From NCBI GenBank assembly GCA_009835735.1, contig VXWX01000076.1:420-64419 (forward strand): a DNA stretch of 64,000 nt, in the 5' to 3' direction. The first letter of the stretch is position 1; every line of letters starts with the position of its first letter. Positions 1-64,000 of this stretch are shown one piece after another. The stretch comes from Acidimicrobiaceae bacterium (GTDB taxonomy: Bacteria > Actinomycetota > Acidimicrobiia > Acidimicrobiales > Aldehydirespiratoraceae). The position numbers were made by a program, and so were the translations under genes. The notes under the pieces were generated by a model. That model saw nothing but the letters and a program-made list of their open reading frames with translations, was not told the origin of the DNA and searched no databases.

Positions 1-121
1 CGACCCGACCGAGTAGCCGGAAGGTTACAACCCGTGCAGGTTTCTCGGGGTTGATTCTGCGGGCTTGCGGCAGGTGCAAAACCCCAGATTCCAGAGTGAC
101 CGACCGGACGGGCAGCACCGT

Positions 122-1003
122 ATGCTCTCGGCCATGAAATATGCCTCCCCGACGACGGTGGCCGAGGCTGTGGATCTGCTGGGATCGGAGCCGGACGCCC
201 GCGTGTACGCGGGCGCGACCGACCTGATCCCCCAGATCCGGGCCGGACGTCCCGAACCGGCCGTCATGGTCGACCTGAAGCGCATCGAGCGCTTGTGCGC
301 GATTAGCGGCAACGGATCCACGTACACGGTTGGCGCAGCCACGCCCACCGCCGACATCTGCGTCCACGACGGCCTGGCCGCGGCCTTCCCTGGCCTCGTC
401 GAGGCCAGCGGGCTGATCGGCTCCGACCAGATCCAGAGCCGCTCGAGCTTGGGCGGCAACCTGGCCAACGCCTCGCCCGCGGCCGATACACCGCCCAGCC
501 TCATCGTCAACGACGCCCGGGCCGTGATCGCCGGACCGGGCGGGGAGCGCACGGTGGCCGCGGCCGACGTCGCCACAGGCCCCGGCACCACGTCGCTCGG
601 CGGTGGCGAGTTCATCGTCGAGTTCGAGCTGGACCAACCGCCGGCCCGCACCGCCGACGCCTACCTGCGGCTGATCCCCCGCACCGAGATGGACATCGCG
701 GTGGTCGGCGCGGCGGCCCGGGTCACCCTCGACGGCGACGGCAGGGTCGCCGCAGCCGCCATCGCCCTCGGCGCGGTGGCCCCCACCGTGGTACGGGTGC
801 CCGACGCCGAGTCCGCCCTCATCGGCAACGAGCCGGCCGGTGATGCGCTGGCCGCCGTGGAGGCGGCTGCGTCGGCCGCCACCAACCCCATCGACGACAA
901 GCGGGGCACCGTCGCCTACCGCCGGCAGGTGGCCGGCGTGCTGGCCCGCCGGGCAGTGTCCATCGCAGCCGAGCGGGCCCGCGAGCGAGGAGGCCAGTCA
1001 TGA
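122..1003 (+). CDS. Xanthine dehydrogenase/CO dehydrogenase-family molybdoenzyme, FAD-binding medium subunit (CoxM/XdhB-like)
   Basis: ORF 65-1003. 'MKYASPTTVAEAVDLL...YAGATDLIPQIRAGR' and 'GGNLANASPAADT' are typical of the PCMH-type FAD subunit. Start set at ATG 122 (ATG 134 also possible). Stop overlaps the next start (ATGA at 1000-1003). Confidence 0.8.
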   Translation: MLSAMKYASPTTVAEAVDLLGSEPDARVYAGATDLIPQIRAGRPEPAVMVDLKRIERLCAISGNGSTYTVGAATPTADICVHDGLAAAFPGLVEASGLIGSDQIQSRSSLGGNLANASPAADTPPSLIVNDARAVIAGPGGERTVAAADVATGPGTTSLGGGEFIVEFELDQPPARTADAYLRLIPRTEMDIAVVGAAARVTLDGDGRVAAAAIALGAVAPTVVRVPDAESALIGNEPAGDALAAVEAAASAATNPIDDKRGTVAYRRQVAGVLARRAVSIAAERARERGGQS

Positions 1004-1476
1004 GCCGCGTCCACGTCACCTGCACCATCAACGGCGACCCGGCCGAGTTCCTCTGCGACGGCGGCCAGACGCTGCTCGACGCCCTGCGCGACGAGGTGGG
1101 CCTCACCGGGGCCAAGGAAGGATGCGGCACCGGCGACTGCGGGGCCTGCTCCATAGTCATGGACGGGCGCCTGCTGTGCTCATGCCTGGTGCTCGCCCCC
1201 GAGGCCGAGGGCACAACCATCTCCACCGTGGAGGGCATGGCCAGCGGCGACGACCTGCATCCCCTACAGCAGTGCTTCCTGGAGGGCGCCGCCCTGCAGT
1301 GCGGCGTGTGCACCCCCGGCTTCCTGGTGGCGGCCAAGGCGCTGCTCGACCGCAACCCCGACCCCACCGAGACCGAGATCCGCTACGGCCTGGCCGGCAA
1401 CCTCTGCCGGTGCACCGGCTACGACAAGATCGTGCGGGCCGTGCAGGCCGCGGCCGCAGCAATCAATGAGAGCTAG
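1000..1476 (+). CDS. Molybdoenzyme small subunit, 2x[2Fe-2S]-binding (CoxS-like)
   Basis: Cys motifs 'CGTGDCGAC', 'CSC', 'QCGVCTPG' and 'CRCTGY'. 158 aa. Translationally coupled to the upstream gene. Confidence 0.9.
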   Translation: MSRVHVTCTINGDPAEFLCDGGQTLLDALRDEVGLTGAKEGCGTGDCGACSIVMDGRLLCSCLVLAPEAEGTTISTVEGMASGDDLHPLQQCFLEGAALQCGVCTPGFLVAAKALLDRNPDPTETEIRYGLAGNLCRCTGYDKIVRAVQAAAAAINES

Positions 1477-1485
1477 GAGCCGCAA

Positions 1486-3747
1486 GTGACCGTCACCGAG
1501 CCCAAGCCCAGCTACAAGTACGTCGGCACCCGGCCCGTCCGCCACGACGGGCTCGAGAAGGTGACCGGCCGGGCCCGCTTCGCGGCCGACCTCAACATGT
1601 CGGGGCAGCTCCACGGCATCGTGGTGCGCTCACCCCACGCCCACGCCCGCATCGTGTCCATCGACACGTCGGAGGCCGAGGCCATGCCCGGTGTCAAAGC
1701 GGTGATCATCGGCGACGACTTCCCGGCCGTCGAGCCCGGCCACCGCCAGTACGACATGTGCATCAACGTCATCGCCCGCGACAAGGTCCTCTACGAGGGC
1801 CACGCGGTGGCTGCGGTGGCCGCCTCCACCCGCGACCAGGCCCAGGCGGCCGCGGCCGCGGTCAAGGTGGAGTACGACGTGCTGCCGGCGGTGCTCACCA
1901 TCGACCAGGCACTGGCCCCCGACGCCCCCGTGCTGCACGCCCACATGATGACCGCAGGGGCCAACCCGCCCGCGGAGGAGCCCTCCAACATCAGCAACAT
2001 CACCCGGTTCTCGGGCGGCGAGCTCGACGCCGGGTTCGCCGAGGCCGACCTGGTGATCGAGCGGGAGTTCACCACCCAGCCGGTCCACCAGGGATACATC
2101 GAGCCCCACGCCTGCGTGGCCGACACCGGCCAGGACGGCCACACCACGATCTGGTGCTCCTCGCAGGGGCACTTCAACGTCCGGTCGTCCACCGCCACGC
2201 TGCTCGGCTGGGAGACCACCCGCATCAGGGTGATCCCCGCCGAGATCGGCGGCGGCTTCGGCGGTAAGACCACCATCTACCTCGAGCCGCTGGCCGTGGC
2301 CCTTTCGGCCAAGGCGGGCCGCCCGGTGAAGATGGTGATGACCCGCGACGAGGTGTTCCGCGCCACCGGCCCCGCGCCGGGCACCAAGCTCAGGATCAAG
2401 CTCGGCGTCCAGAGCGACGGCAACCTGGTGGCCGGGGACGCCTACCTGATCTACACCAACGGCGCCTACGCCGGCCCCGGCGGGCTGCTGGGCGCCATGA
2501 CCGTGTTCGAGTCCTACAAGATTCCCAACTTCGAAGTCGAGGCGCTCGACGTAGTGATCAACACGGCCCGCTCGGCCGCCTACCGGGCCCCGGCCGCGCC
2601 CCTGACCGCCTACGCGCTGGAGACCATGCTCGACGAGCTTGCCGAGGAGCTCGGCATAGACGCCATGGATCTGCGGCTCAAGAACGCAGTGGCGGAGGGC
2701 GACCCGTCCACGATGGGCTTCCCGTTCGCCCGCATCGGGTTCGTGGAGTGCCTCGAAGCGGTGCGCGACCATCCCCACTTCACTGCTCCCTTGGGACCCA
2801 ATCAGGGCCGGGGCCTGGCTGCCGGCTACTGGTTCAATATCGGCGAGTCGTCCAGCGCCACCGTCAACCTCAACGAGGACGGCACCGCCACCGTGGTTAC
2901 CGGCAGCCCCGACATCGGCGGCAGCCGGGCCTCGATGGCGCTGATGGCCGCCGAGGAACTCGGCATCGATCCCCACGACATCCGCCCCGTGGTGGGCGAC
3001 ACCGAGGCGGTCGGCTTCACCGACATCACCGAGGGCAGCAGGGCCACATTCGCCACCGGCATGGCCGTGGTGGAAGCCTGCCGCAAGATGGTGGTCGAAC
3101 TGCGGGGACGGGCGGCCAAGATGATGGGCGCCGACATCGACGACGTCGACTGGGTGGACGGTCAGGCCGTCTACACCGGCAGCGACGGCGACAAGGATCC
3201 GCTGTCCATGGCCGCCATTTGTGCCAAGGCCAAGCGCACCGGCGGCCCGCTTACCGCCACCGGATCGCTGGAGGCCCACGGGGCCGGCCCCGGCTTCGCG
3301 GTGCACCTCTGCGACGTGGAGGTCGATCAGGAGACCGGTGTGGTGCGCGTAGTGCGCTACACCGCCTCGCAGGACGCGGGCACCGCCATCCATCCCAGCT
3401 ACGTGGAGGGCCAGATCCAGGGCGGTGTCGCCCAGGGAGTCGGCTGGGCCCTCAACGAGGAGTACATCTACGACTCCGACGGCGTGATGGAGAACCCCAG
3501 CTTCCTCGACTACCGGGTGCCGGTGGCCTCGGACCTGCCCATGATCGACGCCATCATCGTGGAGGTCCCCAACCCGGCGCATCCCTACGGTGTGCGGGGC
3601 GTGGGCGAGACCGGCATCGTGCCCCCGATACCGGCCGTGGCCAACGCCATCTACGACGCCACCGGGTGCCGCCTCCGCGACCTGCCGATGTCGCCCATCA
3701 GGGTGCTGGAGGCCATCACCGCCAACGGCGGCTCCAACGGCTCCTAG
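1486..3747 (+). CDS. Molybdopterin-binding large subunit, xanthine dehydrogenase/aldehyde oxidase family (substrate unknown)
   Basis: 753 aa, GTG start preceded by GGAG. Aldehyde-oxidase a/b-hammerhead-like N-terminus ('YVGTRPVRHDGLEKVTGRARFAAD') and 'AAYRAPAAP' loop. Gene order M-S-L. Confidence 0.9.
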   Translation: MTVTEPKPSYKYVGTRPVRHDGLEKVTGRARFAADLNMSGQLHGIVVRSPHAHARIVSIDTSEAEAMPGVKAVIIGDDFPAVEPGHRQYDMCINVIARDKVLYEGHAVAAVAASTRDQAQAAAAAVKVEYDVLPAVLTIDQALAPDAPVLHAHMMTAGANPPAEEPSNISNITRFSGGELDAGFAEADLVIEREFTTQPVHQGYIEPHACVADTGQDGHTTIWCSSQGHFNVRSSTATLLGWETTRIRVIPAEIGGGFGGKTTIYLEPLAVALSAKAGRPVKMVMTRDEVFRATGPAPGTKLRIKLGVQSDGNLVAGDAYLIYTNGAYAGPGGLLGAMTVFESYKIPNFEVEALDVVINTARSAAYRAPAAPLTAYALETMLDELAEELGIDAMDLRLKNAVAEGDPSTMGFPFARIGFVECLEAVRDHPHFTAPLGPNQGRGLAAGYWFNIGESSSATVNLNEDGTATVVTGSPDIGGSRASMALMAAEELGIDPHDIRPVVGDTEAVGFTDITEGSRATFATGMAVVEACRKMVVELRGRAAKMMGADIDDVDWVDGQAVYTGSDGDKDPLSMAAICAKAKRTGGPLTATGSLEAHGAGPGFAVHLCDVEVDQETGVVRVVRYTASQDAGTAIHPSYVEGQIQGGVAQGVGWALNEEYIYDSDGVMENPSFLDYRVPVASDLPMIDAIIVEVPNPAHPYGVRGVGETGIVPPIPAVANAIYDATGCRLRDLPMSPIRVLEAITANGGSNGS

Positions 3748-3771
3748 GCCGGGCCGGAGGCGAGGGGCCCG

Positions 3772-4023
3772 GTGGCGGTCAGCGTCCACCTGAGTTCCAA
3801 CCTGAGAGGCCCCACCGGAGGGCTCGCCGAGGTCGAGGCGGAGGGAGCCACCGTCGGCGCCCTCATCGACGATCTGGATCAGCGCTACCCGGGGCTCGGC
3901 GACGCCCTGCGGGCCGGTGTCTCTGTAGTGATCGACGGCCTACTCATCGCCCACCCCGAGTACGAGCCGCTCGCCGACGGCGCGCAGGTCTACTTCGTCC
4001 CCCAGACCGCCGGCGGCAGTTAG
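3772..4023 (+). CDS. MoaD/ThiS-family beta-grasp protein (C-terminus ...AGGS)
   Basis: 83 aa, GTG start 24 nt after the Moco subunit stop. Size, 'VxVxIDG' core and near-terminal GG resemble MoaD/ThiS sulfur carriers. Confidence 0.55.
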   Translation: MAVSVHLSSNLRGPTGGLAEVEAEGATVGALIDDLDQRYPGLGDALRAGVSVVIDGLLIAHPEYEPLADGAQVYFVPQTAGGS

Positions 4024-4070
4024 CCTTGGCGGTATAGTACTAGCAAGTGATGAGTTTTTTTCGAAAGTCG

Positions 4071-4099
4071 TTGCAATAACCGTTATTATCGTCTATAGT
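4071..4099 (+). promoter_or_regulatory. Sigma-70-type promoter for the R-M operon, probably giving a leaderless mRNA
   Basis: TTGCAA (4071-4076), 17-nt spacer, TATAGT (4094-4099), then 7 nt to ATG 4107 with no SD. A perfect palindrome AATAAC-c-GTTATT (4075-4087) overlaps the -35 and spacer. Confidence 0.4.
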
Positions 4100-4106
4100 C
4101 TGTGCT

Positions 4107-4706
4107 ATGACTCTCCTGAAGGAGTTCGTCGACATCCGCCCGGGCCTCGCAATGGCCGGGCGAGGTGCCGGAGCACAGCCAGGCGACTGGATGGTCCGCG
4201 TCGTCGATAGTGCGGACATCGTCGATGATCGCCTGCATATGGACGGGTTGCGAAACGTCCTTATTCGGCAGAGCGTTCGGACTGCGGCTCACCTTCTTGA
4301 GCCGTGGGACATCCTCGTCACGGCCCGGTCGCCGTCGGTGAAGGTCGCGCTGGTGCCGCCTGGTGCCAGTCGGACGGTTGCATCCACAACGCTGCTTGTC
4401 GTGCGCACGGCCGACGCGGGCACCGGGCTGGCACACTTTCTTTGGTACTACCTCACGTCAAGCCATGGACGGGCCGAGGTTGCCGCCCGATACACGACAA
4501 CCACCATCCCAACGCTGTCGGCGAGGGCGCTCGGCGAGGTGCCGGTCGTTGTGCCGCCACCGCGCGACTTGCCCCGCTTCGCTGATCTGGTAGAGGCCTC
4601 AACCGCATCCCGTGACGCCGCCCTTGAGGCCGTGCACGCCAGGCACGATGTCGTGCGGGACTCCGTAATCTCGGCCATCGCAGCGACAGATCGCGAAGTG
4701 GGTTAG
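4107..4706 (+). CDS. HsdS-like protein with a single target-recognition domain (half-size specificity subunit)
   Basis: 199 aa. Aligns by eye block-for-block with TRD1 of the downstream HsdS: 'EFVDIRPG' vs 'VGDVANVVGG', 'WDILVTARS' vs 'GSVLLTTRA', 'FLWYYLTS' vs 'LWLYYCISS', 'VPVVVPPP' vs 'LPILLPPL'. Ends 2 nt before hsdM. Confidence 0.6.
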   Translation: MTLLKEFVDIRPGLAMAGRGAGAQPGDWMVRVVDSADIVDDRLHMDGLRNVLIRQSVRTAAHLLEPWDILVTARSPSVKVALVPPGASRTVASTTLLVVRTADAGTGLAHFLWYYLTSSHGRAEVAARYTTTTIPTLSARALGEVPVVVPPPRDLPRFADLVEASTASRDAALEAVHARHDVVRDSVISAIAATDREVG

Positions 4707-4708
4707 CC

Positions 4709-6265
4709 ATGCCGCTCACGACCACCGAGTTGGAGTCGAAGCTGTGGGGTGCCGCCGACATCCTGCGCGGCCAGATCGACTCCAGCGACTACAAGAACTT
4801 CATCTTCTCGGTGCTGTTTCTGAAGCGGCTCTCCGACCGCTTCGCCGAGGAGGTGGACAGCGCCGTCCGTGTCGGCCTTGACCGTGAGGTGGCGGAGAGC
4901 GACCACGACGAGCACGAGTTCTTCGTCCCGTCCGAGGCCCGTTGGGGCGAGATCGTCCGTCACTCGATGAACCTCGGCGAGGTTCTGAACCGTGCCAGCG
5001 CCGAGATCGAGGAGGCGAACGCGCCGCGGCTCGATGGCGTGCTGCGCAATACGAACTGGAACGACGAGTCGAAGCTCGGCGGTCCCAGCAGCCGCGACCG
5101 CATTATCGGGAGCCTCCTGCGCCATTTCGACACCCTCGACCTGAGCGATGCCAACCTCACCGGGGAGGGCGAGCATGGTGCAGTCAACGTTCTCGGCGAC
5201 GCCTACGAGTACCTGATCCGCCAGTTCGCCGACGACGCCGGCAAGAAGGGCGGCGAGTTCTACACGCCGCGCTCGGTAGTCCGACTCATAGTCGAGCTGC
5301 TCCAACCGGCCGAGGGCATGCGGATCTGCGACCCGACGGCGGGCTCGGCCGGCATGCTCATCTACACCGCCCAGTACGTGGCCGAACAGGGCGGTGATCC
5401 CCGCAACCTCGTGCTGCACGGGCAGGAGCGCAACCTCGGCACCCTCGCCATCGGCAAACTGAACCTGCTGCTGCACGGCCTGCGCTCGGCCCGCTATGAG
5501 GCCGGCGACGTAATCAGCGACCCGCAGCTGCGCGATGCGCGGGGCCGTCTGCTCGCCTACGACCGCGTGATCGCCAATCCACCGTTCAGCCTGAAGGCCT
5601 GGGGGCGCGACTTCGCCCCCAACGACCCGCATCATCGCTTCGACCGCTACGGCGCGATTCCACCCAAGACCAAGGGCGATCTCGCTTTCGTGCAGCACAT
5701 GCTCGCGGTCGCTAAGCCCGGCGGGATGGTCGGCGTGGTGATGCCTCACGGCATCCTGTTCCGTGGCGGAGCGGAGGGGACGATCCGCAAGGGCATGCTC
5801 GAGGCCGACCTGTTTGAGGCAGTAATCGGGCTGGCTCCCAACCTCTTCTATGGAGCCAGCATCCCGGTGGCGATCTGCATCCTCAATAAGGCCAAGCCGG
5901 CCGAGCGGCGCGACAAGGTGCTGTTCATCGACGCTGACCAGCCCGACCATTTCCGCGCCGGGAAGGCCCAGAACTTCCTCGACGCTGCCCACATCGCGAG
6001 CATCGTCGAGGCCTTCCGCTCGTACGAGGAGGTCGAGCGCTTCGCGCATGTGGCCGGCCTCGACGAGATCGCGGCCAACGACCACAACCTGAACATCAGC
6101 CGCTACGTCGACACGAGCGAGCCGGTCGAAGTCTTGAGCGTCGAGGACGCCCTCGCGCAGCTCCGCAAGGCTGAACGTAAGCGGGACGAGGCCGCGGCGC
6201 GGATGGACGAACTACTTGGAGGTCTCGGTTATGCCACCGACGATTCACCTTCGGTGATCGGATAG
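4709..6265 (+). CDS. hsdM: Type I restriction-modification system, N6-adenine DNA methyltransferase subunit
   Basis: 518 aa. Motifs 'GEFYTPRSVV', 'DPTAGSAGML' (SAM motif I) and 'IANPPFS' (motif IV). N-terminal HsdM_N-like 'LWGAADILRG'. Confidence 0.93.
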   Translation: MPLTTTELESKLWGAADILRGQIDSSDYKNFIFSVLFLKRLSDRFAEEVDSAVRVGLDREVAESDHDEHEFFVPSEARWGEIVRHSMNLGEVLNRASAEIEEANAPRLDGVLRNTNWNDESKLGGPSSRDRIIGSLLRHFDTLDLSDANLTGEGEHGAVNVLGDAYEYLIRQFADDAGKKGGEFYTPRSVVRLIVELLQPAEGMRICDPTAGSAGMLIYTAQYVAEQGGDPRNLVLHGQERNLGTLAIGKLNLLLHGLRSARYEAGDVISDPQLRDARGRLLAYDRVIANPPFSLKAWGRDFAPNDPHHRFDRYGAIPPKTKGDLAFVQHMLAVAKPGGMVGVVMPHGILFRGGAEGTIRKGMLEADLFEAVIGLAPNLFYGASIPVAICILNKAKPAERRDKVLFIDADQPDHFRAGKAQNFLDAAHIASIVEAFRSYEEVERFAHVAGLDEIAANDHNLNISRYVDTSEPVEVLSVEDALAQLRKAERKRDEAAARMDELLGGLGYATDDSPSVIG

Positions 6266-6272
6266 GAGCGAC

Positions 6273-7508
6273 GTGTCGGCAGATGTAGTAGTGCGTGATG
6301 TCGCCCAAATCCCTGATGGCTGGCGAATCGCCCGAGTCGGTGATGTGGCGAATGTGGTCGGAGGGAGTACACCCTCCAGAACCCGGCCGGAGTTCTGGGG
6401 TGGCGACATACCGTGGGTAGTGCCGTCGGAGTTGACCGAACTGTCTGGCCGATACCTACAGGACTCGCGCGAGTCGATCACAATGGATGGGCTGGAATCC
6501 GCGGGATTACGGGTTCTACCCGCCGGATCGGTTCTACTCACAACGAGAGCGACCATTGGCCTCGCTGCGATCAATACACTCCCAATGGCGACAAATCAGG
6601 GATTTCAGAGTCTCGTTGGAAAAAATGGAACCGACAGTCTCTGGCTGTATTACTGCATCTCTTCGCAGAGGAGCGAACTAGAGCGGAGAGGAGCCGGGAG
6701 CACGTTCCGCGAAGTTTCCCGCGACGGGGTGCGAACGCTCCCCATCCTTCTACCGCCACTGTCCGAGCAGCGAGCCATCGCTGGGGTGCTGGACTCCATT
6801 GACGAGGCAATTGAGCGCGCGGACGAAGTCATCACAGCTACCGAGCGCCTCAGTGATGCCCTCCTCCACGAACTCCTGACCCGAGGTCTCCCGGGCCAAC
6901 ACTCAGAATGGAAGGAAGTGCCCGGCGTGGGCACCATCCCCGTCTCCTGGCAGGTCGCCCGCCTAGGCGAAGTTCTGAAGCTTGAATACGGTGTGTCGCT
7001 GCCTGAGCGATGTCGTCAGCCTGGCAGCACACCGGTTGTTGGGTCGGCGGGCATCGTAGGATTCCACGATCACGCATACCTGTCCGGCCCGGGGGTCGTG
7101 GTCGGCCGCAAGGGCAGTATCGGTACGGTGACGTGGGTACCTGAGGACTTTACGCCTATAGATACCACGTACTTTGTTCTCCCTCTTCAAGGCCGAGCGA
7201 ACCTAAGGTGGGCCTACTATCTGCTAGATCAGGTGGATCTTGCGAGCCTAAATCGTGCTACAGGCGTGCCAGGACTGAATCGGGACGACGTGTACGCACT
7301 GAGGAGACCAATCCCTCCTCTGACCGAGCAACAGACCATCGCTGGCGCTCTTGACAGTGTTCGTGTAGCTGTCGAGCAGGCACGCGATGAGCGCGAGACC
7401 CTGCAAGAACTACAGACGTCTGTTGCAGACGCGCTCCTCACAGGCCGCGTGCGGGTGGATCAACAAGAGCAGAAGGGCATGGACCAACTGGGAACGGATG
7501 AAGTCTGA
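6273..7508 (+). CDS. hsdS: Type I R-M specificity subunit with two TRDs
   Basis: 411 aa, GTG start with AGGAG 4 nt upstream. Duplicated conserved spacers 'PPLSEQRAIAGVLDSID' and 'PPLTEQQTIAGALDSV'. Confidence 0.9.
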   Translation: MSADVVVRDVAQIPDGWRIARVGDVANVVGGSTPSRTRPEFWGGDIPWVVPSELTELSGRYLQDSRESITMDGLESAGLRVLPAGSVLLTTRATIGLAAINTLPMATNQGFQSLVGKNGTDSLWLYYCISSQRSELERRGAGSTFREVSRDGVRTLPILLPPLSEQRAIAGVLDSIDEAIERADEVITATERLSDALLHELLTRGLPGQHSEWKEVPGVGTIPVSWQVARLGEVLKLEYGVSLPERCRQPGSTPVVGSAGIVGFHDHAYLSGPGVVVGRKGSIGTVTWVPEDFTPIDTTYFVLPLQGRANLRWAYYLLDQVDLASLNRATGVPGLNRDDVYALRRPIPPLTEQQTIAGALDSVRVAVEQARDERETLQELQTSVADALLTGRVRVDQQEQKGMDQLGTDEV

Positions 7509-7529
7509 ACCGGGTGAAGGGGAGCAGCC

Positions 7530-10500
7530 ATGACCTCCGTCGCCAAGCTCAACGAACTTGAACTCGCCGAGAATCCGGCCCGGGAGCTGTTGGAGCGGCT
7601 CGGCTGGACCTACGTCCCGCGCGACGTGTTAGCACAGGAGCGTGACGATGAGCGGGATGTGCTGCTGGCCGGACGGCTCACAGCGGCTCTCAAGCGTCTC
7701 AATCCTTGGATGACGGACGATCAGGCGCAGCGGGTTATCTTCAATCTGCAACACATTGATGCCACCGGCTTGGCACGCAACCAGGCTGTCCACGAGTACC
7801 TGTCGCACGGTATGCCCCTCACCATCGACAGGGGTGGTCGCCAGGAAACGCCCACCGTGCGCTTCTTCGATTTCGAGCACCCCGGACCGGGTGTGGGACT
7901 GAACGAATACGTCGTCACCACGCAGTTCCGGGTGCGCCGCGGCAGCGAGCGCGGCGCACTGCGCGCCAGCGAGAACGACGAGCGGGTCATCAAGCCCGAC
8001 TTGGTGCTGTTCGTGAACGGCATCCCGCTCGTCGTCATGGAGGCGAAGTCGCCCACGCTGCTGGAGATCTGGAAGCAGCAGGCCGTCAAGCAGCTGCATC
8101 GCTACCAGGAGGCCGGCTCGGAGTGGCACGGTACGGGTGCCCCCGAGCTCTTCGACACCAATCTTCTATGCGTCGCCCACTGCGGCGCCGACGCCCACTT
8201 CGGGGCCGTCGGCGCGCCTGAGAACGCCTACACCGGCTGGAAGTCGATCGAGCCGTTCACCGAGAGCAACTTCGAACACCGCTTCGGCACGCCTCCCGAG
8301 GGGCAGGAGAGGCTCATCGCCGGCCTGCTCAATCCCGCGGTCCTGCTCGACATCCTGCGTGACTTCGTGGTCTACGAGCACGAGCAGGGAAGGCTCACCA
8401 AGAAGCTGCCTCGCTACCAGCAATACCGCACCGTGACCCGCGCCCTCGAGCGCATCGTGCAGGGCCGCTCGCCGGCCGAGCGCGGCGGGGTCGTCTGGCA
8501 TACGCAAGGCTCCGGCAAGTCGCTGACGATGCTGTGGCTCGCCACGAAGCTGCGGCGCACACCCGCCCTGCGCAACCCCACCATCGTCGCCGTCACCGAC
8601 CGCACCCAGCTCGACCGGCAGATCACCAAGACCTTCCAGCAGTCTGCGGTCGACGAGCCCGAGCGGGCCAAGACCACGCGGCGTCTCCGCGAACTGCTAC
8701 TGACGAACAATGGCCGCACGATCATGACGACGATCCAGAAGTTCGAGGACGTGCTGAACACTCCGGCGGGCCCGCAGGTCTGTCTCAACGACGCCGACAA
8801 CGTCATCGTGATGGTCGACGAGGCCCACCGCACCCAGTACGGGCGCCTCGCCGCGAAGATGCGAGCGGCCATGCCGCAGGCCACCTTCGTCGGCTTCACC
8901 GGCACCCCCATCGACAAGGGCTTCCGGCGGACAACACTGAGGGTGTTCGGTGCCCTGATCGACTCCTACACGATCCCGCAGTCCGTCGAGGATCGCACCA
9001 CGGTTCCCATCTACTACCAGGCCCGGCTCCCCGACCTGCACATCGAAGGCCCGCAGACGCTCGACCGGCTGTTCGAGGCGCTCTTCGGCGACGAACCCGA
9101 AGCGACGCGCACCGAGATCCGGCGACGCTACGCCAACAAGGAGCGCATCGCGGAAGCAGCCAAACGCATCGAGCAGATTGCGCTCGACATCTCCGAGCAC
9201 TTCCGCAAGCAAGTCCAGCCGAACGGCTTCAAGGCTCAGGTCGTGGCCGCGAGCCGCGCCGCCGCGCTGAGCTATGCGCAACACCTCAACGACTTCGGCC
9301 TGTCCGCCTACCCGATTATCACCACCTCCCACAACGACGGCCCCGAGTTCGCCCGAGCCAGGGAACTCGACCAAGACAAGATTGTCGAGGACTTCATCGA
9401 CCCCGACGGCGAGCCGCAGATACTGGTGGTGGTGGACAAGCTCATTACAGGTTTCGACGCGCCCGTCGAGCAGGTCCTCTACCTCGACCGGTCCATCCGG
9501 GAACACACGCTGCTGCAAGCCATCGCCCGTGTGAACCGCCGCTTCTCGCACCGCAGGAACGGCGTCGCGACGGAGAAGCACCACGGACTAGTGGTCGACT
9601 ACTACGGCGTGTCACGCGAGCTTGAGGACGCCCTCGCCGTTTTCGACGATGGCGATGTCCAGCAGGCGCTCACCGAGTTGGAGGATCCGGGTCCCGTGAT
9701 TCAGGCTGCCGCCGACAGCGCCGAAGCCCACTTCCGTGGCCTCGACCTCGACGACCCGTGGTCATGTGTGCGTCGATTTGCCGCGGACGAGGCCACCGAG
9801 GGCGACTACAAGGCTGACGCCTACGAACGGTTCGACCGTGACTACAGCGACTTCTCGAAGCTGATGGATCGTTACCTGCCCGACCCGGCGGCGCTCGTCT
9901 ATCTCGACCGCCTGCGCCGGCTCACCGTCATCCGGTCCTATGCGCGAGCCCAATTCCTGCGGGAGCGGGCCGATATCGATTGGACCGCCGTCGGCGCGAA
10001 GGTCAAGCATCTGATCGACACGCGTATCGACGCCAGCGTCCGGGAACTGATGGCACCCGTCTCCATCCTCGACCGCGACTTCGAACAGAAGATCGAGAGC
10101 CTTCCCCACGACGAGGCGCGGGCCTCGCTGATGGAGCACGCGCTGCTGGCGCAGATCAACGAGCGGGTCGCAGAGAATCCCGCCCTCTACGAGAGGCTCT
10201 CCGAGGCGCTCGCCCGCATCATCGGGGAGCTGCGGGCCAAGGTGATCGACGCGGCCGAGGGCTGCAAGCGCATGGCCGTGCTGCGTGAGCAGGTCACCAA
10301 AGAGGAAATGTTCGCCGCAGACCAGGGCCTCTCGCCGATGTCCTACGCGGTGTACGGCCTGCTGGACCGCAAACGCATTGACGCAGGCGACCCCAGCGGC
10401 TCCTCCCCCGCAGCATCGGAGCACGTGGAGTTCCAGCCTGCCGACCTTGATGCCAAGGTGAAGGAGATGGCCCTCGACATCGAGGAGATCGTTCAGAATC

Positions 10501-10655
10501 TCCAGTCCTTGATCGACTGGCACGAGAACCTCGAGAGCCAGCGCGAGGTGCGGCGCGACATCAAGCGTCGCCTGCGTGCCGGCCCTTACGACGAGGGCGA
10601 GGTCGAAGAGCTGGCCCGCCAGGTCATGGAGATGGCCCGCAAGAGGCTCGTGTGA
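7530..10655 (+). CDS. hsdR: Type I R-M restriction endonuclease/translocase subunit
   Basis: 1041 aa. Walker A 'TQGSGKSLT', DEAH box 'VMVDEAHRTQ', nuclease-type 'DLVLFVNGIPLVVMEAK'. Confidence 0.93.
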   Translation: MTSVAKLNELELAENPARELLERLGWTYVPRDVLAQERDDERDVLLAGRLTAALKRLNPWMTDDQAQRVIFNLQHIDATGLARNQAVHEYLSHGMPLTIDRGGRQETPTVRFFDFEHPGPGVGLNEYVVTTQFRVRRGSERGALRASENDERVIKPDLVLFVNGIPLVVMEAKSPTLLEIWKQQAVKQLHRYQEAGSEWHGTGAPELFDTNLLCVAHCGADAHFGAVGAPENAYTGWKSIEPFTESNFEHRFGTPPEGQERLIAGLLNPAVLLDILRDFVVYEHEQGRLTKKLPRYQQYRTVTRALERIVQGRSPAERGGVVWHTQGSGKSLTMLWLATKLRRTPALRNPTIVAVTDRTQLDRQITKTFQQSAVDEPERAKTTRRLRELLLTNNGRTIMTTIQKFEDVLNTPAGPQVCLNDADNVIVMVDEAHRTQYGRLAAKMRAAMPQATFVGFTGTPIDKGFRRTTLRVFGALIDSYTIPQSVEDRTTVPIYYQARLPDLHIEGPQTLDRLFEALFGDEPEATRTEIRRRYANKERIAEAAKRIEQIALDISEHFRKQVQPNGFKAQVVAASRAAALSYAQHLNDFGLSAYPIITTSHNDGPEFARARELDQDKIVEDFIDPDGEPQILVVVDKLITGFDAPVEQVLYLDRSIREHTLLQAIARVNRRFSHRRNGVATEKHHGLVVDYYGVSRELEDALAVFDDGDVQQALTELEDPGPVIQAAADSAEAHFRGLDLDDPWSCVRRFAADEATEGDYKADAYERFDRDYSDFSKLMDRYLPDPAALVYLDRLRRLTVIRSYARAQFLRERADIDWTAVGAKVKHLIDTRIDASVRELMAPVSILDRDFEQKIESLPHDEARASLMEHALLAQINERVAENPALYERLSEALARIIGELRAKVIDAAEGCKRMAVLREQVTKEEMFAADQGLSPMSYAVYGLLDRKRIDAGDPSGSSPAASEHVEFQPADLDAKVKEMALDIEEIVQNLQSLIDWHENLESQREVRRDIKRRLRAGPYDEGEVEELARQVMEMARKRLV

Positions 10656-11380
10656 CAGAGCGCGGGGAGGTCGTCTTCGGCGAAGCCCGGATCAAGTACC
10701 AGGTTGTCCGCAGCCCGAGACGACGCAAGACGATCGAGTTGACCGTCGATGCGCCCGGTGTCGTCAGGGTGGCGGCACCTGTCGACACGCCTGCGGAGCA
10801 GGTTGAGGAAACTGTGCGCCGCCGCGCCGGTTGGATCATCCGACACGACGGCGCGACCACGGCGTACGCACCGCCGCGCCGGTTCGTCAGCGGCGAGTCC
10901 CTTCCCTACCTTGGCCGATCGGTGCGCCTCACCGTGCACCCCACCGACGACGCCAGAGTCGCGGTCAGGTTCCACCACTGGGAGTTCGACGTTGACGTCC
11001 CCCGCTCGCTCCAAGGCGAGGAACGGCTCGAGAAGGTCCGAGCCGCATTCGAGGCGTGGTACCGCGACCGCGCCGCGCTGAAGCTCCCGCCACGCGTGAA
11101 GCGCATCTCGAGCCTGATCGGTGTGCAGCCGAAGGCGGTCCTTATCCGCGACCAGCGCCGTCGCTGGGCGAGTTGCGCCCCAGACGGCACGCTGCGCTTC
11201 AACTGGCGCGCTGTCATGGCCCCGCCCGCCCTTCTCGACTACGTGATCGCCCACGAACTCGCGCACCTACGCGTCCGCGGCCACACGCCTGAGTACTGGT
11301 CGGTTGTCGCCCAGGCCGTGCCCGACTACCGCATACGACGCGCCCGGCTCCGGGAAGTCGGCCCGCTTCTCAACATCTAA
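10652..11380 (+). CDS. DUF45/YgjP-like zincin metallopeptidase
   Basis: 242 aa. 'IKYQVVRSPRRRKTIELTVD...VRVAAP' N-terminus and 'HELAHL' HExxH motif. GTG start overlaps the hsdR stop (GTGA at 10652-10655). Confidence 0.8.
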   Translation: MTERGEVVFGEARIKYQVVRSPRRRKTIELTVDAPGVVRVAAPVDTPAEQVEETVRRRAGWIIRHDGATTAYAPPRRFVSGESLPYLGRSVRLTVHPTDDARVAVRFHHWEFDVDVPRSLQGEERLEKVRAAFEAWYRDRAALKLPPRVKRISSLIGVQPKAVLIRDQRRRWASCAPDGTLRFNWRAVMAPPALLDYVIAHELAHLRVRGHTPEYWSVVAQAVPDYRIRRARLREVGPLLNI

Positions 11381-11463
11381 TCCGGAGCGGCTGAGGGTCA
11401 CGCTGATTGGGTGATCTCGGCGAGGGTGGAACGTCAGCCGGCATCTCTCTAGTTCAGTCGGTC

Positions 11464-11853
11464 TCAAAGCGCCGTGACGAATGAACGCGGTAGCACCAAC
11501 TCGAACCGCTCGTCGTGGCCGTACCACGCCATTTCACCATGGCTGAGAATGTCGCGTCCGATGAGCATCGCGCCAACATCGATCTCGACTTCGGGCACTT
11601 CGACGTCGATTGGATCGGGGGGCAGGTCCAGCCCGGGCCCCAGCGTGACTCGGAGTTGGTAGACGTTGTGAACGCTGAAGCCCGATGGGGTCTTGACGCG
11701 GTATCTGGACACAGGCTCAAGACCGAGCATGGATCCGATTCCCTCGTTGACACACGAGACCTCGGCTCCAGTGTCGATCAAGCCCAACCCGTACCACGGA
11801 AGCGGAACTGGAATGCCCTCACCGCTGCGTCGAGTGAACTCGTGCGGGCGCAT
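11464..11853 (-). CDS. Retropepsin-like (clan AA) aspartic protease
   Basis: 129 aa. 'LIDTGAEVS' (D-T-G catalytic motif) and 'MLIGRDIL' (retropepsin G-R-D motif). Confidence 0.65.
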   Translation of the reverse strand: MRPHEFTRRSGEGIPVPLPWYGLGLIDTGAEVSCVNEGIGSMLGLEPVSRYRVKTPSGFSVHNVYQLRVTLGPGLDLPPDPIDVEVPEVEIDVGAMLIGRDILSHGEMAWYGHDERFELVLPRSFVTAL

Positions 11854-11926
11854 CTCGATCTTGATGTCGACAAGCGCGCCGTCGACGGGATCGATGGATC
11901 CCTCGACCCTCGCGTATTCGAGGCCG

Positions 11927-12217
11927 TCAGGAATGGCTGGCTGTCATCAGTCGAGTGACGACGATCACCCGATCCTCATCCAGGACCTGCTTGACGAGGA
12001 AGCGCTGTCCGCCTGCCTTGCGGTAGCCGGCGCTTACGGCGTCGTGCATGTTGTCGAAGAATTCGAGGGGCTCACTTAGACGTCGGTAGATCAGCAAGGC
12101 CCACTTGCCCTCGTGGGACTTCATCATCTTGGCCCGCCGACGTTCGAAAGAGGCTTCGAGGCGGTCCATCACCGGATCGGGAACCATGTTGTTGAGTATG
12201 GCACCTCCGGGCGTCAT
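11927..12217 (-). CDS. Small hypothetical protein, DUF5678-like ('GKWALL' core)
   Basis: 96 aa (85 aa if ATG 12187 is used). 'HEGKWALLIY...LEFFDNMHDAVSAGYRK...FLVKQV' resembles the small GKWVAI-type domain. No clear SD. 73 nt upstream of the protease gene on the same strand. Confidence 0.4.
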   Translation of the reverse strand: MTPGGAILNNMVPDPVMDRLEASFERRRAKMMKSHEGKWALLIYRRLSEPLEFFDNMHDAVSAGYRKAGGQRFLVKQVLDEDRVIVVTRLMTASHS

Positions 12218-12280
12218 CGTCTGCGTATGTCCAGCACGTTGGAGCCGCGAGCGCCGGTCCCATCGACACGCAGTTGATTC

Positions 12281-13423
12281 TCAGGCTGGCTGGGCTACCT
12301 CGGCCAGGGTGGTGAGGAACCGGTCGTTCTGGGCGGGGGTGCCGATGGTGACCCGGATGCCGACCCCCGAGAACGGGCGGACGACCACGCCCCGCTGCTC
12401 CAGGGCGATGCACACGTCGTCGGTGCGGGCACCTAGATGCATCCATACGAAGTTGGCCTGGGTATCGGGTATGTCCCAGCCGTCGGCGGCCAGCGCGCCC
12501 GCTACCCGGCCCCGCTCGACCTTGATGGCATCGATGTTCGCCTGCGCTTCGGCGGCGGCACCGTCGTCTCCCAGCGCAGCCAGGGCCGCAGCCTGGGCCA
12601 AACCGTTGACGTTGAACGGGATCAGGCACTTGTCGATGGCCGACACGATCTCGGGATGCGCCATCACGTAGCCCAATCTCAGGCTGGCCAGTCCGTAAGC
12701 CTTGGAGAACGTCCGGGCCACAGCCACGTTGTCGAAGTGGCCCAGCAGATCGACCACCGGGTCGCCCAGGGCGGGGTCGGCGAACTCCCGGTAGGCCTCG
12801 TCAACCAGCACCACCACGTCACCGGGGATGCTCTCGGCCAGCCTCGCCACCGCGGCCGTCGACACGGCGGTGCCGGTGGGGTTGTTGGGGGTGGCCAGGA
12901 ACACCAACTTGGTGCGCTCGGTCACCGCGGCGGCCACCGAGTCGAGGTCGAAGGCGTGGCCGGCCGTCAAGGGCACCTTCACCAGCGTCCCTCCCATGGT
13001 CTGCACCGAGATCGGATAGGCCTCGAAGGAGATCCAGGGTGTGACCGCCTCGTCGCCGGGATCCATGTAGGCGGTGGCCAGCTGATAGAGGAGGGCCACC
13101 GAGCCCGCGCCCACGGTCACCTGCTCGACGGCCAGATCCAGCCGGTCCGCCAGGGCCTCGCGCACCGCGGTGGCCCGATGGTCGCAGTAGAGGTTGCCGT
13201 CCCGGCACGCCGCGGCCACTGCTTCGACCACTGCAGTGGGGGGAGGGTAGGGGTTCTCGTTGGAGGCCAGCTTGATGGCCTCGGCGATGTTGTGCTCCCG
13301 CTCGGCCTGCTCGGCGGCCTTGCCCGGCTTGTACGCGGGCAGGGCGTCCACGGCGGGACGCACCCGCCCTACCCGCGCCGGAGTCTGGGATTCGGGGGAG
13401 GTCACGGTGCCAGTCTGCCCCAT
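12281..13423 (-). CDS. hisC: Histidinol-phosphate (class II) aminotransferase
   Basis: ORF 12281-13756 trimmed to ATG 13423. 'LASNENPYPP', and PLP-Lys context 'FSKAYGLASLRLGY'. Confidence 0.85.
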   Translation of the reverse strand: MGQTGTVTSPESQTPARVGRVRPAVDALPAYKPGKAAEQAEREHNIAEAIKLASNENPYPPPTAVVEAVAAACRDGNLYCDHRATAVREALADRLDLAVEQVTVGAGSVALLYQLATAYMDPGDEAVTPWISFEAYPISVQTMGGTLVKVPLTAGHAFDLDSVAAAVTERTKLVFLATPNNPTGTAVSTAAVARLAESIPGDVVVLVDEAYREFADPALGDPVVDLLGHFDNVAVARTFSKAYGLASLRLGYVMAHPEIVSAIDKCLIPFNVNGLAQAAALAALGDDGAAAEAQANIDAIKVERGRVAGALAADGWDIPDTQANFVWMHLGARTDDVCIALEQRGVVVRPFSGVGIRVTIGTPAQNDRFLTTLAEVAQPA

Positions 13424-13516
13424 GCGGCACCCACTCCCGAAATCCCTGCTGATGACGACATCACGTGACCTTTGTCGCAGGAATATTGGAGGTGCTGCGG
13501 GCGTACCCTTGGATGT

Positions 13517-15664
13517 ATGGGGACCGGGTCGTCGATGAAGGTCCGAACTGACATCCGGGTGGACGGCATGACCTGCGGTGCCTGCGCCGCCCGAGTAGAG
13601 AGCGCGCTGGGAGCCGCTGAGGGCGTGGTCGACGCGCGGGTGAACTTCGCGTCGGGCCGGGCCACCGTCCTCCACGACGGCAGCACCGACGACGCCGTCC
13701 TGCGGCGGACTATCGAGCAGGCGGGCTACTCCGCGCCGGAGCGGCCGGAGTCCCATGACGAGGCCGAACTGCGGCGCGTCGCCGCCCTGCGCCGGCGGCT
13801 AGTGGGAGCGGTGGTGCTGGGTGTGCCGGTGATGGCCGTTTCGATGCTGTCGCCGCTGCGCTTCGACGGCTGGCGCTGGGCTGCGCTGGTGGCCTCCGCG
13901 GTGGTCATATTTGGCTCCGGGTGGGGCTTCCACCGGGCCGCGGTCCGCAACCTTCGCCACCGGGCGGCCACCATGGACACGCTGGTCTCGCTGGGCACCG
14001 CCGCGGCGTGGGTCTGGTCGGCGGTGGTGCTGTTGGCCGGAATCAACGGCGGCCACGTGTACTTCGAGACCGGCACGGTGATCGTCGCCCTGGTGGTCCT
14101 GGGCAAGTGGCTGGAGGCCCGGGCGACCCGCCGCTCGGGCGAGGCGGTGAGGGCCCTGGCCCGGTTGAGCGCCTCCACCGCCCGCCTCACCGACGGCACC
14201 GAGATACCCGCGGAGGACCTCGCCGTGGGGATGCGCTTCATCGTTCGCCCTGGCGAGCGAATCGCCACCGACGGCGTGGTGGTGAGCGGCGCCTCGGCGG
14301 TGGATATGTCGATGGTGACCGGCGAGCCCGTGCCCGTGGAAGTGGCGCCGGGTGACGAGGTGATCGGAGCCACCGTCAACGCCGATGGCAGCCTGGAGGT
14401 CGAGGCAACCCGGGTCGGGGCCGATACCGCGCTGGCCCAGATTGTGCGCCTGGTGGACGAGGCTCAGGGAGGCCGGGCCGCGGTGCAGCGTCTGGCCGAC
14501 CGGGTAGCTGGCGTGTTCGTGCCCGTGGTCGTGGTACTGGCCGCCGTCACCCTCGGTGTGTGGTTCGCGGTCGGAGCGGCGGCCTCGGACGGGTTCACGG
14601 CGGCGGTCGCGGTGCTGATCATCTCCTGTCCGTGCGCGCTGGGTCTGGCCACTCCGCTGGCAGTGATGGTCGGTACGGGCCGGGGCGCACAGCTCGGGGT
14701 GATCATCAAGGGAGCGGAGGTGCTCGAGGACACCCGGGCGGTGGAGGCCGTGATCCTCGACAAGACCGGCACCGTGACCGAAGGTCGCCTTGAGGTGGTG
14801 GACACCGTGGCTGTATCCGGGTTGGACGCTACGGCCATGGGGCTGCTGGCCGGGGCGCTGGAATCACGCTCGGAGCACCCGGTCGGCGCGGCCATCGCCC
14901 GGCGCTGGCCTCTGTCGAGCACCGTCACCGACTTCTTGAACCATCCCGGCCTCGGCGTTGTCGGACGGGTCGACGGCGCACAGGTGCGCGTCGGCAGGCG
15001 CCCGCTGTTCGATGCCGTGCCCGCCGAACTCGACGAGGCCATCGGCGCGGCCGAGGCCCGGGGCCACACAGCGGTGCTCGTCGGCCGGGGCGCAGCCGCA
15101 GAGGCGGTGATCGCCCTGGCCGACACGGTCAAGCCCACGTCGCGCCGGGCGGTCCAGGAGCTGCGGGCCATGGGCCTGGAGGTGTCGCTCGTCACCGGCG
15201 ACAACAGCCGCACGGCCGCCTGGGTGGGAGAGGCCGTCGGTGTGGACGACGTGATGGCCGAGGTGCTCCCGGCGGACAAGGCCGGCGCCGTGGTGCGTCT
15301 CCAGGAGTCCGGACGGCGGGTGGCCATGGTGGGCGACGGGATCAACGACGCTCCCGCGCTGGCCCAGGCCGATCTCGGCATCGCTATCGGCACCGGAACC
15401 GACGTGGCTATGGAGGCGTCCGACCTCACCGTGGTCGGCGGTGACCTTCGGGCCGTGCCCGACGCCATCGCGCTGTCGCGCCGCACCCTGTCCACCATCA
15501 AGGTCAACCTGTTCTGGGCGTTCGCCTACAACGTGGCCGCCATACCCCTGGCCGCCACCGGCGTGCTCAGCCCGATGGCCGCGGCGGCCGCCATGGGCCT
15601 CTCGTCGCTGTTCGTGGTGTCCAACAGCCTGCGCCTGCGCCGATTCCGCTCGCTGCGGACCTGA
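13517..15664 (+). CDS. Copper-translocating P1B-type ATPase
   Basis: HMA '[12 protein letters not shown]', 'CPC' in TM6, 'DKTGT', 'GDGINDAP'. Start ATG 13517 (ATG 13535 possible). Confidence 0.9.
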
Positions 15665-15772
15665 CCTGCGAGCCTGGAGCCAGTGAGCAGCCTCTACAAG
15701 ATCTGTTATACGCTCTAACCTCGCTGCTGCTGCCATCCCTCGGCGGCCCGGCTAGTCGATGGAGGTGCACAC

Positions 15773-17539
15773 ATGACCCGCATGACCCCCAGCGAGGCGT
15801 TCGTGGAGACGATGGTGGCCCACGGCGTCGACACCATCTTCGGCATCATGGGCAGCGCCTTCATGGATGCCATGGACATCTTCGAGCCGGCCGGCATCGA
15901 GCTGGTACCGGTGGTGCACGAGCAGGGCGCGGCCCACATGGCCGACGGCTTCTCGCGGGTATCGGGACGTCACGGGGTGGTGATCGGCCAGAACGGTCCC
16001 GGCATCTCCAACTGCGTGACCGCCGTCGCGGCCGCCTACTGGGCCCACAGCCCGGTGGTGGTCGTCACCCCCGAGGCCGGAACCATGGGTATAGGCCTGG
16101 GCGGCTTCCAGGAGGCCAACCAACTGCCGATGTTCGAGGAGTTCACCAAGTACCAGGGCCATGTCAACAACGAGCACCGCATGGCCGAGCTGACGGCCCG
16201 CTGCTTCGACCGGGCCCTGTCGGAGATGGGCCCCACCCAGCTCAACATCCCCCGCGACCGCTTCTACGGCGACATCGACGTAGAGATCCCCCAGCCCCAG
16301 CACCTCGACCGCGGCCCCGGCGGGGATCGCACCCTCAACGAGGCGGCCGAGCTGCTGGCCCGGGCCGCTTTCCCGGTGATGATCTCAGGCGGCGGGGTGG
16401 TGATGGGCGACGCCATGGCAGCCACGGTGGCGCTGGCCGAGCGCCTGGCATGCCCTGTGGTGAACAGCTACCTGCACAACGACTCGTTCCCGGCCTCGCA
16501 CCCCCTGTGGTGCGGGCCGCTGGGCTACCAGGGCTCCAAAGCGGCCATGCGGCTCATCTCCCGAGCCGACGTGGTGCTGGCGCTGGGCACCCGCCTCGGC
16601 CCCTTCGGCACACTGCCCCAGCACGGCCTCGACTACTGGCCCACCGGCGCCAAGGTCATCCAGGTGGACGCCGACGCCAAGATGCTCGGATTGGTTAAAT
16701 GCATAGACGTGGGCATTTGCGGCGACGCCGGCGCGGCCGCGGCCGCGCTCACCGCCAGGCTGGCCGGGCGGGAGCTGGCCTGCGACACCAGCCGGGTGCA
16801 GCGGGCCGCGGACATCGCCACCGAGAAGGCCGGATGGGAGGCCGAGCTCGACGACTGGACCGAAGAGACCGACGACTTCAGCGTGGACATGATCAAGCAG
16901 GCCGCGGCCGAGGCCGACGACTGGATGCATCCCCGCCAGGTACTGCGCGAGCTTGAGAAGGCCATGCCGGAGCGGGTGATGGTGTCCACCGACATCGGCA
17001 ACATCAACTCGGTGGCCAACAGCTACCTGCGCTTCGAGGAGCCCCGGTCGTTCTTCGCCGCCATGAGCTGGGGCAACTGCGGCTACGCGCTGCCCACCGT
17101 CATCGGGGCCAAGAAGGCCGCCCCCGACCGCCCCGCGGTGGCCTACGCCGGCGACGGGGCCTGGGCCATGAGCATGGTCGAGACCATGACCGCGGTGCGG
17201 CACGGCATCCCGATCACGGCGGTGGTGTTCCACAACCGCCAGTGGGGCGCCGAGAAGAAGAACCAGGTCGACTTCTACGGGCAGCGTTTCGTGGCCGGCG
17301 AGCTGGACGGCGGCGAGGACTGGTCGGAGGTGGCCCGGGCCATGGGCGCCGACGGTGTTCGGGTCCACCAGCTCGAGGATGTCGGCCCGGCCCTGACCGC
17401 GGCCGTCGACGCCCAGATGAACGGCGGCCGCACCACCGTCATCGAGGCCATGTGCACCAAGGAACTCGGCGACCCGTTCCGCAAGGACGCCCTGAAGCGC
17501 CCCACCCGCTATCTGGACAAGTACCAGGAATACACCTGA
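15773..17539 (+). CDS. Thiamine-diphosphate enzyme, acetolactate synthase / sulfoacetaldehyde acetyltransferase-like
   Basis: 588 aa. The N-terminal Pyr domain 'EAFVETMVAHGVDTIFGIMGSAF...GQNGPGISN' strongly recalls Xsc. TPP motif 'GDGAWAMS...'. Confidence 0.8.
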   Translation: MTRMTPSEAFVETMVAHGVDTIFGIMGSAFMDAMDIFEPAGIELVPVVHEQGAAHMADGFSRVSGRHGVVIGQNGPGISNCVTAVAAAYWAHSPVVVVTPEAGTMGIGLGGFQEANQLPMFEEFTKYQGHVNNEHRMAELTARCFDRALSEMGPTQLNIPRDRFYGDIDVEIPQPQHLDRGPGGDRTLNEAAELLARAAFPVMISGGGVVMGDAMAATVALAERLACPVVNSYLHNDSFPASHPLWCGPLGYQGSKAAMRLISRADVVLALGTRLGPFGTLPQHGLDYWPTGAKVIQVDADAKMLGLVKCIDVGICGDAGAAAAALTARLAGRELACDTSRVQRAADIATEKAGWEAELDDWTEETDDFSVDMIKQAAAEADDWMHPRQVLRELEKAMPERVMVSTDIGNINSVANSYLRFEEPRSFFAAMSWGNCGYALPTVIGAKKAAPDRPAVAYAGDGAWAMSMVETMTAVRHGIPITAVVFHNRQWGAEKKNQVDFYGQRFVAGELDGGEDWSEVARAMGADGVRVHQLEDVGPALTAAVDAQMNGGRTTVIEAMCTKELGDPFRKDALKRPTRYLDKYQEYT

Positions 17540-17541
17540 CG

Positions 17542-17573
17542 CCTGCGGCCCGGCCCGGGAGCCGGACCGCAGG
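17542..17573. terminator. GC-rich hairpin between convergent genes (possible bidirectional terminator)
   Basis: CCTGCGG-c-CCGGC / loop ccggga / GCCGG-a-CCGCAGG. Lies between stops at 17539 (+) and 17589 (-). No U-tract. Confidence 0.35.
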
Positions 17574-17588
17574 GCAGAGGTGGTCGTG

Positions 17589-19544
17589 TCAGCTGGCGGG
17601 AAGCTCCAGCACCCAGCCGATCTGGATCAGGTGCGGGTTGCGCAGAGCGCGGCCGTCTGGCTGGACCCGGCCCCGGTTGAGGTCGAAGATCTCCGGCCAG
17701 CGGTCACCCGAGCCGAGGTGGATCCGGGCCAGGCGCCAGAGGCTGTCTCCCCGCTGGACGGTGACCGTGACCGGCTCGGGCTCGGCCTCCACCGCAACGA
17801 TGCGGTTGTCACCTCCCTCGGGATAGTCCGCGGCGGTGATCGTGCCGCCCAGGTCCTCTGAGATGTAGTTGGCCAGGGCCTGCTGGTAGCTGACGCCCAG
17901 CTTGGTGAACTCGATGTCGGCCAGCGGGTAGCAGTCGCCGCCGTTGGCCAGGAAGTCGATGGTGACCAGCACCACCGCATCCCCGGGCACCACTGCGCCG
18001 TCGCGCACGATGGCGGTACCGTCGTCGAGGGTCACGTCGCGGATCCTCGACCCCGGATCGCCGGCCAGCGAGCAGTCACCGGCCCGGTCGGTCTCACGGG
18101 CCGGCGCCGACGGGTCGTAGGTGAACCTGAACCCCGAGACCTGGGGGAACTGGCCCCCGGCGCCCGGGATCCGGTCCACGGCCTGCTCCAGCAGCACATG
18201 GAGGGTGTCACGGGAGACCTCGGCCACCACCACGAAGTTGCGGAACGGGGCGATGTCCCAGGTGTCGCCGGCGGTGATCGGCCCGGCCGGGATCACGGCG
18301 TCGTTGCGGATCCCGCCGCCGTTCTGGATGGCGACATCGGGCATCGGAGTGCCGAAGTCCGCGGCCAGGTTGGCGGCGGTCGCCCGCAGGGCGTCGGCGT
18401 GCAGGTTGCCCTGGTTGGAGGAGCCGGTGCGCACGCTGGCCCGGCGCCCGTCCAGGTCGACCTCGCTGGTGCCGATCACGTCCGCGTCGATCTCAGCCAC
18501 GGCCGCGGCCAGAGGCTCGATGACGCTCGACTGGACCGCCGCATCGGGCGTTGTTGCGAAGCTCACGCCGACGGAGCGGCCCGAATGGCTGACGATGCTG
18601 CCGTCGCCGTCGAAGACGACGGTCAGCGCGCCGATGCAGCGGTAGCCGCCGGGCGCGGTGATCACCGGCACGTCGGTGCCAGTGGAGTCGGCCACCAGCA
18701 TCGGGTAGGGGCCGGCCGGCTCGTCGTCAGGCATGCAGGTGTCGCCCTCGTTGCGCAGCAGGTCGTCGCCGCCGCCGGCGATGACCACGTCCACGCCGGC
18801 CAGGTCGGCCACCAGGGCCACCTCCTCGGACACCCCCTGGAGGTGGCTGACCAGGATGATCTTGTTGACCCCGGCTTCGGTCAGCGACGCGACCTCGGCC
18901 TGCACAGCGGCCAGAACGCCGGAGACCACAACGTTGCGCGGCGTCGAGATGTTGCGAAGCTGGGGCGTGACCGCCCCGATCACGCCGATCTGCTGGCCAC
19001 CGGTCTCCACGACGGTGCTGCCGGCGAGCACGCCGGAGTCGACCAGCGCCTGCAGCACGGGCTCGCCGGAGAAGTCGGTGTTGGCCGACAGGAACGTCAC
19101 CGCCGGGTCGAACCCCTCGATGAATCGGGCCGTCACCTCCGGGCCCAGGTCGAAGTCGTGGTTGCCCAGGGCCATGGCGTCGTACAGGCCGCTCAGCGCG
19201 ATGGAGTCGTAGAGGGCGCCGTCGCGGGCCAGCGAGACGTTCAACTCCTGGGAGGCCAGGAAGTTGTCGCCCGAGGTGAGGGTGACCACCCCGGCGGCGG
19301 CGGCAGCCTGCAACTCCTTCATCTGCGTGACGAAGCGGGCCACGCCCGGAAGGCCGGCGTCCTCGTCGGGCAGCAGCTTCGACTCGCCGTCGTTGTTGTG
19401 CAGGATGGTGAGGGAGAACGTGTCGGCGCTGATGGGCACCGGAGTCTCCTGTGCACCCGCTGCCGGGACCAGTGCCGCGGTCGCGGCAAGAAGTGCCACC
19501 GCGGCAAGAGCAAGAACGGACTTCCGAGGGGTCGAGATCGTCAC
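17589..19544 (-). CDS. Secreted bifunctional metallophosphatase/5'-nucleotidase with C-terminal LysM domain
   Basis: Signal peptide 'LALAAVALLAATAALVPAAGA', 'HNNDGES', 'GNHDFD', 5'-nucleotidase C domain. C-terminal 'VTVQRGDSLWRLARIHLGSGDRWPEIFDLN...IQIGWVLELP' is LysM. Confidence 0.8.
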   Translation of the reverse strand: MTISTPRKSVLALAAVALLAATAALVPAAGAQETPVPISADTFSLTILHNNDGESKLLPDEDAGLPGVARFVTQMKELQAAAAAGVVTLTSGDNFLASQELNVSLARDGALYDSIALSGLYDAMALGNHDFDLGPEVTARFIEGFDPAVTFLSANTDFSGEPVLQALVDSGVLAGSTVVETGGQQIGVIGAVTPQLRNISTPRNVVVSGVLAAVQAEVASLTEAGVNKIILVSHLQGVSEEVALVADLAGVDVVIAGGGDDLLRNEGDTCMPDDEPAGPYPMLVADSTGTDVPVITAPGGYRCIGALTVVFDGDGSIVSHSGRSVGVSFATTPDAAVQSSVIEPLAAAVAEIDADVIGTSEVDLDGRRASVRTGSSNQGNLHADALRATAANLAADFGTPMPDVAIQNGGGIRNDAVIPAGPITAGDTWDIAPFRNFVVVAEVSRDTLHVLLEQAVDRIPGAGGQFPQVSGFRFTYDPSAPARETDRAGDCSLAGDPGSRIRDVTLDDGTAIVRDGAVVPGDAVVLVTIDFLANGGDCYPLADIEFTKLGVSYQQALANYISEDLGGTITAADYPEGGDNRIVAVEAEPEPVTVTVQRGDSLWRLARIHLGSGDRWPEIFDLNRGRVQPDGRALRNPHLIQIGWVLELPAS

Positions 19545-19653
19545 TTAGTGCCTCCTTGGGCCTGGTAGAGCGGGCGAAACCTACCCGCCGACAAGTGGTC
19601 TCACACCCGCGTTCGTCGACTTCCCCGAGCCGCTCGCCATCTAGTGTCGGAGC

Positions 19654-20370
19654 GTGATTGCAAACAAGCCCCGAACTGCGCTCGTGACCGGGGCAGGATC
19701 GGGGATTGGCGCAGAGTGCGCACTGTGGCTGCTGGCCCGGGGCCACAACGTGGTGGCCGTCGACCGGCGGTCGGGACGGATGGCTTCACGAGCCGGTGAG
19801 TTGCACGCCGTCGTTGAACTCGATGTCAGCGACGCCGCTGCGGTCAACGCCATCGACGGCATCGACGAGGTCGACATCGTCGTGCAGTGTGCCGCCATCG
19901 GGGGGCCGAGCGCGCCGCTCACTGAGCTGTCCATGGACGACTGGGACCGAATCTTGGCCGTCAACGTCACCGGCGTGGTCAACGTGATGAGGTCTGCGCT
20001 GCCGGGAATGGTGCGGCGGGGCTGGGGACGTGTGGTGAACGTTGCCAGCATCGCCGGCAAGGAGGGCGACCCGGGCCTGTCGGCGTACTCGGCCAGCAAG
20101 GGAGCGGTGATAGCTCTTACCAAGGCGGTGGCCAAGGAACTGGCCACGACCGGAGTGCTGGTCAACTGCGTGGCCCCCACCGTCACCGACACGCCCATGA
20201 TTGCGGGGGCGCCCCAGCAAGTGCTCGACCGCCTGGTGGCCAAGATCCCGATGGGCCGGATATGCCGGCCGGCCGAGGTCGCCGCGCTGGTCGGCTGGCT
20301 GTGCTCGGAGGACTGCTCGTTCAGCACCGGCGCCTGCTATGACATCACCGGAGGCCGGGCCACCCACTGA
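19654..20370 (+). CDS. Classical SDR oxidoreductase (FabG-like)
   Basis: 'TGAGSGIG' and 'YSASK'. GTG start. About two-thirds identical by eye to the SDR at 24077-24790. Confidence 0.85.
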   Translation: MIANKPRTALVTGAGSGIGAECALWLLARGHNVVAVDRRSGRMASRAGELHAVVELDVSDAAAVNAIDGIDEVDIVVQCAAIGGPSAPLTELSMDDWDRILAVNVTGVVNVMRSALPGMVRRGWGRVVNVASIAGKEGDPGLSAYSASKGAVIALTKAVAKELATTGVLVNCVAPTVTDTPMIAGAPQQVLDRLVAKIPMGRICRPAEVAALVGWLCSEDCSFSTGACYDITGGRATH

Positions 20371-20392
20371 CAGATAACGGGAGATCTCTAGA

Positions 20393-21511
20393 GTGGCCGC
20401 GATGAAGGTCCTGGTGATGGGCGGCACGCAGTTCAACGGTCGGGCCCTCGTCGGTGAGTTGGTGCGGGTCGGGCACGACGTGTCGGTCTGCAACCGGGGT
20501 CGAACGCCAGCAGAGCTGCCGGAGGGAGTGAGCCGCCTGGTCGCCGACCGTACGGACCACCAGGCGCTGCGGGACGTGCTGGGCGGCATCGACTGGGACT
20601 GCGTCTACGACCTCACCGCCTACCACCCGCCGGACATCGAGATCATGCTCGAGCTGCTCGACGGGCGCACCGGACACTACGTCTTCGCCAGTTCCACCGT
20701 CATATACGCGGCCTCCGATGTGTTGCCGGTCGCTGAGGACGGCGGGGATGAGCGCGGCCCCGACCAGAACGAGTACGGCCTCCACAAGCTGCTCTGCGAG
20801 GACCTGCTGCTAGCGGCCCACGCCGAGCGCGGCTTCCCGGCCACCACCGTGGCGTTCTCAATGGTGTTCGGTCCCCATAACACCCTGCACGACCGCGAGC
20901 AACGGATGTTCGCCCGCCTACTGTCCGGACGACCCGTTCTCATTCCCGGCGACGGAACCACGCTTCTGCAGTTGGGCCATGTCGACGACCAGGCCCGGGC
21001 CCTTGAGCAGATGATGGGGCGGCCGGTCACCTTCGGCCGTCGTTACAACCTCACCGGTCGCCAAGCCGTCACCCGGAACGGGTATGTCGACCTGGCCGAA
21101 CAGGCGACCGGACGGAGCACACCGCGGGTGACCATCCCGTCCGAGACGATGGAACGGCTATGGACCGGCGAGCTGCAGGTCGGTTCGGGAGCAGCCAGCG
21201 TGGGAATGGACATCCGTTCCTCCGCCGGCTCGGAGCGTTCGGCTTGCAACCCGAGAGCCGACATGCTGCGGCGCCGGTTCCAGGTGGCTCAACTCGTACA
21301 GCATCTGGCGCCCAACATCTGGTGGTGGAACCGCAGCACCGTCTTCAGCATCGACCGATTGCGCTCCGATATCGGGTGGGAGCCGCGGCACGACCTCGTG
21401 TCCATGTTCAAGCACACCTACGAGTGGTACCGGCGCTCGGGCCGGGCGGAGGTCGACGCGGCCCGCTTCGACTGGTCCTTCGAGGACGCGCTCCTGAGCG
21501 AGCTCCGCTAG
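20393..21511 (+). CDS. NAD-dependent epimerase/dehydratase (extended SDR)
   Basis: 'VLVMGGTQFNGRAL' Rossmann motif. 372 aa. ATG 20402 is an alternative start. Confidence 0.8.
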   Translation: MAAMKVLVMGGTQFNGRALVGELVRVGHDVSVCNRGRTPAELPEGVSRLVADRTDHQALRDVLGGIDWDCVYDLTAYHPPDIEIMLELLDGRTGHYVFASSTVIYAASDVLPVAEDGGDERGPDQNEYGLHKLLCEDLLLAAHAERGFPATTVAFSMVFGPHNTLHDREQRMFARLLSGRPVLIPGDGTTLLQLGHVDDQARALEQMMGRPVTFGRRYNLTGRQAVTRNGYVDLAEQATGRSTPRVTIPSETMERLWTGELQVGSGAASVGMDIRSSAGSERSACNPRADMLRRRFQVAQLVQHLAPNIWWWNRSTVFSIDRLRSDIGWEPRHDLVSMFKHTYEWYRRSGRAEVDAARFDWSFEDALLSELR

Positions 21512-21526
21512 CCCCTCATCCCGACG

Positions 21527-22552
21527 TCACGGCTTGGCCTGCCGGGACGCCGACAGGCGGCTGAGCCGCTCGGCCACCATCTGGTCGCCCTCGGCGGTCC
21601 CGTCGTGGAATGCGCCGATCATCTCGTCGAGGGGTGACTCGATGCCGCCGTAGTTGCACTCGATGAAGCGGTGGTGCAGCTGGTGGTGGAAGTCGCCGAG
21701 TTCGAAGCGCTGGCGTACCGGAAGCTGGACGGCGTCGTAGCCGGTGTGGCTCATCGGCGCGCCCATGGTGTGGTGCATGAGCGCGAACAGCATGTGCACG
21801 CCGCTCGACGGCAGGATCAACAACAGCACCAGGTCGCTGTAGAGGATCACCTGCTCCAACGGATGCATCGACAGGCCCGACCAGGGGCCGATGTTCATGT
21901 TGCGGTGGTGCCAGGAGTGGACGTGCTTGTACATCAGCCGCCGATGGAGCAGCCAGTGGCCGGCCCCGAAGTAGAGAACCGACCAGATGGGGACGAGGCC
22001 CAGCAGCACCACGAACCACACCGGATTGTCGCTGAAGGACCAGTGCCGGAGGATCCCGTTGGCGTAGGCCCACCAGCCCAGGGACTCCCACACCGTTGCG
22101 GCCGCCATCGCGGGCAGCAGGGTCAGGAACATGTTGTCCTTGACCTGGTCGTTGAACAGGAACAGGTTCTTGTTCTTGGTCAGCGGCCTGCTGTCGTAGC
22201 GCAGGCCGTCGCCCTGCACCCGGTGGCGCTGCAGGAACAGGTGGAGCCCACCGGCCACAACGGTGACCAGCACGACGTTGCGGATCCAGATCTCCAGGAT
22301 CCAACCCAATCGCAGTGATTCGGCCTCGGCCAACGACGGCCTGAACCACTCCCATAGAGCGAAGGCCACTACCAGCATCACCACTCGTGAAGTGAGAGGC
22401 CTCCAGGTCTTGACGAGATGGCGTGCGATAGCGACCGGCCTCAAGGGCCAATGCAGGAACGGGGCCGACCGCAGCGGCAGATCGGGTGTGAAGTTCCAGG
22501 CCTGCCGCTTCCTGGCGGTCACAGCGCGCAGCGTAGCTGCGCGACCAGCCAA
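21527..22552 (-). CDS. Fatty acid hydroxylase / sterol desaturase superfamily membrane di-iron oxygenase
   Basis: His boxes 'HWLLH', 'HSWHH' and 'HHQLHH', plus hydrophobic segments. 341 aa. Confidence 0.8.
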   Translation of the reverse strand: MAGRAATLRAVTARKRQAWNFTPDLPLRSAPFLHWPLRPVAIARHLVKTWRPLTSRVVMLVVAFALWEWFRPSLAEAESLRLGWILEIWIRNVVLVTVVAGGLHLFLQRHRVQGDGLRYDSRPLTKNKNLFLFNDQVKDNMFLTLLPAMAAATVWESLGWWAYANGILRHWSFSDNPVWFVVLLGLVPIWSVLYFGAGHWLLHRRLMYKHVHSWHHRNMNIGPWSGLSMHPLEQVILYSDLVLLLILPSSGVHMLFALMHHTMGAPMSHTGYDAVQLPVRQRFELGDFHHQLHHRFIECNYGGIESPLDEMIGAFHDGTAEGDQMVAERLSRLSASRQAKP

Positions 22553-22577
22553 CCGGAAGCAATTGCGCGCCCCCGGA

Positions 22578-22985
22578 TCAGGCCACCTGGATGAACTCCA
22601 CCCAGTTGCCGTCGGGGTCCTCCACCATGGCGATCGTCACGCCGGGACGGACCTCCAGCAGGGGCCACACGATGGGCCGGCCGGCCGCCTCGCAGTCAGC
22701 CACCGCGGCCGCAATGTCGTCCACTGTGATGGTGAAGTAGCGCATGCCGGTGCTGCCCTCCAGGCCGCCGCCCACGCCGGCCGGCACCTCGCCCATTGTC
22801 GTGACGAGTTTCAGGACGCTGTCGTTGCAGCGCAGCCGGTCCATCCGGGCGATCCCGACCGCCTCCAACTTCATCGTGGCCTCGAACTCGAGTCCCACGA
22901 CGTCCCGGTAGAACTCGAGCATCGCATCCCCGTTGTTGGTGACGATCCCGAGGTCGAGTCCCGGTTTGACAATGGCGCGGCCCAT
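22578..22985 (-). CDS. VOC-family (glyoxalase/bleomycin-resistance/dioxygenase) protein
   Basis: ORF trimmed to ATG 22985 (GGAGGA SD upstream). 'VEDPDGNWVEF' is typical of the VOC fold. Confidence 0.75.
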   Translation of the reverse strand: MGRAIVKPGLDLGIVTNNGDAMLEFYRDVVGLEFEATMKLEAVGIARMDRLRCNDSVLKLVTTMGEVPAGVGGGLEGSTGMRYFTITVDDIAAAVADCEAAGRPIVWPLLEVRPGVTIAMVEDPDGNWVEFIQVA

Positions 22986-23011
22986 GCCGTTCCTCCATTC
23001 GCGTGTCGGTG

Positions 23012-23057
23012 AATTGGCAGCGGAACGCACCCTATAGGGGGCAAGATGCTGCCAGTT
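23012..23057 (+). repeat. REP-like nested-hairpin repeat, copy 1
   Basis: AATTGGCAGC ggaac GC-a-CCC TATA GGG-g-GC aagat GCTGCCAGTT. Intergenic. Confidence 0.85.
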
Positions 23058-23083
23058 CCGGTTGGGGACCGACTGTGTTGGTG

Positions 23084-23129
23084 AATTGGCAGCAGAACGC
23101 GCCCTATAGGGGGCAAGATGCTGCCAGTC
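23084..23129 (+). repeat. REP-like nested-hairpin repeat, copy 2
   Basis: AATTGGCAGC agaac GC-g-CCC TATA GGG-g-GC aagat GCTGCCAGTc. Starts 72 nt after copy 1. Confidence 0.85.
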
Positions 23130-23144
23130 CCGGATGGGGGCCGG

Positions 23145-24077
23145 CTAGAGGGCGGCGGCCAGGATGCGGGCCGTCTCGGCTATGGCGTCGTCCAGCGGGG
23201 TGGGCTCGATGTCGCCCAGCAGCTCGGCCAGGCCCGCCGGCGACAGGGCGTGGGCGAAGGGCAGCGGCTCGGTGCCGACGCCGAGGTCGTCGAAGCCGGT
23301 GATGCGGCGAACCCGGTCCACGAAGTCATCCACCGATGTCACGTGGCCTCTGAGATTCACTGCTGGCGCCGCCGGAGAGTCGAGTTCGACACGGGCGGCC
23401 GCGATGAACGCGCGGGCCACGTCGGGCGCGTAGTGGAAGTCGGTGACGCCCCCGTACCCGACCCGGTGTGGCTCGCCCCGCACGGCGCTGTAGATGGCGG
23501 CGGTGGGCTGGGAGGTGACGCCCTGATCGCGGCCGGCTCCGTACACGGTGAAGGGCCGCAGCCCCACCGTGGCCAGCCCGTGGTCGGCTGCGTACACCGC
23601 GGCAGTCTGCTCGTTGGCCACCTTGTAGGCGCCGTACAGCGTGGCCGGCTTGGGGAGGGCGTCCGGCTCGAGCACGGGCTCGGGATAGAGGTCGACGGGT
23701 CCGAAGATCGCGGCGCTCGAGGCGTAGGCCACCGGCGAGATGCCGTGCTCCACAGCCGCCTCGAACACGTTCACCGTGCCCTGGACATTGACCGCCGCGC
23801 CACCGCTGGGATCCGCCTTGCAGAACGGGACCTGAAGCGCAGCGAGGTGAATGACCCGGTCGACTCCGGCCATGGCGTCAACCACCGCGGCCCGGTCGGT
23901 AATGTCGCCGATCACCCGATGGAAGCTGAGCGGGGCGCCCTCAGCGACGAGCCGGTGGCGGCTGTCGTTGGCACCGATGTCGAAGGTGGTGACATCGGCG
24001 CCCTCGTTGAGCAGCAGGCGAACCGTCCAGGCGCCGATGCACCCGTCGGCCCCGGTCACAAGGAAGTGCTCGGCCAT
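23145..24077 (-). CDS. NAD-dependent epimerase/dehydratase (extended SDR)
   Basis: ORF trimmed to ATG 24077 ('MAEHFLVTGADGCIGAW'). The start overlaps the stop of the upstream SDR (TGATG). Confidence 0.8.
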   Translation of the reverse strand: MAEHFLVTGADGCIGAWTVRLLLNEGADVTTFDIGANDSRHRLVAEGAPLSFHRVIGDITDRAAVVDAMAGVDRVIHLAALQVPFCKADPSGGAAVNVQGTVNVFEAAVEHGISPVAYASSAAIFGPVDLYPEPVLEPDALPKPATLYGAYKVANEQTAAVYAADHGLATVGLRPFTVYGAGRDQGVTSQPTAAIYSAVRGEPHRVGYGGVTDFHYAPDVARAFIAAARVELDSPAAPAVNLRGHVTSVDDFVDRVRRITGFDDLGVGTEPLPFAHALSPAGLAELLGDIEPTPLDDAIAETARILAAAL

Positions 24078-24790
24078 CAGTAAGTCGCCCTCCCTCCGGA
24101 GATGTCGTAGCAGGCGCCGGTGCTGAACGAGCAGTCCTCGGAGCACAGCCAGCCCACGAGCGCGGCTACCTCCGAGGTCTCGCCGAGCCGTCCCATGGGG
24201 ATCTTCGACAGCATGTACTCCAGAACCTCGGGGGCGGTCTCGAGGTTCATGGGAGTGGCGATCACCGCCGGCGCGATCGAGTTGACCAGCACGCCGGTGG
24301 TGGCCAGCTCCTTGGCCACCGACTTGGTGAGGGCGATGACCGCTCCCTTGCTGGCCGAGTAGGCGCTCAGGTTCGGGTTGCCCTCCTTGCCCGCGATGCT
24401 GGCGATGTTGACGACCCGGCCCCAGCCCCGTTCGACCATGCCTCCCAGCGTGGCCTGCATCACATTGAAGATCCCGGTGACGTTCACATCGAAGGTGCGC
24501 TGCCAGCCGTCCAGGGGGGTCTCCAGCAACGGCACGTTGGGTCCGACGACACCGGCGGACTGCACCACGATGTCCATCCGGTCGATGCCGTCGATGGCCC
24601 GCACCGCCGCGGCGTCGGTGACGTCGACCTCGCAGACGGCGTCCAGCTCGTCGACCCGGGCGGCCATGTCACCGGCGTGGAGGTCCACTGCGGTCACCCG
24701 GCATCCCTGGGCCAGCAGCCGGTCGACGCACGCCGCGCCGATGCCCGACCCGGCCCCGGTGACCAGAGCCCTGCGTCTAGAAGAAGTCAT
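24077..24790 (-). CDS. Classical SDR oxidoreductase, paralogue of 19654-20370
   Basis: 'TGAGSGIG' and 'YSASK'. The C-terminal 'EVAALVGWLCSEDCSFSTGACYDI(S/T)GGRAT' is shared with the other SDR. Start ATG 24790. Confidence 0.85.
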   Translation of the reverse strand: MTSSRRRALVTGAGSGIGAACVDRLLAQGCRVTAVDLHAGDMAARVDELDAVCEVDVTDAAAVRAIDGIDRMDIVVQSAGVVGPNVPLLETPLDGWQRTFDVNVTGIFNVMQATLGGMVERGWGRVVNIASIAGKEGNPNLSAYSASKGAVIALTKSVAKELATTGVLVNSIAPAVIATPMNLETAPEVLEYMLSKIPMGRLGETSEVAALVGWLCSEDCSFSTGACYDISGGRATY

Positions 24791-24877
24791 GAGCCGACAT
24801 GGTAGGCACTGGCAGCGGACCGTTGACACTCGGGACGCCCGTTCCGTGACGGTGGAGCTGGGTTGGGTCCCAACCGG

Positions 24878-24923
24878 AATTGGCAGCGGAGGGTTCCCTA
24901 TAGGGGGCTGTCTGCTGCCAATT
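24878..24923 (+). repeat. REP-like nested-hairpin repeat, copy 3
   Basis: AATTGGCAGC ggagggtt CCC TATA GGG ggctgtct GCTGCCAATT. Lies in a divergent intergenic region. Confidence 0.85.
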
Positions 24924-25074
24924 CGGGGAAGGCGTCGTAGGGGGGCTGCGCCAGATGCCGGCGCGTAGTTCTATAGGACTGGCCCGCACGTAGGGGTGAC
25001 AATGGCTCTCGGGCCGCTGGGCGCGGCCGGGGCCCCTTACTACGTTCAGCGCGGGCCAGTGCTTGGAGGGCTAG

Positions 25075-26151
25075 TTGACCGCGCACGCCGTCGACGAGCG
25101 GGAACTTCAGCTCAGGCGGCCATTCGTGCTGCCGCGATGGGTGTCGCGTGCCGCGGTGTGGGTGCCGGTGGCCGCTGCGGCCCTGTGGGTTCTCGTCCTG
25201 GCTCGCAACACTTCGGCCGGCCCGGCCATCCGGGAGCCCGGCGAGTTCGTGGTCACGCTGCTGGACGGCGTCACCTTCGCGGGGCTGCTGTTCGTGGTGG
25301 CGTCCGGGTTCACCCTGATCTTCGGCCTGATGCGCACGGTCAACATGGCCCACGGGTCGCTGTTCCTCGGCGCCGCCTATGTCGCCCACGAGATCCAGAC
25401 CAACATGGTCGGCAAGGACGCCAACATCGACGCCCGCGACGTGAGTCTGCTGGCCTGGATCCTGCCGCTGCTCGCGGCCGGAGCCGTCGTCGCCCTCCTC
25501 GGCCTGCTCATGCAGCAGCTGCTGCTGCGCTGGAACCAGGGCCAGGACCTCCGCCAGGCCCTCATCACGCTGGCCATCTCGGTGATCGCGGCCGACCAGC
25601 TGCTGGCCCATTTCGGCGGCGTGGCCCAGCCGCTGAAGTGGCCCGGCGCCGTCACCCACTTCTTCGAGATCGTGGGCGAGCGCTACGCCACCAGCCGGCT
25701 GTTCATGCTGGGGGTGGCGCTGCTGGTGGGCGCGCTGCTCTGGCTGTGGCTCAACCGCACCCGCATGGGCATGGTCATCCGGGCCGGTGTGGACGATCAG
25801 GAGATGGTCCGGGCGCTGGGCATCAACATCACGCTGGTGTTCGCGATCACGTTCGTGGTCGGGTCGTTCCTGGCGGGGGTCGGCGGCGTGCTGGGCGGGT
25901 CGTTCGCCGGCTCGGTGGCGCCGGGAGTTGACGGTGCCTGGCTGCTCAATTCGCTGGTGGTGGTGATTATCGGCGGGCTCGGGTCGGTGAAGGGGGCGGT
26001 GGCCGGGTCGCTGCTGTACGGCATGGTGGTGGCCCTCTCGCCCGCGTACCTGCCCGCCGGGTACACCTACTACTCGGTCATATTCACGTTCGCCCTGCTG
26101 GCGGTGGTGCTGGCGGTGCGACCCGCCGGCCTCTACGGACGGGTCGAATGA
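25075..26151 (+). CDS. Branched-chain amino acid-type ABC transporter permease (LivH-like)
   Basis: 358 aa, polytopic, TTG start. 'FGLMRTVNMAHGSLF' is a typical LivH motif. Confidence 0.8.
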   Translation: MTAHAVDERELQLRRPFVLPRWVSRAAVWVPVAAAALWVLVLARNTSAGPAIREPGEFVVTLLDGVTFAGLLFVVASGFTLIFGLMRTVNMAHGSLFLGAAYVAHEIQTNMVGKDANIDARDVSLLAWILPLLAAGAVVALLGLLMQQLLLRWNQGQDLRQALITLAISVIAADQLLAHFGGVAQPLKWPGAVTHFFEIVGERYATSRLFMLGVALLVGALLWLWLNRTRMGMVIRAGVDDQEMVRALGINITLVFAITFVVGSFLAGVGGVLGGSFAGSVAPGVDGAWLLNSLVVVIIGGLGSVKGAVAGSLLYGMVVALSPAYLPAGYTYYSVIFTFALLAVVLAVRPAGLYGRVE

Positions 26152-27248
26152 GCCCGACAGGCGCCGCGCCCGGGCGGGCCCAGTCGCGCCGAACCCTCCG
26201 GCGGCTGCTGTCGGCCCGGAACGTGGTCGTGGCCGCGGCCACCGCGCTAGCCCTGCTGCTGCCCCTGTTCGGCTCGAACTTCTTCGTCGAGTTCGTGATG
26301 ACCCGCACCATGATCCTCGGGATCGCGGCGGCCACCATCGTGTTCCTGGCGGCCTACGGGGGCATGGTGTCGCTGGCCCAGTACCTGCTGGCGGGGGTGG
26401 CCGGCTTCATGGTCGGCAACGCCGTCGTCGCCCAGGACGCCTGGTCGAAGGGTCTCAAGCTCGGCTGGAACCCGTGGGTGGCGGTGCTGTTCGCCCTGGC
26501 GGTCACCACCGCCGTCGCCTTCGTGCTGGGCGCGCTGGCGTCTCGCACCACCGGCATCTACTTCCTGATGATCACCCTCACCTACGCGGTGATCGGCTAC
26601 TACGTGTTCGGGTCGATCACCCCGCTGTCGGGCTTCGGCGGGATCACCGGCATCGACCCGCCCGGCCTGTTCGAGGACCACCCGCAGCGCATGTACCTCG
26701 CGCTGGTGGTGCTCTCGGTGCTGGTCTACGTCGCCTTCCGGGTGCTGGCCGTCACCCCGTTCGGCCTGGCCCTTCAGGGCATCCGCGACGACCCGGTGCG
26801 TATGGCCTCGCTGGGCTTCAACGTGTCGCTGCACCGCACCCTGGCGTTCACCCTGGCGGGCTTCACCGCCGGTCTGGCCGGCGTGTTCAACGTCTGGTGG
26901 AACGGCCAGATTGACCCCACGTCGATATCGATCGGCCCCACGCTCGACCTGCTGATCGTGGCCGTCATCGGCGGCACCCTCAGCCTTGAGGGCGCCTGGC
27001 TGGGTGCCTTCGTGTTCGTGGCGGCCAACAACTACCTGCGCAACCTCCCCCTCGTCGACCACATCGGCATCACCGAGGCCCGGTTCAACACCATTGTCGG
27101 GGTGCTGGTGCTGCTCATCATGATCCTCTCGCCCGACGGCCTGGCCGGGATCATCGATCGCATCCGGCTGGGCCTGCGCCGTCTGGTCCAGCTGTCGCGG
27201 GGATCCGGAGCCGGCCCTCCCGAAGCCGCGGCCGGTTCGGCGCCATGA
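26148..27248 (+). CDS. Branched-chain amino acid-type ABC transporter permease (LivM-like)
   Basis: 366 aa, polytopic. ATGA overlap with the upstream permease. Confidence 0.8.
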   Translation: MSPTGAAPGRAQSRRTLRRLLSARNVVVAAATALALLLPLFGSNFFVEFVMTRTMILGIAAATIVFLAAYGGMVSLAQYLLAGVAGFMVGNAVVAQDAWSKGLKLGWNPWVAVLFALAVTTAVAFVLGALASRTTGIYFLMITLTYAVIGYYVFGSITPLSGFGGITGIDPPGLFEDHPQRMYLALVVLSVLVYVAFRVLAVTPFGLALQGIRDDPVRMASLGFNVSLHRTLAFTLAGFTAGLAGVFNVWWNGQIDPTSISIGPTLDLLIVAVIGGTLSLEGAWLGAFVFVAANNYLRNLPLVDHIGITEARFNTIVGVLVLLIMILSPDGLAGIIDRIRLGLRRLVQLSRGSGAGPPEAAAGSAP

Positions 27249-27347
27249 ACGTATTCACCAAGTTCGCGGCCGCACACGCGGTCCGAAGCGGACGAATGTC
27301 CGCCCCCTAATGGAGGGGATTCAGCCCATGAGAGAAAGGACCACTCC

Positions 27348-28895
27348 ATGAGATACAAGCCAACCTTCCGAAGGCTCCTGAGCCTTGTCGGCATCGTTGC
27401 CGTCTTCGCGTTGCTCGCCGCCTCCTGCGGCGACGACGACGACGGCGAGGCTGCGCCGGCGACAACGGCCGCCCCGGCGGAGCCCGAGGCCCCGGCCGAA
27501 CCCGAGGCGGAGCCTGAGGCCGAGCCTGAGGAGATGGAAGAGATGGAGGAGATGGAGGAGATGGACGACCACGCGCACGTGCACCTCGGCATCCTCGGCG
27601 AGTGTGAGGGCGCCTTCGGCGCGTTCCACGAGGACGTCGTGGCCGGTGCGTCGCTGCCGTTCATCACCTTCGCGGGCGGCACATCGAACTCGCCCACCAG
27701 CGCGCTGGAGGGATTCAGCGGCGCAGTGGTCGCCGGCGTGCCCATCGAGGTCGTCGGCATCGGCTGCGGTGACGACACCCCCGATCGCATCATCCAGGAG
27801 GTCCGCAAGATCGTCGAGCAGGACGGCGCCAACGTAGTGATCGGCCCGCTCTCGGGCGACGAGAGCATCGCGATCGCCAACTACGCGAAGGACCATCCCG
27901 AGGTGACCTTCCTCAACGGGATCGCCGGTGCCCAGGAGACCACCATGGTCGTTCAGGCCCCGAACTTCTTCCGGTTCAACGGTGACGGCGCCCAGTGGAA
28001 CGCTGGTCTCGGAGACATCCTCCACAACGAGGCCGGCTGGGACACAGCGGCCGTGATCGCCGATGACTACAGCTTCGGCTGGACCTCGACAGCGGGCTTC
28101 ATCGCCGAGTTCTGCGCGGTCGGCGGAGAGGTCATATCGAGGGTGTTCCCGCCCCTGGGAACCACCGACTACTCGTCGTTCGTCCAGCAGCTTCCCGACC
28201 CGGACGAGGTTGACGGCTACTTCTGGGCCGTCGGCGGCTCGGGCACCAACGCCTCGCTGGAGGCCTTCCTCGCGGCCAAGGGCGACCTGACCGGCGATCA
28301 GCACGCGGGCAACCTGTTCTTCAGCCCGGCGCTGGCCGCAGCTCTGGGGACCGACATCGCGGGGGCCTACGTGGGCGGCTTCGCCACCCTGCCCGGCGAC
28401 GTCTCCAGCCCGGCCATCCAGGAGTACCTGGCGTCGGCCGACGCCGCGTGGGACTCGCTGGTGAGCCCCATGTCCGGCATGGAGCCCGGCTCGCCCGCGG
28501 CTGCCGCCGGGTTCGGGTTCTTCTACGGCTTCTACAGCTCGGCCGTGGCCTTCATCATGGCCCTTGAGCAGGTCGGCGGCGACCTGTCCGACAACCACGC
28601 CGCGCTGCGCGACGCCCTGGCCAACATCCAGATCGACGGGCCCTACGGCACCATCACCCTCGACGACAACCGTCAGGCCATCGTCGACACGTCCGTCCAG
28701 CAGCTCGTGCTGAACGACGCCGGCGAGGTGGTGTCGCAGACCGTTGCCCTGATCCCGGCTGTGGACCAGAGCTTCGGCGGGACGTTCAGCCCGACCACGC
28801 CGCCACCGGACCGTGAGAACCCGGTGTGCGAGACGCGCGACCTGCCCTGGGCCGGCAACGCCATCCCAGTGGTCGACGGCGTTCCGCAGAGCTGA
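27348..28895 (+). CDS. ABC transporter substrate-binding lipoprotein (type I periplasmic binding fold, LivK-like) with an acidic low-complexity linker
   Basis: Lipobox 'LLAASCG', then a D/E/P/A-rich linker including (EEM)x4, then an ANF-receptor-like domain. 515 aa. Confidence 0.8.
   Translation: MRYKPTFRRLLSLVGIVAVFALLAASCGDDDDGEAAPATTAAPAEPEAPAEPEAEPEAEPEEMEEMEEMEEMDDHAHVHLGILGECEGAFGAFHEDVVAGASLPFITFAGGTSNSPTSALEGFSGAVVAGVPIEVVGIGCGDDTPDRIIQEVRKIVEQDGANVVIGPLSGDESIAIANYAKDHPEVTFLNGIAGAQETTMVVQAPNFFRFNGDGAQWNAGLGDILHNEAGWDTAAVIADDYSFGWTSTAGFIAEFCAVGGEVISRVFPPLGTTDYSSFVQQLPDPDEVDGYFWAVGGSGTNASLEAFLAAKGDLTGDQHAGNLFFSPALAAALGTDIAGAYVGGFATLPGDVSSPAIQEYLASADAAWDSLVSPMSGMEPGSPAAAAGFGFFYGFYSSAVAFIMALEQVGGDLSDNHAALRDALANIQIDGPYGTITLDDNRQAIVDTSVQQLVLNDAGEVVSQTVALIPAVDQSFGGTFSPTTPPPDRENPVCETRDLPWAGNAIPVVDGVPQS
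27531..27566 (+). repeat. Tandem 9-nt repeat x4 (gagatggaR) inside the SBP linker
   Basis: gagatggaa gagatggag gagatggag gagatggac, encoding EMEEMEEMEEMD. In frame. Confidence 0.9.
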
Positions 28896-28949
28896 GCGAA
28901 CCGTCCACCCAACCGACTGAGCGGTTCAATCACCTGAGCTGAGTCACCG

Positions 28950-29753
28950 ATGAACACCGACGCTGCCACCGCCGCCTCCGCCGAGAGGTCTGGTTCCCTC
29001 CTGAACCTGGAGGCGGTGGTGGTGGCGTTCGGTGGCCTGCAAGCCCTCGGAGGCGTGGACCTCGAGGTCTGGAAGGGCGACCGCCTGGCGCTGCTCGGAC
29101 CGAACGGCGCCGGTAAGACGACCCTGTTCAACGTGATCGCGGGCGACATCAAGCCGACGTCGGGGCGGGTGATCATCAAGGGGATCGACTGCACGGAGCT
29201 GCCGGCACGGTTCCGTCCCCGCCTGGGAGTGGCTCGCACCTACCAGAAGACCCGGCTGTTCCGGGGATTGACGGTGGAGGACAACCTCTACCTCGCCCAG
29301 ACCGGGCGCTCGGGCCGGCACCTGGCGCTGCTGCGTTCGGGTGTCGACGCCGAGTTCCGGGAGAGGGCCCGAGCCATGGCCGAGACGGTCTGGCTCGCCG
29401 ACGTCGTCGGTGTCACTGCCGGCGACCTGTCGCACGGTCAGCAGCGCCAACTCGAGATCGGCATGGCCCTGGTGACCGGGCCGGAGTTCGTCATGCTCGA
29501 CGAGCCGGCCTCGGGCCTGTCGCGGGGTGAGAGGGAGCGCCTGGTGCAGCTGCTGCTGAGCCTGGACGTCGACATCACCCTGCTGCTGATCGAGCACGAC
29601 ATGGACGTCGCCCTGCGCGCCGCCCAGCGGGTGATGGTGATGAACGAGGGTGAAACCGTGGCCAGCGGCACGCCCGACGAGATACGAGTCGACCCGCTGG
29701 TGCACGCCATCTACCTCGGAAGCGAGGCAGGCCTGCGAGGGGCGGACCCGTGA
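28950..29753 (+). CDS. ABC transporter ATP-binding protein (LivG-like)
   Basis: Walker A 'GPNGAGKTT', signature 'LSHGQQRQLEIG', Walker B 'LDEPASG'. Confidence 0.85.
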   Translation: MNTDAATAASAERSGSLLNLEAVVVAFGGLQALGGVDLEVWKGDRLALLGPNGAGKTTLFNVIAGDIKPTSGRVIIKGIDCTELPARFRPRLGVARTYQKTRLFRGLTVEDNLYLAQTGRSGRHLALLRSGVDAEFRERARAMAETVWLADVVGVTAGDLSHGQQRQLEIGMALVTGPEFVMLDEPASGLSRGERERLVQLLLSLDVDITLLLIEHDMDVALRAAQRVMVMNEGETVASGTPDEIRVDPLVHAIYLGSEAGLRGADP

Positions 29754-30466
29754 CCGCGGCGGACTCCCTGCTGACCGTCGAGGATCTGCAGGCCGGCTAC
29801 GGCACCTCGCGGGTGCTGGACGGACTGACCTTCTCCATGGGCACCGAATCGGTCTGCATCGTCGGACGCAACGGCATGGGCAAGTCCACGCTGTGCAAGA
29901 CGATCATGGGGATGGTGTCGCCCACCGCGGGTGCCATCACCTTCTCGGGCCGCCGCATCGACGGCCTCGCTCCCGAGAAGGTGGCCCGCTCCGGGATCGC
30001 CTACGTCCCCCAGGGGCGCCGCCTCTTCCCGTCACTCACGGTGGAGGAGCATCTGGCCATGCTGGCGCCCGAATCGCGAGGCAAGCGCTGGACGCCGGCG
30101 GCCGTCTACGAGTTGTTCCCTCGCCTAGCAGACCGCCGAAGAAACGGGGGAGCTGAGCTCTCCGGGGGTGAGCAGCAGATGCTGGCCGTGGGCCGGGCCC
30201 TGCTGCTCAACACCCCTCTCATCGTCATGGACGAGCCGTCGGAGGGGCTAGCCCCGAGCATCGTGGACGACCTGATCGACGTGGTACACCGGCTCGTGTC
30301 CGAGGGCGTCGCGGTGCTGGTGGTGGAGCAGAACCTGCGGGCGGCCACCGCCATGTCGGTCCGTCAGCTGGTGATGACCTCCGGTCGCATCGAGATCGAG
30401 CTGACCGCCGCCGAACTTCTGGAATCGACAGAGCTCCAGAGCACCTATCTGGGCGTGGACGCCTGA
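29750..30466 (+). CDS. ABC transporter ATP-binding protein (LivF-like)
   Basis: 'GRNGMGKST', 'LSGGEQQML', 'MDEPSEGL'. Overlaps the upstream gene by 4 nt. Confidence 0.85.
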   Translation: MTAADSLLTVEDLQAGYGTSRVLDGLTFSMGTESVCIVGRNGMGKSTLCKTIMGMVSPTAGAITFSGRRIDGLAPEKVARSGIAYVPQGRRLFPSLTVEEHLAMLAPESRGKRWTPAAVYELFPRLADRRRNGGAELSGGEQQMLAVGRALLLNTPLIVMDEPSEGLAPSIVDDLIDVVHRLVSEGVAVLVVEQNLRAATAMSVRQLVMTSGRIEIELTAAELLESTELQSTYLGVDA

Positions 30467-30494
30467 AACAACTCTGACCCCGACACCTGTACAA

Positions 30495-32312
30495 ATGCCA
30501 GATCCGACCCTTACCGACATAGCGGCGCGCGCGGGCGCGCCGGCCCCCGACAGGCGCTCCGGCGACGGCTATGATCGCGGCGGCATGGCCTCCGTCGGTG
30601 CCCTCTCGCTGTATGCCGCCATGTTGCGAGGCGAGTTGGAGGGCGACGAGGCGCTGCAGGCCAGCCAGCACATCTTCGAGCTCGTGCTCAACAGCGTGCA
30701 CCACGCGATCTGGTGGAAGGACGCCAACTCGAGGTTCCTGGGCTGCAACCGCAAGCTCGCCGAGTACGCGGGGGTCGGTCATCCGAGCGAGCTGGTCGGC
30801 AAGACGGACGCTGATTGCGCCTGGGGCAATGCCGAGCTTCCCCGCAGCGGAGCGCCCTGGTTCCAGGACCACGACCGCATGGTCATGGAGACGGGTGAGC
30901 CGCTCATCGGCTTGCGAGAGCAGGTCCGCATCGCAGACGGGCGGGTGATCTGGGTCGAGACCAACAAGGTGCCGCTGACCGATTTCGACGGCAAGGTCGT
31001 GGGCACGCTGGGCACGTTCACCGACATCACCTCCAGGATCGAGGCCGAGGCCGAGCTGCAGAGCACCCTCGAGGACCTCGACGAGCGGGTGCGGGAGCGC
31101 ACCTCCGAGCTGTCGCGGGCGAACCAGACGCTGAGGCGGGAGGTTGAGGAGCGGGTCAGGCTGGAGGCCCAGGAGCGGGCCCAGCGCAGCCATGCCGAGG
31201 CATTGCGCGACACCGCAGCCGCGGTCGCCCGCTCGCTGCAGCTCGACGACGTGATCGAGCAGGTGCTCATCGGGGTCGAGCGGCTCTGCGACCACGAGCG
31301 CAGCTACGTCGCCTTCTATGACAACGAGGGAGTGCTCGAACTGGCCGGCGAGCGCCATCCGGGCCGCCCCGACCGCGGCGCTCCCGAGCCTCACACCCGC
31401 GTCACCGACCCTCTCGGTGGATGGTCTCCACCGGAGGAGACCACAGAGGACGGCAGTTCTAGTGCCGCGGCGGGCGGCCGCGCCGCAACGTCGAAGGTGA
31501 ACGGGGCGGTGGTGCTGCCGCTGGAGGCAGCGGAGAGGGCGCTCGGCTGCCTCGTTATCGAGCCCCGCCCGGGCCGGGACCTGAGCGACTCCGACGTCGA
31601 CCGCCTGGCCATCCTGGCCGACCAGGCGTCCTCGGCCATATCCAACAGCCGCTCGCTGGTGATGGCCCGCTCGCTGGCCGCGCTGGAGGAGCGCCAGAGC
31701 CTGGCCAACGACCTCCACGACTCGGTCAGCCAGACACTGTGGACGGCGACCCTGCTGGCCGAGACTCTGGCCCGGGCGTCCGATCTCAGCGCCGAGCAGC
31801 GCGACCGGGCCGACAGGTTGCATGCGCTGACCGCCGGAGCCCTGTCGGAGATGCGCACCCTGCTGCTGGAGTTGCGCCCCTCGGTTATCGAGGAGACTCC
31901 GTTCGCGGACCTGGTCCACCAGCTGGTGTCCGCCTTCGAGAGCCGGCGCCGGGCCAAGTGCGAAGTTCACCTCGACCGCGAGGTGGAGCCGCTGCCGACC
32001 GTCAAGGTGGCGCTCTACCGGATACTGCAGGAGTCGCTCAACAATGTCTCCCGGCACGCCGACGCCGAGGGCGTGCATATCTCCGTAGAGGTGACGGGCG
32101 ACGTTCTCGAGATGCGGGTGAGAGACGACGGCGAGGGCTACGAGATGGGATCGGCCTCGGAGCACTTCGGACTGCGCATCATGGCTGAGCGGGCCGAGGC
32201 CATCGGTGCATCACTGCATGTCGACAGCCGCCTGGGGGAGGGGACGACGGTGTCGGTGTCGGTCCCCGAAGTGATGGAGCTGCTGGTGCGACCCCCGGAG
32301 CAGTCGCCATGA
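30495..32312 (+). CDS. Cytoplasmic PAS/GAF sensor histidine kinase (HisKA_3/NarX-type)
   Basis: 605 aa with no TM segment. PAS-like 'HHAIWWKDANSRFLGCNRKLAEYAG', H-box 'DLHDSVSQTLW', HATPase 'GLRIMAERAEAIGASLHVDSRLGEGTTV'. Confidence 0.8.
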   Translation: MPDPTLTDIAARAGAPAPDRRSGDGYDRGGMASVGALSLYAAMLRGELEGDEALQASQHIFELVLNSVHHAIWWKDANSRFLGCNRKLAEYAGVGHPSELVGKTDADCAWGNAELPRSGAPWFQDHDRMVMETGEPLIGLREQVRIADGRVIWVETNKVPLTDFDGKVVGTLGTFTDITSRIEAEAELQSTLEDLDERVRERTSELSRANQTLRREVEERVRLEAQERAQRSHAEALRDTAAAVARSLQLDDVIEQVLIGVERLCDHERSYVAFYDNEGVLELAGERHPGRPDRGAPEPHTRVTDPLGGWSPPEETTEDGSSSAAAGGRAATSKVNGAVVLPLEAAERALGCLVIEPRPGRDLSDSDVDRLAILADQASSAISNSRSLVMARSLAALEERQSLANDLHDSVSQTLWTATLLAETLARASDLSAEQRDRADRLHALTAGALSEMRTLLLELRPSVIEETPFADLVHQLVSAFESRRRAKCEVHLDREVEPLPTVKVALYRILQESLNNVSRHADAEGVHISVEVTGDVLEMRVRDDGEGYEMGSASEHFGLRIMAERAEAIGASLHVDSRLGEGTTVSVSVPEVMELLVRPPEQSP

Positions 32313-32968
32313 GCGCCGCATCAGGCGGAACGATCAGGGTGGTAGTGGTGGACGATCACGACCTGCTGCGCGAGGGGGTGACCGCCTGCCTCGACGGCTA
32401 CGACGACATCGAGGTGGTGGGCACGGCCCATAACGGCGTCGTTGCCGTGGACCGGGTGGTGGAGATGCACCCCGACGTGGTGGTGATGGACCTGATAATG
32501 CCCGGAGGCGGGGGAGTAGAAGCCATCGCCGAGATCGCCCGCCGGGCTCCCGACACCAGAGTCCTCGCCCTGACCAGCTTCACCGACGGGGCGCTGCTGC
32601 GCTCTGCTCTCGAAGCCGGGGCCACCAGCTTCCAGCTCAAGAGCGTCACGGGCGACGACCTGGCCGCGTCCATCCGCTTCACTGCTGCGGGGCAGTCGGC
32701 CATGGACTCGTCGGTCACCCGCCTGATCGCCTCCGACCACGACGTTCTGCGGGACCTGACCGACCGTGAGCGCGAGGTGGCCGATCTGCTGGCCACGGGC
32801 CTGTCCAATGCCGAGATCGCCGAGCGTCTCTATCTCAGCATCTACACGGTCAAGAACCACGTGAGCAACATCTTGATGAAGTTCAACGTGCAGTCCCGCA
32901 CCGAGCTGGTGGCCATGATCCTCAACGCCCGCTACCAGGACCGCCCCAAGCTCCCACCCCGCCCCTAG
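32309..32968 (+). CDS. NarL/LuxR-family response regulator
   Basis: Receiver 'VVVDDH...DLIMPG'. LuxR HTH 'LTDREREVADLLATGLSNAEIAERLYLSIYTVKNHVSNIL'. ATGA overlap with the kinase gene. Confidence 0.9.
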   Translation: MSAASGGTIRVVVVDDHDLLREGVTACLDGYDDIEVVGTAHNGVVAVDRVVEMHPDVVVMDLIMPGGGGVEAIAEIARRAPDTRVLALTSFTDGALLRSALEAGATSFQLKSVTGDDLAASIRFTAAGQSAMDSSVTRLIASDHDVLRDLTDREREVADLLATGLSNAEIAERLYLSIYTVKNHVSNILMKFNVQSRTELVAMILNARYQDRPKLPPRP

Positions 32969-33004
32969 CCCCAGTTGGCCGGCGCGCCCGTCGGTCCCAC
33001 TAGG

Positions 33005-33049
33005 AATTGGCAGCAGGATGCACCGTATGGGTGCATTGTGCTGCCAGTT
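33005..33049 (+). repeat. REP-like nested-hairpin repeat, copy 4
   Basis: AATTGGCAGC agga TGCACC gtatg GGTGCA ttgt GCTGCCAGTT. Lies downstream of the response regulator. Confidence 0.85.
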
Positions 33050-33131
33050 CGCGTCCATGCCCGCTCACCCTGACGAGGGAGGCCGGGCTGCTTCTGCAAC
33101 AACTTGCCGCTCTGGTGCATCGTAGGTATTA

Positions 33132-33623
33132 GTGGGAGAGCACTCGGATCCCGCGCGGGGCGAATGGGCCGCCAACGGCACCGACCTGGAGAGCCTGTTC
33201 GTGGCCGAGCGGGTGCCCATGGTGCGGCTGGCCACGCTGATGGTGGGCTCGCGGGCTGTGGCAGAGGAAGTCGTGCAGGACGCGTTCGCGTCGGTGAGCG
33301 AGCGGTGGGACGGAATCGATCGACCGGGCGCGTACTTGAGAACAGCAGTGGTCAACGGGTGTGCACAGACACTGCGTCGCCGCTCGGTTGAAGACCGGCA
33401 CAGGCCTGTTGCGCTCGAGAACCCCGACGAGATTCCCGAGCGGCTGATCGAGCTACGCAGCGCCCTGGACTACCTCAGCGACCGACAACGAATCGTGGTG
33501 GTGCTGCGCTACTTCGTCGACCTGCCTGACGACGAGATCGCACAGGCGCTGGACGTGAAGCCTTCGACGGTGCGCTCGCTGGCCCACCGGGCTCTGGCTG
33601 TGCTTCGAAGGGAGTTGCGATGA
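33132..33623 (+). CDS. ECF-type sigma-70 family sigma factor
   Basis: 163 aa, GTG start. Region 2 'EEVVQDAFASV', region 4 'LSDRQRIVVVLRYFVDLPDDEIAQALDVKPSTVRSLAHRAL'. Confidence 0.8.
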   Translation: MGEHSDPARGEWAANGTDLESLFVAERVPMVRLATLMVGSRAVAEEVVQDAFASVSERWDGIDRPGAYLRTAVVNGCAQTLRRRSVEDRHRPVALENPDEIPERLIELRSALDYLSDRQRIVVVLRYFVDLPDDEIAQALDVKPSTVRSLAHRALAVLRRELR

Positions 33624-35569
33624 GCTGGCTTGAGGATCGCCTTCGTCGAGATCTGCCTGCACTCGCGGATGTGCTGATGGAAGACCAGGCCGCTCAGCCA
33701 GAAACTGCCGTGACCACGGTCGGCGACAGCCCCGACACGCTCGTGGAACTCAGCGCTCGGCCCGTACGCAGACGGCGCAGGTGGCCGGATGTGGCGGTCG
33801 CTGCGCTAGTAGCGGTAGTGGCCGGTGTCGTCGCGCTGGTCATTGCCACATCCGACAGCACGGAGGTAATGACGATAGAGGTCCCCGTTGCTCAGCAGGA
33901 TCCGGCCGAGCCTCCCGACGGAGCGCCGGAAGTGTCCGACGAGGTCCCGTCCGAGGAGGTCCCGCCGGAGGTCTCCGCCGCAGCCGAGGAGGGCAGCCGC
34001 GGGGTCACCTACCAGTCCATCTCGGCCGGTTACAGCCATGGCTGCGCGGTAGCCGCCGGGGGAGGCCTCGTCTGCTGGGGTAGCAACAACTTCGGGCAGG
34101 CTGATCCCCCCGAGGGCACCTATCAGGCCGTAGCCGCGGGGGCAGAACACAGTTGCGCCATCGCGACCGGCGGCACCCTCAACTGCTGGGGACACAACGA
34201 CGCCGGACAGGCCGATGCCCCGGCCGGCACCTATCAGGCCGTAGCCGCTGGCGTGGACCACAGTTGTGCCATCGCTACCGGCGGAAGCCTCGTCTGCTGG
34301 GGGGAGGATGTCTACGGCCAAGCCACCGCGCCCGAGGGCACCTACCGCGCAGTAGCCGCCGGCGAACGCCACACCTGCGCCATCGCAACCGGCGGCACCC
34401 TCAACTGCTGGGGAGACAACAGCTACGGGCAGGCGGATGCCCCGGCCGGCACCTATCGAGAAGTGGCCGCCGGCTGGGAGAGCAGTTGTGCGATCGCAAC
34501 CGATGGCACGATTGTCTGTTGGGGCGCCAACTACGCAGGGCAGACCGACGGGCCGCCAGGGACATACCAGGCGATCGCCGCTGGTGTGTCCCACCACTGT
34601 GCCCTAACGACCGGCGGCACGATCGCCTGCTGGGGAAGCAACAGCTTCGGGGAACTCGACGCTCCCGGCGGCACGTATAGGGCCGTCACCGCGGGTTCGG
34701 ACCACGGCTGCGCGCTCGCATCCGGCGGCACGATCAACTGCTGGGGAAGCAACATCTCCCGGCTTGCCGACGTACCGCCAGGCACCTACCAGGCTGTCGC
34801 TCCCGGCTGGTACCACAGCTGTGCCCTAACGACCGGCGGCACGATCTCCTGCTGGGGGAACAACGACTTCGGACAGGCCGAGGCCCCAGAGGGCACTTTC
34901 ACGGACCTTTCCGTCGGCTCGCTTCACAACTGTGGGGTAGCCACCAGCGGCACTCTGGCGTGCTGGGGGGACGACCACTCCGTCGGGCGCACCGACGCCC
35001 CGCCGGGCGCCTATAGCGCTGTCTCGACCGGCGAGGTCCATAACTGCGCGATAGCGACCGACAGCACGGTCTCCTGCTGGGGGGACAACAGCCGCGGGCA
35101 GACCGACGCTCCGGCCGGCGCCCACCGAGCCGTGGCCGCCGGCGAGTACCACAACTGCGCGCTAGCGAACGACGGCACCATCGCCTGCTGGGGAAGCAAC
35201 GGCTACAAGCAGGCTGAACCGCCGGCGGGCACCTACCGGTACGTAGCTGCCGGCGGGTTCCACAGCTGCGCTATAAGGACCGACGGCACGATCGCCTGCT
35301 GGGGGTACAACGACTTCGGACAGGCCGATGCGCCGGCGGGCACCTACCAAACTGTCGCCGCCGGCGGATACCACAACTGCGCCATCTCAACCGACGGCAC
35401 GATCGCCTGCTGGGGACGCACCGGATTCTGGATCGACGACGCCCCGGAAGGCAGCTACAAGTCCATCGCTACGGGCACCTACCACACCTGTGCGGTCACA
35501 TCCGACGACAGCATCGTGTGCGGGGGTTCGAAAGAACCGCCTGAGGGCCTTCACTGGGAGGCGCAATGA
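33620..35569 (+). CDS. Single-pass membrane protein with 14 RCC1/BLIP-II-like beta-propeller repeats (candidate anti-sigma/sensor partner)
   Basis: ATGA overlap with the sigma gene. TM 'VAVAALVAVVAGVVALVIA' at about aa 57-77. Then 14 units of about 37 aa of the form 'GTYxAVAAGxxHxCAIxTxGTxxCWGxNxxGQxDAPx'. Confidence 0.75.
   Translation: MSWLEDRLRRDLPALADVLMEDQAAQPETAVTTVGDSPDTLVELSARPVRRRRRWPDVAVAALVAVVAGVVALVIATSDSTEVMTIEVPVAQQDPAEPPDGAPEVSDEVPSEEVPPEVSAAAEEGSRGVTYQSISAGYSHGCAVAAGGGLVCWGSNNFGQADPPEGTYQAVAAGAEHSCAIATGGTLNCWGHNDAGQADAPAGTYQAVAAGVDHSCAIATGGSLVCWGEDVYGQATAPEGTYRAVAAGERHTCAIATGGTLNCWGDNSYGQADAPAGTYREVAAGWESSCAIATDGTIVCWGANYAGQTDGPPGTYQAIAAGVSHHCALTTGGTIACWGSNSFGELDAPGGTYRAVTAGSDHGCALASGGTINCWGSNISRLADVPPGTYQAVAPGWYHSCALTTGGTISCWGNNDFGQAEAPEGTFTDLSVGSLHNCGVATSGTLACWGDDHSVGRTDAPPGAYSAVSTGEVHNCAIATDSTVSCWGDNSRGQTDAPAGAHRAVAAGEYHNCALANDGTIACWGSNGYKQAEPPAGTYRYVAAGGFHSCAIRTDGTIACWGYNDFGQADAPAGTYQTVAAGGYHNCAISTDGTIACWGRTGFWIDDAPEGSYKSIATGTYHTCAVTSDDSIVCGGSKEPPEGLHWEAQ
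34001..35540 (+). repeat. Coding tandem repeat, about 111-nt period x14 (RCC1-like blades)
   Basis: For example, 'ggcacctatcaggccgtagccgc' recurs at 34115 and 34226, exactly 111 nt apart. Confidence 0.8.
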
Positions 35570-35761
35570 GAGGGTCTCCGTTGAGGAGTGCGCTGCTGGC
35601 CTGCCCTGACTAGTGCTTAGGAGCCACTCCTATGGGGGTGGGCAGGTTGCTCCGCTGGTGCCTGTTGCATGCTGCCGGGGTCAACTTGAATCCGGGGACA
35701 GCGCTAGAGGTGCCGGGTCGGCCTGTCGCGGGCGGGGTCGGAGCACCACCAGGAGGTTGCC

Positions 35762-36550
35762 ATGACATCTACGGCTGCGGTGAGCATGCCGTCCTCCGAG
35801 GCTGAGGCGGTGGCCGCCGTAACGACGCAGCCGTTTGCGACGGTGCTGGCGGGCGGCACGCTGCTGGTGCCTCAGCACACTTTGGGCCAGGTCGAGGTGG
35901 AGCGGGCCGTGTGGCTCGGCCGGGCCGAGATGGACGGGATCTCGAGGTCGAACGGACGCATGACGGTCGGCGCGGCAGCTCCCCTCGCGGCCTGCGCGAG
36001 GCTGGATGCTCCCGTCGGTCCGTGTGCGGCCGACGTCGGAGACAACGAGGTGAAGGCCCAGGCCACCATCGGCGGCAACATCTGCTCGCCCGTCCCATAC
36101 GGCGATCTGCGCGGCCCGCTGCTGGCGCTCGGTGCGGTGCTTCGCTGGGCCGATCCCGACGGCACCCACACCGGCGGCATAGCCGACTTCGCGGCCTCAG
36201 GCGGGGCCCGGCCCGGGGTGCTGCTGCTGGACATTGCTTTCGCGGTTCCCGAGGCCGGCTCGTTCGTGGCGCTGCGGCGGCACCACACCCAGTCGTTGAC
36301 CGCCATGTCGGTGAGCGCGGTCCGCGGCGCCGACGGGAACGTGGCCATCGCGGCCACCGGCGCGGCACCGGACGCCTGCCGGCTGCTCTCGGCGGAGGCC
36401 GTGCTGGCCGGCGGCGGCTCGATCGCTGAGGCGGCGGATGCCTCCGTCGCCGATGCCGACCCCTACGACGACGTTCTGGCGTCGGCTGCCTACCGTCGGC
36501 GGGTGCTTCCCGTCTACGTCGGCCGGGCCCTCGAGCAGCTGGGAGAGTGA
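35762..36550 (+). CDS. Molybdoenzyme FAD-binding subunit (CoxM-like), second locus
   Basis: 262 aa. 'GGTLLVPQ' and 'GGNICSPVPYGDL' are typical FAD-subunit motifs. Immediately upstream of the FeS subunit. Confidence 0.75.
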   Translation: MTSTAAVSMPSSEAEAVAAVTTQPFATVLAGGTLLVPQHTLGQVEVERAVWLGRAEMDGISRSNGRMTVGAAAPLAACARLDAPVGPCAADVGDNEVKAQATIGGNICSPVPYGDLRGPLLALGAVLRWADPDGTHTGGIADFAASGGARPGVLLLDIAFAVPEAGSFVALRRHHTQSLTAMSVSAVRGADGNVAIAATGAAPDACRLLSAEAVLAGGGSIAEAADASVADADPYDDVLASAAYRRRVLPVYVGRALEQLGE

Positions 36551-36551
36551 C

Positions 36552-37073
36552 ATGGAGTTGACCGTCAATTCGGTGGCCCGGACGGTGCAGTCACCGCCGC
36601 TGAGTTCGCTGTTGACCGTGCTGCGGGAGGAGCTGGACATCACCAGCCCCAAGGCGGGCTGCGAGTCGGGTGGCTGCGGGGCGTGCACGGTGCTGGTGGA
36701 CGGCCAGCCCCGCCGGTCGTGCCTCACTGCGGTCTGCGCCGTTGACGGCGCCGAAGTCACCACCGTCGAAGGCTTGGGCACGCCCGAGGACCTGTCCAGG
36801 GTCCAGCAGGCCTTCATCCACCACTACGCCGCCCAGTGCGGGTTCTGCACCGACGGCCTGATCGTGGCGGCCACCGCCTACGTCGGCGGGGGAGGGTCGG
36901 CCGACACCGGCGACATCGGCGAGGCCCTGGCCGGGCACTACTGCCGCTGCACCGGGTACGTGAAGATCCTTGAGGCCGTGGCCGCCGTCGCCCGGGGCGA
37001 CACCTTTGACACGGCATCCACGGCGTCCAGCGCCAACAACACCTACGTGACCATCGCGGGGGCCGAGTCGTGA
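36552..37073 (+). CDS. Molybdoenzyme 2x[2Fe-2S] small subunit, second locus
   Basis: ORF 36438-37073 trimmed to ATG 36552. 'CESGGCGACTV', 'QCGFCTDG', 'CRCTGY'. Confidence 0.9.
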   Translation: MELTVNSVARTVQSPPLSSLLTVLREELDITSPKAGCESGGCGACTVLVDGQPRRSCLTAVCAVDGAEVTTVEGLGTPEDLSRVQQAFIHHYAAQCGFCTDGLIVAATAYVGGGGSADTGDIGEALAGHYCRCTGYVKILEAVAAVARGDTFDTASTASSANNTYVTIAGAES

Positions 37074-37110
37074 GAGCCGCCGACCGCTTGACACACCGAG
37101 GAGGTCAGAC

Positions 37111-38484
37111 ATGAAGGTCGTAGGAGCTCGCCTGCCTCGCTACGACGGAGTGGGCCACGTGACCGGTCGCACCACCTACGTGGACGACGTGCGGGTACCG
37201 GGCATGCTGCACGCAGCCGCCCTGCGCTCGGTGCACCACAACGCCCGGATTACCCGCCTCGACACCGGCGCAGCCGCCGCCATGGCCGGCGTGCACGCCG
37301 TGGTCACCCACGCCGACGTGCCCCTGCTGGTGTACGGCCACCTCTCCGGCGCCGGCATCCCCGGCGACGAGCCCCTGCTGGCCAAGGACCACGTGCGCTA
37401 CCGGGGCCAGCCGATCGCGCTGGTGGCAGCCGACACCGTGGACATCGCCCGGGCCGCGTGCGCCGCCATCGAAGTGGACTACGAGGAGTTGCCCGCGCTG
37501 TTCGATGTCCGCCTCGGCTTCGACGGCGACGCACCGGTGATCAACGACACCTTCGGCAACTGGTACGACCAGTACGAGGGCAACCTCGACGTCCGCCAGA
37601 TCCGCAAGGGCGACATCGATGCGGCCATGGACGCGGCCGACCTCATCGTGTCGGGCGTCTACCGGACCCAGTCCGTGGAGCAGGTCCCCCTGGAGACCCA
37701 GGTTTGCGTGGCCATTCCCGAGCCTGACGGGCGCCTCACCATCCACACCTGCACCCAGGCCATGTACTTCTCGCTGGGCGTGGTGTGCTCGCACCTCCAG
37801 CTGCCCATGAGCCAGGTCAAGATGGTGGGCGGCACCGTCGGCGGCGGCTTCGGCGGCAAGGTTGACACCGCCTCGGACACGCTGACCGCGCTGGCCGCGC
37901 AGAAGTCGGGGCAGCCCGTCAAGTGGCGCTGGACCCGAGAGGAGGAGATGCTCGCCTCGGGCAACCGCGGTCCCTGGCACATGGAGATCATCGACGCGGT
38001 CACGAGCGACGGGTGGATCCTGGGCCGCAAGATGCTCACCATCCACGACGCCGGCGCCTACGGACGTTTCTCGGTGTACGGCCTGACCAAGCACAGCTTC
38101 CACCACACCGGCGCATACAGCATCCCCAACCTGCACTTCGACGGCTACGTGGTGTTCACCAACAAGATTCCCACCACGGCCATGCGGGGCTACGGCGTCA
38201 CCGGCCTGTCCACCGCCATCGAGGTGCACGCCGAGCGGGTCGCCAAGGAGCTGGGCATGGACCCCTACGAGTTCCGGCTCAAGAACGCCAACCGGGTCAA
38301 CGACACCTCGCCCAACCGCATCGCCTACGAGGATCCCAGCACGGTGGAGGTGCTCCAGTCCCTGGCGGCCGCCACCGGTGTCGAGTTGGGCGACGGGTTG
38401 CGGGCGATGACCAGGGAGCAGCGCTCCGGCGACATGCTGCCGGACCACTTGGTGGCCCAGATCGGATCAGGAGGAGGTCACTGA
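37111..38484 (+). CDS. Molybdopterin-binding subunit, N-terminal half (split large subunit)
   Basis: 457 aa. 'RLPRYDGVGHVTGRTTYVDD' hammerhead start and 'AMRGYG' loop. Ends where the unsplit paralogue (1486-3747) continues. Confidence 0.85.
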   Translation: MKVVGARLPRYDGVGHVTGRTTYVDDVRVPGMLHAAALRSVHHNARITRLDTGAAAAMAGVHAVVTHADVPLLVYGHLSGAGIPGDEPLLAKDHVRYRGQPIALVAADTVDIARAACAAIEVDYEELPALFDVRLGFDGDAPVINDTFGNWYDQYEGNLDVRQIRKGDIDAAMDAADLIVSGVYRTQSVEQVPLETQVCVAIPEPDGRLTIHTCTQAMYFSLGVVCSHLQLPMSQVKMVGGTVGGGFGGKVDTASDTLTALAAQKSGQPVKWRWTREEEMLASGNRGPWHMEIIDAVTSDGWILGRKMLTIHDAGAYGRFSVYGLTKHSFHHTGAYSIPNLHFDGYVVFTNKIPTTAMRGYGVTGLSTAIEVHAERVAKELGMDPYEFRLKNANRVNDTSPNRIAYEDPSTVEVLQSLAAATGVELGDGLRAMTREQRSGDMLPDHLVAQIGSGGGH

Positions 38485-39584
38485 TGGCTGTGCATCGAGG
38501 CAAGGGCCTCGCCACCGTCGAGTACCCGACGGGCATGAACCAGAACGGCGATCCGTCGCAGGCCTGGATCAAGGTCAAGCCCGACGGCCGGGTGGACGTG
38601 TTCTCGGGCACGGCCGACATCGGCAACGGCTCCAAGACCGTCCAGTCGCAGATCGTGGCCGAGACGATCGGCGTGCCCTACGACTGGGTCACCTACGACA
38701 ACTCCAACACCGACTCCTCGCCCATGTGCACCGGGACCTTCGCCTCGCGGGCCACCTTCGTGGCCGGCAACGCGGTGCTCAAGGCGGCCCGCCAGGTGCG
38801 TGAGCGCATCCTGGCGGTGGCGTCGCGCGAACTGGAGATCGACCCGGCCGACCTCGAGGTGGCCGACGGCTCGGTGTCGGTCAAGGGCACGCCCGCCAAG
38901 TCGATGGGCGTGGACGAGGTGGCCGGGGCGGCCACCTTCGTGCACGGTGAGCTGCTCACCGGCGACGGCGCCCACCTCAACCCGGGCGCGGCCATCATCG
39001 ACCCCACCACCGGGGAGGTGGACAAGCCGCCCCACGCAGCCATCTCCTACGCGGCCTGCACGGCCGAAGTCGAGGTGGACGACGAGACCGGGGACGTGCG
39101 GGTGCTGAGCCTCACCCAGGCCTACGACATCGGCCGGGCCATGAACCCCACCCTGGTTGAGGGCCAGATCGACGGCGGCGCGGTCATGGGCCTGGGTTTC
39201 GGTCTGCTGGAGGACTGCTATCCCTACTATCCGACCGCCGAGCATCGGGGCGACGGCATGAACACCTACCACGTGCCGACCATGGCCGAGCTCCCCGAGA
39301 TCAAGAACGTGCTGATGGAGAACCCGTCCTCGGGCGGCCCCTACGGGGCCAAGGGCATCGGCGAGATGTCCAACAACGCCCAGCCCGCCGCCATCGCCAA
39401 CGCCATCCACGACGCTGTGGGCGTGTGGGTCACGGAGTTCCCCATCACCCCCGAGCGGGTGCTGGCCGCCCTCGACGCCAAGAGCGAGGGCCGCAGCGAG
39501 CCCCGCCGCGAGGGCCGGGTGGTGGCTTTCGACGAGGAGCTGTCGATCAACAGCTTCACGTCGGCCAAGACCTGGGGGGCGTGA
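38484..39584 (+). CDS. Molybdopterin-binding subunit, C-terminal half (split large subunit)
   Basis: 366 aa. ATG overlaps the upstream stop (TGATG) and has GGAGGAGG upstream. 'HRGKGLATVEYPTG' aligns with 'NQGRGLAAGYWFNIG' at about aa 435 of the unsplit paralogue. 'PYGAKGIGE' near the C-terminus. Confidence 0.85.
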   Translation: MAVHRGKGLATVEYPTGMNQNGDPSQAWIKVKPDGRVDVFSGTADIGNGSKTVQSQIVAETIGVPYDWVTYDNSNTDSSPMCTGTFASRATFVAGNAVLKAARQVRERILAVASRELEIDPADLEVADGSVSVKGTPAKSMGVDEVAGAATFVHGELLTGDGAHLNPGAAIIDPTTGEVDKPPHAAISYAACTAEVEVDDETGDVRVLSLTQAYDIGRAMNPTLVEGQIDGGAVMGLGFGLLEDCYPYYPTAEHRGDGMNTYHVPTMAELPEIKNVLMENPSSGGPYGAKGIGEMSNNAQPAAIANAIHDAVGVWVTEFPITPERVLAALDAKSEGRSEPRREGRVVAFDEELSINSFTSAKTWGA

Positions 39585-39627
39585 CGTCTCGACACATTCT
39601 TCCAAACCGCTAACAGGAGGCTGAACA

Positions 39628-40539
39628 ATGACCCTGCGCGCCAATGACGACAGATTCTGGGGGCTCGTTGACCGGGACGCCGCGGTCGAGGTGATCGGCA
39701 GCGGCTTCACCTTCACCGAGGGTCCGATCTGGCATCCCCGGGACCACTACCTGTTGTTCTCCGACATGCCCGGCGACGTGCGCCGCCGCTGGCAGGACGG
39801 GGAGGTGACCGAGACGCGGCGGCCGGCCGACAAGTGCAACGGCATGACCTACGACGCCGACCTCAACCTGATCGTGTGCGAGCACTCCACCTCCAAGGTG
39901 ATGCGCGAGCGCCCCGACGGCAGTCGCGAGACGGTGGCCTCGCACTTTGAGGGAGTGGAGCTGAACAGCCCCAACGACGTGGTGGTCCGGGCCGACGGCA
40001 CGATCTACTTCTCCGACCCGTGGTATGGCCGCATGCCCGGCTTCGGCTTGGAGCGGCCCCGCGAGCTGGGTTGGCAGGGCGTGTTCCGGGTAGCGCCCGG
40101 CGCCGACGGCGCCACGCAGCTCTGCGTGGACCAGGACACCTTCGACCAGCCCAACGGCCTCTGCTTCTCGCCCGACGAATCGCTGCTGTACATCAACGAC
40201 ACCACCCACGCGCTGGTGCGGGTCTACAGCGTGAACGCCGACGGCTCCCTCGACGGTGGCGACGTGTTCGTCGACGGACTGTCCGACGACGACGTGGCCG
40301 GCGTGCCCGACGGCATGAAGTGCGATGAGCAGGGCAACATCTGGGTGACGGGCCCGGGCGGCGTCTGGGTGTTCGACTCCGACGCCAACCACCTCGGGGT
40401 CGTCGAGATCGACGAGGTGGTGGCCAACCTGCACTGGGGAGGACCCGACTTCCACACCCTGTTCTTCGCGTCGTCCACGTCGGTGCGCTCGCTGCCGACC
40501 ATCGTCGGCCCCCACGTCGAGGCGTTCATGCGGGCCTGA
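39628..40539 (+). CDS. SMP-30/gluconolactonase/LRE-family protein
   Basis: 303 aa, with AGGAGG SD. 'TEGPIWHP', 'NSPNDVVVRADGTIYFSDP' and 'PNGLCFSPDE' are typical six-blade lactonase motifs. Confidence 0.8.
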   Translation: MTLRANDDRFWGLVDRDAAVEVIGSGFTFTEGPIWHPRDHYLLFSDMPGDVRRRWQDGEVTETRRPADKCNGMTYDADLNLIVCEHSTSKVMRERPDGSRETVASHFEGVELNSPNDVVVRADGTIYFSDPWYGRMPGFGLERPRELGWQGVFRVAPGADGATQLCVDQDTFDQPNGLCFSPDESLLYINDTTHALVRVYSVNADGSLDGGDVFVDGLSDDDVAGVPDGMKCDEQGNIWVTGPGGVWVFDSDANHLGVVEIDEVVANLHWGGPDFHTLFFASSTSVRSLPTIVGPHVEAFMRA

Positions 40540-40622
40540 CGGTCCGGCCGAGCGAGTCGACGGCACCCGAGACTCCCGGCATCCACCACTCAATCTGAAG
40601 GAGCCAATCCGAAGGAGGCCCT

Positions 40623-41231
40623 ATGGCAATGGAACTAGACCCCGGACGTTGCGCCCTGATCATCCAGGACATGCAGAACGCGTCCATCACCGAGGGCGGC
40701 GCGTTCTCGACGCCCGAGTCCCGCGCCCATCACGCCGAGCAGAACCTCGAAGCCAACATCAATCGGCTCGCCGATCGCTGCCGGGAGCTCGGCATCCCGG
40801 TTCTGCACGTCTGGTTCATCGTGGAGCCGGGCTCGCCGGGCTTCAAGGTGAACGCGGGCCTCTTCGATGCGGTGGCCTCGTCGGGCAGCCTCGACCGAGG
40901 CTCATGGGGAGCCGAGCCGTCCGCGGCCACGGCCCCGAAGGAAGGCGACTTCATCATCGAGAAGATGCGCATGAGCGCGTTCCATGACACCAAGCTCGAC
41001 ACGATGCTCAAGGGCTTCGGGCGGGACACGTTGATCCTGAGCGGTGTGCTCACCAACATGGCCATGTCCCATACGGCCCGCACCGGCGCCGACCTCGGGT
41101 ACTACGTCGTGTTCCCGGAGGACGCGGCCGGCTCGTTCGACGGTGAGTGGCACCGGGTGGCGGTCGACTACGCCCTCCAGAACGTCTCCACCGTCACCGA
41201 CACCGACACAGTCCTGGCCGCCCTCGCCTGA
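40623..41231 (+). CDS. Isochorismatase-family hydrolase (nucleophile Cys apparently absent)
   Basis: 202 aa. 'ALIIQDMQN' (Asp) and 'IIEKMRMSAF' (Lys), but 'GVLTNMAMSHTA' where the family normally has T-x-x-C-V. Confidence 0.75.
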   Translation: MAMELDPGRCALIIQDMQNASITEGGAFSTPESRAHHAEQNLEANINRLADRCRELGIPVLHVWFIVEPGSPGFKVNAGLFDAVASSGSLDRGSWGAEPSAATAPKEGDFIIEKMRMSAFHDTKLDTMLKGFGRDTLILSGVLTNMAMSHTARTGADLGYYVVFPEDAAGSFDGEWHRVAVDYALQNVSTVTDTDTVLAALA

Positions 41232-41240
41232 ATCAACCGG

Positions 41241-41286
41241 AATTGGCAGCATTGCGACCCCTATAGGGGGCAATCTGCTGCCAGTT
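41241..41286 (+). repeat. REP-like nested-hairpin repeat, copy 5
   Basis: AATTGGCAGC ATTGC ga CCCC TATA GGGG GCAAT ct GCTGCCAGTT. Confidence 0.85.
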
Positions 41287-41326
41287 CGCGGGACGGGGTG
41301 GCGCCGTAGCCGGGGCGTGGCACGCT

Positions 41327-41674
41327 ATGGCGGTGACCGCGGCCGCCGAACCTGACACCTCGCACCCCGGCGCGTCGCCCCAAGTCCCGGCCGAGCGGGT
41401 CTTCAGCACTTCGGTGGTGGTGTCGGGGGTGCGCTGCTTCCTGTTCTACGTGCTGTTCCCGTGGCTGCTGCCCGCGGCCGGCATCGCCTCGGGAGTGGGC
41501 TCGGGCATCGGCCTGGCCATCGGCGGGGTGGCCATCGTGTTCAACGTCCTGAGCATCCGCCGCTTCCAGCGGACCAGGCATCGCTACCGGTGGCTGATCT
41601 TCGCGCTCAACGCGGGGATCATCGTGCTGCTGACGGTCCTGATGGTGATCGACCTCAACGACCTCCTCGGCTGA
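41327..41674 (+). CDS. Small hypothetical membrane protein
   Basis: 115 aa with three hydrophobic segments. Ends 3 nt before the mutase start codon. No family recognised. Confidence 0.4.
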   Translation: MAVTAAAEPDTSHPGASPQVPAERVFSTSVVVSGVRCFLFYVLFPWLLPAAGIASGVGSGIGLAIGGVAIVFNVLSIRRFQRTRHRYRWLIFALNAGIIVLLTVLMVIDLNDLLG

Positions 41675-41677
41675 GCT

Positions 41678-43840
41678 GTGACCACGATCCCGGACTTCTC
41701 GCTGGTCGAGCTTCACGACGGTGGGGCTGCCGGCCAACCGCCGGCCGCCGCCATCGACCCGGTGCCGTTCGAGACGCCCGAGGGCATCGGTGTCCCGCCC
41801 CTGGCCGGCCCCGACGACCTCACCGGCGCCGACTTCGTGTCGAGCTATCCGGGTCTGCCGCCGTTCGTTCGAGGGCCCTACCCCACGATGTACGTGACCC
41901 GGCCCTGGACGATCCGCCAGTACGCGGGGTTCTCCACCGCTGAGGAATCCAACGCCTTCTACCGACGCAACCTGGCTGCCGGCCAGCGGGGCCTGTCGGT
42001 CGCCTTCGACCTCCCCACCCACCGGGGCTATGACTCCGACAACCCCCGGGTGGCCGGAGACGTCGGCATGGCCGGGGTGGCCATCGACTCGATCCTCGAC
42101 ATGCGGATCCTGTTCGACAGCATCCCGCTGGACAAGATGACGGTGTCGATGACCATGAACGGCGCGGTGTTGCCGGTGCTCGCCCTCTATGTGGTGGCCG
42201 CGGAGGAGCAGGGCGTCGAGCCCGAGCAACTTGCCGGGACCATCCAGAACGACATCCTCAAGGAGTTCATGGTCCGCAACACGTTCATCTACCCGCCGGC
42301 ACCGTCGATGAGGATCGTGGCCGACATCATCGCCTTCACCGCCGAGCGGATGCGGAGGTTCAACTCGATCTCGGTCTCCGGCTACCACATGCAGGAGGCG
42401 GGAGCCACCCTCGACATCGAGCTGGCCTACACGCTCGCCAACGGCGTGGAATACACCCGGGCCGGGCTCGCCGCGGGGTTGGACATCGACGAGTTCGCCC
42501 CCCGGCTCAGCTTCTTCTGGTGCGTGGGCATGAACTTCTTCATGGAGGTGGCCAAGCTGCGGGCGGCCCGGCTGCTGTGGACCCGGCTGATGAGCCAGTT
42601 CGATCCTCGCGACCCACGCTCGCTGTGCCTGCGGACCCACTGCCAGACCAGCGGCTGGAGCCTCACCGCCCAGGATCCCTACAACAACGTGGTCCGCACC
42701 TGCGTCGAGGCAATGGCGGCCACCCAGGGCCACACGCAGTCGCTGCACACCAACGCATTCGACGAGGCGCTGGCCCTGCCCTCCGACTTCTCGGCCCGCA
42801 TTGCCCGCAACACGCAGCTGTTCCTCCAGCACGAGTCGGGCATCACCCGCACCGTCGACCCGTGGGGCGGCAGCTACCACGTGGAGCGGCTCACCAAGCT
42901 GCTGGCCGAGCGGGCCTGGGCCCACATCTGTGAGGTCGAGGAGCTGGGGGGGATGGCCGCGGCGATCTCCACCGGCCTTCCCAAGCTCCGGATCGAGGAG
43001 GCCGCCGCCCGGACCCAGGCTCGCATCGACTCGGGCCGCCAGGCTGTGGTCGGCGTGAACCGCTACCGCGTCGAAGACGGCGGGAGCGCTTCGGTGGAGG
43101 TCCGCCGGATCGACAACGCCGAGGTGCGCCGGCGGCAGATCGCTCGGCTCGAGCAGCTGCGGGCCGGGCGGGACACCGCACGCCTGCGGGCGGCTCTGGA
43201 CGCCCTGACGGCGGCCGCCCGCACCGGTTCGGGAAACCTGCTGGCGCTGTCGATCGACGCGGCCCGGGCCCACGCGACGGTCGGAGAGATCAGCGACGCC
43301 CTCGAAACCGTCTACGGTCGTCATGTGGCCGAGATCAGATCGGTAGAGGGCGTGTACCGCGAGGAGGCGCGACCGGTGGACTCCGGCGGGGACGACTGCG
43401 ACGTGGGCATCGATGCTGTGAGGGCCCGGGTGGACGAGTTCGCCGACCGGCATGGCCGCCGTCCCCGGATCCTGGTGGCGAAGGTGGGGCAGGACGGTCA
43501 CGACCGGGGGCAGAAGGTGATCGCTACCGCTTTCGCCGATCTCGGCTTCGACGTGGACGTGGGCCCGCTGTTCGCCACGCCCGCCGAGGTCGCCCGCCAG
43601 GCGGTGGAGGCCGACGTGCACGTGGTCGGGGTGTCGACGCTGGCAGCGGGCCATCTCACCCTCGTGCCCCAGCTGCGCGACAAGCTAGAGGAGCTGGGCC
43701 GGGGCGACATTGCCATCGTGGTAGGCGGGGTCGTCCCCGCTGCCGACGTCGACGAGCTGCTGGCCGCGGGCGCGGTTGCGGTCTACCCGCCGGGCACGGT
43801 GGTCTCAGAGGCCGCCATCGAGCTGCTGGAGCACCTCTAG
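41678..43840 (+). CDS. Methylmalonyl-CoA mutase, catalytic plus B12-binding domains in one chain
   Basis: 720 aa, GTG start. '[42 protein letters not shown]', '[20 protein letters not shown]' (Tyr/Arg signature of MCM rather than ICM), B12 motif 'GQDGHDRG'. Confidence 0.9.
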
Positions 43841-43842
43841 GC

Positions 43843-44802
43843 ATGGACGACCTGGTCGCCGGCGTGCGGGCGGGCGACCGCACCTCGATGGGCCGCGCCA
43901 TCACCCTGGTGGAGTCGACGCGGCCCGAAGACCGCCGGCAGGCCCAGGCGCTGCTGGCCGAGCTGCTCCCCCACGCGGGGGGAGCCCACCGGGTGGGCAT
44001 CAGCGGCGTACCCGGAGCGGGCAAGTCGACGCTCATCGACTCTCTGGGCATCCGGCTCACACGCGCCGGCCACCGGGTGGGCGTGCTGGCCGTCGATCCC
44101 TCGAGCATGGTCACCGGTGGATCGATCCTGGGTGACAAGACCCGCATGGCCACCCTCGCGGCCGACGAGAACGCCTTCATCCGGCCGTCACCGTCGGCGG
44201 GGACGCTCGGCGGCGTCACCAGCACCACCCCTCACGCGATCACCGTGCTGGAAGCGGCCGGCTACGACGTGGTGCTGGTAGAGACTATGGGCGTCGGCCA
44301 GTCGGAGGCGGCCGTGCACGCTTCGGTCGATTGCCTCTGCGTGCTGGTTCTGGCCGGTGCTGGCGACGAGTTGCAGACGGTCAAGAGGGGCCTGCTGGAG
44401 CTGGCCGATGTCCTTGCGGTCAACAAGGCCGACGGCGACAACGAGCAGGCGGCCCGTTTGGCCGCGGCCGAGTTCCGGCGGGCCCTGCCCCTGCTGGCCC
44501 CGACGAGCGGGGAGGGTCCTCCACCGGTGATGGCGGTTTCGGCCGTGACCGGCGCGGGTGTGGACGAGCTGTGGGACCGCATCGTCGAGCACCGTCGCAC
44601 GCTCGAAGCCTCCGGCGCCCTGGCTGCACGTAGAGCCCGGGGACGCCTGGCCTGGATGCGAGTGCTACTGGAGCGCCGCCTTGTCGAGCGGTTCGATTCG
44701 CAACCCGGTCTGGCCGACCGCCGAGCCGAACTCGAACACGCCGTCGAGCAGGGCCAAATCACTCCGGAGGCCGCCGTCGATCAGCTCCTGTCGGCGTCCT
44801 GA
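43843..44802 (+). CDS. meaB: Methylmalonyl-CoA mutase-associated GTPase
   Basis: 'GVPGAGKST', 'ETMGVGQSE', 'NKAD'. Starts 2 nt after the mutase stop. Confidence 0.9.
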   Translation: MDDLVAGVRAGDRTSMGRAITLVESTRPEDRRQAQALLAELLPHAGGAHRVGISGVPGAGKSTLIDSLGIRLTRAGHRVGVLAVDPSSMVTGGSILGDKTRMATLAADENAFIRPSPSAGTLGGVTSTTPHAITVLEAAGYDVVLVETMGVGQSEAAVHASVDCLCVLVLAGAGDELQTVKRGLLELADVLAVNKADGDNEQAARLAAAEFRRALPLLAPTSGEGPPPVMAVSAVTGAGVDELWDRIVEHRRTLEASGALAARRARGRLAWMRVLLERRLVERFDSQPGLADRRAELEHAVEQGQITPEAAVDQLLSAS

Positions 44803-44823
44803 GCCCAGTCGCCCGGCTGGGCT
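44802..44823. terminator. Hairpin spanning two convergent stop codons (possible bidirectional terminator)
   Basis: AGCCCAG tcgcccgg CTGGGCT, a 7-bp stem between meaB (+) and the crp-family gene (-). Confidence 0.35.
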
Positions 44824-45532
44824 AGCGGGCGCGGAGGGTGAGGTTCTTTCGGTTGGTGATCTTGTAGTGGCGGTGGTCGTGGGTGATCCAGCCCAGCCGG
44901 ACGAAGGCGTGGATCGCCTTGTTGACCCGCTCGCGGCTGGCTCCCACCATGGAGGCGAGCTCCTCCTGCGTTAGGGGCATCTCGAACTCGTCCTTGTCGC
45001 CCGCCATCTCCAGCAGACGCTTGGCGGTACGTCCCATCACGTCCAGGAACACCGTGTCGGACAGCGCCTGGTCGGTCGCCCTGAGCCTTCGGGCCAGCAG
45101 CTGCACCGCGCTCCACAGCGCCGTCGGATGGTTCTCGTAGAGCAGCCGGAGTTCGGCGTAGGGCACTACCAGCACCCCGGACTCCTCCAGGGCCCGGGCT
45201 TGCGCCGAACGGTTGTGGCCGTCGAGGAACCCCATCTCGCCGAACAGCTCCCCCGGACCCAGCACCGCCAAGAGCGACTCCCGCCCGTCGTCGGACTCCT
45301 GGGCGATGGCCACCCGGCCCGACAGCACCAAGTAGAACTCGCCGGGCTCGTCTCCCTCCTCGAACAGGACCACGTTCCGCTGTAGTGACTGCACGTTGCC
45401 GGCGGCCGCGATGTGATCGAGCTGCCCGTCGTCGAGTTCGGCGAAGAGAATCGTCTCCCGCAGAGCCCCCCGCAGCGCGTCCGGGGAGGCCTCGATGGCC
45501 GTATCGGTAGCCGCGGAGGTGGTGTCGGACAT
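44822..45532 (-). CDS. Crp/Fnr-family transcriptional regulator
   Basis: cNMP-binding 'GELFGEMGFLDGHNRSAQA'. HTH 'TQEELASMVGASRERVNKAI'. Start ATG 45532 (45547 possible). Confidence 0.8.
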   Translation of the reverse strand: MSDTTSAATDTAIEASPDALRGALRETILFAELDDGQLDHIAAAGNVQSLQRNVVLFEEGDEPGEFYLVLSGRVAIAQESDDGRESLLAVLGPGELFGEMGFLDGHNRSAQARALEESGVLVVPYAELRLLYENHPTALWSAVQLLARRLRATDQALSDTVFLDVMGRTAKRLLEMAGDKDEFEMPLTQEELASMVGASRERVNKAIHAFVRLGWITHDHRHYKITNRKNLTLRAR

Positions 45533-45555
45533 AGCAACGGCCCACACTAGTAGCG

Positions 45556-46284
45556 GTGAGTAAGAGTGATCGTGAGCGACGCGGCCAATCTGGTGCGGGG
45601 GTTTGGACCATCGTGGCCGCAGCCGGGGAGGGCAACCGTTTCGGCGGGGCCAAGCAGTTCAGCCGTCTCGGGAACCGGTGCGTGATCGACTGGACTGTGC
45701 AGCGAGCCGCCCGCTGGTCCGAAGGTGTGGTGGTCGTGTTGCCCGAGGCCCGCACCGTCGGAGCGGACGCCTGGCGGTTGTCGGACCCCGACGGCGACTG
45801 CGCCGGGCAGGTTGTCGCGGTGGCGGGCGGGGTGTTGCGGTCCGACTCGGTGCGCCGCGGGCTCAGCCGGGTTCCCGACAACGCCGAAATCGTCCTGGTG
45901 CACGACGGCGCCCGCCCGCTGACCACCGACGGCGTGTTCGAGCGAGTGATCCAGGCGGTGCGCGCCGGTGCGGACGCGGCCATCCCAGTGATCGACCTGA
46001 CCGACACGATCCGCTGGCGAGGCGGAGGATCTGCCGATCGCCGCAAGCTGGCCGCGGTGCAGACACCCCAAGCCTTTCGAGCCGGCGCGCTGCGGGCCGC
46101 CCACGCCGCCGGTGCCGACGCGACCGACGACGCCACCCTGGTGGAGGCGACCGGTGCGACCGTGGTCACCGTGGACGGCGACAGCCGCAACCTAAAGATC
46201 ACCGAACCCCACGACCTCGTGACGGCCGAAGCGCTGCTGGAGTCATGTGCAACGTCCGGCGACACCGGTGACAGCCATGGCTGA
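45556..46284 (+). CDS. ispD: 2-C-methyl-D-erythritol 4-phosphate cytidylyltransferase
   Basis: 'IVAAAGEGNRFGGAKQF' and 'VLVHDGARPL'. GTG 45556 is the only in-frame start upstream of the motif. Confidence 0.85.
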   Translation: MSKSDRERRGQSGAGVWTIVAAAGEGNRFGGAKQFSRLGNRCVIDWTVQRAARWSEGVVVVLPEARTVGADAWRLSDPDGDCAGQVVAVAGGVLRSDSVRRGLSRVPDNAEIVLVHDGARPLTTDGVFERVIQAVRAGADAAIPVIDLTDTIRWRGGGSADRRKLAAVQTPQAFRAGALRAAHAAGADATDDATLVEATGATVVTVDGDSRNLKITEPHDLVTAEALLESCATSGDTGDSHG

Positions 46285-46801
46285 GGTTGGAATGCGGGTC
46301 GGGCAGGGCTTCGACGTACACCGCTACAGCGACGACCCCGAGCGGGCGCTCGTCCTGGGCGGGGTGCGCTTCGACGGCGAGCGCGGCCTGCACGGCCACT
46401 CCGACGCCGACGTCGTGGCTCACGCCTGCATCGATGCGCTGCTGGCCGGAGCAGGCCTTCCGGACATCGGCCAGATGTTCAGCGACCGCGATCCGGCCTG
46501 GGCCGGCGCCGACAGCATCGACTTGCTTCGTCGAGCCGCCGGTGCGGTACGGGAGGCGGGATGGGACCCTGTGAACCTGTCGTGCACGGTGGTTCTCGAC
46601 TCGCCCAAGCTGGCGCCTCACCGGGAGGTCATGCAGCAGCGCCTCAGTGCCGCGGCTGGCGCGCCCGTGACCGTCACTGGCCGCAGCACCGAGGGCGTGG
46701 GTGCGCTGGGTCGCGGTGAGGGAGTGGCCGCCATGGCGGTGGCTCTAGTGGCACGACGGTCCGAGGATCCCGAGGGGACCGGGGCCGGTGGGCCGCGCTA
46801 A
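46277..46801 (+). CDS. ispF: 2-C-methyl-D-erythritol 2,4-cyclodiphosphate synthase
   Basis: 'GQGFDVHRY', 'HSDADVVAHACIDALL', 'LDSPKLAPH'. Start ATG 46277 overlaps the ispD end (ATG 46292 is an alternative). Confidence 0.85.
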   Translation: MAEVGMRVGQGFDVHRYSDDPERALVLGGVRFDGERGLHGHSDADVVAHACIDALLAGAGLPDIGQMFSDRDPAWAGADSIDLLRRAAGAVREAGWDPVNLSCTVVLDSPKLAPHREVMQQRLSAAAGAPVTVTGRSTEGVGALGRGEGVAAMAVALVARRSEDPEGTGAGGPR

Positions 46802-47663
46802 CCGCTCGAACCGCCCCCGCCCGGGACAGGCACGGCGCTCGCGAGTGCCCGCCGGCCGGCCGCGTGCCGCGACATCGGCGGGACGGGACCGCAGCGGTCT
46901 GGGCGGGGAACAGGTAGAGGGGCGCCAAGCTGTGCGGGAGCTGTTGCTGGCGGGCCGGCGGCGAACTCGCACGGTCATGATCGCCAAAGGTCTCGATCCA
47001 GCCCCCATCGTCGAGCACATCGTCGAGCTGGCTCGCGAGCAGCGGGCCGCGATCCGCGAGGTCAGCCGTTCCGAGCTCGATGCCACCGCCCGGACCGAAT
47101 CACCCCAGGGCGTCGTTGCCGTTGCCGATCCGCTGCCCGAGGTGGAGGTGTCCGAGCTGACTGAGGCACGGCCGGAGAACGCCGCCGGTCGTGGCGGTCA
47201 TCCGGCCGGCGCGCCCTTCCTGCTTGCTCTGGACGGAATCACCGATCCAGGCAATTTCGGTGCGGTGCTGCGCACCGCCGAGTGTGCCGGAGTGACCGGG
47301 GTGGTGCTGCCGCGCCATCGCTCCGCCCGGATCACTCCCACGGTGGCCAAGGCGGCTGCGGGCGCAGTGGAGCACCTGAGGTTCGCAGTGGTGCCCGGCA
47401 TCCCGTCGGCGTTGCGCACGCTGAGCAGCCACGACGTCTGGACGGTCGGACTCGATGCGGCCGGTCCTCGTCCCCTGCACGATCTCGATCTCGCGGGCGA
47501 GGCGGTGGCGCTGGTTCTGGGCTCCGAGGGCAGGGGACTGTCACGGCTGGTCGCCCAGCGCTGCGACGTGCTGGCCTCCATCCCGCTGCGCGGCACGCTG
47601 GGCTCTCTCAACGTCGCCGCCGCGGCTGCGGTGGCCTGCTTCGAGATCGCCCGCCGCCGCTAG
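46788..47663 (+). CDS. rlmB: SpoU/TrmH-family 23S rRNA 2'-O-methyltransferase (RlmB-like)
   Basis: 'EGRQAVRELL', 'ITDPGNFGAVLRTAE', 'LVLGSEGRGLS', 'IPLRGTLGSLNVAAAAAV'. Confidence 0.8.
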   Translation: MGRANRSNRPRPGQARRSRVPAGRPRAATSAGRDRSGLGGEQVEGRQAVRELLLAGRRRTRTVMIAKGLDPAPIVEHIVELAREQRAAIREVSRSELDATARTESPQGVVAVADPLPEVEVSELTEARPENAAGRGGHPAGAPFLLALDGITDPGNFGAVLRTAECAGVTGVVLPRHRSARITPTVAKAAAGAVEHLRFAVVPGIPSALRTLSSHDVWTVGLDAAGPRPLHDLDLAGEAVALVLGSEGRGLSRLVAQRCDVLASIPLRGTLGSLNVAAAAAVACFEIARRR

Positions 47664-47665
47664 CC

Positions 47666-48916
47666 CTAACCCATGTTGGCAAGGGCCGCCATTGCCTCGG
47701 CGGGGCGGCCTGCGATCACGCCGTCCACACCCAGGGCGAACAGTTCGGCGTAGAACTCCCGGGTTTCCACCACATCGGTCCCGCTCAGCCAAACCCACAC
47801 CTCGCGACCCTCGTCGTGGACCCGGGCCACCGTGTCGGCTGTCACCACCGGGATCCCCTGGTAGGTGAAGGGAACCTGCACAACCGAGATCCGGTCGTCA
47901 AGAGCCGAGCCGCCCGTGAACCAGCCCAGCAGTGCCGCCTCACCCGGGGTGGTCGCAACCGACGGCGCTATGCGGTTGAAAGTCTCCAGCACCTCGTCGT
48001 TGAAGCAGGCCACGATCACCGAGTCCTCCCGACCGAGGTCGGCGATCTCGGCCGCCAGCACCTCGGCCCCGGCTATGCCGGTGGCTAGGTCCTCCTGGCC
48101 GTCGGGGCCCCGTTGGAGCTTGATCTCCACGTCCAGGACATGGTCGGGGAACCGCTCAGCCACCTCCCGGAACGTCGCCACCCGGAAGTCGTCAGGCCCG
48201 AAGCCCTCAGGCGGCTCGACCGCCCCGGTGCGCACGCCCCGGAACACGTAGTCCTCGGCGGGCCGGGTCTGGTCTCCCCAGAAGCCCGCCACGAACCAGT
48301 GGGCGTTGTCGAGGGCCTTGATCTCGGCGAGCGTCAGTTCGTTGACCGGTCCGGAGGCCTCCGTGGTGCGGTCGACGGTGTCGTCGTGCTGGACGATCAG
48401 GGCCCCGTCGGCGGTCAGCATCACGTCGAGCTCGAGGATGTCGGAACCGGCCGCCGCCGACTGGGTGTACGCGTACAAGGTGGAATGGGGGTAGTCCTGG
48501 TCGCCGGCCGCGTGGGCGATCACCAGCGGGCGCTCCAGCGCGATCAGTCCTGCGACCGTGGAGGCCTCCGGCTGCGGAACCGCCACGGTGGTGGTCGTCG
48601 GCGGGGGCGCAGTGGTGGTCGTGGCGACGGTTGTCGTGGTCGACGTAGTGGTGATGGCAGCCGTTGTCGTGGTGACTGCTGTAGTGGAGGTCGGTGCCGT
48701 GGTCGGCGGGGCCGTGGTGGTCGAGGCCGGCGCGGCGGCAGTCGAGCTGGTCGACTCCGACGGCGCCGGCGCGGCCTCCTGCGGCTCCCCGCCGTCGCCG
48801 GAGCCTCCGCCGCAGGCCGCGGCGAGGATGGCTGCAGTCGCGGTGAGGATGGCGGCCCGCGCCGCGACCGGGCTTCGTTTCCGCGCCGCGGTCGCCGTCC
48901 GACGGGTCGGTGCCAT
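47666..48916 (-). CDS. Glycerophosphodiester phosphodiesterase-family lipoprotein with a Thr/Ala/Pro-rich linker
   Basis: Lipobox 'LAAACGG', a T/A/P-rich linker of about 60 aa, then GDPD 'ILELDVMLTADGALIVQHDDTVDRTT'. Confidence 0.75.
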   Translation of the reverse strand: MAPTRRTATAARKRSPVAARAAILTATAAILAAACGGGSGDGGEPQEAAPAPSESTSSTAAAPASTTTAPPTTAPTSTTAVTTTTAAITTTSTTTTVATTTTAPPPTTTTVAVPQPEASTVAGLIALERPLVIAHAAGDQDYPHSTLYAYTQSAAAGSDILELDVMLTADGALIVQHDDTVDRTTEASGPVNELTLAEIKALDNAHWFVAGFWGDQTRPAEDYVFRGVRTGAVEPPEGFGPDDFRVATFREVAERFPDHVLDVEIKLQRGPDGQEDLATGIAGAEVLAAEIADLGREDSVIVACFNDEVLETFNRIAPSVATTPGEAALLGWFTGGSALDDRISVVQVPFTYQGIPVVTADTVARVHDEGREVWVWLSGTDVVETREFYAELFALGVDGVIAGRPAEAMAALANMG

Positions 48917-48950
48917 CGTGGCTGACGCTAGCTGGTCGTGCGTCGCCGGG

Positions 48951-48985
48951 AATTAGCAGCGTCTTGCACGGTATGCGTGCATTGA
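48951..48985 (+). repeat. REP-like repeat, copy 6 (truncated, right arm missing)
   Basis: AATTaGCAGC gtct TGCACG gtatg CGTGCA ttga. It ends exactly at the stop codon of the SDR gene (48986). Confidence 0.7.
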
Positions 48986-49783
48986 TCAGTCGGCGAAGCC
49001 GATGCCGCCCCCGACGGCCACGGTCGCGCCGGTGAGGTAGGAGCCGGCCCGCGACGCCAGGTAGACCGCGGCTCCCGCCATGTCGTCTGGCTGACCGATC
49101 CTGCCCAGTGGGACCATGTCGGCCAGCTCGGCCCGGGCCGTCGGATCGTCGAGGATGAAGGCCATCATCTTCGAGTCGAACGGCCCCGGAGCGATGGCGT
49201 TGACGGTGATGTGCTCACGGGCGAGTCGCTTGGCGAGATGGCGCGTGAGGTGGATGATCCCGGCCTTCGACGCCGAGTACGAGTAGGTCTCCATGTCGGG
49301 CACCTTCAGCCCGTCTACCGAGGCGACGTTGATCACGCGGGCCGGTGCCTCCGGTCGGGCCGCGGCCCGCAGCAGGTCGAGCAGCTTCTGGGTGAGGAAG
49401 AACGGTCCCCGAACGTTGGTGTCCATCACCTTGTTCCAGCCGTCCACCGGGAACTCGTCCAACCGGGCGCCCCAGCTGGCACCAGCGTTGTTGACGAGGA
49501 TGTCCAGCGACTCCCACCGCTTCGCCACCTCGGCGGCGAGCGCGTGGCAGCCATCGGGGGTGGCCAGGTCGGCCTGCACGGCCTCGCACGGGCCCAGTGC
49601 AGACAGCTCCTCCGCGGCCGCGGCGAGCTGGTCCGCCTTGCGGGCCGAGACGATCACCCGGCAGCCGGCGTCGAGCAGCCCGCCGGCGATCATGCGGCCG
49701 ATGCCCCGGCTCCCCCCGGTCACGACAGCCGTCCTGTCGTCCAGTCCGAACAGCTCGGTCAATCGATCGATGTTCATCGTCAT
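48986..49783 (-). CDS. SDR-family oxidoreductase
   Basis: 'VTGGSRGIG', 'YSASKAG', 'NAIAPGPF'. 265 aa. Confidence 0.85.
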   Translation of the reverse strand: MTMNIDRLTELFGLDDRTAVVTGGSRGIGRMIAGGLLDAGCRVIVSARKADQLAAAAEELSALGPCEAVQADLATPDGCHALAAEVAKRWESLDILVNNAGASWGARLDEFPVDGWNKVMDTNVRGPFFLTQKLLDLLRAAARPEAPARVINVASVDGLKVPDMETYSYSASKAGIIHLTRHLAKRLAREHITVNAIAPGPFDSKMMAFILDDPTARAELADMVPLGRIGQPDDMAGAAVYLASRAGSYLTGATVAVGGGIGFAD

Positions 49784-49835
49784 CTGCGGTCATCCTCCCG
49801 CGGTCGGCCTAGAAAGACGGGGCAGGGCCGCCATC

Positions 49836-49904
49836 TTGGCAGACAAGAGACCAGTCCCCACGCACGGTGGAGACGGCGCCCATACGGCCTCCTCCGCTGC
49901 CAGT
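49836..49904 (+). repeat. Possible degenerate REP-like copy with an enlarged interior
   Basis: cTTGGCAGa ... acggcgcccatacggcc ... cGCTGCCAGTg followed by cggggg. The arms and 3' tail resemble the family, but the interior is about 53 nt instead of 26. Confidence 0.3.
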
Positions 49905-49927
49905 GCGGGGGCGAGCAGGCCTGCCGC

Positions 49928-51130
49928 TCAGGCGAGGCGGACGGGCAGCGACTTGAGCGCGTTGTTGAGGTTCGAACGCTGCCGTCGGGGCGGGCCCGCG
50001 AGTTCTATGTGCTCGTAGCGGGCCAGGAGTTCCTCGAAGAAGACCCTGCCTTCGAGCCGGGCGAGATGCACGCCAAGGCAGAAGTGGGTGCCGATGCCGA
50101 ACGACAGGTGATGATTCGGGTTCCGGGTGATGTCGAAGGACTGCGGATCATCGAACACGGCCTCGTCCCGGTTGGCCGACGTGTAGATCATCGCCACCTT
50201 GTCGCCCGCCGCGATCGGCTGGTCCGCGATCTCGGTGTCGACCACCGCGGTGCGGCGGAAGTAGTGCAGCGGGTTGGACCAGCGGAGCACCTCCTCCACC
50301 ATGGCCGGTATCGCATCTGAGCGTCGGCGCACCTGTTCCATCTGATCGGCGTGCTGCAGCAGGGCCAGCAGGCCGCTCGACAGCATCGTGCGGGTGGTGT
50401 CGTTGCCGGCCGTCACCAGTTGCACGAAGAAGCGGCCGAAGTCCACATCGGTCATCAGGTGGCCGTCAAAATGGCTGCCGAGCAGCACGTCGGTCAGATC
50501 CCCCTGGAGCGGCATGGCGCGCCGACGGGTCGCGAACCCCATGGCGTACATGGCCATCTCCATGCTGGAAGAACCCCGCTCGGCCGGATCCGCAATGTCG
50601 GGGTCCTGGCCGCCGGAGTTGCGCTCGGCCATGGCGTGGATGGCCGGCCAGTCCTCGCGGGGCAGCCCGAGCAGCTGGCCGACCACTTCGCTGGGCAGAT
50701 GGGCGCACACGTCGTGGACGAATTCCACTTCGCCGCCGATGCCGGTCCGGTCGAGGATCCCGACCGTGATGGTCCGGATCTGGTCCTCCATCCTGCCGAT
50801 CACCCGGGCCTTGAACTCCGGCGACACCGGTTTGCGGTAGGCGGTGTGGCGGGGCGGGTCCATGGCCAGAAGCATGTCCCGCATGGCTTCGAGGCTGGCC
50901 GGCTCTAGATCCTCGATGACCACCCCGCCCTCGGAGGCCGAGAACACTTCGGGGTGGCGAGCGACATGAACGACGTCGGCGTGGCGCAGCACAGCCCAGT
51001 AGCCCGCTTGTTCGGGTACCTCCTGCCAGCACACCGGGTGCTCGCGGCGCAGGCGGGTGAAGAGCTCGTGCGGTGGGCCGGCGACATAGGCGTCCGGCGA
51101 GTAGATGTCCACGGCGGCGGTGTCGGGCAT
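49928..51130 (-). CDS. Cytochrome P450
   Basis: Heme loop 'FGIGTHFCLG', I-helix 'AGNDTT', 'EEVLRW' (ExxR). 400 aa. Confidence 0.9.
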   Translation of the reverse strand: MPDTAAVDIYSPDAYVAGPPHELFTRLRREHPVCWQEVPEQAGYWAVLRHADVVHVARHPEVFSASEGGVVIEDLEPASLEAMRDMLLAMDPPRHTAYRKPVSPEFKARVIGRMEDQIRTITVGILDRTGIGGEVEFVHDVCAHLPSEVVGQLLGLPREDWPAIHAMAERNSGGQDPDIADPAERGSSSMEMAMYAMGFATRRRAMPLQGDLTDVLLGSHFDGHLMTDVDFGRFFVQLVTAGNDTTRTMLSSGLLALLQHADQMEQVRRRSDAIPAMVEEVLRWSNPLHYFRRTAVVDTEIADQPIAAGDKVAMIYTSANRDEAVFDDPQSFDITRNPNHHLSFGIGTHFCLGVHLARLEGRVFFEELLARYEHIELAGPPRRQRSNLNNALKSLPVRLA

Positions 51131-51287
51131 GAGAACGGTCTGTCTGGATGGGACTCTGGGATGGAAATGGTCGTTGTTGCGTCTAGCCTGCTATGTCGGC
51201 CCCTGCCAGAGCAAGGCGCCACGAACTTCACGGAGGCTGATCCCAGTGGCAACCGGACGATCCAGCTTCGCAAAGCGTCAAAGGGAC

Positions 51288-51536
51288 ATGGCCAAGAAGG
51301 CTCGCGCCGAGGCCAAGCGCCAGAAGCGCCTGGGACGGGGCGAACTCTATGAGTTGGAGCACGGCCGGCGAGACGACGAGCCTGCCGAGACTCCGTCGAC
51401 GGGCCCTTCCCTTAGCAACGACGAGATCATGGCCAAGGTGGAGGAACTGCATCGCCGCTATGACGACGGGCAGCTGGACCTCGAGGCCTTCGATGAGCAG
51501 CGGGCCACGCTGATGGCCCAGATCTCCGTCGACTGA
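51288..51536 (+). CDS. Small basic protein with a SHOCT-like C-terminus (hypothetical)
   Basis: ORF 51105-51536 trimmed to ATG 51288. 'MAKKARAEAKRQKR...' then 'LHRRYDDGQLDLEAFDEQRATLMAQI'. Confidence 0.35.
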   Translation: MAKKARAEAKRQKRLGRGELYELEHGRRDDEPAETPSTGPSLSNDEIMAKVEELHRRYDDGQLDLEAFDEQRATLMAQISVD

Positions 51537-51600
51537 GCGGCCGAACCGGTCGACGCATCCCTGGTTCGGCGTCGACGCGTCTTGTAGCTTGGCGTCACCT

Positions 51601-52659
51601 ATGGGGCTTCCTGAACTACGCACGGGGCTGACCTTCGACGATGTCCTGATCGTCCCCCGGCGATCGTCGATCCGGTCCCGCCAGGACGTCTCGGTGCGGA
51701 CACGGCTGTCGCGTCGCGTCGAGCTGGACCTGCCGGTTGTGGCGGCCAACATGGACACCGTCTGCGAGCACGAGATGGCCATCGCCATGGCCCGGCTGGG
51801 CGGCATCGGCATCGTTCACCGCTTCATGCCGGCCGACACCCAGGCCGACGAGATCTACAGGGTGAAGGACGCCGGCGGGAACCTCCTGGTAGGCGCGGCG
51901 GTGGGCACAGACCGCGACATGGTCGAGCGGGCCAAGGCGCTGGTGGCGGCCGGAGTCGACGTGCTGGTCCTGGACATCGCCCACGGTCACTCCGACCACG
52001 CCCTGGACGGCGTGCGCAAGCTCAAGGACCACTTCGCGGACATCGACGTGCTGGCCGGCAACATCGCCACGATGGACGGCGCTGTCGACCTGGTGGAGGC
52101 AGGAGCCGATGCGGTGAAGGTGGGTGTGGGGCCCGGTGGCGTGTGTACCACCCGCACCGTGGCCGGCGTGGGCGTACCCCAGTTGACCGCCATCGCCGAC
52201 GTCGCCGGCATAGACGTGCCCGTCGTTGCCGACGGAGGCATCCGCGGCTCCGGTGATATTGCCAAGGCCCTGGCCGCGGGCGCGTCCACGGTGATGGTCG
52301 GCAGCATGCTGGCCGGCACCAAGGAGAGTCCCGGCGAGGTGGAGCAAGGGCCGAAGGGCCTCCAGAAGCGCATCCGCGGCATGGCCAGCTTCGAGGCCGT
52401 CCAGGCCCGGGCCGACCGCGCCGGCGAGGACCTTGACGAGGAGTACCTGTCGTACCGGGCGCCCGAGGGCGTCGAGGGCACCGTCCCCTACAAGGGGGAG
52501 GTCTCCAAGCTGGTGCTGCAGTTGATGGCGGGGCTGCGAAGCGCCATGAGCTACACCGACGCCACCACGCTAGAGGAGTTCACCGAACTGGCCCAGTTCA
52601 TGGCGGTGACCCCGCAGGGCGTCATCGAGAGCCTGCCCCACGCCACGCTCGGCCCCTGA
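51601..52659 (+). CDS. IMP dehydrogenase-family protein without a CBS insert (GuaB3-like / GMP reductase-like)
   Basis: '[10 protein letters not shown]', 'AANMDTV', catalytic loop '[11 protein letters not shown]', 'ADGGIR'. ATG 51601 (TTG 51589 possible). Confidence 0.8.
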
Positions 52660-52674
52660 TCACGGGTCGGGCGT

Positions 52675-53706
52675 CTAGCCGGCCAGTTCGGCGAAGCGCT
52701 CCAGGGTGGCCGGGTCGCCGCTGATCAGCAGCGTGGTCACGACCGACGACCGCCACACCTCCAGGTCCTCCGCGATCTTGGCCCACGGGCCGATCAGTGC
52801 TATCTCCTCGCACATCTGGGTGGTCACTGCCGCGGTGGCGGCGGCCTTGTCGCCGGCCAGGTACAGGTCCTGGATGGTGTCGCACTGGGCCTCATAGCCC
52901 ATGCGGTCGAACACGGCCCGGTGGAAGTTGGCGCCCTTGGCGCCCATGCCGCCCACATACAGGGAGATCACCGGCCGCACGAAGTCGGCACAGGCGTCCA
53001 CGTCGTCGCCGGGGACCAGGATGGTGGACGCCACCACCTCGAAGTCTTCGGGGGAGCGGCGGGCACCGGGACGGCCGAAGCCCTCGTCCAGGAAGCCGCG
53101 GTACATGGCGTCGTGGCGGGGCGAGAACAGCCAGGCCAGCCAGCCGTCGCAGATCTCGGCCGCCAGGGCGACGTTCTTCGGGCCCTCCGCGCCGAGGTAG
53201 ATGGGGATGTCTCGCCGCAGCGGGTGCACGGTGCTCTTGAGGGCCTTTCCCAGCCCGGTGCTGCCTTCGCCGTTGTAGGGGAGTTGGTAGAACTCGCCGT
53301 CGTAGGCGACGGGGCCGGCCCGGTCGACCACCTGGCGCACGATGTCCACGTACTCGCGGGTCCGGGCCAGCGGCCGGGAGTAGGGCCGCCCGTACCAGCC
53401 CTCCACCACCTGCGGGCCGGATGCGCCCACGCCCAGCACGAAGCGGCCGCCCGACAGGTGGTCGAGGCTCATGGCGGCCATGGCCGTGGCGGCCGGGGTG
53501 CGGGCCGACATCTGCGTGATGGACGTGCCGAGCCGCACCCGCTCGGTGGCTGCCCCCCACCAGGCCAGAGGCGTGAAGCAGTCCGACCCGTAGGCCTCGG
53601 CGGTCCAGATCGAGTCGAACCCGAGCCGGTCCGCCGCCGCGATCTGCTCGGTCACCCCCTTGGGCGGCCCCGCCGACCAGTATCCGGTGTTCAGTCCCAG
53701 CTTCAT
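52675..53706 (-). CDS. Luciferase-like monooxygenase (LLM) class, probably an F420-dependent oxidoreductase
   Basis: ORF trimmed to ATG 53706 ('MKLGLNTGYW'). 'GFDSIWTAEAYGSD' and 'SGGRFVLGVGASG' are typical LLM motifs. Confidence 0.8.
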   Translation of the reverse strand: MKLGLNTGYWSAGPPKGVTEQIAAADRLGFDSIWTAEAYGSDCFTPLAWWGAATERVRLGTSITQMSARTPAATAMAAMSLDHLSGGRFVLGVGASGPQVVEGWYGRPYSRPLARTREYVDIVRQVVDRAGPVAYDGEFYQLPYNGEGSTGLGKALKSTVHPLRRDIPIYLGAEGPKNVALAAEICDGWLAWLFSPRHDAMYRGFLDEGFGRPGARRSPEDFEVVASTILVPGDDVDACADFVRPVISLYVGGMGAKGANFHRAVFDRMGYEAQCDTIQDLYLAGDKAAATAAVTTQMCEEIALIGPWAKIAEDLEVWRSSVVTTLLISGDPATLERFAELAG

Positions 53707-53841
53707 TGCCGTCTCCTGTCTCATCGGGTGTTGCGGGGCAGGCCAGCCGAGCAGCCGCACCGTATCGGCCTTCCACACCGGATCGATCAACCGCTTGGCG
53801 TCGGTTGCGAGCGCGCTCCGGCGGGGCGAGAGTGATGGCGA

Positions 53842-55074
53842 GTGGACTTCGATCTACCCCCCGACGACGATCCCCGCCGAACCGAGGTGCGGCGGTGGAT
53901 TGTGGAGCACCCGAATCCCACCGGTAAGCAGCTGGCCGAGGCCGGATACGTGGTTCCCCACTGGCCCCGGCCGTGGGGGCTGGAGGCCGACGGGCTGCAC
54001 CAACTCGTCATCGACGAGGAGCTCGCCGCCGCCGGGGTCAAGCGGCCCGACAACCTGATCGGGATCGGCTGGGCCGCACCCACGATCCTGGCCGCCGGCA
54101 CTCCTGAGCAGAAGGACCGCTACCTGTGGCCCATCTTCAGCGGTGAGGAGTACTGGTGCCAGCTCTTCAGCGAGCCCGACTCCGGATCGGACCTGGCCTC
54201 GCTGTCCACCCGGGCCGTCCGCGACGGCGACACCTACGTGGTCAACGGCTCCAAGATCTGGTCCAGCGGAGCCCACCACAGCAAGTTCGGGATCCTCATC
54301 GCCCGGACCAACCCCGACGTGCCCAAGCACAAGGGCATCTCCTACTTCATCTGCCCCATGGACGCCCCCGGCGTGACTATGCAGCCCATCGTGGACATGA
54401 CCACCGCCCACTCGTTCAACCAGGTGTTCTTCGACGACGTGCGGCTGCCGGCCGGCCTGCGTGTGGGCGCCGACGGCGATGGCTGGCGCCTGGCCAAGGT
54501 GACGCTGGCCAACGAGCGGGTCGGTCTGTCCTCGGGCGGGGTGCTGTGGAGCTTGGGCCCCACAGCCCAGAAGCTGATCCAGCTCGTCAAGAGCAACGGA
54601 GGCGTGTCCGACCCGGTGCTGCGCGACCGCCTGGCCTCGGTGTACTGCGAGGCTGAGGTGCTCCGGCTCAACCAGCTGCGCACCCTCAGCGCCCGCCTGG
54701 CCGGGCGGACACCGGGACCCGAGGCGTCGATCCAGAAGATCATGTCCGACGACCACGGTCAGAGAGTGATGGAGGCGGCCGCGGCCACGGTCGGCGCAGC
54801 CGGCCTGCTCACCGGCTCGGGGCCGGCAGGCGAGATCCCCAAGTCGATGCAGACGGGCGCCACCGAGGTCAACTTCCCCCGCGGCGGCGGCCATTTCCCC
54901 GACGTCGATCCCATCTGGCACTACGGCCTGCTGTTCTCACCGGCTCTCACGTTGGGGGGCGGGACGTTCGCGGTGCAGCGCAACATCGTGGCCGAGCATG
55001 TTCTGGGCCTTCCCCGCGAGCCGAGCGTGGAAACCGGCCTCACCTGGAGCGAAACCCAGCGAAGGCGCGCCTAG
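53842..55074 (+). CDS. Acyl-CoA dehydrogenase family protein
   Basis: 410 aa, GTG start. 'WCQLFSEPDSGSDLASL' and 'VVNGSKIWSSGA'. Confidence 0.85.
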   Translation: MDFDLPPDDDPRRTEVRRWIVEHPNPTGKQLAEAGYVVPHWPRPWGLEADGLHQLVIDEELAAAGVKRPDNLIGIGWAAPTILAAGTPEQKDRYLWPIFSGEEYWCQLFSEPDSGSDLASLSTRAVRDGDTYVVNGSKIWSSGAHHSKFGILIARTNPDVPKHKGISYFICPMDAPGVTMQPIVDMTTAHSFNQVFFDDVRLPAGLRVGADGDGWRLAKVTLANERVGLSSGGVLWSLGPTAQKLIQLVKSNGGVSDPVLRDRLASVYCEAEVLRLNQLRTLSARLAGRTPGPEASIQKIMSDDHGQRVMEAAAATVGAAGLLTGSGPAGEIPKSMQTGATEVNFPRGGGHFPDVDPIWHYGLLFSPALTLGGGTFAVQRNIVAEHVLGLPREPSVETGLTWSETQRRRA

Positions 55075-55119
55075 CGTGGGGACTGGTCTCACCTTCATCC
55101 AGACGCAGAGGAGGCGGTT

Positions 55120-56265
55120 GTGAAGACCCGCATCACCGAAATGCTGGGCATCGAGTTCCCTGTCGTCGCCTTCAGCCACTGCAGCGACGTGGTGGCCGCG
55201 GTGTCCAAGGCCGGTGGCATGGGAGTGCTGGGAGCGGTGGCCCACTCGCCGGAGAGCCTTGAGATCGACCTGGAATGGATCGAGGCCGAGGTCGGCGACA
55301 AGCCCTACGGCGTGGATGTGATCATCCCCGCCAGCCTCTCCGGCGGCCCCGACGGTGGATTCACGCTCGACGACGTCCGCCAGCTCATTCCGGCCACGCA
55401 CGCCGACTTCGTGGACGAGATCCTGGCCCGCTACGACGTGCCGCCGCTGCCCGACGACGATGGCTCGGACTCGCTCACGTCCTTCGGGAGTCTCGGCGAC
55501 GTGACGCCGTTCTCGGCCGACGCGGCCGGCGCGCAACTGGAGATCGCACTGGCCCACCGGGGCGCTTTCGTGGCTAACGCGCTGGGCCCGCCGCCGCAGT
55601 ACATGATCGATGCGGCCAAGGACGCCGGCAAGCTGGTTGGCGCCTTGGCGGGCCGGGCGGTGCACGCCGAGCGCCACCAGGCTGCTGGAGTGGACATCAT
55701 CATCGCCCAGGGATACGAGGCCGGCGGCCACACCGGCGAGATCGGCTCCATGGTGTTGATCCCCGAGATTGTCGACGCCGTGGACCTGCCCGTGCTCGGG
55801 GCGGGAGGCATCGGCCGGGGGCGCCAGATGGCAGCAGCCCTGGCGCTGGGTGCCGAGGGCGTGTGGTGCGGGTCGGTGTGGCTCACCACCGTCGAGGCCG
55901 AGACCCATCCGGTGGTGAAGGACAAGATGTTGACGGCCACATCGTCGGACACGATGCGATCGCGCTCTCTCACCGGCAAGCCGGCCCGGATGCTCAAGTC
56001 GGCCTGGACAGAGGAATGGGACCGCGACAACACGCCGGACCCGCTCGGCATGCCGCTGCAGCCGGTGCTGATCCGCACCGCCCAGCGCCGTATCGAGCGG
56101 GCCGCTCACACCGCCGGTTCGGGCGCCGAGAAGCTGGCCAACTACTTTGTCGGCCAGATCGTGGGCACCATGAACCAATCCAAGACCAGCGCCCAAGTGG
56201 TGTACGAGATCATCGAGGAGTTCATCGACTCGGTGGAGTCCCTGGCCGGCCAACTGGAGGCCTGA
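55120..56265 (+). CDS. Nitronate monooxygenase / NMO-family FMN oxidoreductase
   Basis: 'GIEFPVVAFSH', 'AQGYEAGGHTGE', 'AGGIGRG'. GTG start with GAGGAGG SD. Confidence 0.8.
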   Translation: MKTRITEMLGIEFPVVAFSHCSDVVAAVSKAGGMGVLGAVAHSPESLEIDLEWIEAEVGDKPYGVDVIIPASLSGGPDGGFTLDDVRQLIPATHADFVDEILARYDVPPLPDDDGSDSLTSFGSLGDVTPFSADAAGAQLEIALAHRGAFVANALGPPPQYMIDAAKDAGKLVGALAGRAVHAERHQAAGVDIIIAQGYEAGGHTGEIGSMVLIPEIVDAVDLPVLGAGGIGRGRQMAAALALGAEGVWCGSVWLTTVEAETHPVVKDKMLTATSSDTMRSRSLTGKPARMLKSAWTEEWDRDNTPDPLGMPLQPVLIRTAQRRIERAAHTAGSGAEKLANYFVGQIVGTMNQSKTSAQVVYEIIEEFIDSVESLAGQLEA

Positions 56266-56301
56266 GCGCAGCAGCTCGCGTCGAGGTACGGGGATGAGAC
56301 A

Positions 56302-57498
56302 GTGACTGCAGGACCACGGGGCGTGGGGGGCCGGTACTTCGTCCAGAATCCCGGGCCCACCAACATTCCCGACCGGGTGCTTGAGGCCTTCCGTCGGCCC
56401 GCGGTCGACTTCGCCGATCCCGACTTCATCGCGCTGGCCGACAGCGTCTGGGCCGAGTTGCCAGAGGTGTTCGGCGGGGCCGACGAGATCGTGGTGCTGA
56501 CCACGGTGGGCCACGGCGCCTGGGAGTCGGCCTTGACCAACACCCTCGATCCCGGCGACGCGGTGCTGATCCCCGACTGCGGGCTGTTCGGCAAGCGCTG
56601 GGCCATGATGGCGCGGGACCTCGGCTACGAGGTGGTGTCCACGTCGGAGCATCTGCAGAGCCCCACCGACCCCGCCGAGATCGCCGACATCCTGATGGCC
56701 GACACGGCCCACCGCATCCGCAACGTGTGCATCGTTCACACCGAGACCTCCACCGGCGCGGTCACCGACTTGGCCGCCATGCGGGCCGCCATCGACGCGG
56801 CCGGCCATCCGGCGCTGTTCGTGGTGGACGGGGTGTGCTCGCTGGGCATCGAGCCGCTGCGGATGCGCGACTGGGGGATCGACGTGGTGGTGGCCGCGGC
56901 CCAGAAGGGCCTGATGATGCCGCCCGGCCTTGCCTTCTGCGCGCTGAGCGAGCGGGCCCTGGAGCGCAACCGCTCGGCGTCCACCCCCCGGTTCCATCTG
57001 GCGTGGGCACCCCGCTTCGAGAGGGGCCACATCTACATGCGGTTCGGCGGCACCCCGCCCATCCAGCACATGTTCGCCCTTCGGGCGGCGCTCGACATGA
57101 TCGCTGAGAACGGTGGGATCGACGCCTCGGTGGCCCGTCACCGCCGCTGGGCGGCAGCGGTGCACGCCGCGGTGGACGGTTGGGCGTCGGGCGGCCCGTG
57201 GGAGATCAACATCGCCGAGCCCAAGCACCGCACTGCGGCCATTACCTGCGTGCGGACCGGCGACGTCGCTGCCGGTCCGCTGATCGACATGGCCCGGGAC
57301 CGCTTCAGAGTCAGCGTCGGATCGGGGATGATGAGCTCGCTGGAGGGCCGGACTTTCCGCATAGGCCATCTCGGCGACCTCAACGAGCCAATGCTGCTCG
57401 GCGCTCTGGGCGGCCTGGAGACGGCCATGACGGTGCTCGGGCTGCCCCACGGCCACGGCCTGCCCGCCGCGGTCGCGTCCTTGGCCTCCACCGCCTAG
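56302..57498 (+). CDS. Class V pyridoxal-phosphate aminotransferase (serine/alanine-glyoxylate type)
   Basis: 398 aa. 'HTETSTG' and PLP-Lys context 'AAAQKGLMMPPGL'. Confidence 0.8.
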   Translation: MTAGPRGVGGRYFVQNPGPTNIPDRVLEAFRRPAVDFADPDFIALADSVWAELPEVFGGADEIVVLTTVGHGAWESALTNTLDPGDAVLIPDCGLFGKRWAMMARDLGYEVVSTSEHLQSPTDPAEIADILMADTAHRIRNVCIVHTETSTGAVTDLAAMRAAIDAAGHPALFVVDGVCSLGIEPLRMRDWGIDVVVAAAQKGLMMPPGLAFCALSERALERNRSASTPRFHLAWAPRFERGHIYMRFGGTPPIQHMFALRAALDMIAENGGIDASVARHRRWAAAVHAAVDGWASGGPWEINIAEPKHRTAAITCVRTGDVAAGPLIDMARDRFRVSVGSGMMSSLEGRTFRIGHLGDLNEPMLLGALGGLETAMTVLGLPHGHGLPAAVASLASTA

Positions 57499-57512
57499 CC
57501 GGCGTCCCTGCG

Positions 57513-57558
57513 AATTGGCAGCGTACGGTGCCCTATAGGGCACTAACTGCTGCCAGTT
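57513..57558 (+). repeat. REP-like nested-hairpin repeat, copy 7
   Basis: AATTGGCAGC gtacg GTGCCC TATA GGGCAC taact GCTGCCAGTT. Lies between convergent genes. Confidence 0.85.
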
Positions 57559-57567
57559 CCCGCGCCC

Positions 57568-58161
57568 CTAGGCCTGAAGCAGCGTGGCCACCAGAGCCCG
57601 GAGCTCGGTGATGCCAGTTCCCTTGGAGGCGCTGGTCCACTGGACCGTGCCCCGGTCGGTGCCGAGCTTGGCCGCGAGTTCGCTCCGGCGGTTGCCGCGG
57701 CGGGACGGGCGTACCTTGTCGGCCTTGGTGGCCACGTAGGTCACGGGGAGTCCCAGCCCGTCCAGCCATTCGACGGTCTGGAGGTCGAGGCCGGTGGGAC
57801 CGATCTCGCCGTCGATGAGATGGAGCACGCCCCTCAGCGGCTCCCGGTGGGCGAGGTAGCCCTCAGCCATGGAGCTCCAGCGGTTCTGCTCGGCCTTGGA
57901 CGCCTTGGCGTACCCGTAGCCGGGCAAGTCCACCAGCCACAGTCCCGAGCCTTCGGCACCCAGTTCGAAGGCGTTGATCAGCCGGGTGGCGCCGGGGGTC
58001 TTGGACGTGCGGGCCAGCTGCTTGCGCTGGGCCAGCGCGTTGAGCAGCGACGACTTGCCCACGTTGGACCTCCCCACCAGAGCGATCTCGGCCACCGTGG
58101 CCGGCATCTGGCGAGCGTGGGGGAAGGACGACACGAATCGCAGCGCCAGTGGCCCAGCCAT
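57568..58161 (-). CDS. engB: Ribosome-biogenesis GTPase YihA/EngB
   Basis: 'GRSNVGKSSLLNAL', 'DLPGYGYA', 'TKADK'. Confidence 0.9.
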   Translation of the reverse strand: MAGPLALRFVSSFPHARQMPATVAEIALVGRSNVGKSSLLNALAQRKQLARTSKTPGATRLINAFELGAEGSGLWLVDLPGYGYAKASKAEQNRWSSMAEGYLAHREPLRGVLHLIDGEIGPTGLDLQTVEWLDGLGLPVTYVATKADKVRPSRRGNRRSELAAKLGTDRGTVQWTSASKGTGITELRALVATLLQA

Positions 58162-58209
58162 CCGATCAGGCTACGTGTGTGGTTGTAGCTGGGGGTTGCA
58201 GCCGCGGTG

Positions 58210-58995
58210 TCAGGTCTGGTGGTCGGGGCACCAGTAGGTGGTGCGGCCGCCCACCTGTTCGCGGCGCAGAGCCGCCCCGTCGCGGGGGCAGCCGCCACCC
58301 CGCTCCCGGCCTGGCTGGAGGTCGCCCGTGTGGGAGCCGCCCCGCTCGCCGAGGACGGCCAGCGTGCGGCGAACGTTGCGATGCAGCCGGGCCGTCTCCC
58401 GGGCATCCAGGGATCGGGCTTCCCGGACGGGGGACAGGCCGGCCCGCCACAACGCCTCGTCGACCAGCAGGTTGCCGAGCCCGGCCACCCGCCGCTGGTC
58501 GAGCAGCCGGGCCTTGAGCGCCACCGTCGAGTCGCCGAGCGCCTTGCGCAGCTGGCCGAGTGTGAGCGACAGCGCGTCCGGGCCCAACTTGCTCTCGTCC
58601 GGCTCGAGCTGAACGCCGCCCAACCGCCGAGGGTCACGCAGCACCATGGCGCCCCCGCCCTCAAACTCCAGCCCAAACCGGTCCCAGGCCGGCTCGTGGC
58701 GGGGGCTGTCGTACAGCAGATGGTCGATGGGCATGGCCCCGTCCACCACGATCTTGCCGGTCATGCCGAACCGCAGCCCCAGCCGCGGGCCGTCGGTGTC
58801 GACGATGACGAGCTTGCCGATGCGGCGGGCCTCCTCGATGCGGGCTCCGGTCAGCTCCAGGCGCAGCGCATCGGTGGTGGTGCCGTCCTTGGCAAACCAT
58901 TCATCGGGAGCGTGGACGCGTGCGATCGTGCGCCCCTCAGTGGCCGAGATGGCTCTGCGGTAGGCCTCCACCTCGATGATCTCAGGCACCGGCAC
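58210..58995 (-). CDS. Fpg/Nei-family DNA glycosylase (divergent N-terminus and zinc finger)
   Basis: 261 aa. 'MPVPEIIEVEAYRR', 'RRIGKLV', H2TH-like 'LLDQRRVAGLGNLLVDEALW'. C-terminal 'CPRD-x16-CPDH' has canonical zinc-finger spacing. Confidence 0.8.
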   Translation of the reverse strand: MPVPEIIEVEAYRRAISATEGRTIARVHAPDEWFAKDGTTTDALRLELTGARIEEARRIGKLVIVDTDGPRLGLRFGMTGKIVVDGAMPIDHLLYDSPRHEPAWDRFGLEFEGGGAMVLRDPRRLGGVQLEPDESKLGPDALSLTLGQLRKALGDSTVALKARLLDQRRVAGLGNLLVDEALWRAGLSPVREARSLDARETARLHRNVRRTLAVLGERGGSHTGDLQPGRERGGGCPRDGAALRREQVGGRTTYWCPDHQT

Positions 58996-59019
58996 GGACC
59001 CTTCGACGGGCTTGTCCGG

Positions 59020-59961
59020 TCAGCCGGCGGCGAGCCAGGCGTTGATGGCCTCGGCCAGAGCCGGGCCCTGGTCCTCCTGGATGAAGTGGCTGGCCGGCTC
59101 GAACTGGGCGTGGGGCTGGCCGGCCGCGCCCGGGATCCGCTCGGTCATGAAGGGCTGCAGGCCGCCCAGCACCGGGTCGCCGGGCGCCCACAGGGTGAGC
59201 ACCGGCTTGGTCCACTGCTCCAGGACCGTCCAGGCGGCCTTGTTGGCGGGTACGGCCGGGTCGTCGGGCGAGACCGGCACCAGCAGCGGGAACTGGCGGG
59301 CACCGGCCATGTACAGCTCTTCGGGGAACGGCGCCCGGTAGGCGTCGAGGGCGGCCTCGCTCAACTCGTTGGCGGTTGCGTTCTCGACCAGCCGGCCGCA
59401 GTCCAGGAAGGGGACGTCCTGGCTGAACTGCCGCCAGAAGTCGAAGCCGGCGCCGGGGGAGTCGCCCACCGGGAGGGCGGTGTTGGCCAGGATCAGCCGG
59501 TCGATTAGGTCGGGGTTCTCCGCCGCCAGCCGTAGGCCGATCAGGCCGCCCCAGTCCTGGCCGAACAGGTGCAGCGGCCCGTCGCCCCGCTCGACCGCGG
59601 TCGCCTCCACGAAGCCGCGCATCCACTCGACGTGTCCCGCATAGGTGCAGGCCGAACGCTCGACTGGCTTGTCGGACCGGCCGAAGCCGATCAGATCCGG
59701 CACGAGCACCCGGTGCCCGGCACCGGCAAGCACCGGGATCATCTTGCGATACAGGTAGCCCCAGGTCGGCTCGCCGTGCAGCAGCAGGATCGTGGCCGTA
59801 CCGGCGTCCGAAGAGTCCGGGCCGGCGATCACATATGCCATTCGCAGGCCGTCCACGGTGACGTATCGCGGCTCGTAGGGGTAGTCGTCGATGGCGGCGA
59901 AACGCTCCTCGGGCGTGCGCACGAACACGGTGCCGTCAGGAGCGGTAAGGGTCTCGGTCAT
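59020..59961 (-). CDS. Haloalkane dehalogenase-like alpha/beta hydrolase (HLD-I type)
   Basis: 'LHGEPTWGYLYRKMIP', nucleophile elbow 'GQDWGG', 'ASHFIQED'. Close by eye to DhlA-type enzymes. Confidence 0.75.
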   Translation of the reverse strand: MTETLTAPDGTVFVRTPEERFAAIDDYPYEPRYVTVDGLRMAYVIAGPDSSDAGTATILLLHGEPTWGYLYRKMIPVLAGAGHRVLVPDLIGFGRSDKPVERSACTYAGHVEWMRGFVEATAVERGDGPLHLFGQDWGGLIGLRLAAENPDLIDRLILANTALPVGDSPGAGFDFWRQFSQDVPFLDCGRLVENATANELSEAALDAYRAPFPEELYMAGARQFPLLVPVSPDDPAVPANKAAWTVLEQWTKPVLTLWAPGDPVLGGLQPFMTERIPGAAGQPHAQFEPASHFIQEDQGPALAEAINAWLAAG

Positions 59962-59997
59962 GGCCCGACGCTAGTGGCGCTGGAGCGGAGGGGGCGC

Positions 59998-61389
59998 CTA
60001 GCTCAGCGGCCGCTTCACGCTCGCGCCGTCGACCCACACGTGGATGATGTCATCGGCGGTGGCCAGGCGGACCACCTTCTCGAAGATGCGAGCTTCGTCG
60101 TCGATGCCGTCCCACAGCCGAATGGCTCCGCCTGGCCGGTCGGTCCGCACTGCCATGGCGTCGAAGCAGCGACCCGGCTCTATGAGCCCCACCGGCAGGT
60201 CGACGACGGCGGCGCCTCCGGCCGTAGCCAGCCAGAAGGCGGTCACGGTGTCGATGCGGGACTCGGGCACGCCCCGATCCGTTGCGCCGAGGGCGGGGTC
60301 GACGCCGTCCTCCAGCATGCGGGAGACGGTGACCGCGTCCTGGCAAACGCCCAGCAGGCCGGGGCGAGCCCCGCCGGCGATGTCGCTGCCCAGCCCCACG
60401 CCCAATCCGGCGGTCAGTGCTTGCCGCACACCGAACACCGCGTTGGCGAAGTAGGCGTTGGACAGCGGGCAGTGGGCCACGCCCGCACCCCGCCCGGACA
60501 CCAGGGTCATCTCGTCCGCCGTCAGGTGGTCGCTGTGAGCCAGCACGGTGCGCGGGCGGACGAGGCCGAAGCGGTTGAGGGCGGCGGAGTCACTGACGCC
60601 GAAGCGGTCGAGGGCGTAGTCGCAGTGCCAGTCCGACTCCGCGCAGTGCGTCTGTACCCGCACCCCGGTGGCCGCGGCCAATTCTCCCAGTCCCTCCAGC
60701 AGAGCGTCGGTGCAGGCGGGAGTGAACCGAGGGGTGATGATCGGCTCTACCAGCGGGCTACCCACGGCTGTCACGGCATCTATGGATGCCGCCGACGCCT
60801 CGACGCCGTCGCTGGCGGTCGCATCCCGGTACCACTCGGGGGTGCCGACCGGGTGGTCCATGGCCACCCGGCCCACCAGGGCCCGCTGGCCGTGGCGGGC
60901 GCAGGCTCGGGCCAGGGCGGTGGTGGCCTCCAGATGGTTGGACGAGAAGTAGACCGCGGTGGTGGTGCCCATAGCCAGCAACGACGGCACCAGGTCGTCC
61001 CAGACGACCGAGGCGAACCCGGCGTCGGCGTAGCGAGCCTCGAGCGGGAAGGTGTAGTCGAACAGCCAGCGCTCCAACGGCAGGTCGAGCCCGGTGCCGA
61101 GCTGGGGCCACTGGGGCGCATGGATGTGAAGGTCCACCAGCCCGGGCATAAGGAACGTGCCCTCGGCCAGGTCCACCCGCTCGTCTGCCGCATCAAGCGC
61201 GGCCCCTCCCGAAGCCGCTCCCTCCGAGGTGGACCGGTCGTGCACGGCGGTGATGGTCCCGCCGCCGTCAACCTCCACCACGGCGTCGATCACGGTCAAG
61301 CGGTCGCGTGCCGGTGTCTGCATCAGCGTTCCCGCCACTGCCAGTGTCACGGCGCCACCGTACTCATCGCGCACCGACCGGATCGGCAA
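59998..61389 (-). CDS. Amidohydrolase, guanine deaminase-like
   Basis: 463 aa. 'GLVDLHIHAPQWPQLG...LERWLFDYTFPLE', 'HCAES', 'GLGSDIAGG'. Confidence 0.65.
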   Translation of the reverse strand: MPIRSVRDEYGGAVTLAVAGTLMQTPARDRLTVIDAVVEVDGGGTITAVHDRSTSEGAASGGAALDAADERVDLAEGTFLMPGLVDLHIHAPQWPQLGTGLDLPLERWLFDYTFPLEARYADAGFASVVWDDLVPSLLAMGTTTAVYFSSNHLEATTALARACARHGQRALVGRVAMDHPVGTPEWYRDATASDGVEASAASIDAVTAVGSPLVEPIITPRFTPACTDALLEGLGELAAATGVRVQTHCAESDWHCDYALDRFGVSDSAALNRFGLVRPRTVLAHSDHLTADEMTLVSGRGAGVAHCPLSNAYFANAVFGVRQALTAGLGVGLGSDIAGGARPGLLGVCQDAVTVSRMLEDGVDPALGATDRGVPESRIDTVTAFWLATAGGAAVVDLPVGLIEPGRCFDAMAVRTDRPGGAIRLWDGIDDEARIFEKVVRLATADDIIHVWVDGASVKRPLS

Positions 61390-61408
61390 CCGGCCGTTGC
61401 GCCGAGTC

Positions 61409-62422
61409 TCAGGCCAGCAGTTCGGCGAAGACCTCGATGGCGGTCTCGATGTCGTCGGCAGAGATGTCCAAGTGGGTGACGAGTCGGGACTGTGAACCGG
61501 TCCAGCGGGTGAGAACGCCGCGGTCGGCGAGCGCTTCGCTCAGGTCCGGGCGATTGCCTCCCGCTTCATCGTCGAGGCGGATGAACACCATGTTGGTGGC
61601 ACACGAATCGATCTTCACGCCGTCGATAGCGCCCAATCCCTCCGCCAGGCGGGCCGCGTTGGCATGATCGTCGGCGAGGCGCTCAATGTGGTGCTCCAGC
61701 GCGTAGAGGCCGGCGGCCGCCACGATGCCGGCCTGGCGCATCCCGCCCCCGAGCATCTTGCGCCATTTGTGCGCCTCGTCGATGAGGTCTGCCGGCCCGA
61801 CCAGCACTGATCCAACCGGTGTGCCCAGACCCTTCGACAGGCACACCGACACCGAGTCGAACGGCGCGGCCACCACCGCTGGCGAGACCCCTAGCGCCAC
61901 CGCCGCGTTCCACAACCGGGCCCCGTCGAGGTGATGGGACAGGCCGTGGCGGGCGGCAACCTCAGTCGAGGCCTCCATCTGGGCCAGGGTGAGCACCTTG
62001 CCGTCGTTAGTGTTCTCCAGGCACAGCAGGCGCGTGCGGGCGAAGTGGTGGTCGGGGGCCTTCACAGCCGCCTCAGCCGCGACGAGGTCGATCATGCCGT
62101 CGTCACCGGTGGGCACGGGCTGAGGCTGGATGGAGCCGAGCACCGCCGCGCCGCCACCCTCGTACATGTAGGTGTGGGCATGGTTGCCGACGATGTACTC
62201 GTCGCCGCGCCCGCAGTGGGCGAGCAGCCCGCAGAGGTTGCCCTGCGTACCGCTGGTCACGAACAGGGCGGCCTCCTTGCCGAGCAGCGCCGCGGTGGTC
62301 TCCTGTAGCTCGTTGACGGTGGGGTCCTCGCCGTGCACGTCGTCGCCCACGGCGGCTGATGCCATGGCTGCCCGCATGGCTGACGTGGGCTTGGTGACGG
62401 TGTCGGAGCGAAGGTCGATCAC
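61409..62422 (-). CDS. ltaE: Low-specificity L-threonine aldolase
   Basis: '[11 protein letters not shown]', '[15 protein letters not shown]', PLP-Lys 'CLSKGLG'. Confidence 0.85.
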
Positions 62423-62458
62423 AACGACAGGCTACGGCCCACCGGCCGGCTCGCCCAG

Positions 62459-62504
62459 AATTGGCAGCGTCTTGCCCCCTATGGGGTGCGTTCTGCTGCC
62501 AGTT
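62459..62504 (+). repeat. REP-like nested-hairpin repeat, copy 8
   Basis: AATTGGCAGC gtct TGCCCC ctat GGGGTG cgttct GCTGCCAGTT. Confidence 0.85.
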
Positions 62505-62530
62505 CGGGATGGGGATGGCACTCCGTGATG

Positions 62531-62576
62531 AATTGGCAGCGTCTTGCCCCCTATGGGGTGCGTTGGGCTGCCAATT
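62531..62576 (+). repeat. REP-like nested-hairpin repeat, copy 9
   Basis: AATTGGCAGC gtct TGCCCC ctat GGGGTG cgttgg GCTGCCAATT. Starts 72 nt after copy 8. Confidence 0.85.
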
Positions 62577-62602
62577 CGGCTGGGAGCGCCGGTCGGCAGC
62601 GC

Positions 62603-63520
62603 CTATAGCTCGGTGACGCCGATGGCGTGCTCGCCTGAGGCGGCGTAGAACAGCCATCGCCGGTCGCCGGCGTCGAGCAGGCACGGGTCGCGCAGGCCGT
62701 TCTGGGGCGAGGCCGCCAAACCTCTCGCCACCGGCTTTAGCGGCTCGTCGGCACCCTCCCACGGCTCGGTGGGTCGCATGACCTCGCTGACCGGTCCGGG
62801 TTTCCAGTCGCGCCAGTCCGGTGACGTGTCGATCACCGTGCGGTAGATCCGCTCCGGCGCCTCGAAGCAGCGGGTGAACAGCATCTCCAGTTCCCGGCGG
62901 TCCGGCCGGTAGGACACACAGCAGTGGCGGATCTCGTCGTCGTCGAACAGCATCGGTCCGTACTCGAAACCGCTCAGACCGTCGGCCGAGCGCACCACCT
63001 GAGACGGCATGGCCACGCCGTACCAGGCGTCGCCGGCGTGGAACATCCGCAGATAGCTGGGCGACACCGCTACCACCGGCTCAACCAACGCGAAGTCTCG
63101 ACCGGTGCCGGAGGTAGCCACCATGGTCTTCTGGTTCAACGACGGGTAGACGTTCCAGCACGGCAGGTGGCCGCCGACCGACTCAGGGACCATCCCGTGG
63201 AAGTACATGACGAAGCGCTGCCGCTGGTGGTCGGTGTGGACGTCGGGCGAGGCGATGTGGGGCTGGCGGTCCGACGGGGTGTCGTCCACGTTGAGCACGT
63301 CGGGCTCGACCATGCGCCACGGCCCGGTTGGCTCGTCGGCGGCGGCCAGGCGGATCGACTGGCCGACGTGGTGCGCGAAGTACATGAGATAGCGGCCCGG
63401 CCGGTCGGGCATCCATTCGGGTGCAGCCAGCACCGAAGGCCCGTTCACGTTGAACCGGTCATGATCGCGGGGGATGCCGGGCGTGCCGGCGTCGAGCACG
63501 CGGACGCGGGTCTGGGTCAT
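62603..63520 (-). CDS. Hypothetical protein, possibly a GH43/GH117-like beta-propeller fold
   Basis: 305 aa, clean ORF. 'GPSVL...YLMYFAHH', 'PWEG' and 'LRDPCLLDAGDRRWLFYAASGEHAIG' loosely recall five-bladed-propeller glycosidases. No catalytic motif verified. Confidence 0.35.
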   Translation of the reverse strand: MTQTRVRVLDAGTPGIPRDHDRFNVNGPSVLAAPEWMPDRPGRYLMYFAHHVGQSIRLAAADEPTGPWRMVEPDVLNVDDTPSDRQPHIASPDVHTDHQRQRFVMYFHGMVPESVGGHLPCWNVYPSLNQKTMVATSGTGRDFALVEPVVAVSPSYLRMFHAGDAWYGVAMPSQVVRSADGLSGFEYGPMLFDDDEIRHCCVSYRPDRRELEMLFTRCFEAPERIYRTVIDTSPDWRDWKPGPVSEVMRPTEPWEGADEPLKPVARGLAASPQNGLRDPCLLDAGDRRWLFYAASGEHAIGVTEL

Positions 63521-63545
63521 CGACGGCTCATCGCCGATCGAGGGG

Positions 63546-64000
63546 TCACTTGCTGCCGGGGAAGCCGTGGGCTCCGAGCAGGGGCACGAAGCGGACGGGC
63601 GTGAGACGCTCCTCGCGGTACTCCTCGCCCGGCGAGCCGTTACCGCCGCTGTGCGTGTCCTGCTGGCCGCGCCGCGTGTAGCGCATGAGGTGCTGGTGAC
63701 CGTACCGCGGACCGATCGGTATCACCAGTCGCCCGCCCGGCGCGAGCTGCTCCAGCAGGGGAGTCGGGGGCGCCGGACCGGCCGCAGTGACGACGATGGC
63801 GTCATAGGGCGCTTCTTCGGGCCATCCCAGCGTGCCGTCGCCGACCACGACAGTCACGTCTCCCAGTCCTTGGGTGGCCAGTGCGGCCCGGGCCTTCTCC
63901 GCCAGTGCCGGTCGCCGTTCGATGGTCACCACCCGGCCGGCCAGGGCCCGCAGCACCAGCGCTCCGTACCCGGAGCCGGCCCCGACCTCGAGCACGCAGT
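63546..64000 (-). CDS. pcm: Protein-L-isoaspartate O-methyltransferase (5' end beyond the window)
   Basis: 'LEVGAGSGYGA', 'GDGTLGWPEEAPYDAIVVTAA', 'GGRLVIPIG'. The ORF runs off the right edge. Confidence 0.8.
   Translation of the reverse strand, partial: CVLEVGAGSGYGALVLRALAGRVVTIERRPALAEKARAALATQGLGDVTVVVGDGTLGWPEEAPYDAIVVTAAGPAPPTPLLEQLAPGGRLVIPIGPRYGHQHLMRYTRRGQQDTHSGGNGSPGEEYREERLTPVRFVPLLGAHGFPGSK

Follow-up and report, generated by a model that had tools for sequence, protein, structure and literature searches.

What kind of element is the hairpin-forming repeat of about 46 nt that recurs between the genes of this locus, and how did its copies come to lie where they do? An earlier note on the window (the whole 64,000-nt stretch of DNA analysed) had listed eight complete copies plus a truncated one, and had found none in the first 22 kb. 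Using a covariance model, we recovered all nine copies where the note had placed them and no others in the window; the first 22 kb yielded nothing with the filters switched off. Much work has been done on the REP-type repeats of Proteobacteria, whose mode of spread is still debated. In the reading that we prefer, to which we assign a probability of about 0.5, the repeat is REP-like in kind and forms a lineage-specific family of extragenic palindromes of sponge-associated Acidimicrobiia, whose copies would be spread or maintained in a strand-specific manner along with replication by a protein that recognises the single-strand hairpin.

Copies in the window and hairpin anatomy

The copies and the linkers between tandem copies are given below, with coordinates that, for the full copies, include the flanking G and C that lengthen the stem.

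23011–23058, plus strand: copy 1, 46-nt class; arms, tail and fold give '+'
23059–23082, plus strand: G-rich linker between copies 1 and 2; 26 nt between the 46-nt elements, unit of 72 nt
23083–23130, plus strand: copy 2, 46-nt class; right arm AGTC
24877–24924, plus strand: copy 3, 46-nt class; arms perfect, AATT/AATT
33004–33050, plus strand: copy 4, 45-nt class; inner stem TGCACC/GGTGCA, a G-C to C-G double change; 36 nt 3' of the stop codon of a response-regulator gene
41240–41287, plus strand: copy 5, 46-nt class; 9 nt 3' of the stop codon of an isochorismatase-family gene
48951–48985, plus strand: copy 6, truncated, with a 45-nt-class core; left arm with 1 mismatch, right arm missing
57512–57559, plus strand: copy 7, 46-nt class; between convergent genes
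62458–62505, plus strand: copy 8, 46-nt class
62506–62529, plus strand: G-rich linker between copies 8 and 9; unit of 72 nt
62530–62577, plus strand: copy 9, 46-nt class; arms perfect

With the filters off, the eight full copies score 51–69 bits in the covariance model, which also detects the core of the truncated copy (48962–48984) with an E-value of 0.06. The arm AATTGGCAGC, allowing at most one mismatch, occurs 17 times in the window against 1.67 expected, a count that none of 100 shuffles reached. All nine copies are intergenic in a gene map based on GC3 and Pfam, as had been claimed. The description of one architecture in one orientation stands for copies 3–9 only, because copies 1 and 2 read, in the core, as the reverse complement of copies 8 and 9, and the two strands of copies 1 and 2 obtain near-equal covariance-model scores (59.9 versus 58.5 bits).

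The palindromic arms are present as described but extend one base further on each side (G-AATTGGCAGC...GCTGCCARTT-C). The resulting 11-bp stem, GAATTGGCAGC/GCTGCCARTTC, is almost invariant and encloses an internal loop, an inner stem of 5–6 bp and a TAT(A) loop. This nested hairpin is real: folded as single-strand DNA, it reaches z-scores of −3.3 to −7.5 relative to shuffled sequences. The hairpins fall into a 45-nt and a 46-nt size class; together with a G-rich tail of about 26 nt, they make up a unit of 71–72 nt.

The earlier argument that covariation of the inner stem reveals selection on structure survives in part. The outer stem is 98–99% paired and essentially invariant, and therefore carries no covariation information. 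Across the combined alignment of both size classes, covariation is significant (0.172 versus 0.112; 0 of 500 shuffles as high), but within the 46-nt class, where the inner stem is 74% paired among 71 distinct copies, it does not exceed the background (0.098 versus 0.094 in shuffles; 132 of 500 as high), and RNAalifold retains the outer stem alone. The inner stem of the 45-nt class, TGCACG/CGTGCA, is conserved in sequence. Most of the combined signal comes from one pair, G-C in copies of 45 nt and C-G in those of 46 nt (29 versus 29), and thus represents very few independent events. The cores nevertheless fold better than shuffles, with a mean z-score of −2.4 in the 45-nt class and −1.2 in the 46-nt class. 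The stem is near-identical across genomes whose genes are just 72–93% identical, which argues for ongoing copying or for recognition by a protein.

Range, arrays and copy-number flux

Scanning genome and metagenome stretches in addition to the window revealed a genuine structured family of 437 copies in 258 clusters (235 sampled stretches plus the window): 231 copies in 115 genome stretches and the window, and a further 206 in 120 metagenome stretches. True members in these stretches score 45–69 bits and belong to sponge-associated Acidimicrobiia only; matches in Cellvibrionales, Ktedonobacteraceae, Proteobacteria MAGs and low-GC contigs were rejected as chance similarity confined to the arms (19–38 bits). 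Barring artefacts from a crude gene caller, all copies and clusters are intergenic. Searched against Rfam, the whole window produced no match at gathering thresholds, and positions 22900–25100 produced none at E ≤ 1. The earlier statement that the repeat is not a described REP or MITE holds for sequence identity but not for its kind, which is REP-like. The hairpin repeat has no match in plasmids, phages or viral contigs (IMG/VR), and we found no literature account of REP-type elements in Actinomycetota or sponge symbionts.

Tandem copies are arranged head to tail in arrays of up to six, separated by a G-rich linker of 26±1 nt (26 nt in 70 cases, 27 nt in 21 and 25 nt in 3), and the same linker lengths separate unlike neighbours (12 pairs). 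Mixed orientation occurs in only one of the 66 multi-copy clusters, the remainder being head to tail. Linker sequence is free across the family and near-identical among the linkers of one array. The G-rich tail reported earlier is a matter of composition, with 45–48% G against 28% C in the 26 nt 3' of the hairpin, and not of a motif; copies 4 and 7 lack the sequence that had been quoted.

Orthologous sites carry 0, 1, 2, 3 or 5 copies. A contig from run X17 lacks positions 23010–23137, and with them both copies 1 and 2, while a variant contig of the same run lacks copy 4 along with neighbouring genes. Copy 6, truncated in the window, is complete or tandem in other strains, and the site orthologous to copy 7 in stretch L017 holds three copies. 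Comparing empty with filled orthologous sites gave no clean insertion boundaries; extra flanking bases and rearrangements were found instead.

Strand asymmetry and replichore polarity

Read in the '+' direction, the hairpin contains about three G·T wobbles and almost never an A·C pair, whereas the opposite strand has A·C mismatches at these positions. A call based on the wobbles, free of the flanks, agrees with the profile-based orientation for 188 of 192 copies. Stability favours the '+' strand in 96/99 and 70/72 copies with RNA parameters, and in 89/99 and 60/72 copies with DNA parameters. The wobbles contribute about 6 kcal/mol to the stability of the RNA but 1.3 kcal/mol to that of the DNA, so the asymmetry would suit a role in RNA as well.

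The better-folding strand coincides with the G-rich one and changes over from one chromosome arm to the other. With the repeats masked, orientation tracks the sign of the local GC skew (P = 3e-7 by cluster, 1e-5 by stretch), and the independent metagenome set gave the same association (P = 0.001). As a control for circularity, the G-rich 3' flank was excluded from the orientation call and the repeats were masked for the skew; the result held. For six complete chromosomes, a model of two arcs fails to fit 2 of 49 clusters (permutation P = 0.0085). In OY759762.1, the repeats run against the local genes in 6 of 12 stretches, yet 11 of 12 fit the arcs. With leading and lagging strands assigned solely from GC skew and majority gene direction, the strand that folds better belongs to the lagging-strand template, as in IS200/IS605 elements.

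Proposed mechanism and rival explanations

The family, its structure, its strand asymmetry, its polarity along the arms, its fixed spacing and its copy-number flux are observed; from these we infer a single-strand, replication-coupled mechanism, and likewise the kind of enzyme involved. The element would act at the DNA level, with the wobble-containing '+' strand as the better folder. As leading-strand sequence, this strand would serve as the lagging-strand template and be transiently single-stranded at the fork, where copies could be made, kept or amplified strand-specifically during replication. Its invariant stem may be read as a single-strand hairpin by a protein, the obvious candidate type being an HUH/Y1 nuclease like RAYT or the TnpA of IS200/IS605, and arrays would be built by subsequent local head-to-tail amplification. 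The presence of hairpins in 3' untranslated regions would then be a by-product, as would hot spots at which rearrangements occur and islands insert.

The comparison with REP, BIME and REPIN elements of E. coli and Pseudomonas supports the assignment in kind. These are also short, intergenic, high-copy imperfect palindromes that mostly lie just 3' of stop codons, occur singly or in tandem clusters, differ in copy number between relatives, and coincide with rearrangement break points and island insertion sites. They differ in forming REP-iREP inverted pairs, whereas clusters of the present repeat run head to tail in one orientation with a fixed linker of 26±1 nt and a replichore-polarised orientation. 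RAYT cleavage requires that a conserved tetranucleotide, GTAG/CTAC, mark the hairpin foot (PMC8266576); in the present family, GTAG is absent from the conserved columns and flanks, and the consensus foot is G-AATTGGCAGC. The host, moreover, belongs to the Actinomycetota, and no RAYT was found in the approximately 1.8 Mb sampled.

In RAYT-associated systems the repeats flank their cognate RAYT gene, an arrangement called a REPtron; the search for such a gene covered 1.83 Mb around the 258 clusters. Using one distant query, E. coli RayT, phmmer returned nothing better than E ≥ 0.19 (968 kb) and E ≥ 1.5 (862 kb), in line with the earlier remark that the window contains no RAYT, and a motif search of the sampled DNA found none. 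A protein-database search with the same query returned 120 Enterobacteriaceae proteins and nothing usable. The Y1 HUH transposase (Pfam PF01797) that serves IS200/IS605-type elements, either from inside the element or in trans, was not found in the approximately 1.8 Mb sampled. The genes between opposite or paired arrays (enoyl-CoA hydratase, ferrochelatase, Fpg, ribosomal proteins L21/L27 and a PIN toxin) include no transposase. Families that recur as neighbours, such as short-chain dehydrogenases, acyl-CoA dehydrogenases and an AAA-ATPase family, were rejected as partners because they lie 1–6 kb away and are therefore not associated with the elements.

Elements of the IS200/IS605 family rely on hairpins in single-stranded DNA and work on the template of the lagging strand (PMC3333891; PMC6006769), and models exist for tandem BIME amplification by TnpA-REP (PMC3333891; PMC6006769). 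IS608, ISDra2 and gene-less derivatives of the family share with the present repeat a strand-specific hairpin, the absence of target-site duplication and the position of the foldable strand on the lagging-strand template, a bias reported for the family (PMC6006769; PMC3333891). The present element, however, is a single 46-nt hairpin, in contrast to two subterminal hairpins flanking a gene; it has no adjoining conserved tetranucleotide target, and no TnpA was found in the sampled DNA. A bolder version of the preferred reading, which we put forward as tentative and rather improbable, is that a hitherto unrecognised, fork-coupled single-strand-DNA system of Actinomycetota mobilises the elements or keeps them in position, and places units at a fixed 26 nt from an existing hairpin without GTAG/RAYT logic or target-site duplication. 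If true, such a system would be a new way of building polar repeat arrays.

An unlikely alternative, albeit one with several observations on its side, is that the element works in RNA, as a factor-independent terminator or a stabilising 3'-end hairpin without a U-tract, as is common in Actinobacteria, with an orientation bias that reflects the direction of transcription. Copies typically lie about 20 nt 3' of stop codons, and cluster contexts are co-directional in 59 cases and convergent in 20, against 9 divergent. At about −27 kcal/mol the RNA hairpin is highly stable, and a G·U asymmetry such as it shows typifies RNA structures. Sponge metatranscriptome contigs (which carry no strand or depth) contain the element, and the gene on the element's 5' side is co-oriented with it in 68.5% of clusters. 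Adjacent genes, however, are no more often co-oriented (64%) than second neighbours (63%) or more distant genes (59%), which points to a regional effect and not to one of the neighbouring gene, and orientation is coherent across megabase arcs even against local gene direction. In the window, the flanking genes are co-directional on the minus strand at copies 1–2, 6 and 8–9 and on the plus strand at copies 4 and 5, so that the element is antisense to the genes at three of five co-directional sites; copy 7 lies between a convergent aminotransferase and GTPase, and copy 3 between a divergent short-chain dehydrogenase (minus) and permease (plus). Downstream positions show no T-run or U-tract, with T at most about 20–30% anywhere, and there is no A-run upstream. 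Nor do terminators need an 11-bp stem that is invariant across species, a 26-nt spacing or arrays of up to six copies.

U-tract-less intrinsic terminators of Actinobacteria are likewise GC-rich hairpins 3' of stop codons. The present element differs from them in its invariant stem sequence, its arrays and its replichore polarity, and in lying also antisense to genes and between divergent genes.

Selection instead of transposition would set the orientation in each replichore if the repeat were bound, as a polar site, by a protein that organises the chromosome or accompanies the fork, an explanation that we consider distinctly improbable. The replichore-polarised orientation, the invariant stem sequence and the fixed tandem phase of 71–72 bp agree with it. 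Copy number at orthologous sites, on the other hand, is highly variable and the sites are often empty, and therefore look like flux and not like maintained sites. In addition, copies are confined to intergenic DNA, and a site read in the duplex needs neither a self-complementary core nor a wobble asymmetry.

The perfect terminal inverted repeats of 10–11 bp, the intergenic dispersal and the presence/absence polymorphism would also fit a MITE that depends for its movement on a DDE transposase, with the 11-bp repeats as recognition sites. This origin is very unlikely. Direct repeats of at least 4 nt flank at most 6 of 255 clusters, without excess, which gives no sign of target-site duplication; an excess exists only at 2–3 nt and is compositional. 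Furthermore, 46 nt is very short for a MITE, from which neither fixed-linker head-to-tail arrays nor a strand-asymmetric fold nor replichore polarity is expected, and no parent insertion sequence with the same or similar ends was found in the sampled stretches, plasmids, phages or viral contigs (IMG/VR). A CRISPR-like array or integron attC-like sites, suggested by palindromic repeats that alternate with fixed-length spacers and by a toxin-antitoxin cassette bounded by arrays (stretch L086), are extremely improbable, given that the linkers of one array are near-identical and not unique spacers, the arrays, all short, are dispersed between housekeeping genes without adjoining cas or integrase genes, and the right end reads GTTC(G/C)G versus GTTRRRY for the attC core.

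Among actinobacterial repeats, the MIRU of mycobacteria are also intergenic tandem units (50–100 bp) with strain-variable copy number, but they are not known to be built on a conserved long hairpin and are described as operon-oriented, not replichore-oriented. The combination of intrinsic strand asymmetry, arm-polarised orientation and fixed unit length makes the present family a test case for the replication-coupled copying of hairpin repeats as single strands, as proposed in the preferred REP-like reading. Its orientation could mark replichores in metagenome-assembled genomes with weak GC skew, and its variable arrays could serve strain typing.

The repeats also mark spots at which islands are inserted or lost, among them a Type I restriction-modification island, a toxin-antitoxin cassette and a sigma-factor cassette; in L086, the toxin-antitoxin cassette has arrays on either side.

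Composition and distribution of the repeat family

The intergenic hairpin repeats constitute a real, previously undescribed and lineage-specific family, a variant of REP-like elements; a literature search found no publication describing it. Nine copies had been placed in the window, and their positions were borne out:

23012 and 23084, plus strand, copies 1 and 2
24878, plus strand, copy 3
33005, plus strand, copy 4
41241, plus strand, copy 5
48951-48985, plus strand, copy 6 (truncated)
57513, plus strand, copy 7
62459 and 62531, plus strand, copies 8 and 9

A covariance model made from 60 family members and run on the window with filters off recovered all eight full copies, at 51-69 bits, plus the truncated copy's core (48962-48984). 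It detected no further copies and left the first 22 kb empty, as the earlier note had reported. The arm AATTGGCAGC occurs 17 times in the window (G+C ~69%) with at most one mismatch, against a chance expectation of 1.67. Comparison of the window with Rfam gave no match, as had been anticipated, and no tRNA genes were found in it.

A pattern scan that took a single genome from each species identified at least 115 stretches carrying the repeat, and a scan of metagenome contigs added 120; together with the window, these hold at least 437 copies in at least 258 clusters. The matches listed in the genome scan are, with few exceptions, MAGs from sponges that carry the labels Acidimicrobiia, Acidimicrobiaceae or 'Candidatus Aldehydirespirator', and the runs containing the window are sponge metagenomes. 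Matches outside this clade were rejected as chance, scoring 19-38 bits (the contribution of the arms alone) versus 45-69 bits for true members. Searches of IMG/VR viral contigs, plasmids and phages gave no match.

Hairpin anatomy, covariation and spacing

The family comprises two size classes, one of 45 nt with the core GTTTTGCACGGTATGCGTGCATTCT and one of 46 nt with a core centred on CCCTATAGGG. The outer stem (11 bp) is 98-99% paired and nearly invariant in sequence, and the palindrome extends one base further on each side than earlier described (G-AATTGGCAGC...GCTGCCARTT-C). The nested hairpin proposed earlier holds: the DNA of single copies folds far below shuffled sequences (z -3.3 to -7.5), and the cores fold better than dinucleotide shuffles (mean z -2.4 in the 45-nt class, -1.2 in the 46-nt class). 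The inner stem of the 45-nt class, TGCACG/CGTGCA, is 73-100% paired, yet conserved in sequence. Within the 46-nt class the only constant inner pairs are two loop-adjacent C-G pairs, and overall pairing of the inner helix is 74%.

Covariation in the inner stem had been taken to indicate selection on structure. The structure proposed there stands, but covariation was given too much weight: within the 46-nt class it lies at chance level (0.098 versus 0.094, with 132 of 500 shuffles equally high), and RNAalifold retains the outer stem only. A mixed 45/46-nt alignment does give a significant score (0.172 versus 0.112; 0 of 500 shuffles), its signal coming mainly from one pair, with G-C in the 45-nt copies and C-G in the 46-nt copies (29 versus 29). 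The swapped pair is present in four 45-nt copies, copy 4 among them. What covaries thus goes back to a small number of inherited events rather than to compensation throughout the family.

Half of all clusters contain two to six copies. Neighbours are separated by 26 nt (n = 70), 27 nt (n = 21) or 25 nt (n = 3), and an independent metagenome set gives the same gaps (n = 65, 7 and 3, respectively). Spacing is unchanged between unlike neighbours (12 pairs, including mixed 45/46-nt ones). The linkers are unconserved in sequence (48% G, 28% C), and the 26 nt 3' of a cluster's last copy share their G bias. Entire 71-72-nt units, hairpin plus linker, are near-identical within one array. In three genome stretches, copies of the 46-nt and the 45-nt class are direct neighbours, 25-27 nt apart as elsewhere (L035 6922-7038, L041 7157-7273, L062 3292-3407); simple local duplication does not explain such mixed arrays.

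Strand asymmetry and polarity

The chief new result is the strand asymmetry of the elements and their polarity along the chromosome. Read in one direction, each element contains about three G·T wobbles, with A·C mismatches nearly absent; orientation called from these pairs, which ignores the flanks, matches the profile-based call in 188 of 192 copies. The wobble strand is also the more stable one, with RNA parameters (96/99 and 70/72 copies) as with DNA parameters (89/99 and 60/72). The better-folding strand is the locally G-rich strand, as measured by GC skew of the surrounding 8 kb with repeats masked (P 3e-7 by cluster, 1e-5 by stretch; 0.001 in the metagenome set). Complete chromosomes keep one orientation along long arcs and then switch: on OZ242297.1 the '+' elements span 0.07-0.30 and the '-' elements 0.64-0.85 (fractions of chromosome length), whereas on OY759762.1 the '-' elements span 0.07-0.63 and the '+' elements 0.75-1.00. 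Of 49 clusters, all but 2 fit a two-arc model (permutation P 0.0085).

The adjacent gene does not account for this polarity: adjacent genes are co-oriented with the element in 64% of cases, second neighbours in 63% and farther ones in 59%. Moreover, in OY759762.1 the elements oppose local gene direction in half of the stretches while keeping the arc fit, and at three of the five co-directional window sites they are antisense to the genes. Leading and lagging strands were assigned from skew and gene bias rather than from mapped origins; in the window, genes lie mostly on the plus strand and cumulative skew rises, and the plus strand is therefore probably the leading one. In the stretch L115 (7159-7731), rplU and rpmA, which encode ribosomal proteins, are enclosed by element arrays and lie on the lagging strand as judged from GC skew and element orientation, an unusual position for highly expressed genes.

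Known systems and genomic context

Copies lie about 20 nt downstream of stop codons, in co-directional (59), convergent (20) and divergent (9) contexts beside ordinary metabolic and housekeeping genes. The main rival reading, an RNA role as terminator or stabiliser, accounts for this position and for the G·U signature, but leaves the invariant stem, the fixed phase and the orientation independent of the adjacent gene unexplained. No T-run was found downstream of the elements. IS200/IS605-type single-strand elements are reported to act on the lagging-strand template (PMC6006769, PMC3333891), and the strand asymmetry, replichore polarity and absence of target-site duplications at clusters match those reports. 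The fixed linker would be expected if the hairpin foot set the distance at which cleavage or priming occurs. Polarity and fixed unit length make the family more informative than a routine repeat.

Like REPs, the elements are intergenic hairpin repeats that multiply and form tandem clusters; unlike them, they have neither a GTAG foot nor inverted pairing. A search with E. coli RayT (from NC_000913), the REP-associated Y1 transposase (RAYT), as single query gave no match in 968 kb or 862 kb of fetched DNA, nor did a RAYT motif search; in the protein database the same query returned Enterobacteriaceae only. No protein family was found to recur beside the elements in the fetched stretches. The lack of a RAYT beside 258 clusters is only mild evidence against an arrangement like the REPtron (a RAYT gene flanked by its repeats), because the density of clusters along a genome is uncertain (the window has ~1 per 9 kb, the fetched stretches ~1 per 100 kb). 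A cognate RAYT would be a further defining REP feature; as the two named above fail, we do not file the family among REPs.

In related genomes, orthologous sites carry 0, 1, 2, 3 or 5 copies; site 57513 has one in the window versus three in the related stretch L017, and copies 1-2 are missing from one contig of sequencing run X17. Copy 6 lacks its right arm here and is complete or duplicated in other strains, including a sponge metatranscriptome contig. At 4017-12288, between two convergent genes, the window carries a Type I restriction-modification island of low G+C (61-66%), with HsdM, HsdS, HsdR and a YgjP-like peptidase, and no repeat remnant at its site; in the related stretch L072 that place is taken by two tandem hairpin copies alone. 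A cassette at 32969-35607, in which an ECF sigma factor gene precedes a gene containing 14 RCC1 repeats (tandem period 111 nt), is absent, together with copy 4, from a variant X17 contig. In the stretch L086 (2997-4509), same-orientation arrays of four and three copies flank lower-GC DNA that contains an antitoxin-like ORF and a gene for a PIN-domain toxin. Synteny with the stretch L109 (1523-3293) ends exactly at copies 2 and 5 (window 23140 and 41274), with one side inverted, which points to the repeats as markers or mediators of rearrangement. Finally, the cores of copies 1-2 (23022-23047) are the reverse complement of those of copies 8-9 (62469-62494), with arms and tails in the same direction, a possible core inversion inside the hairpin; across the wider family, some 4 of 169 distinct cores seem to be flipped in this manner.
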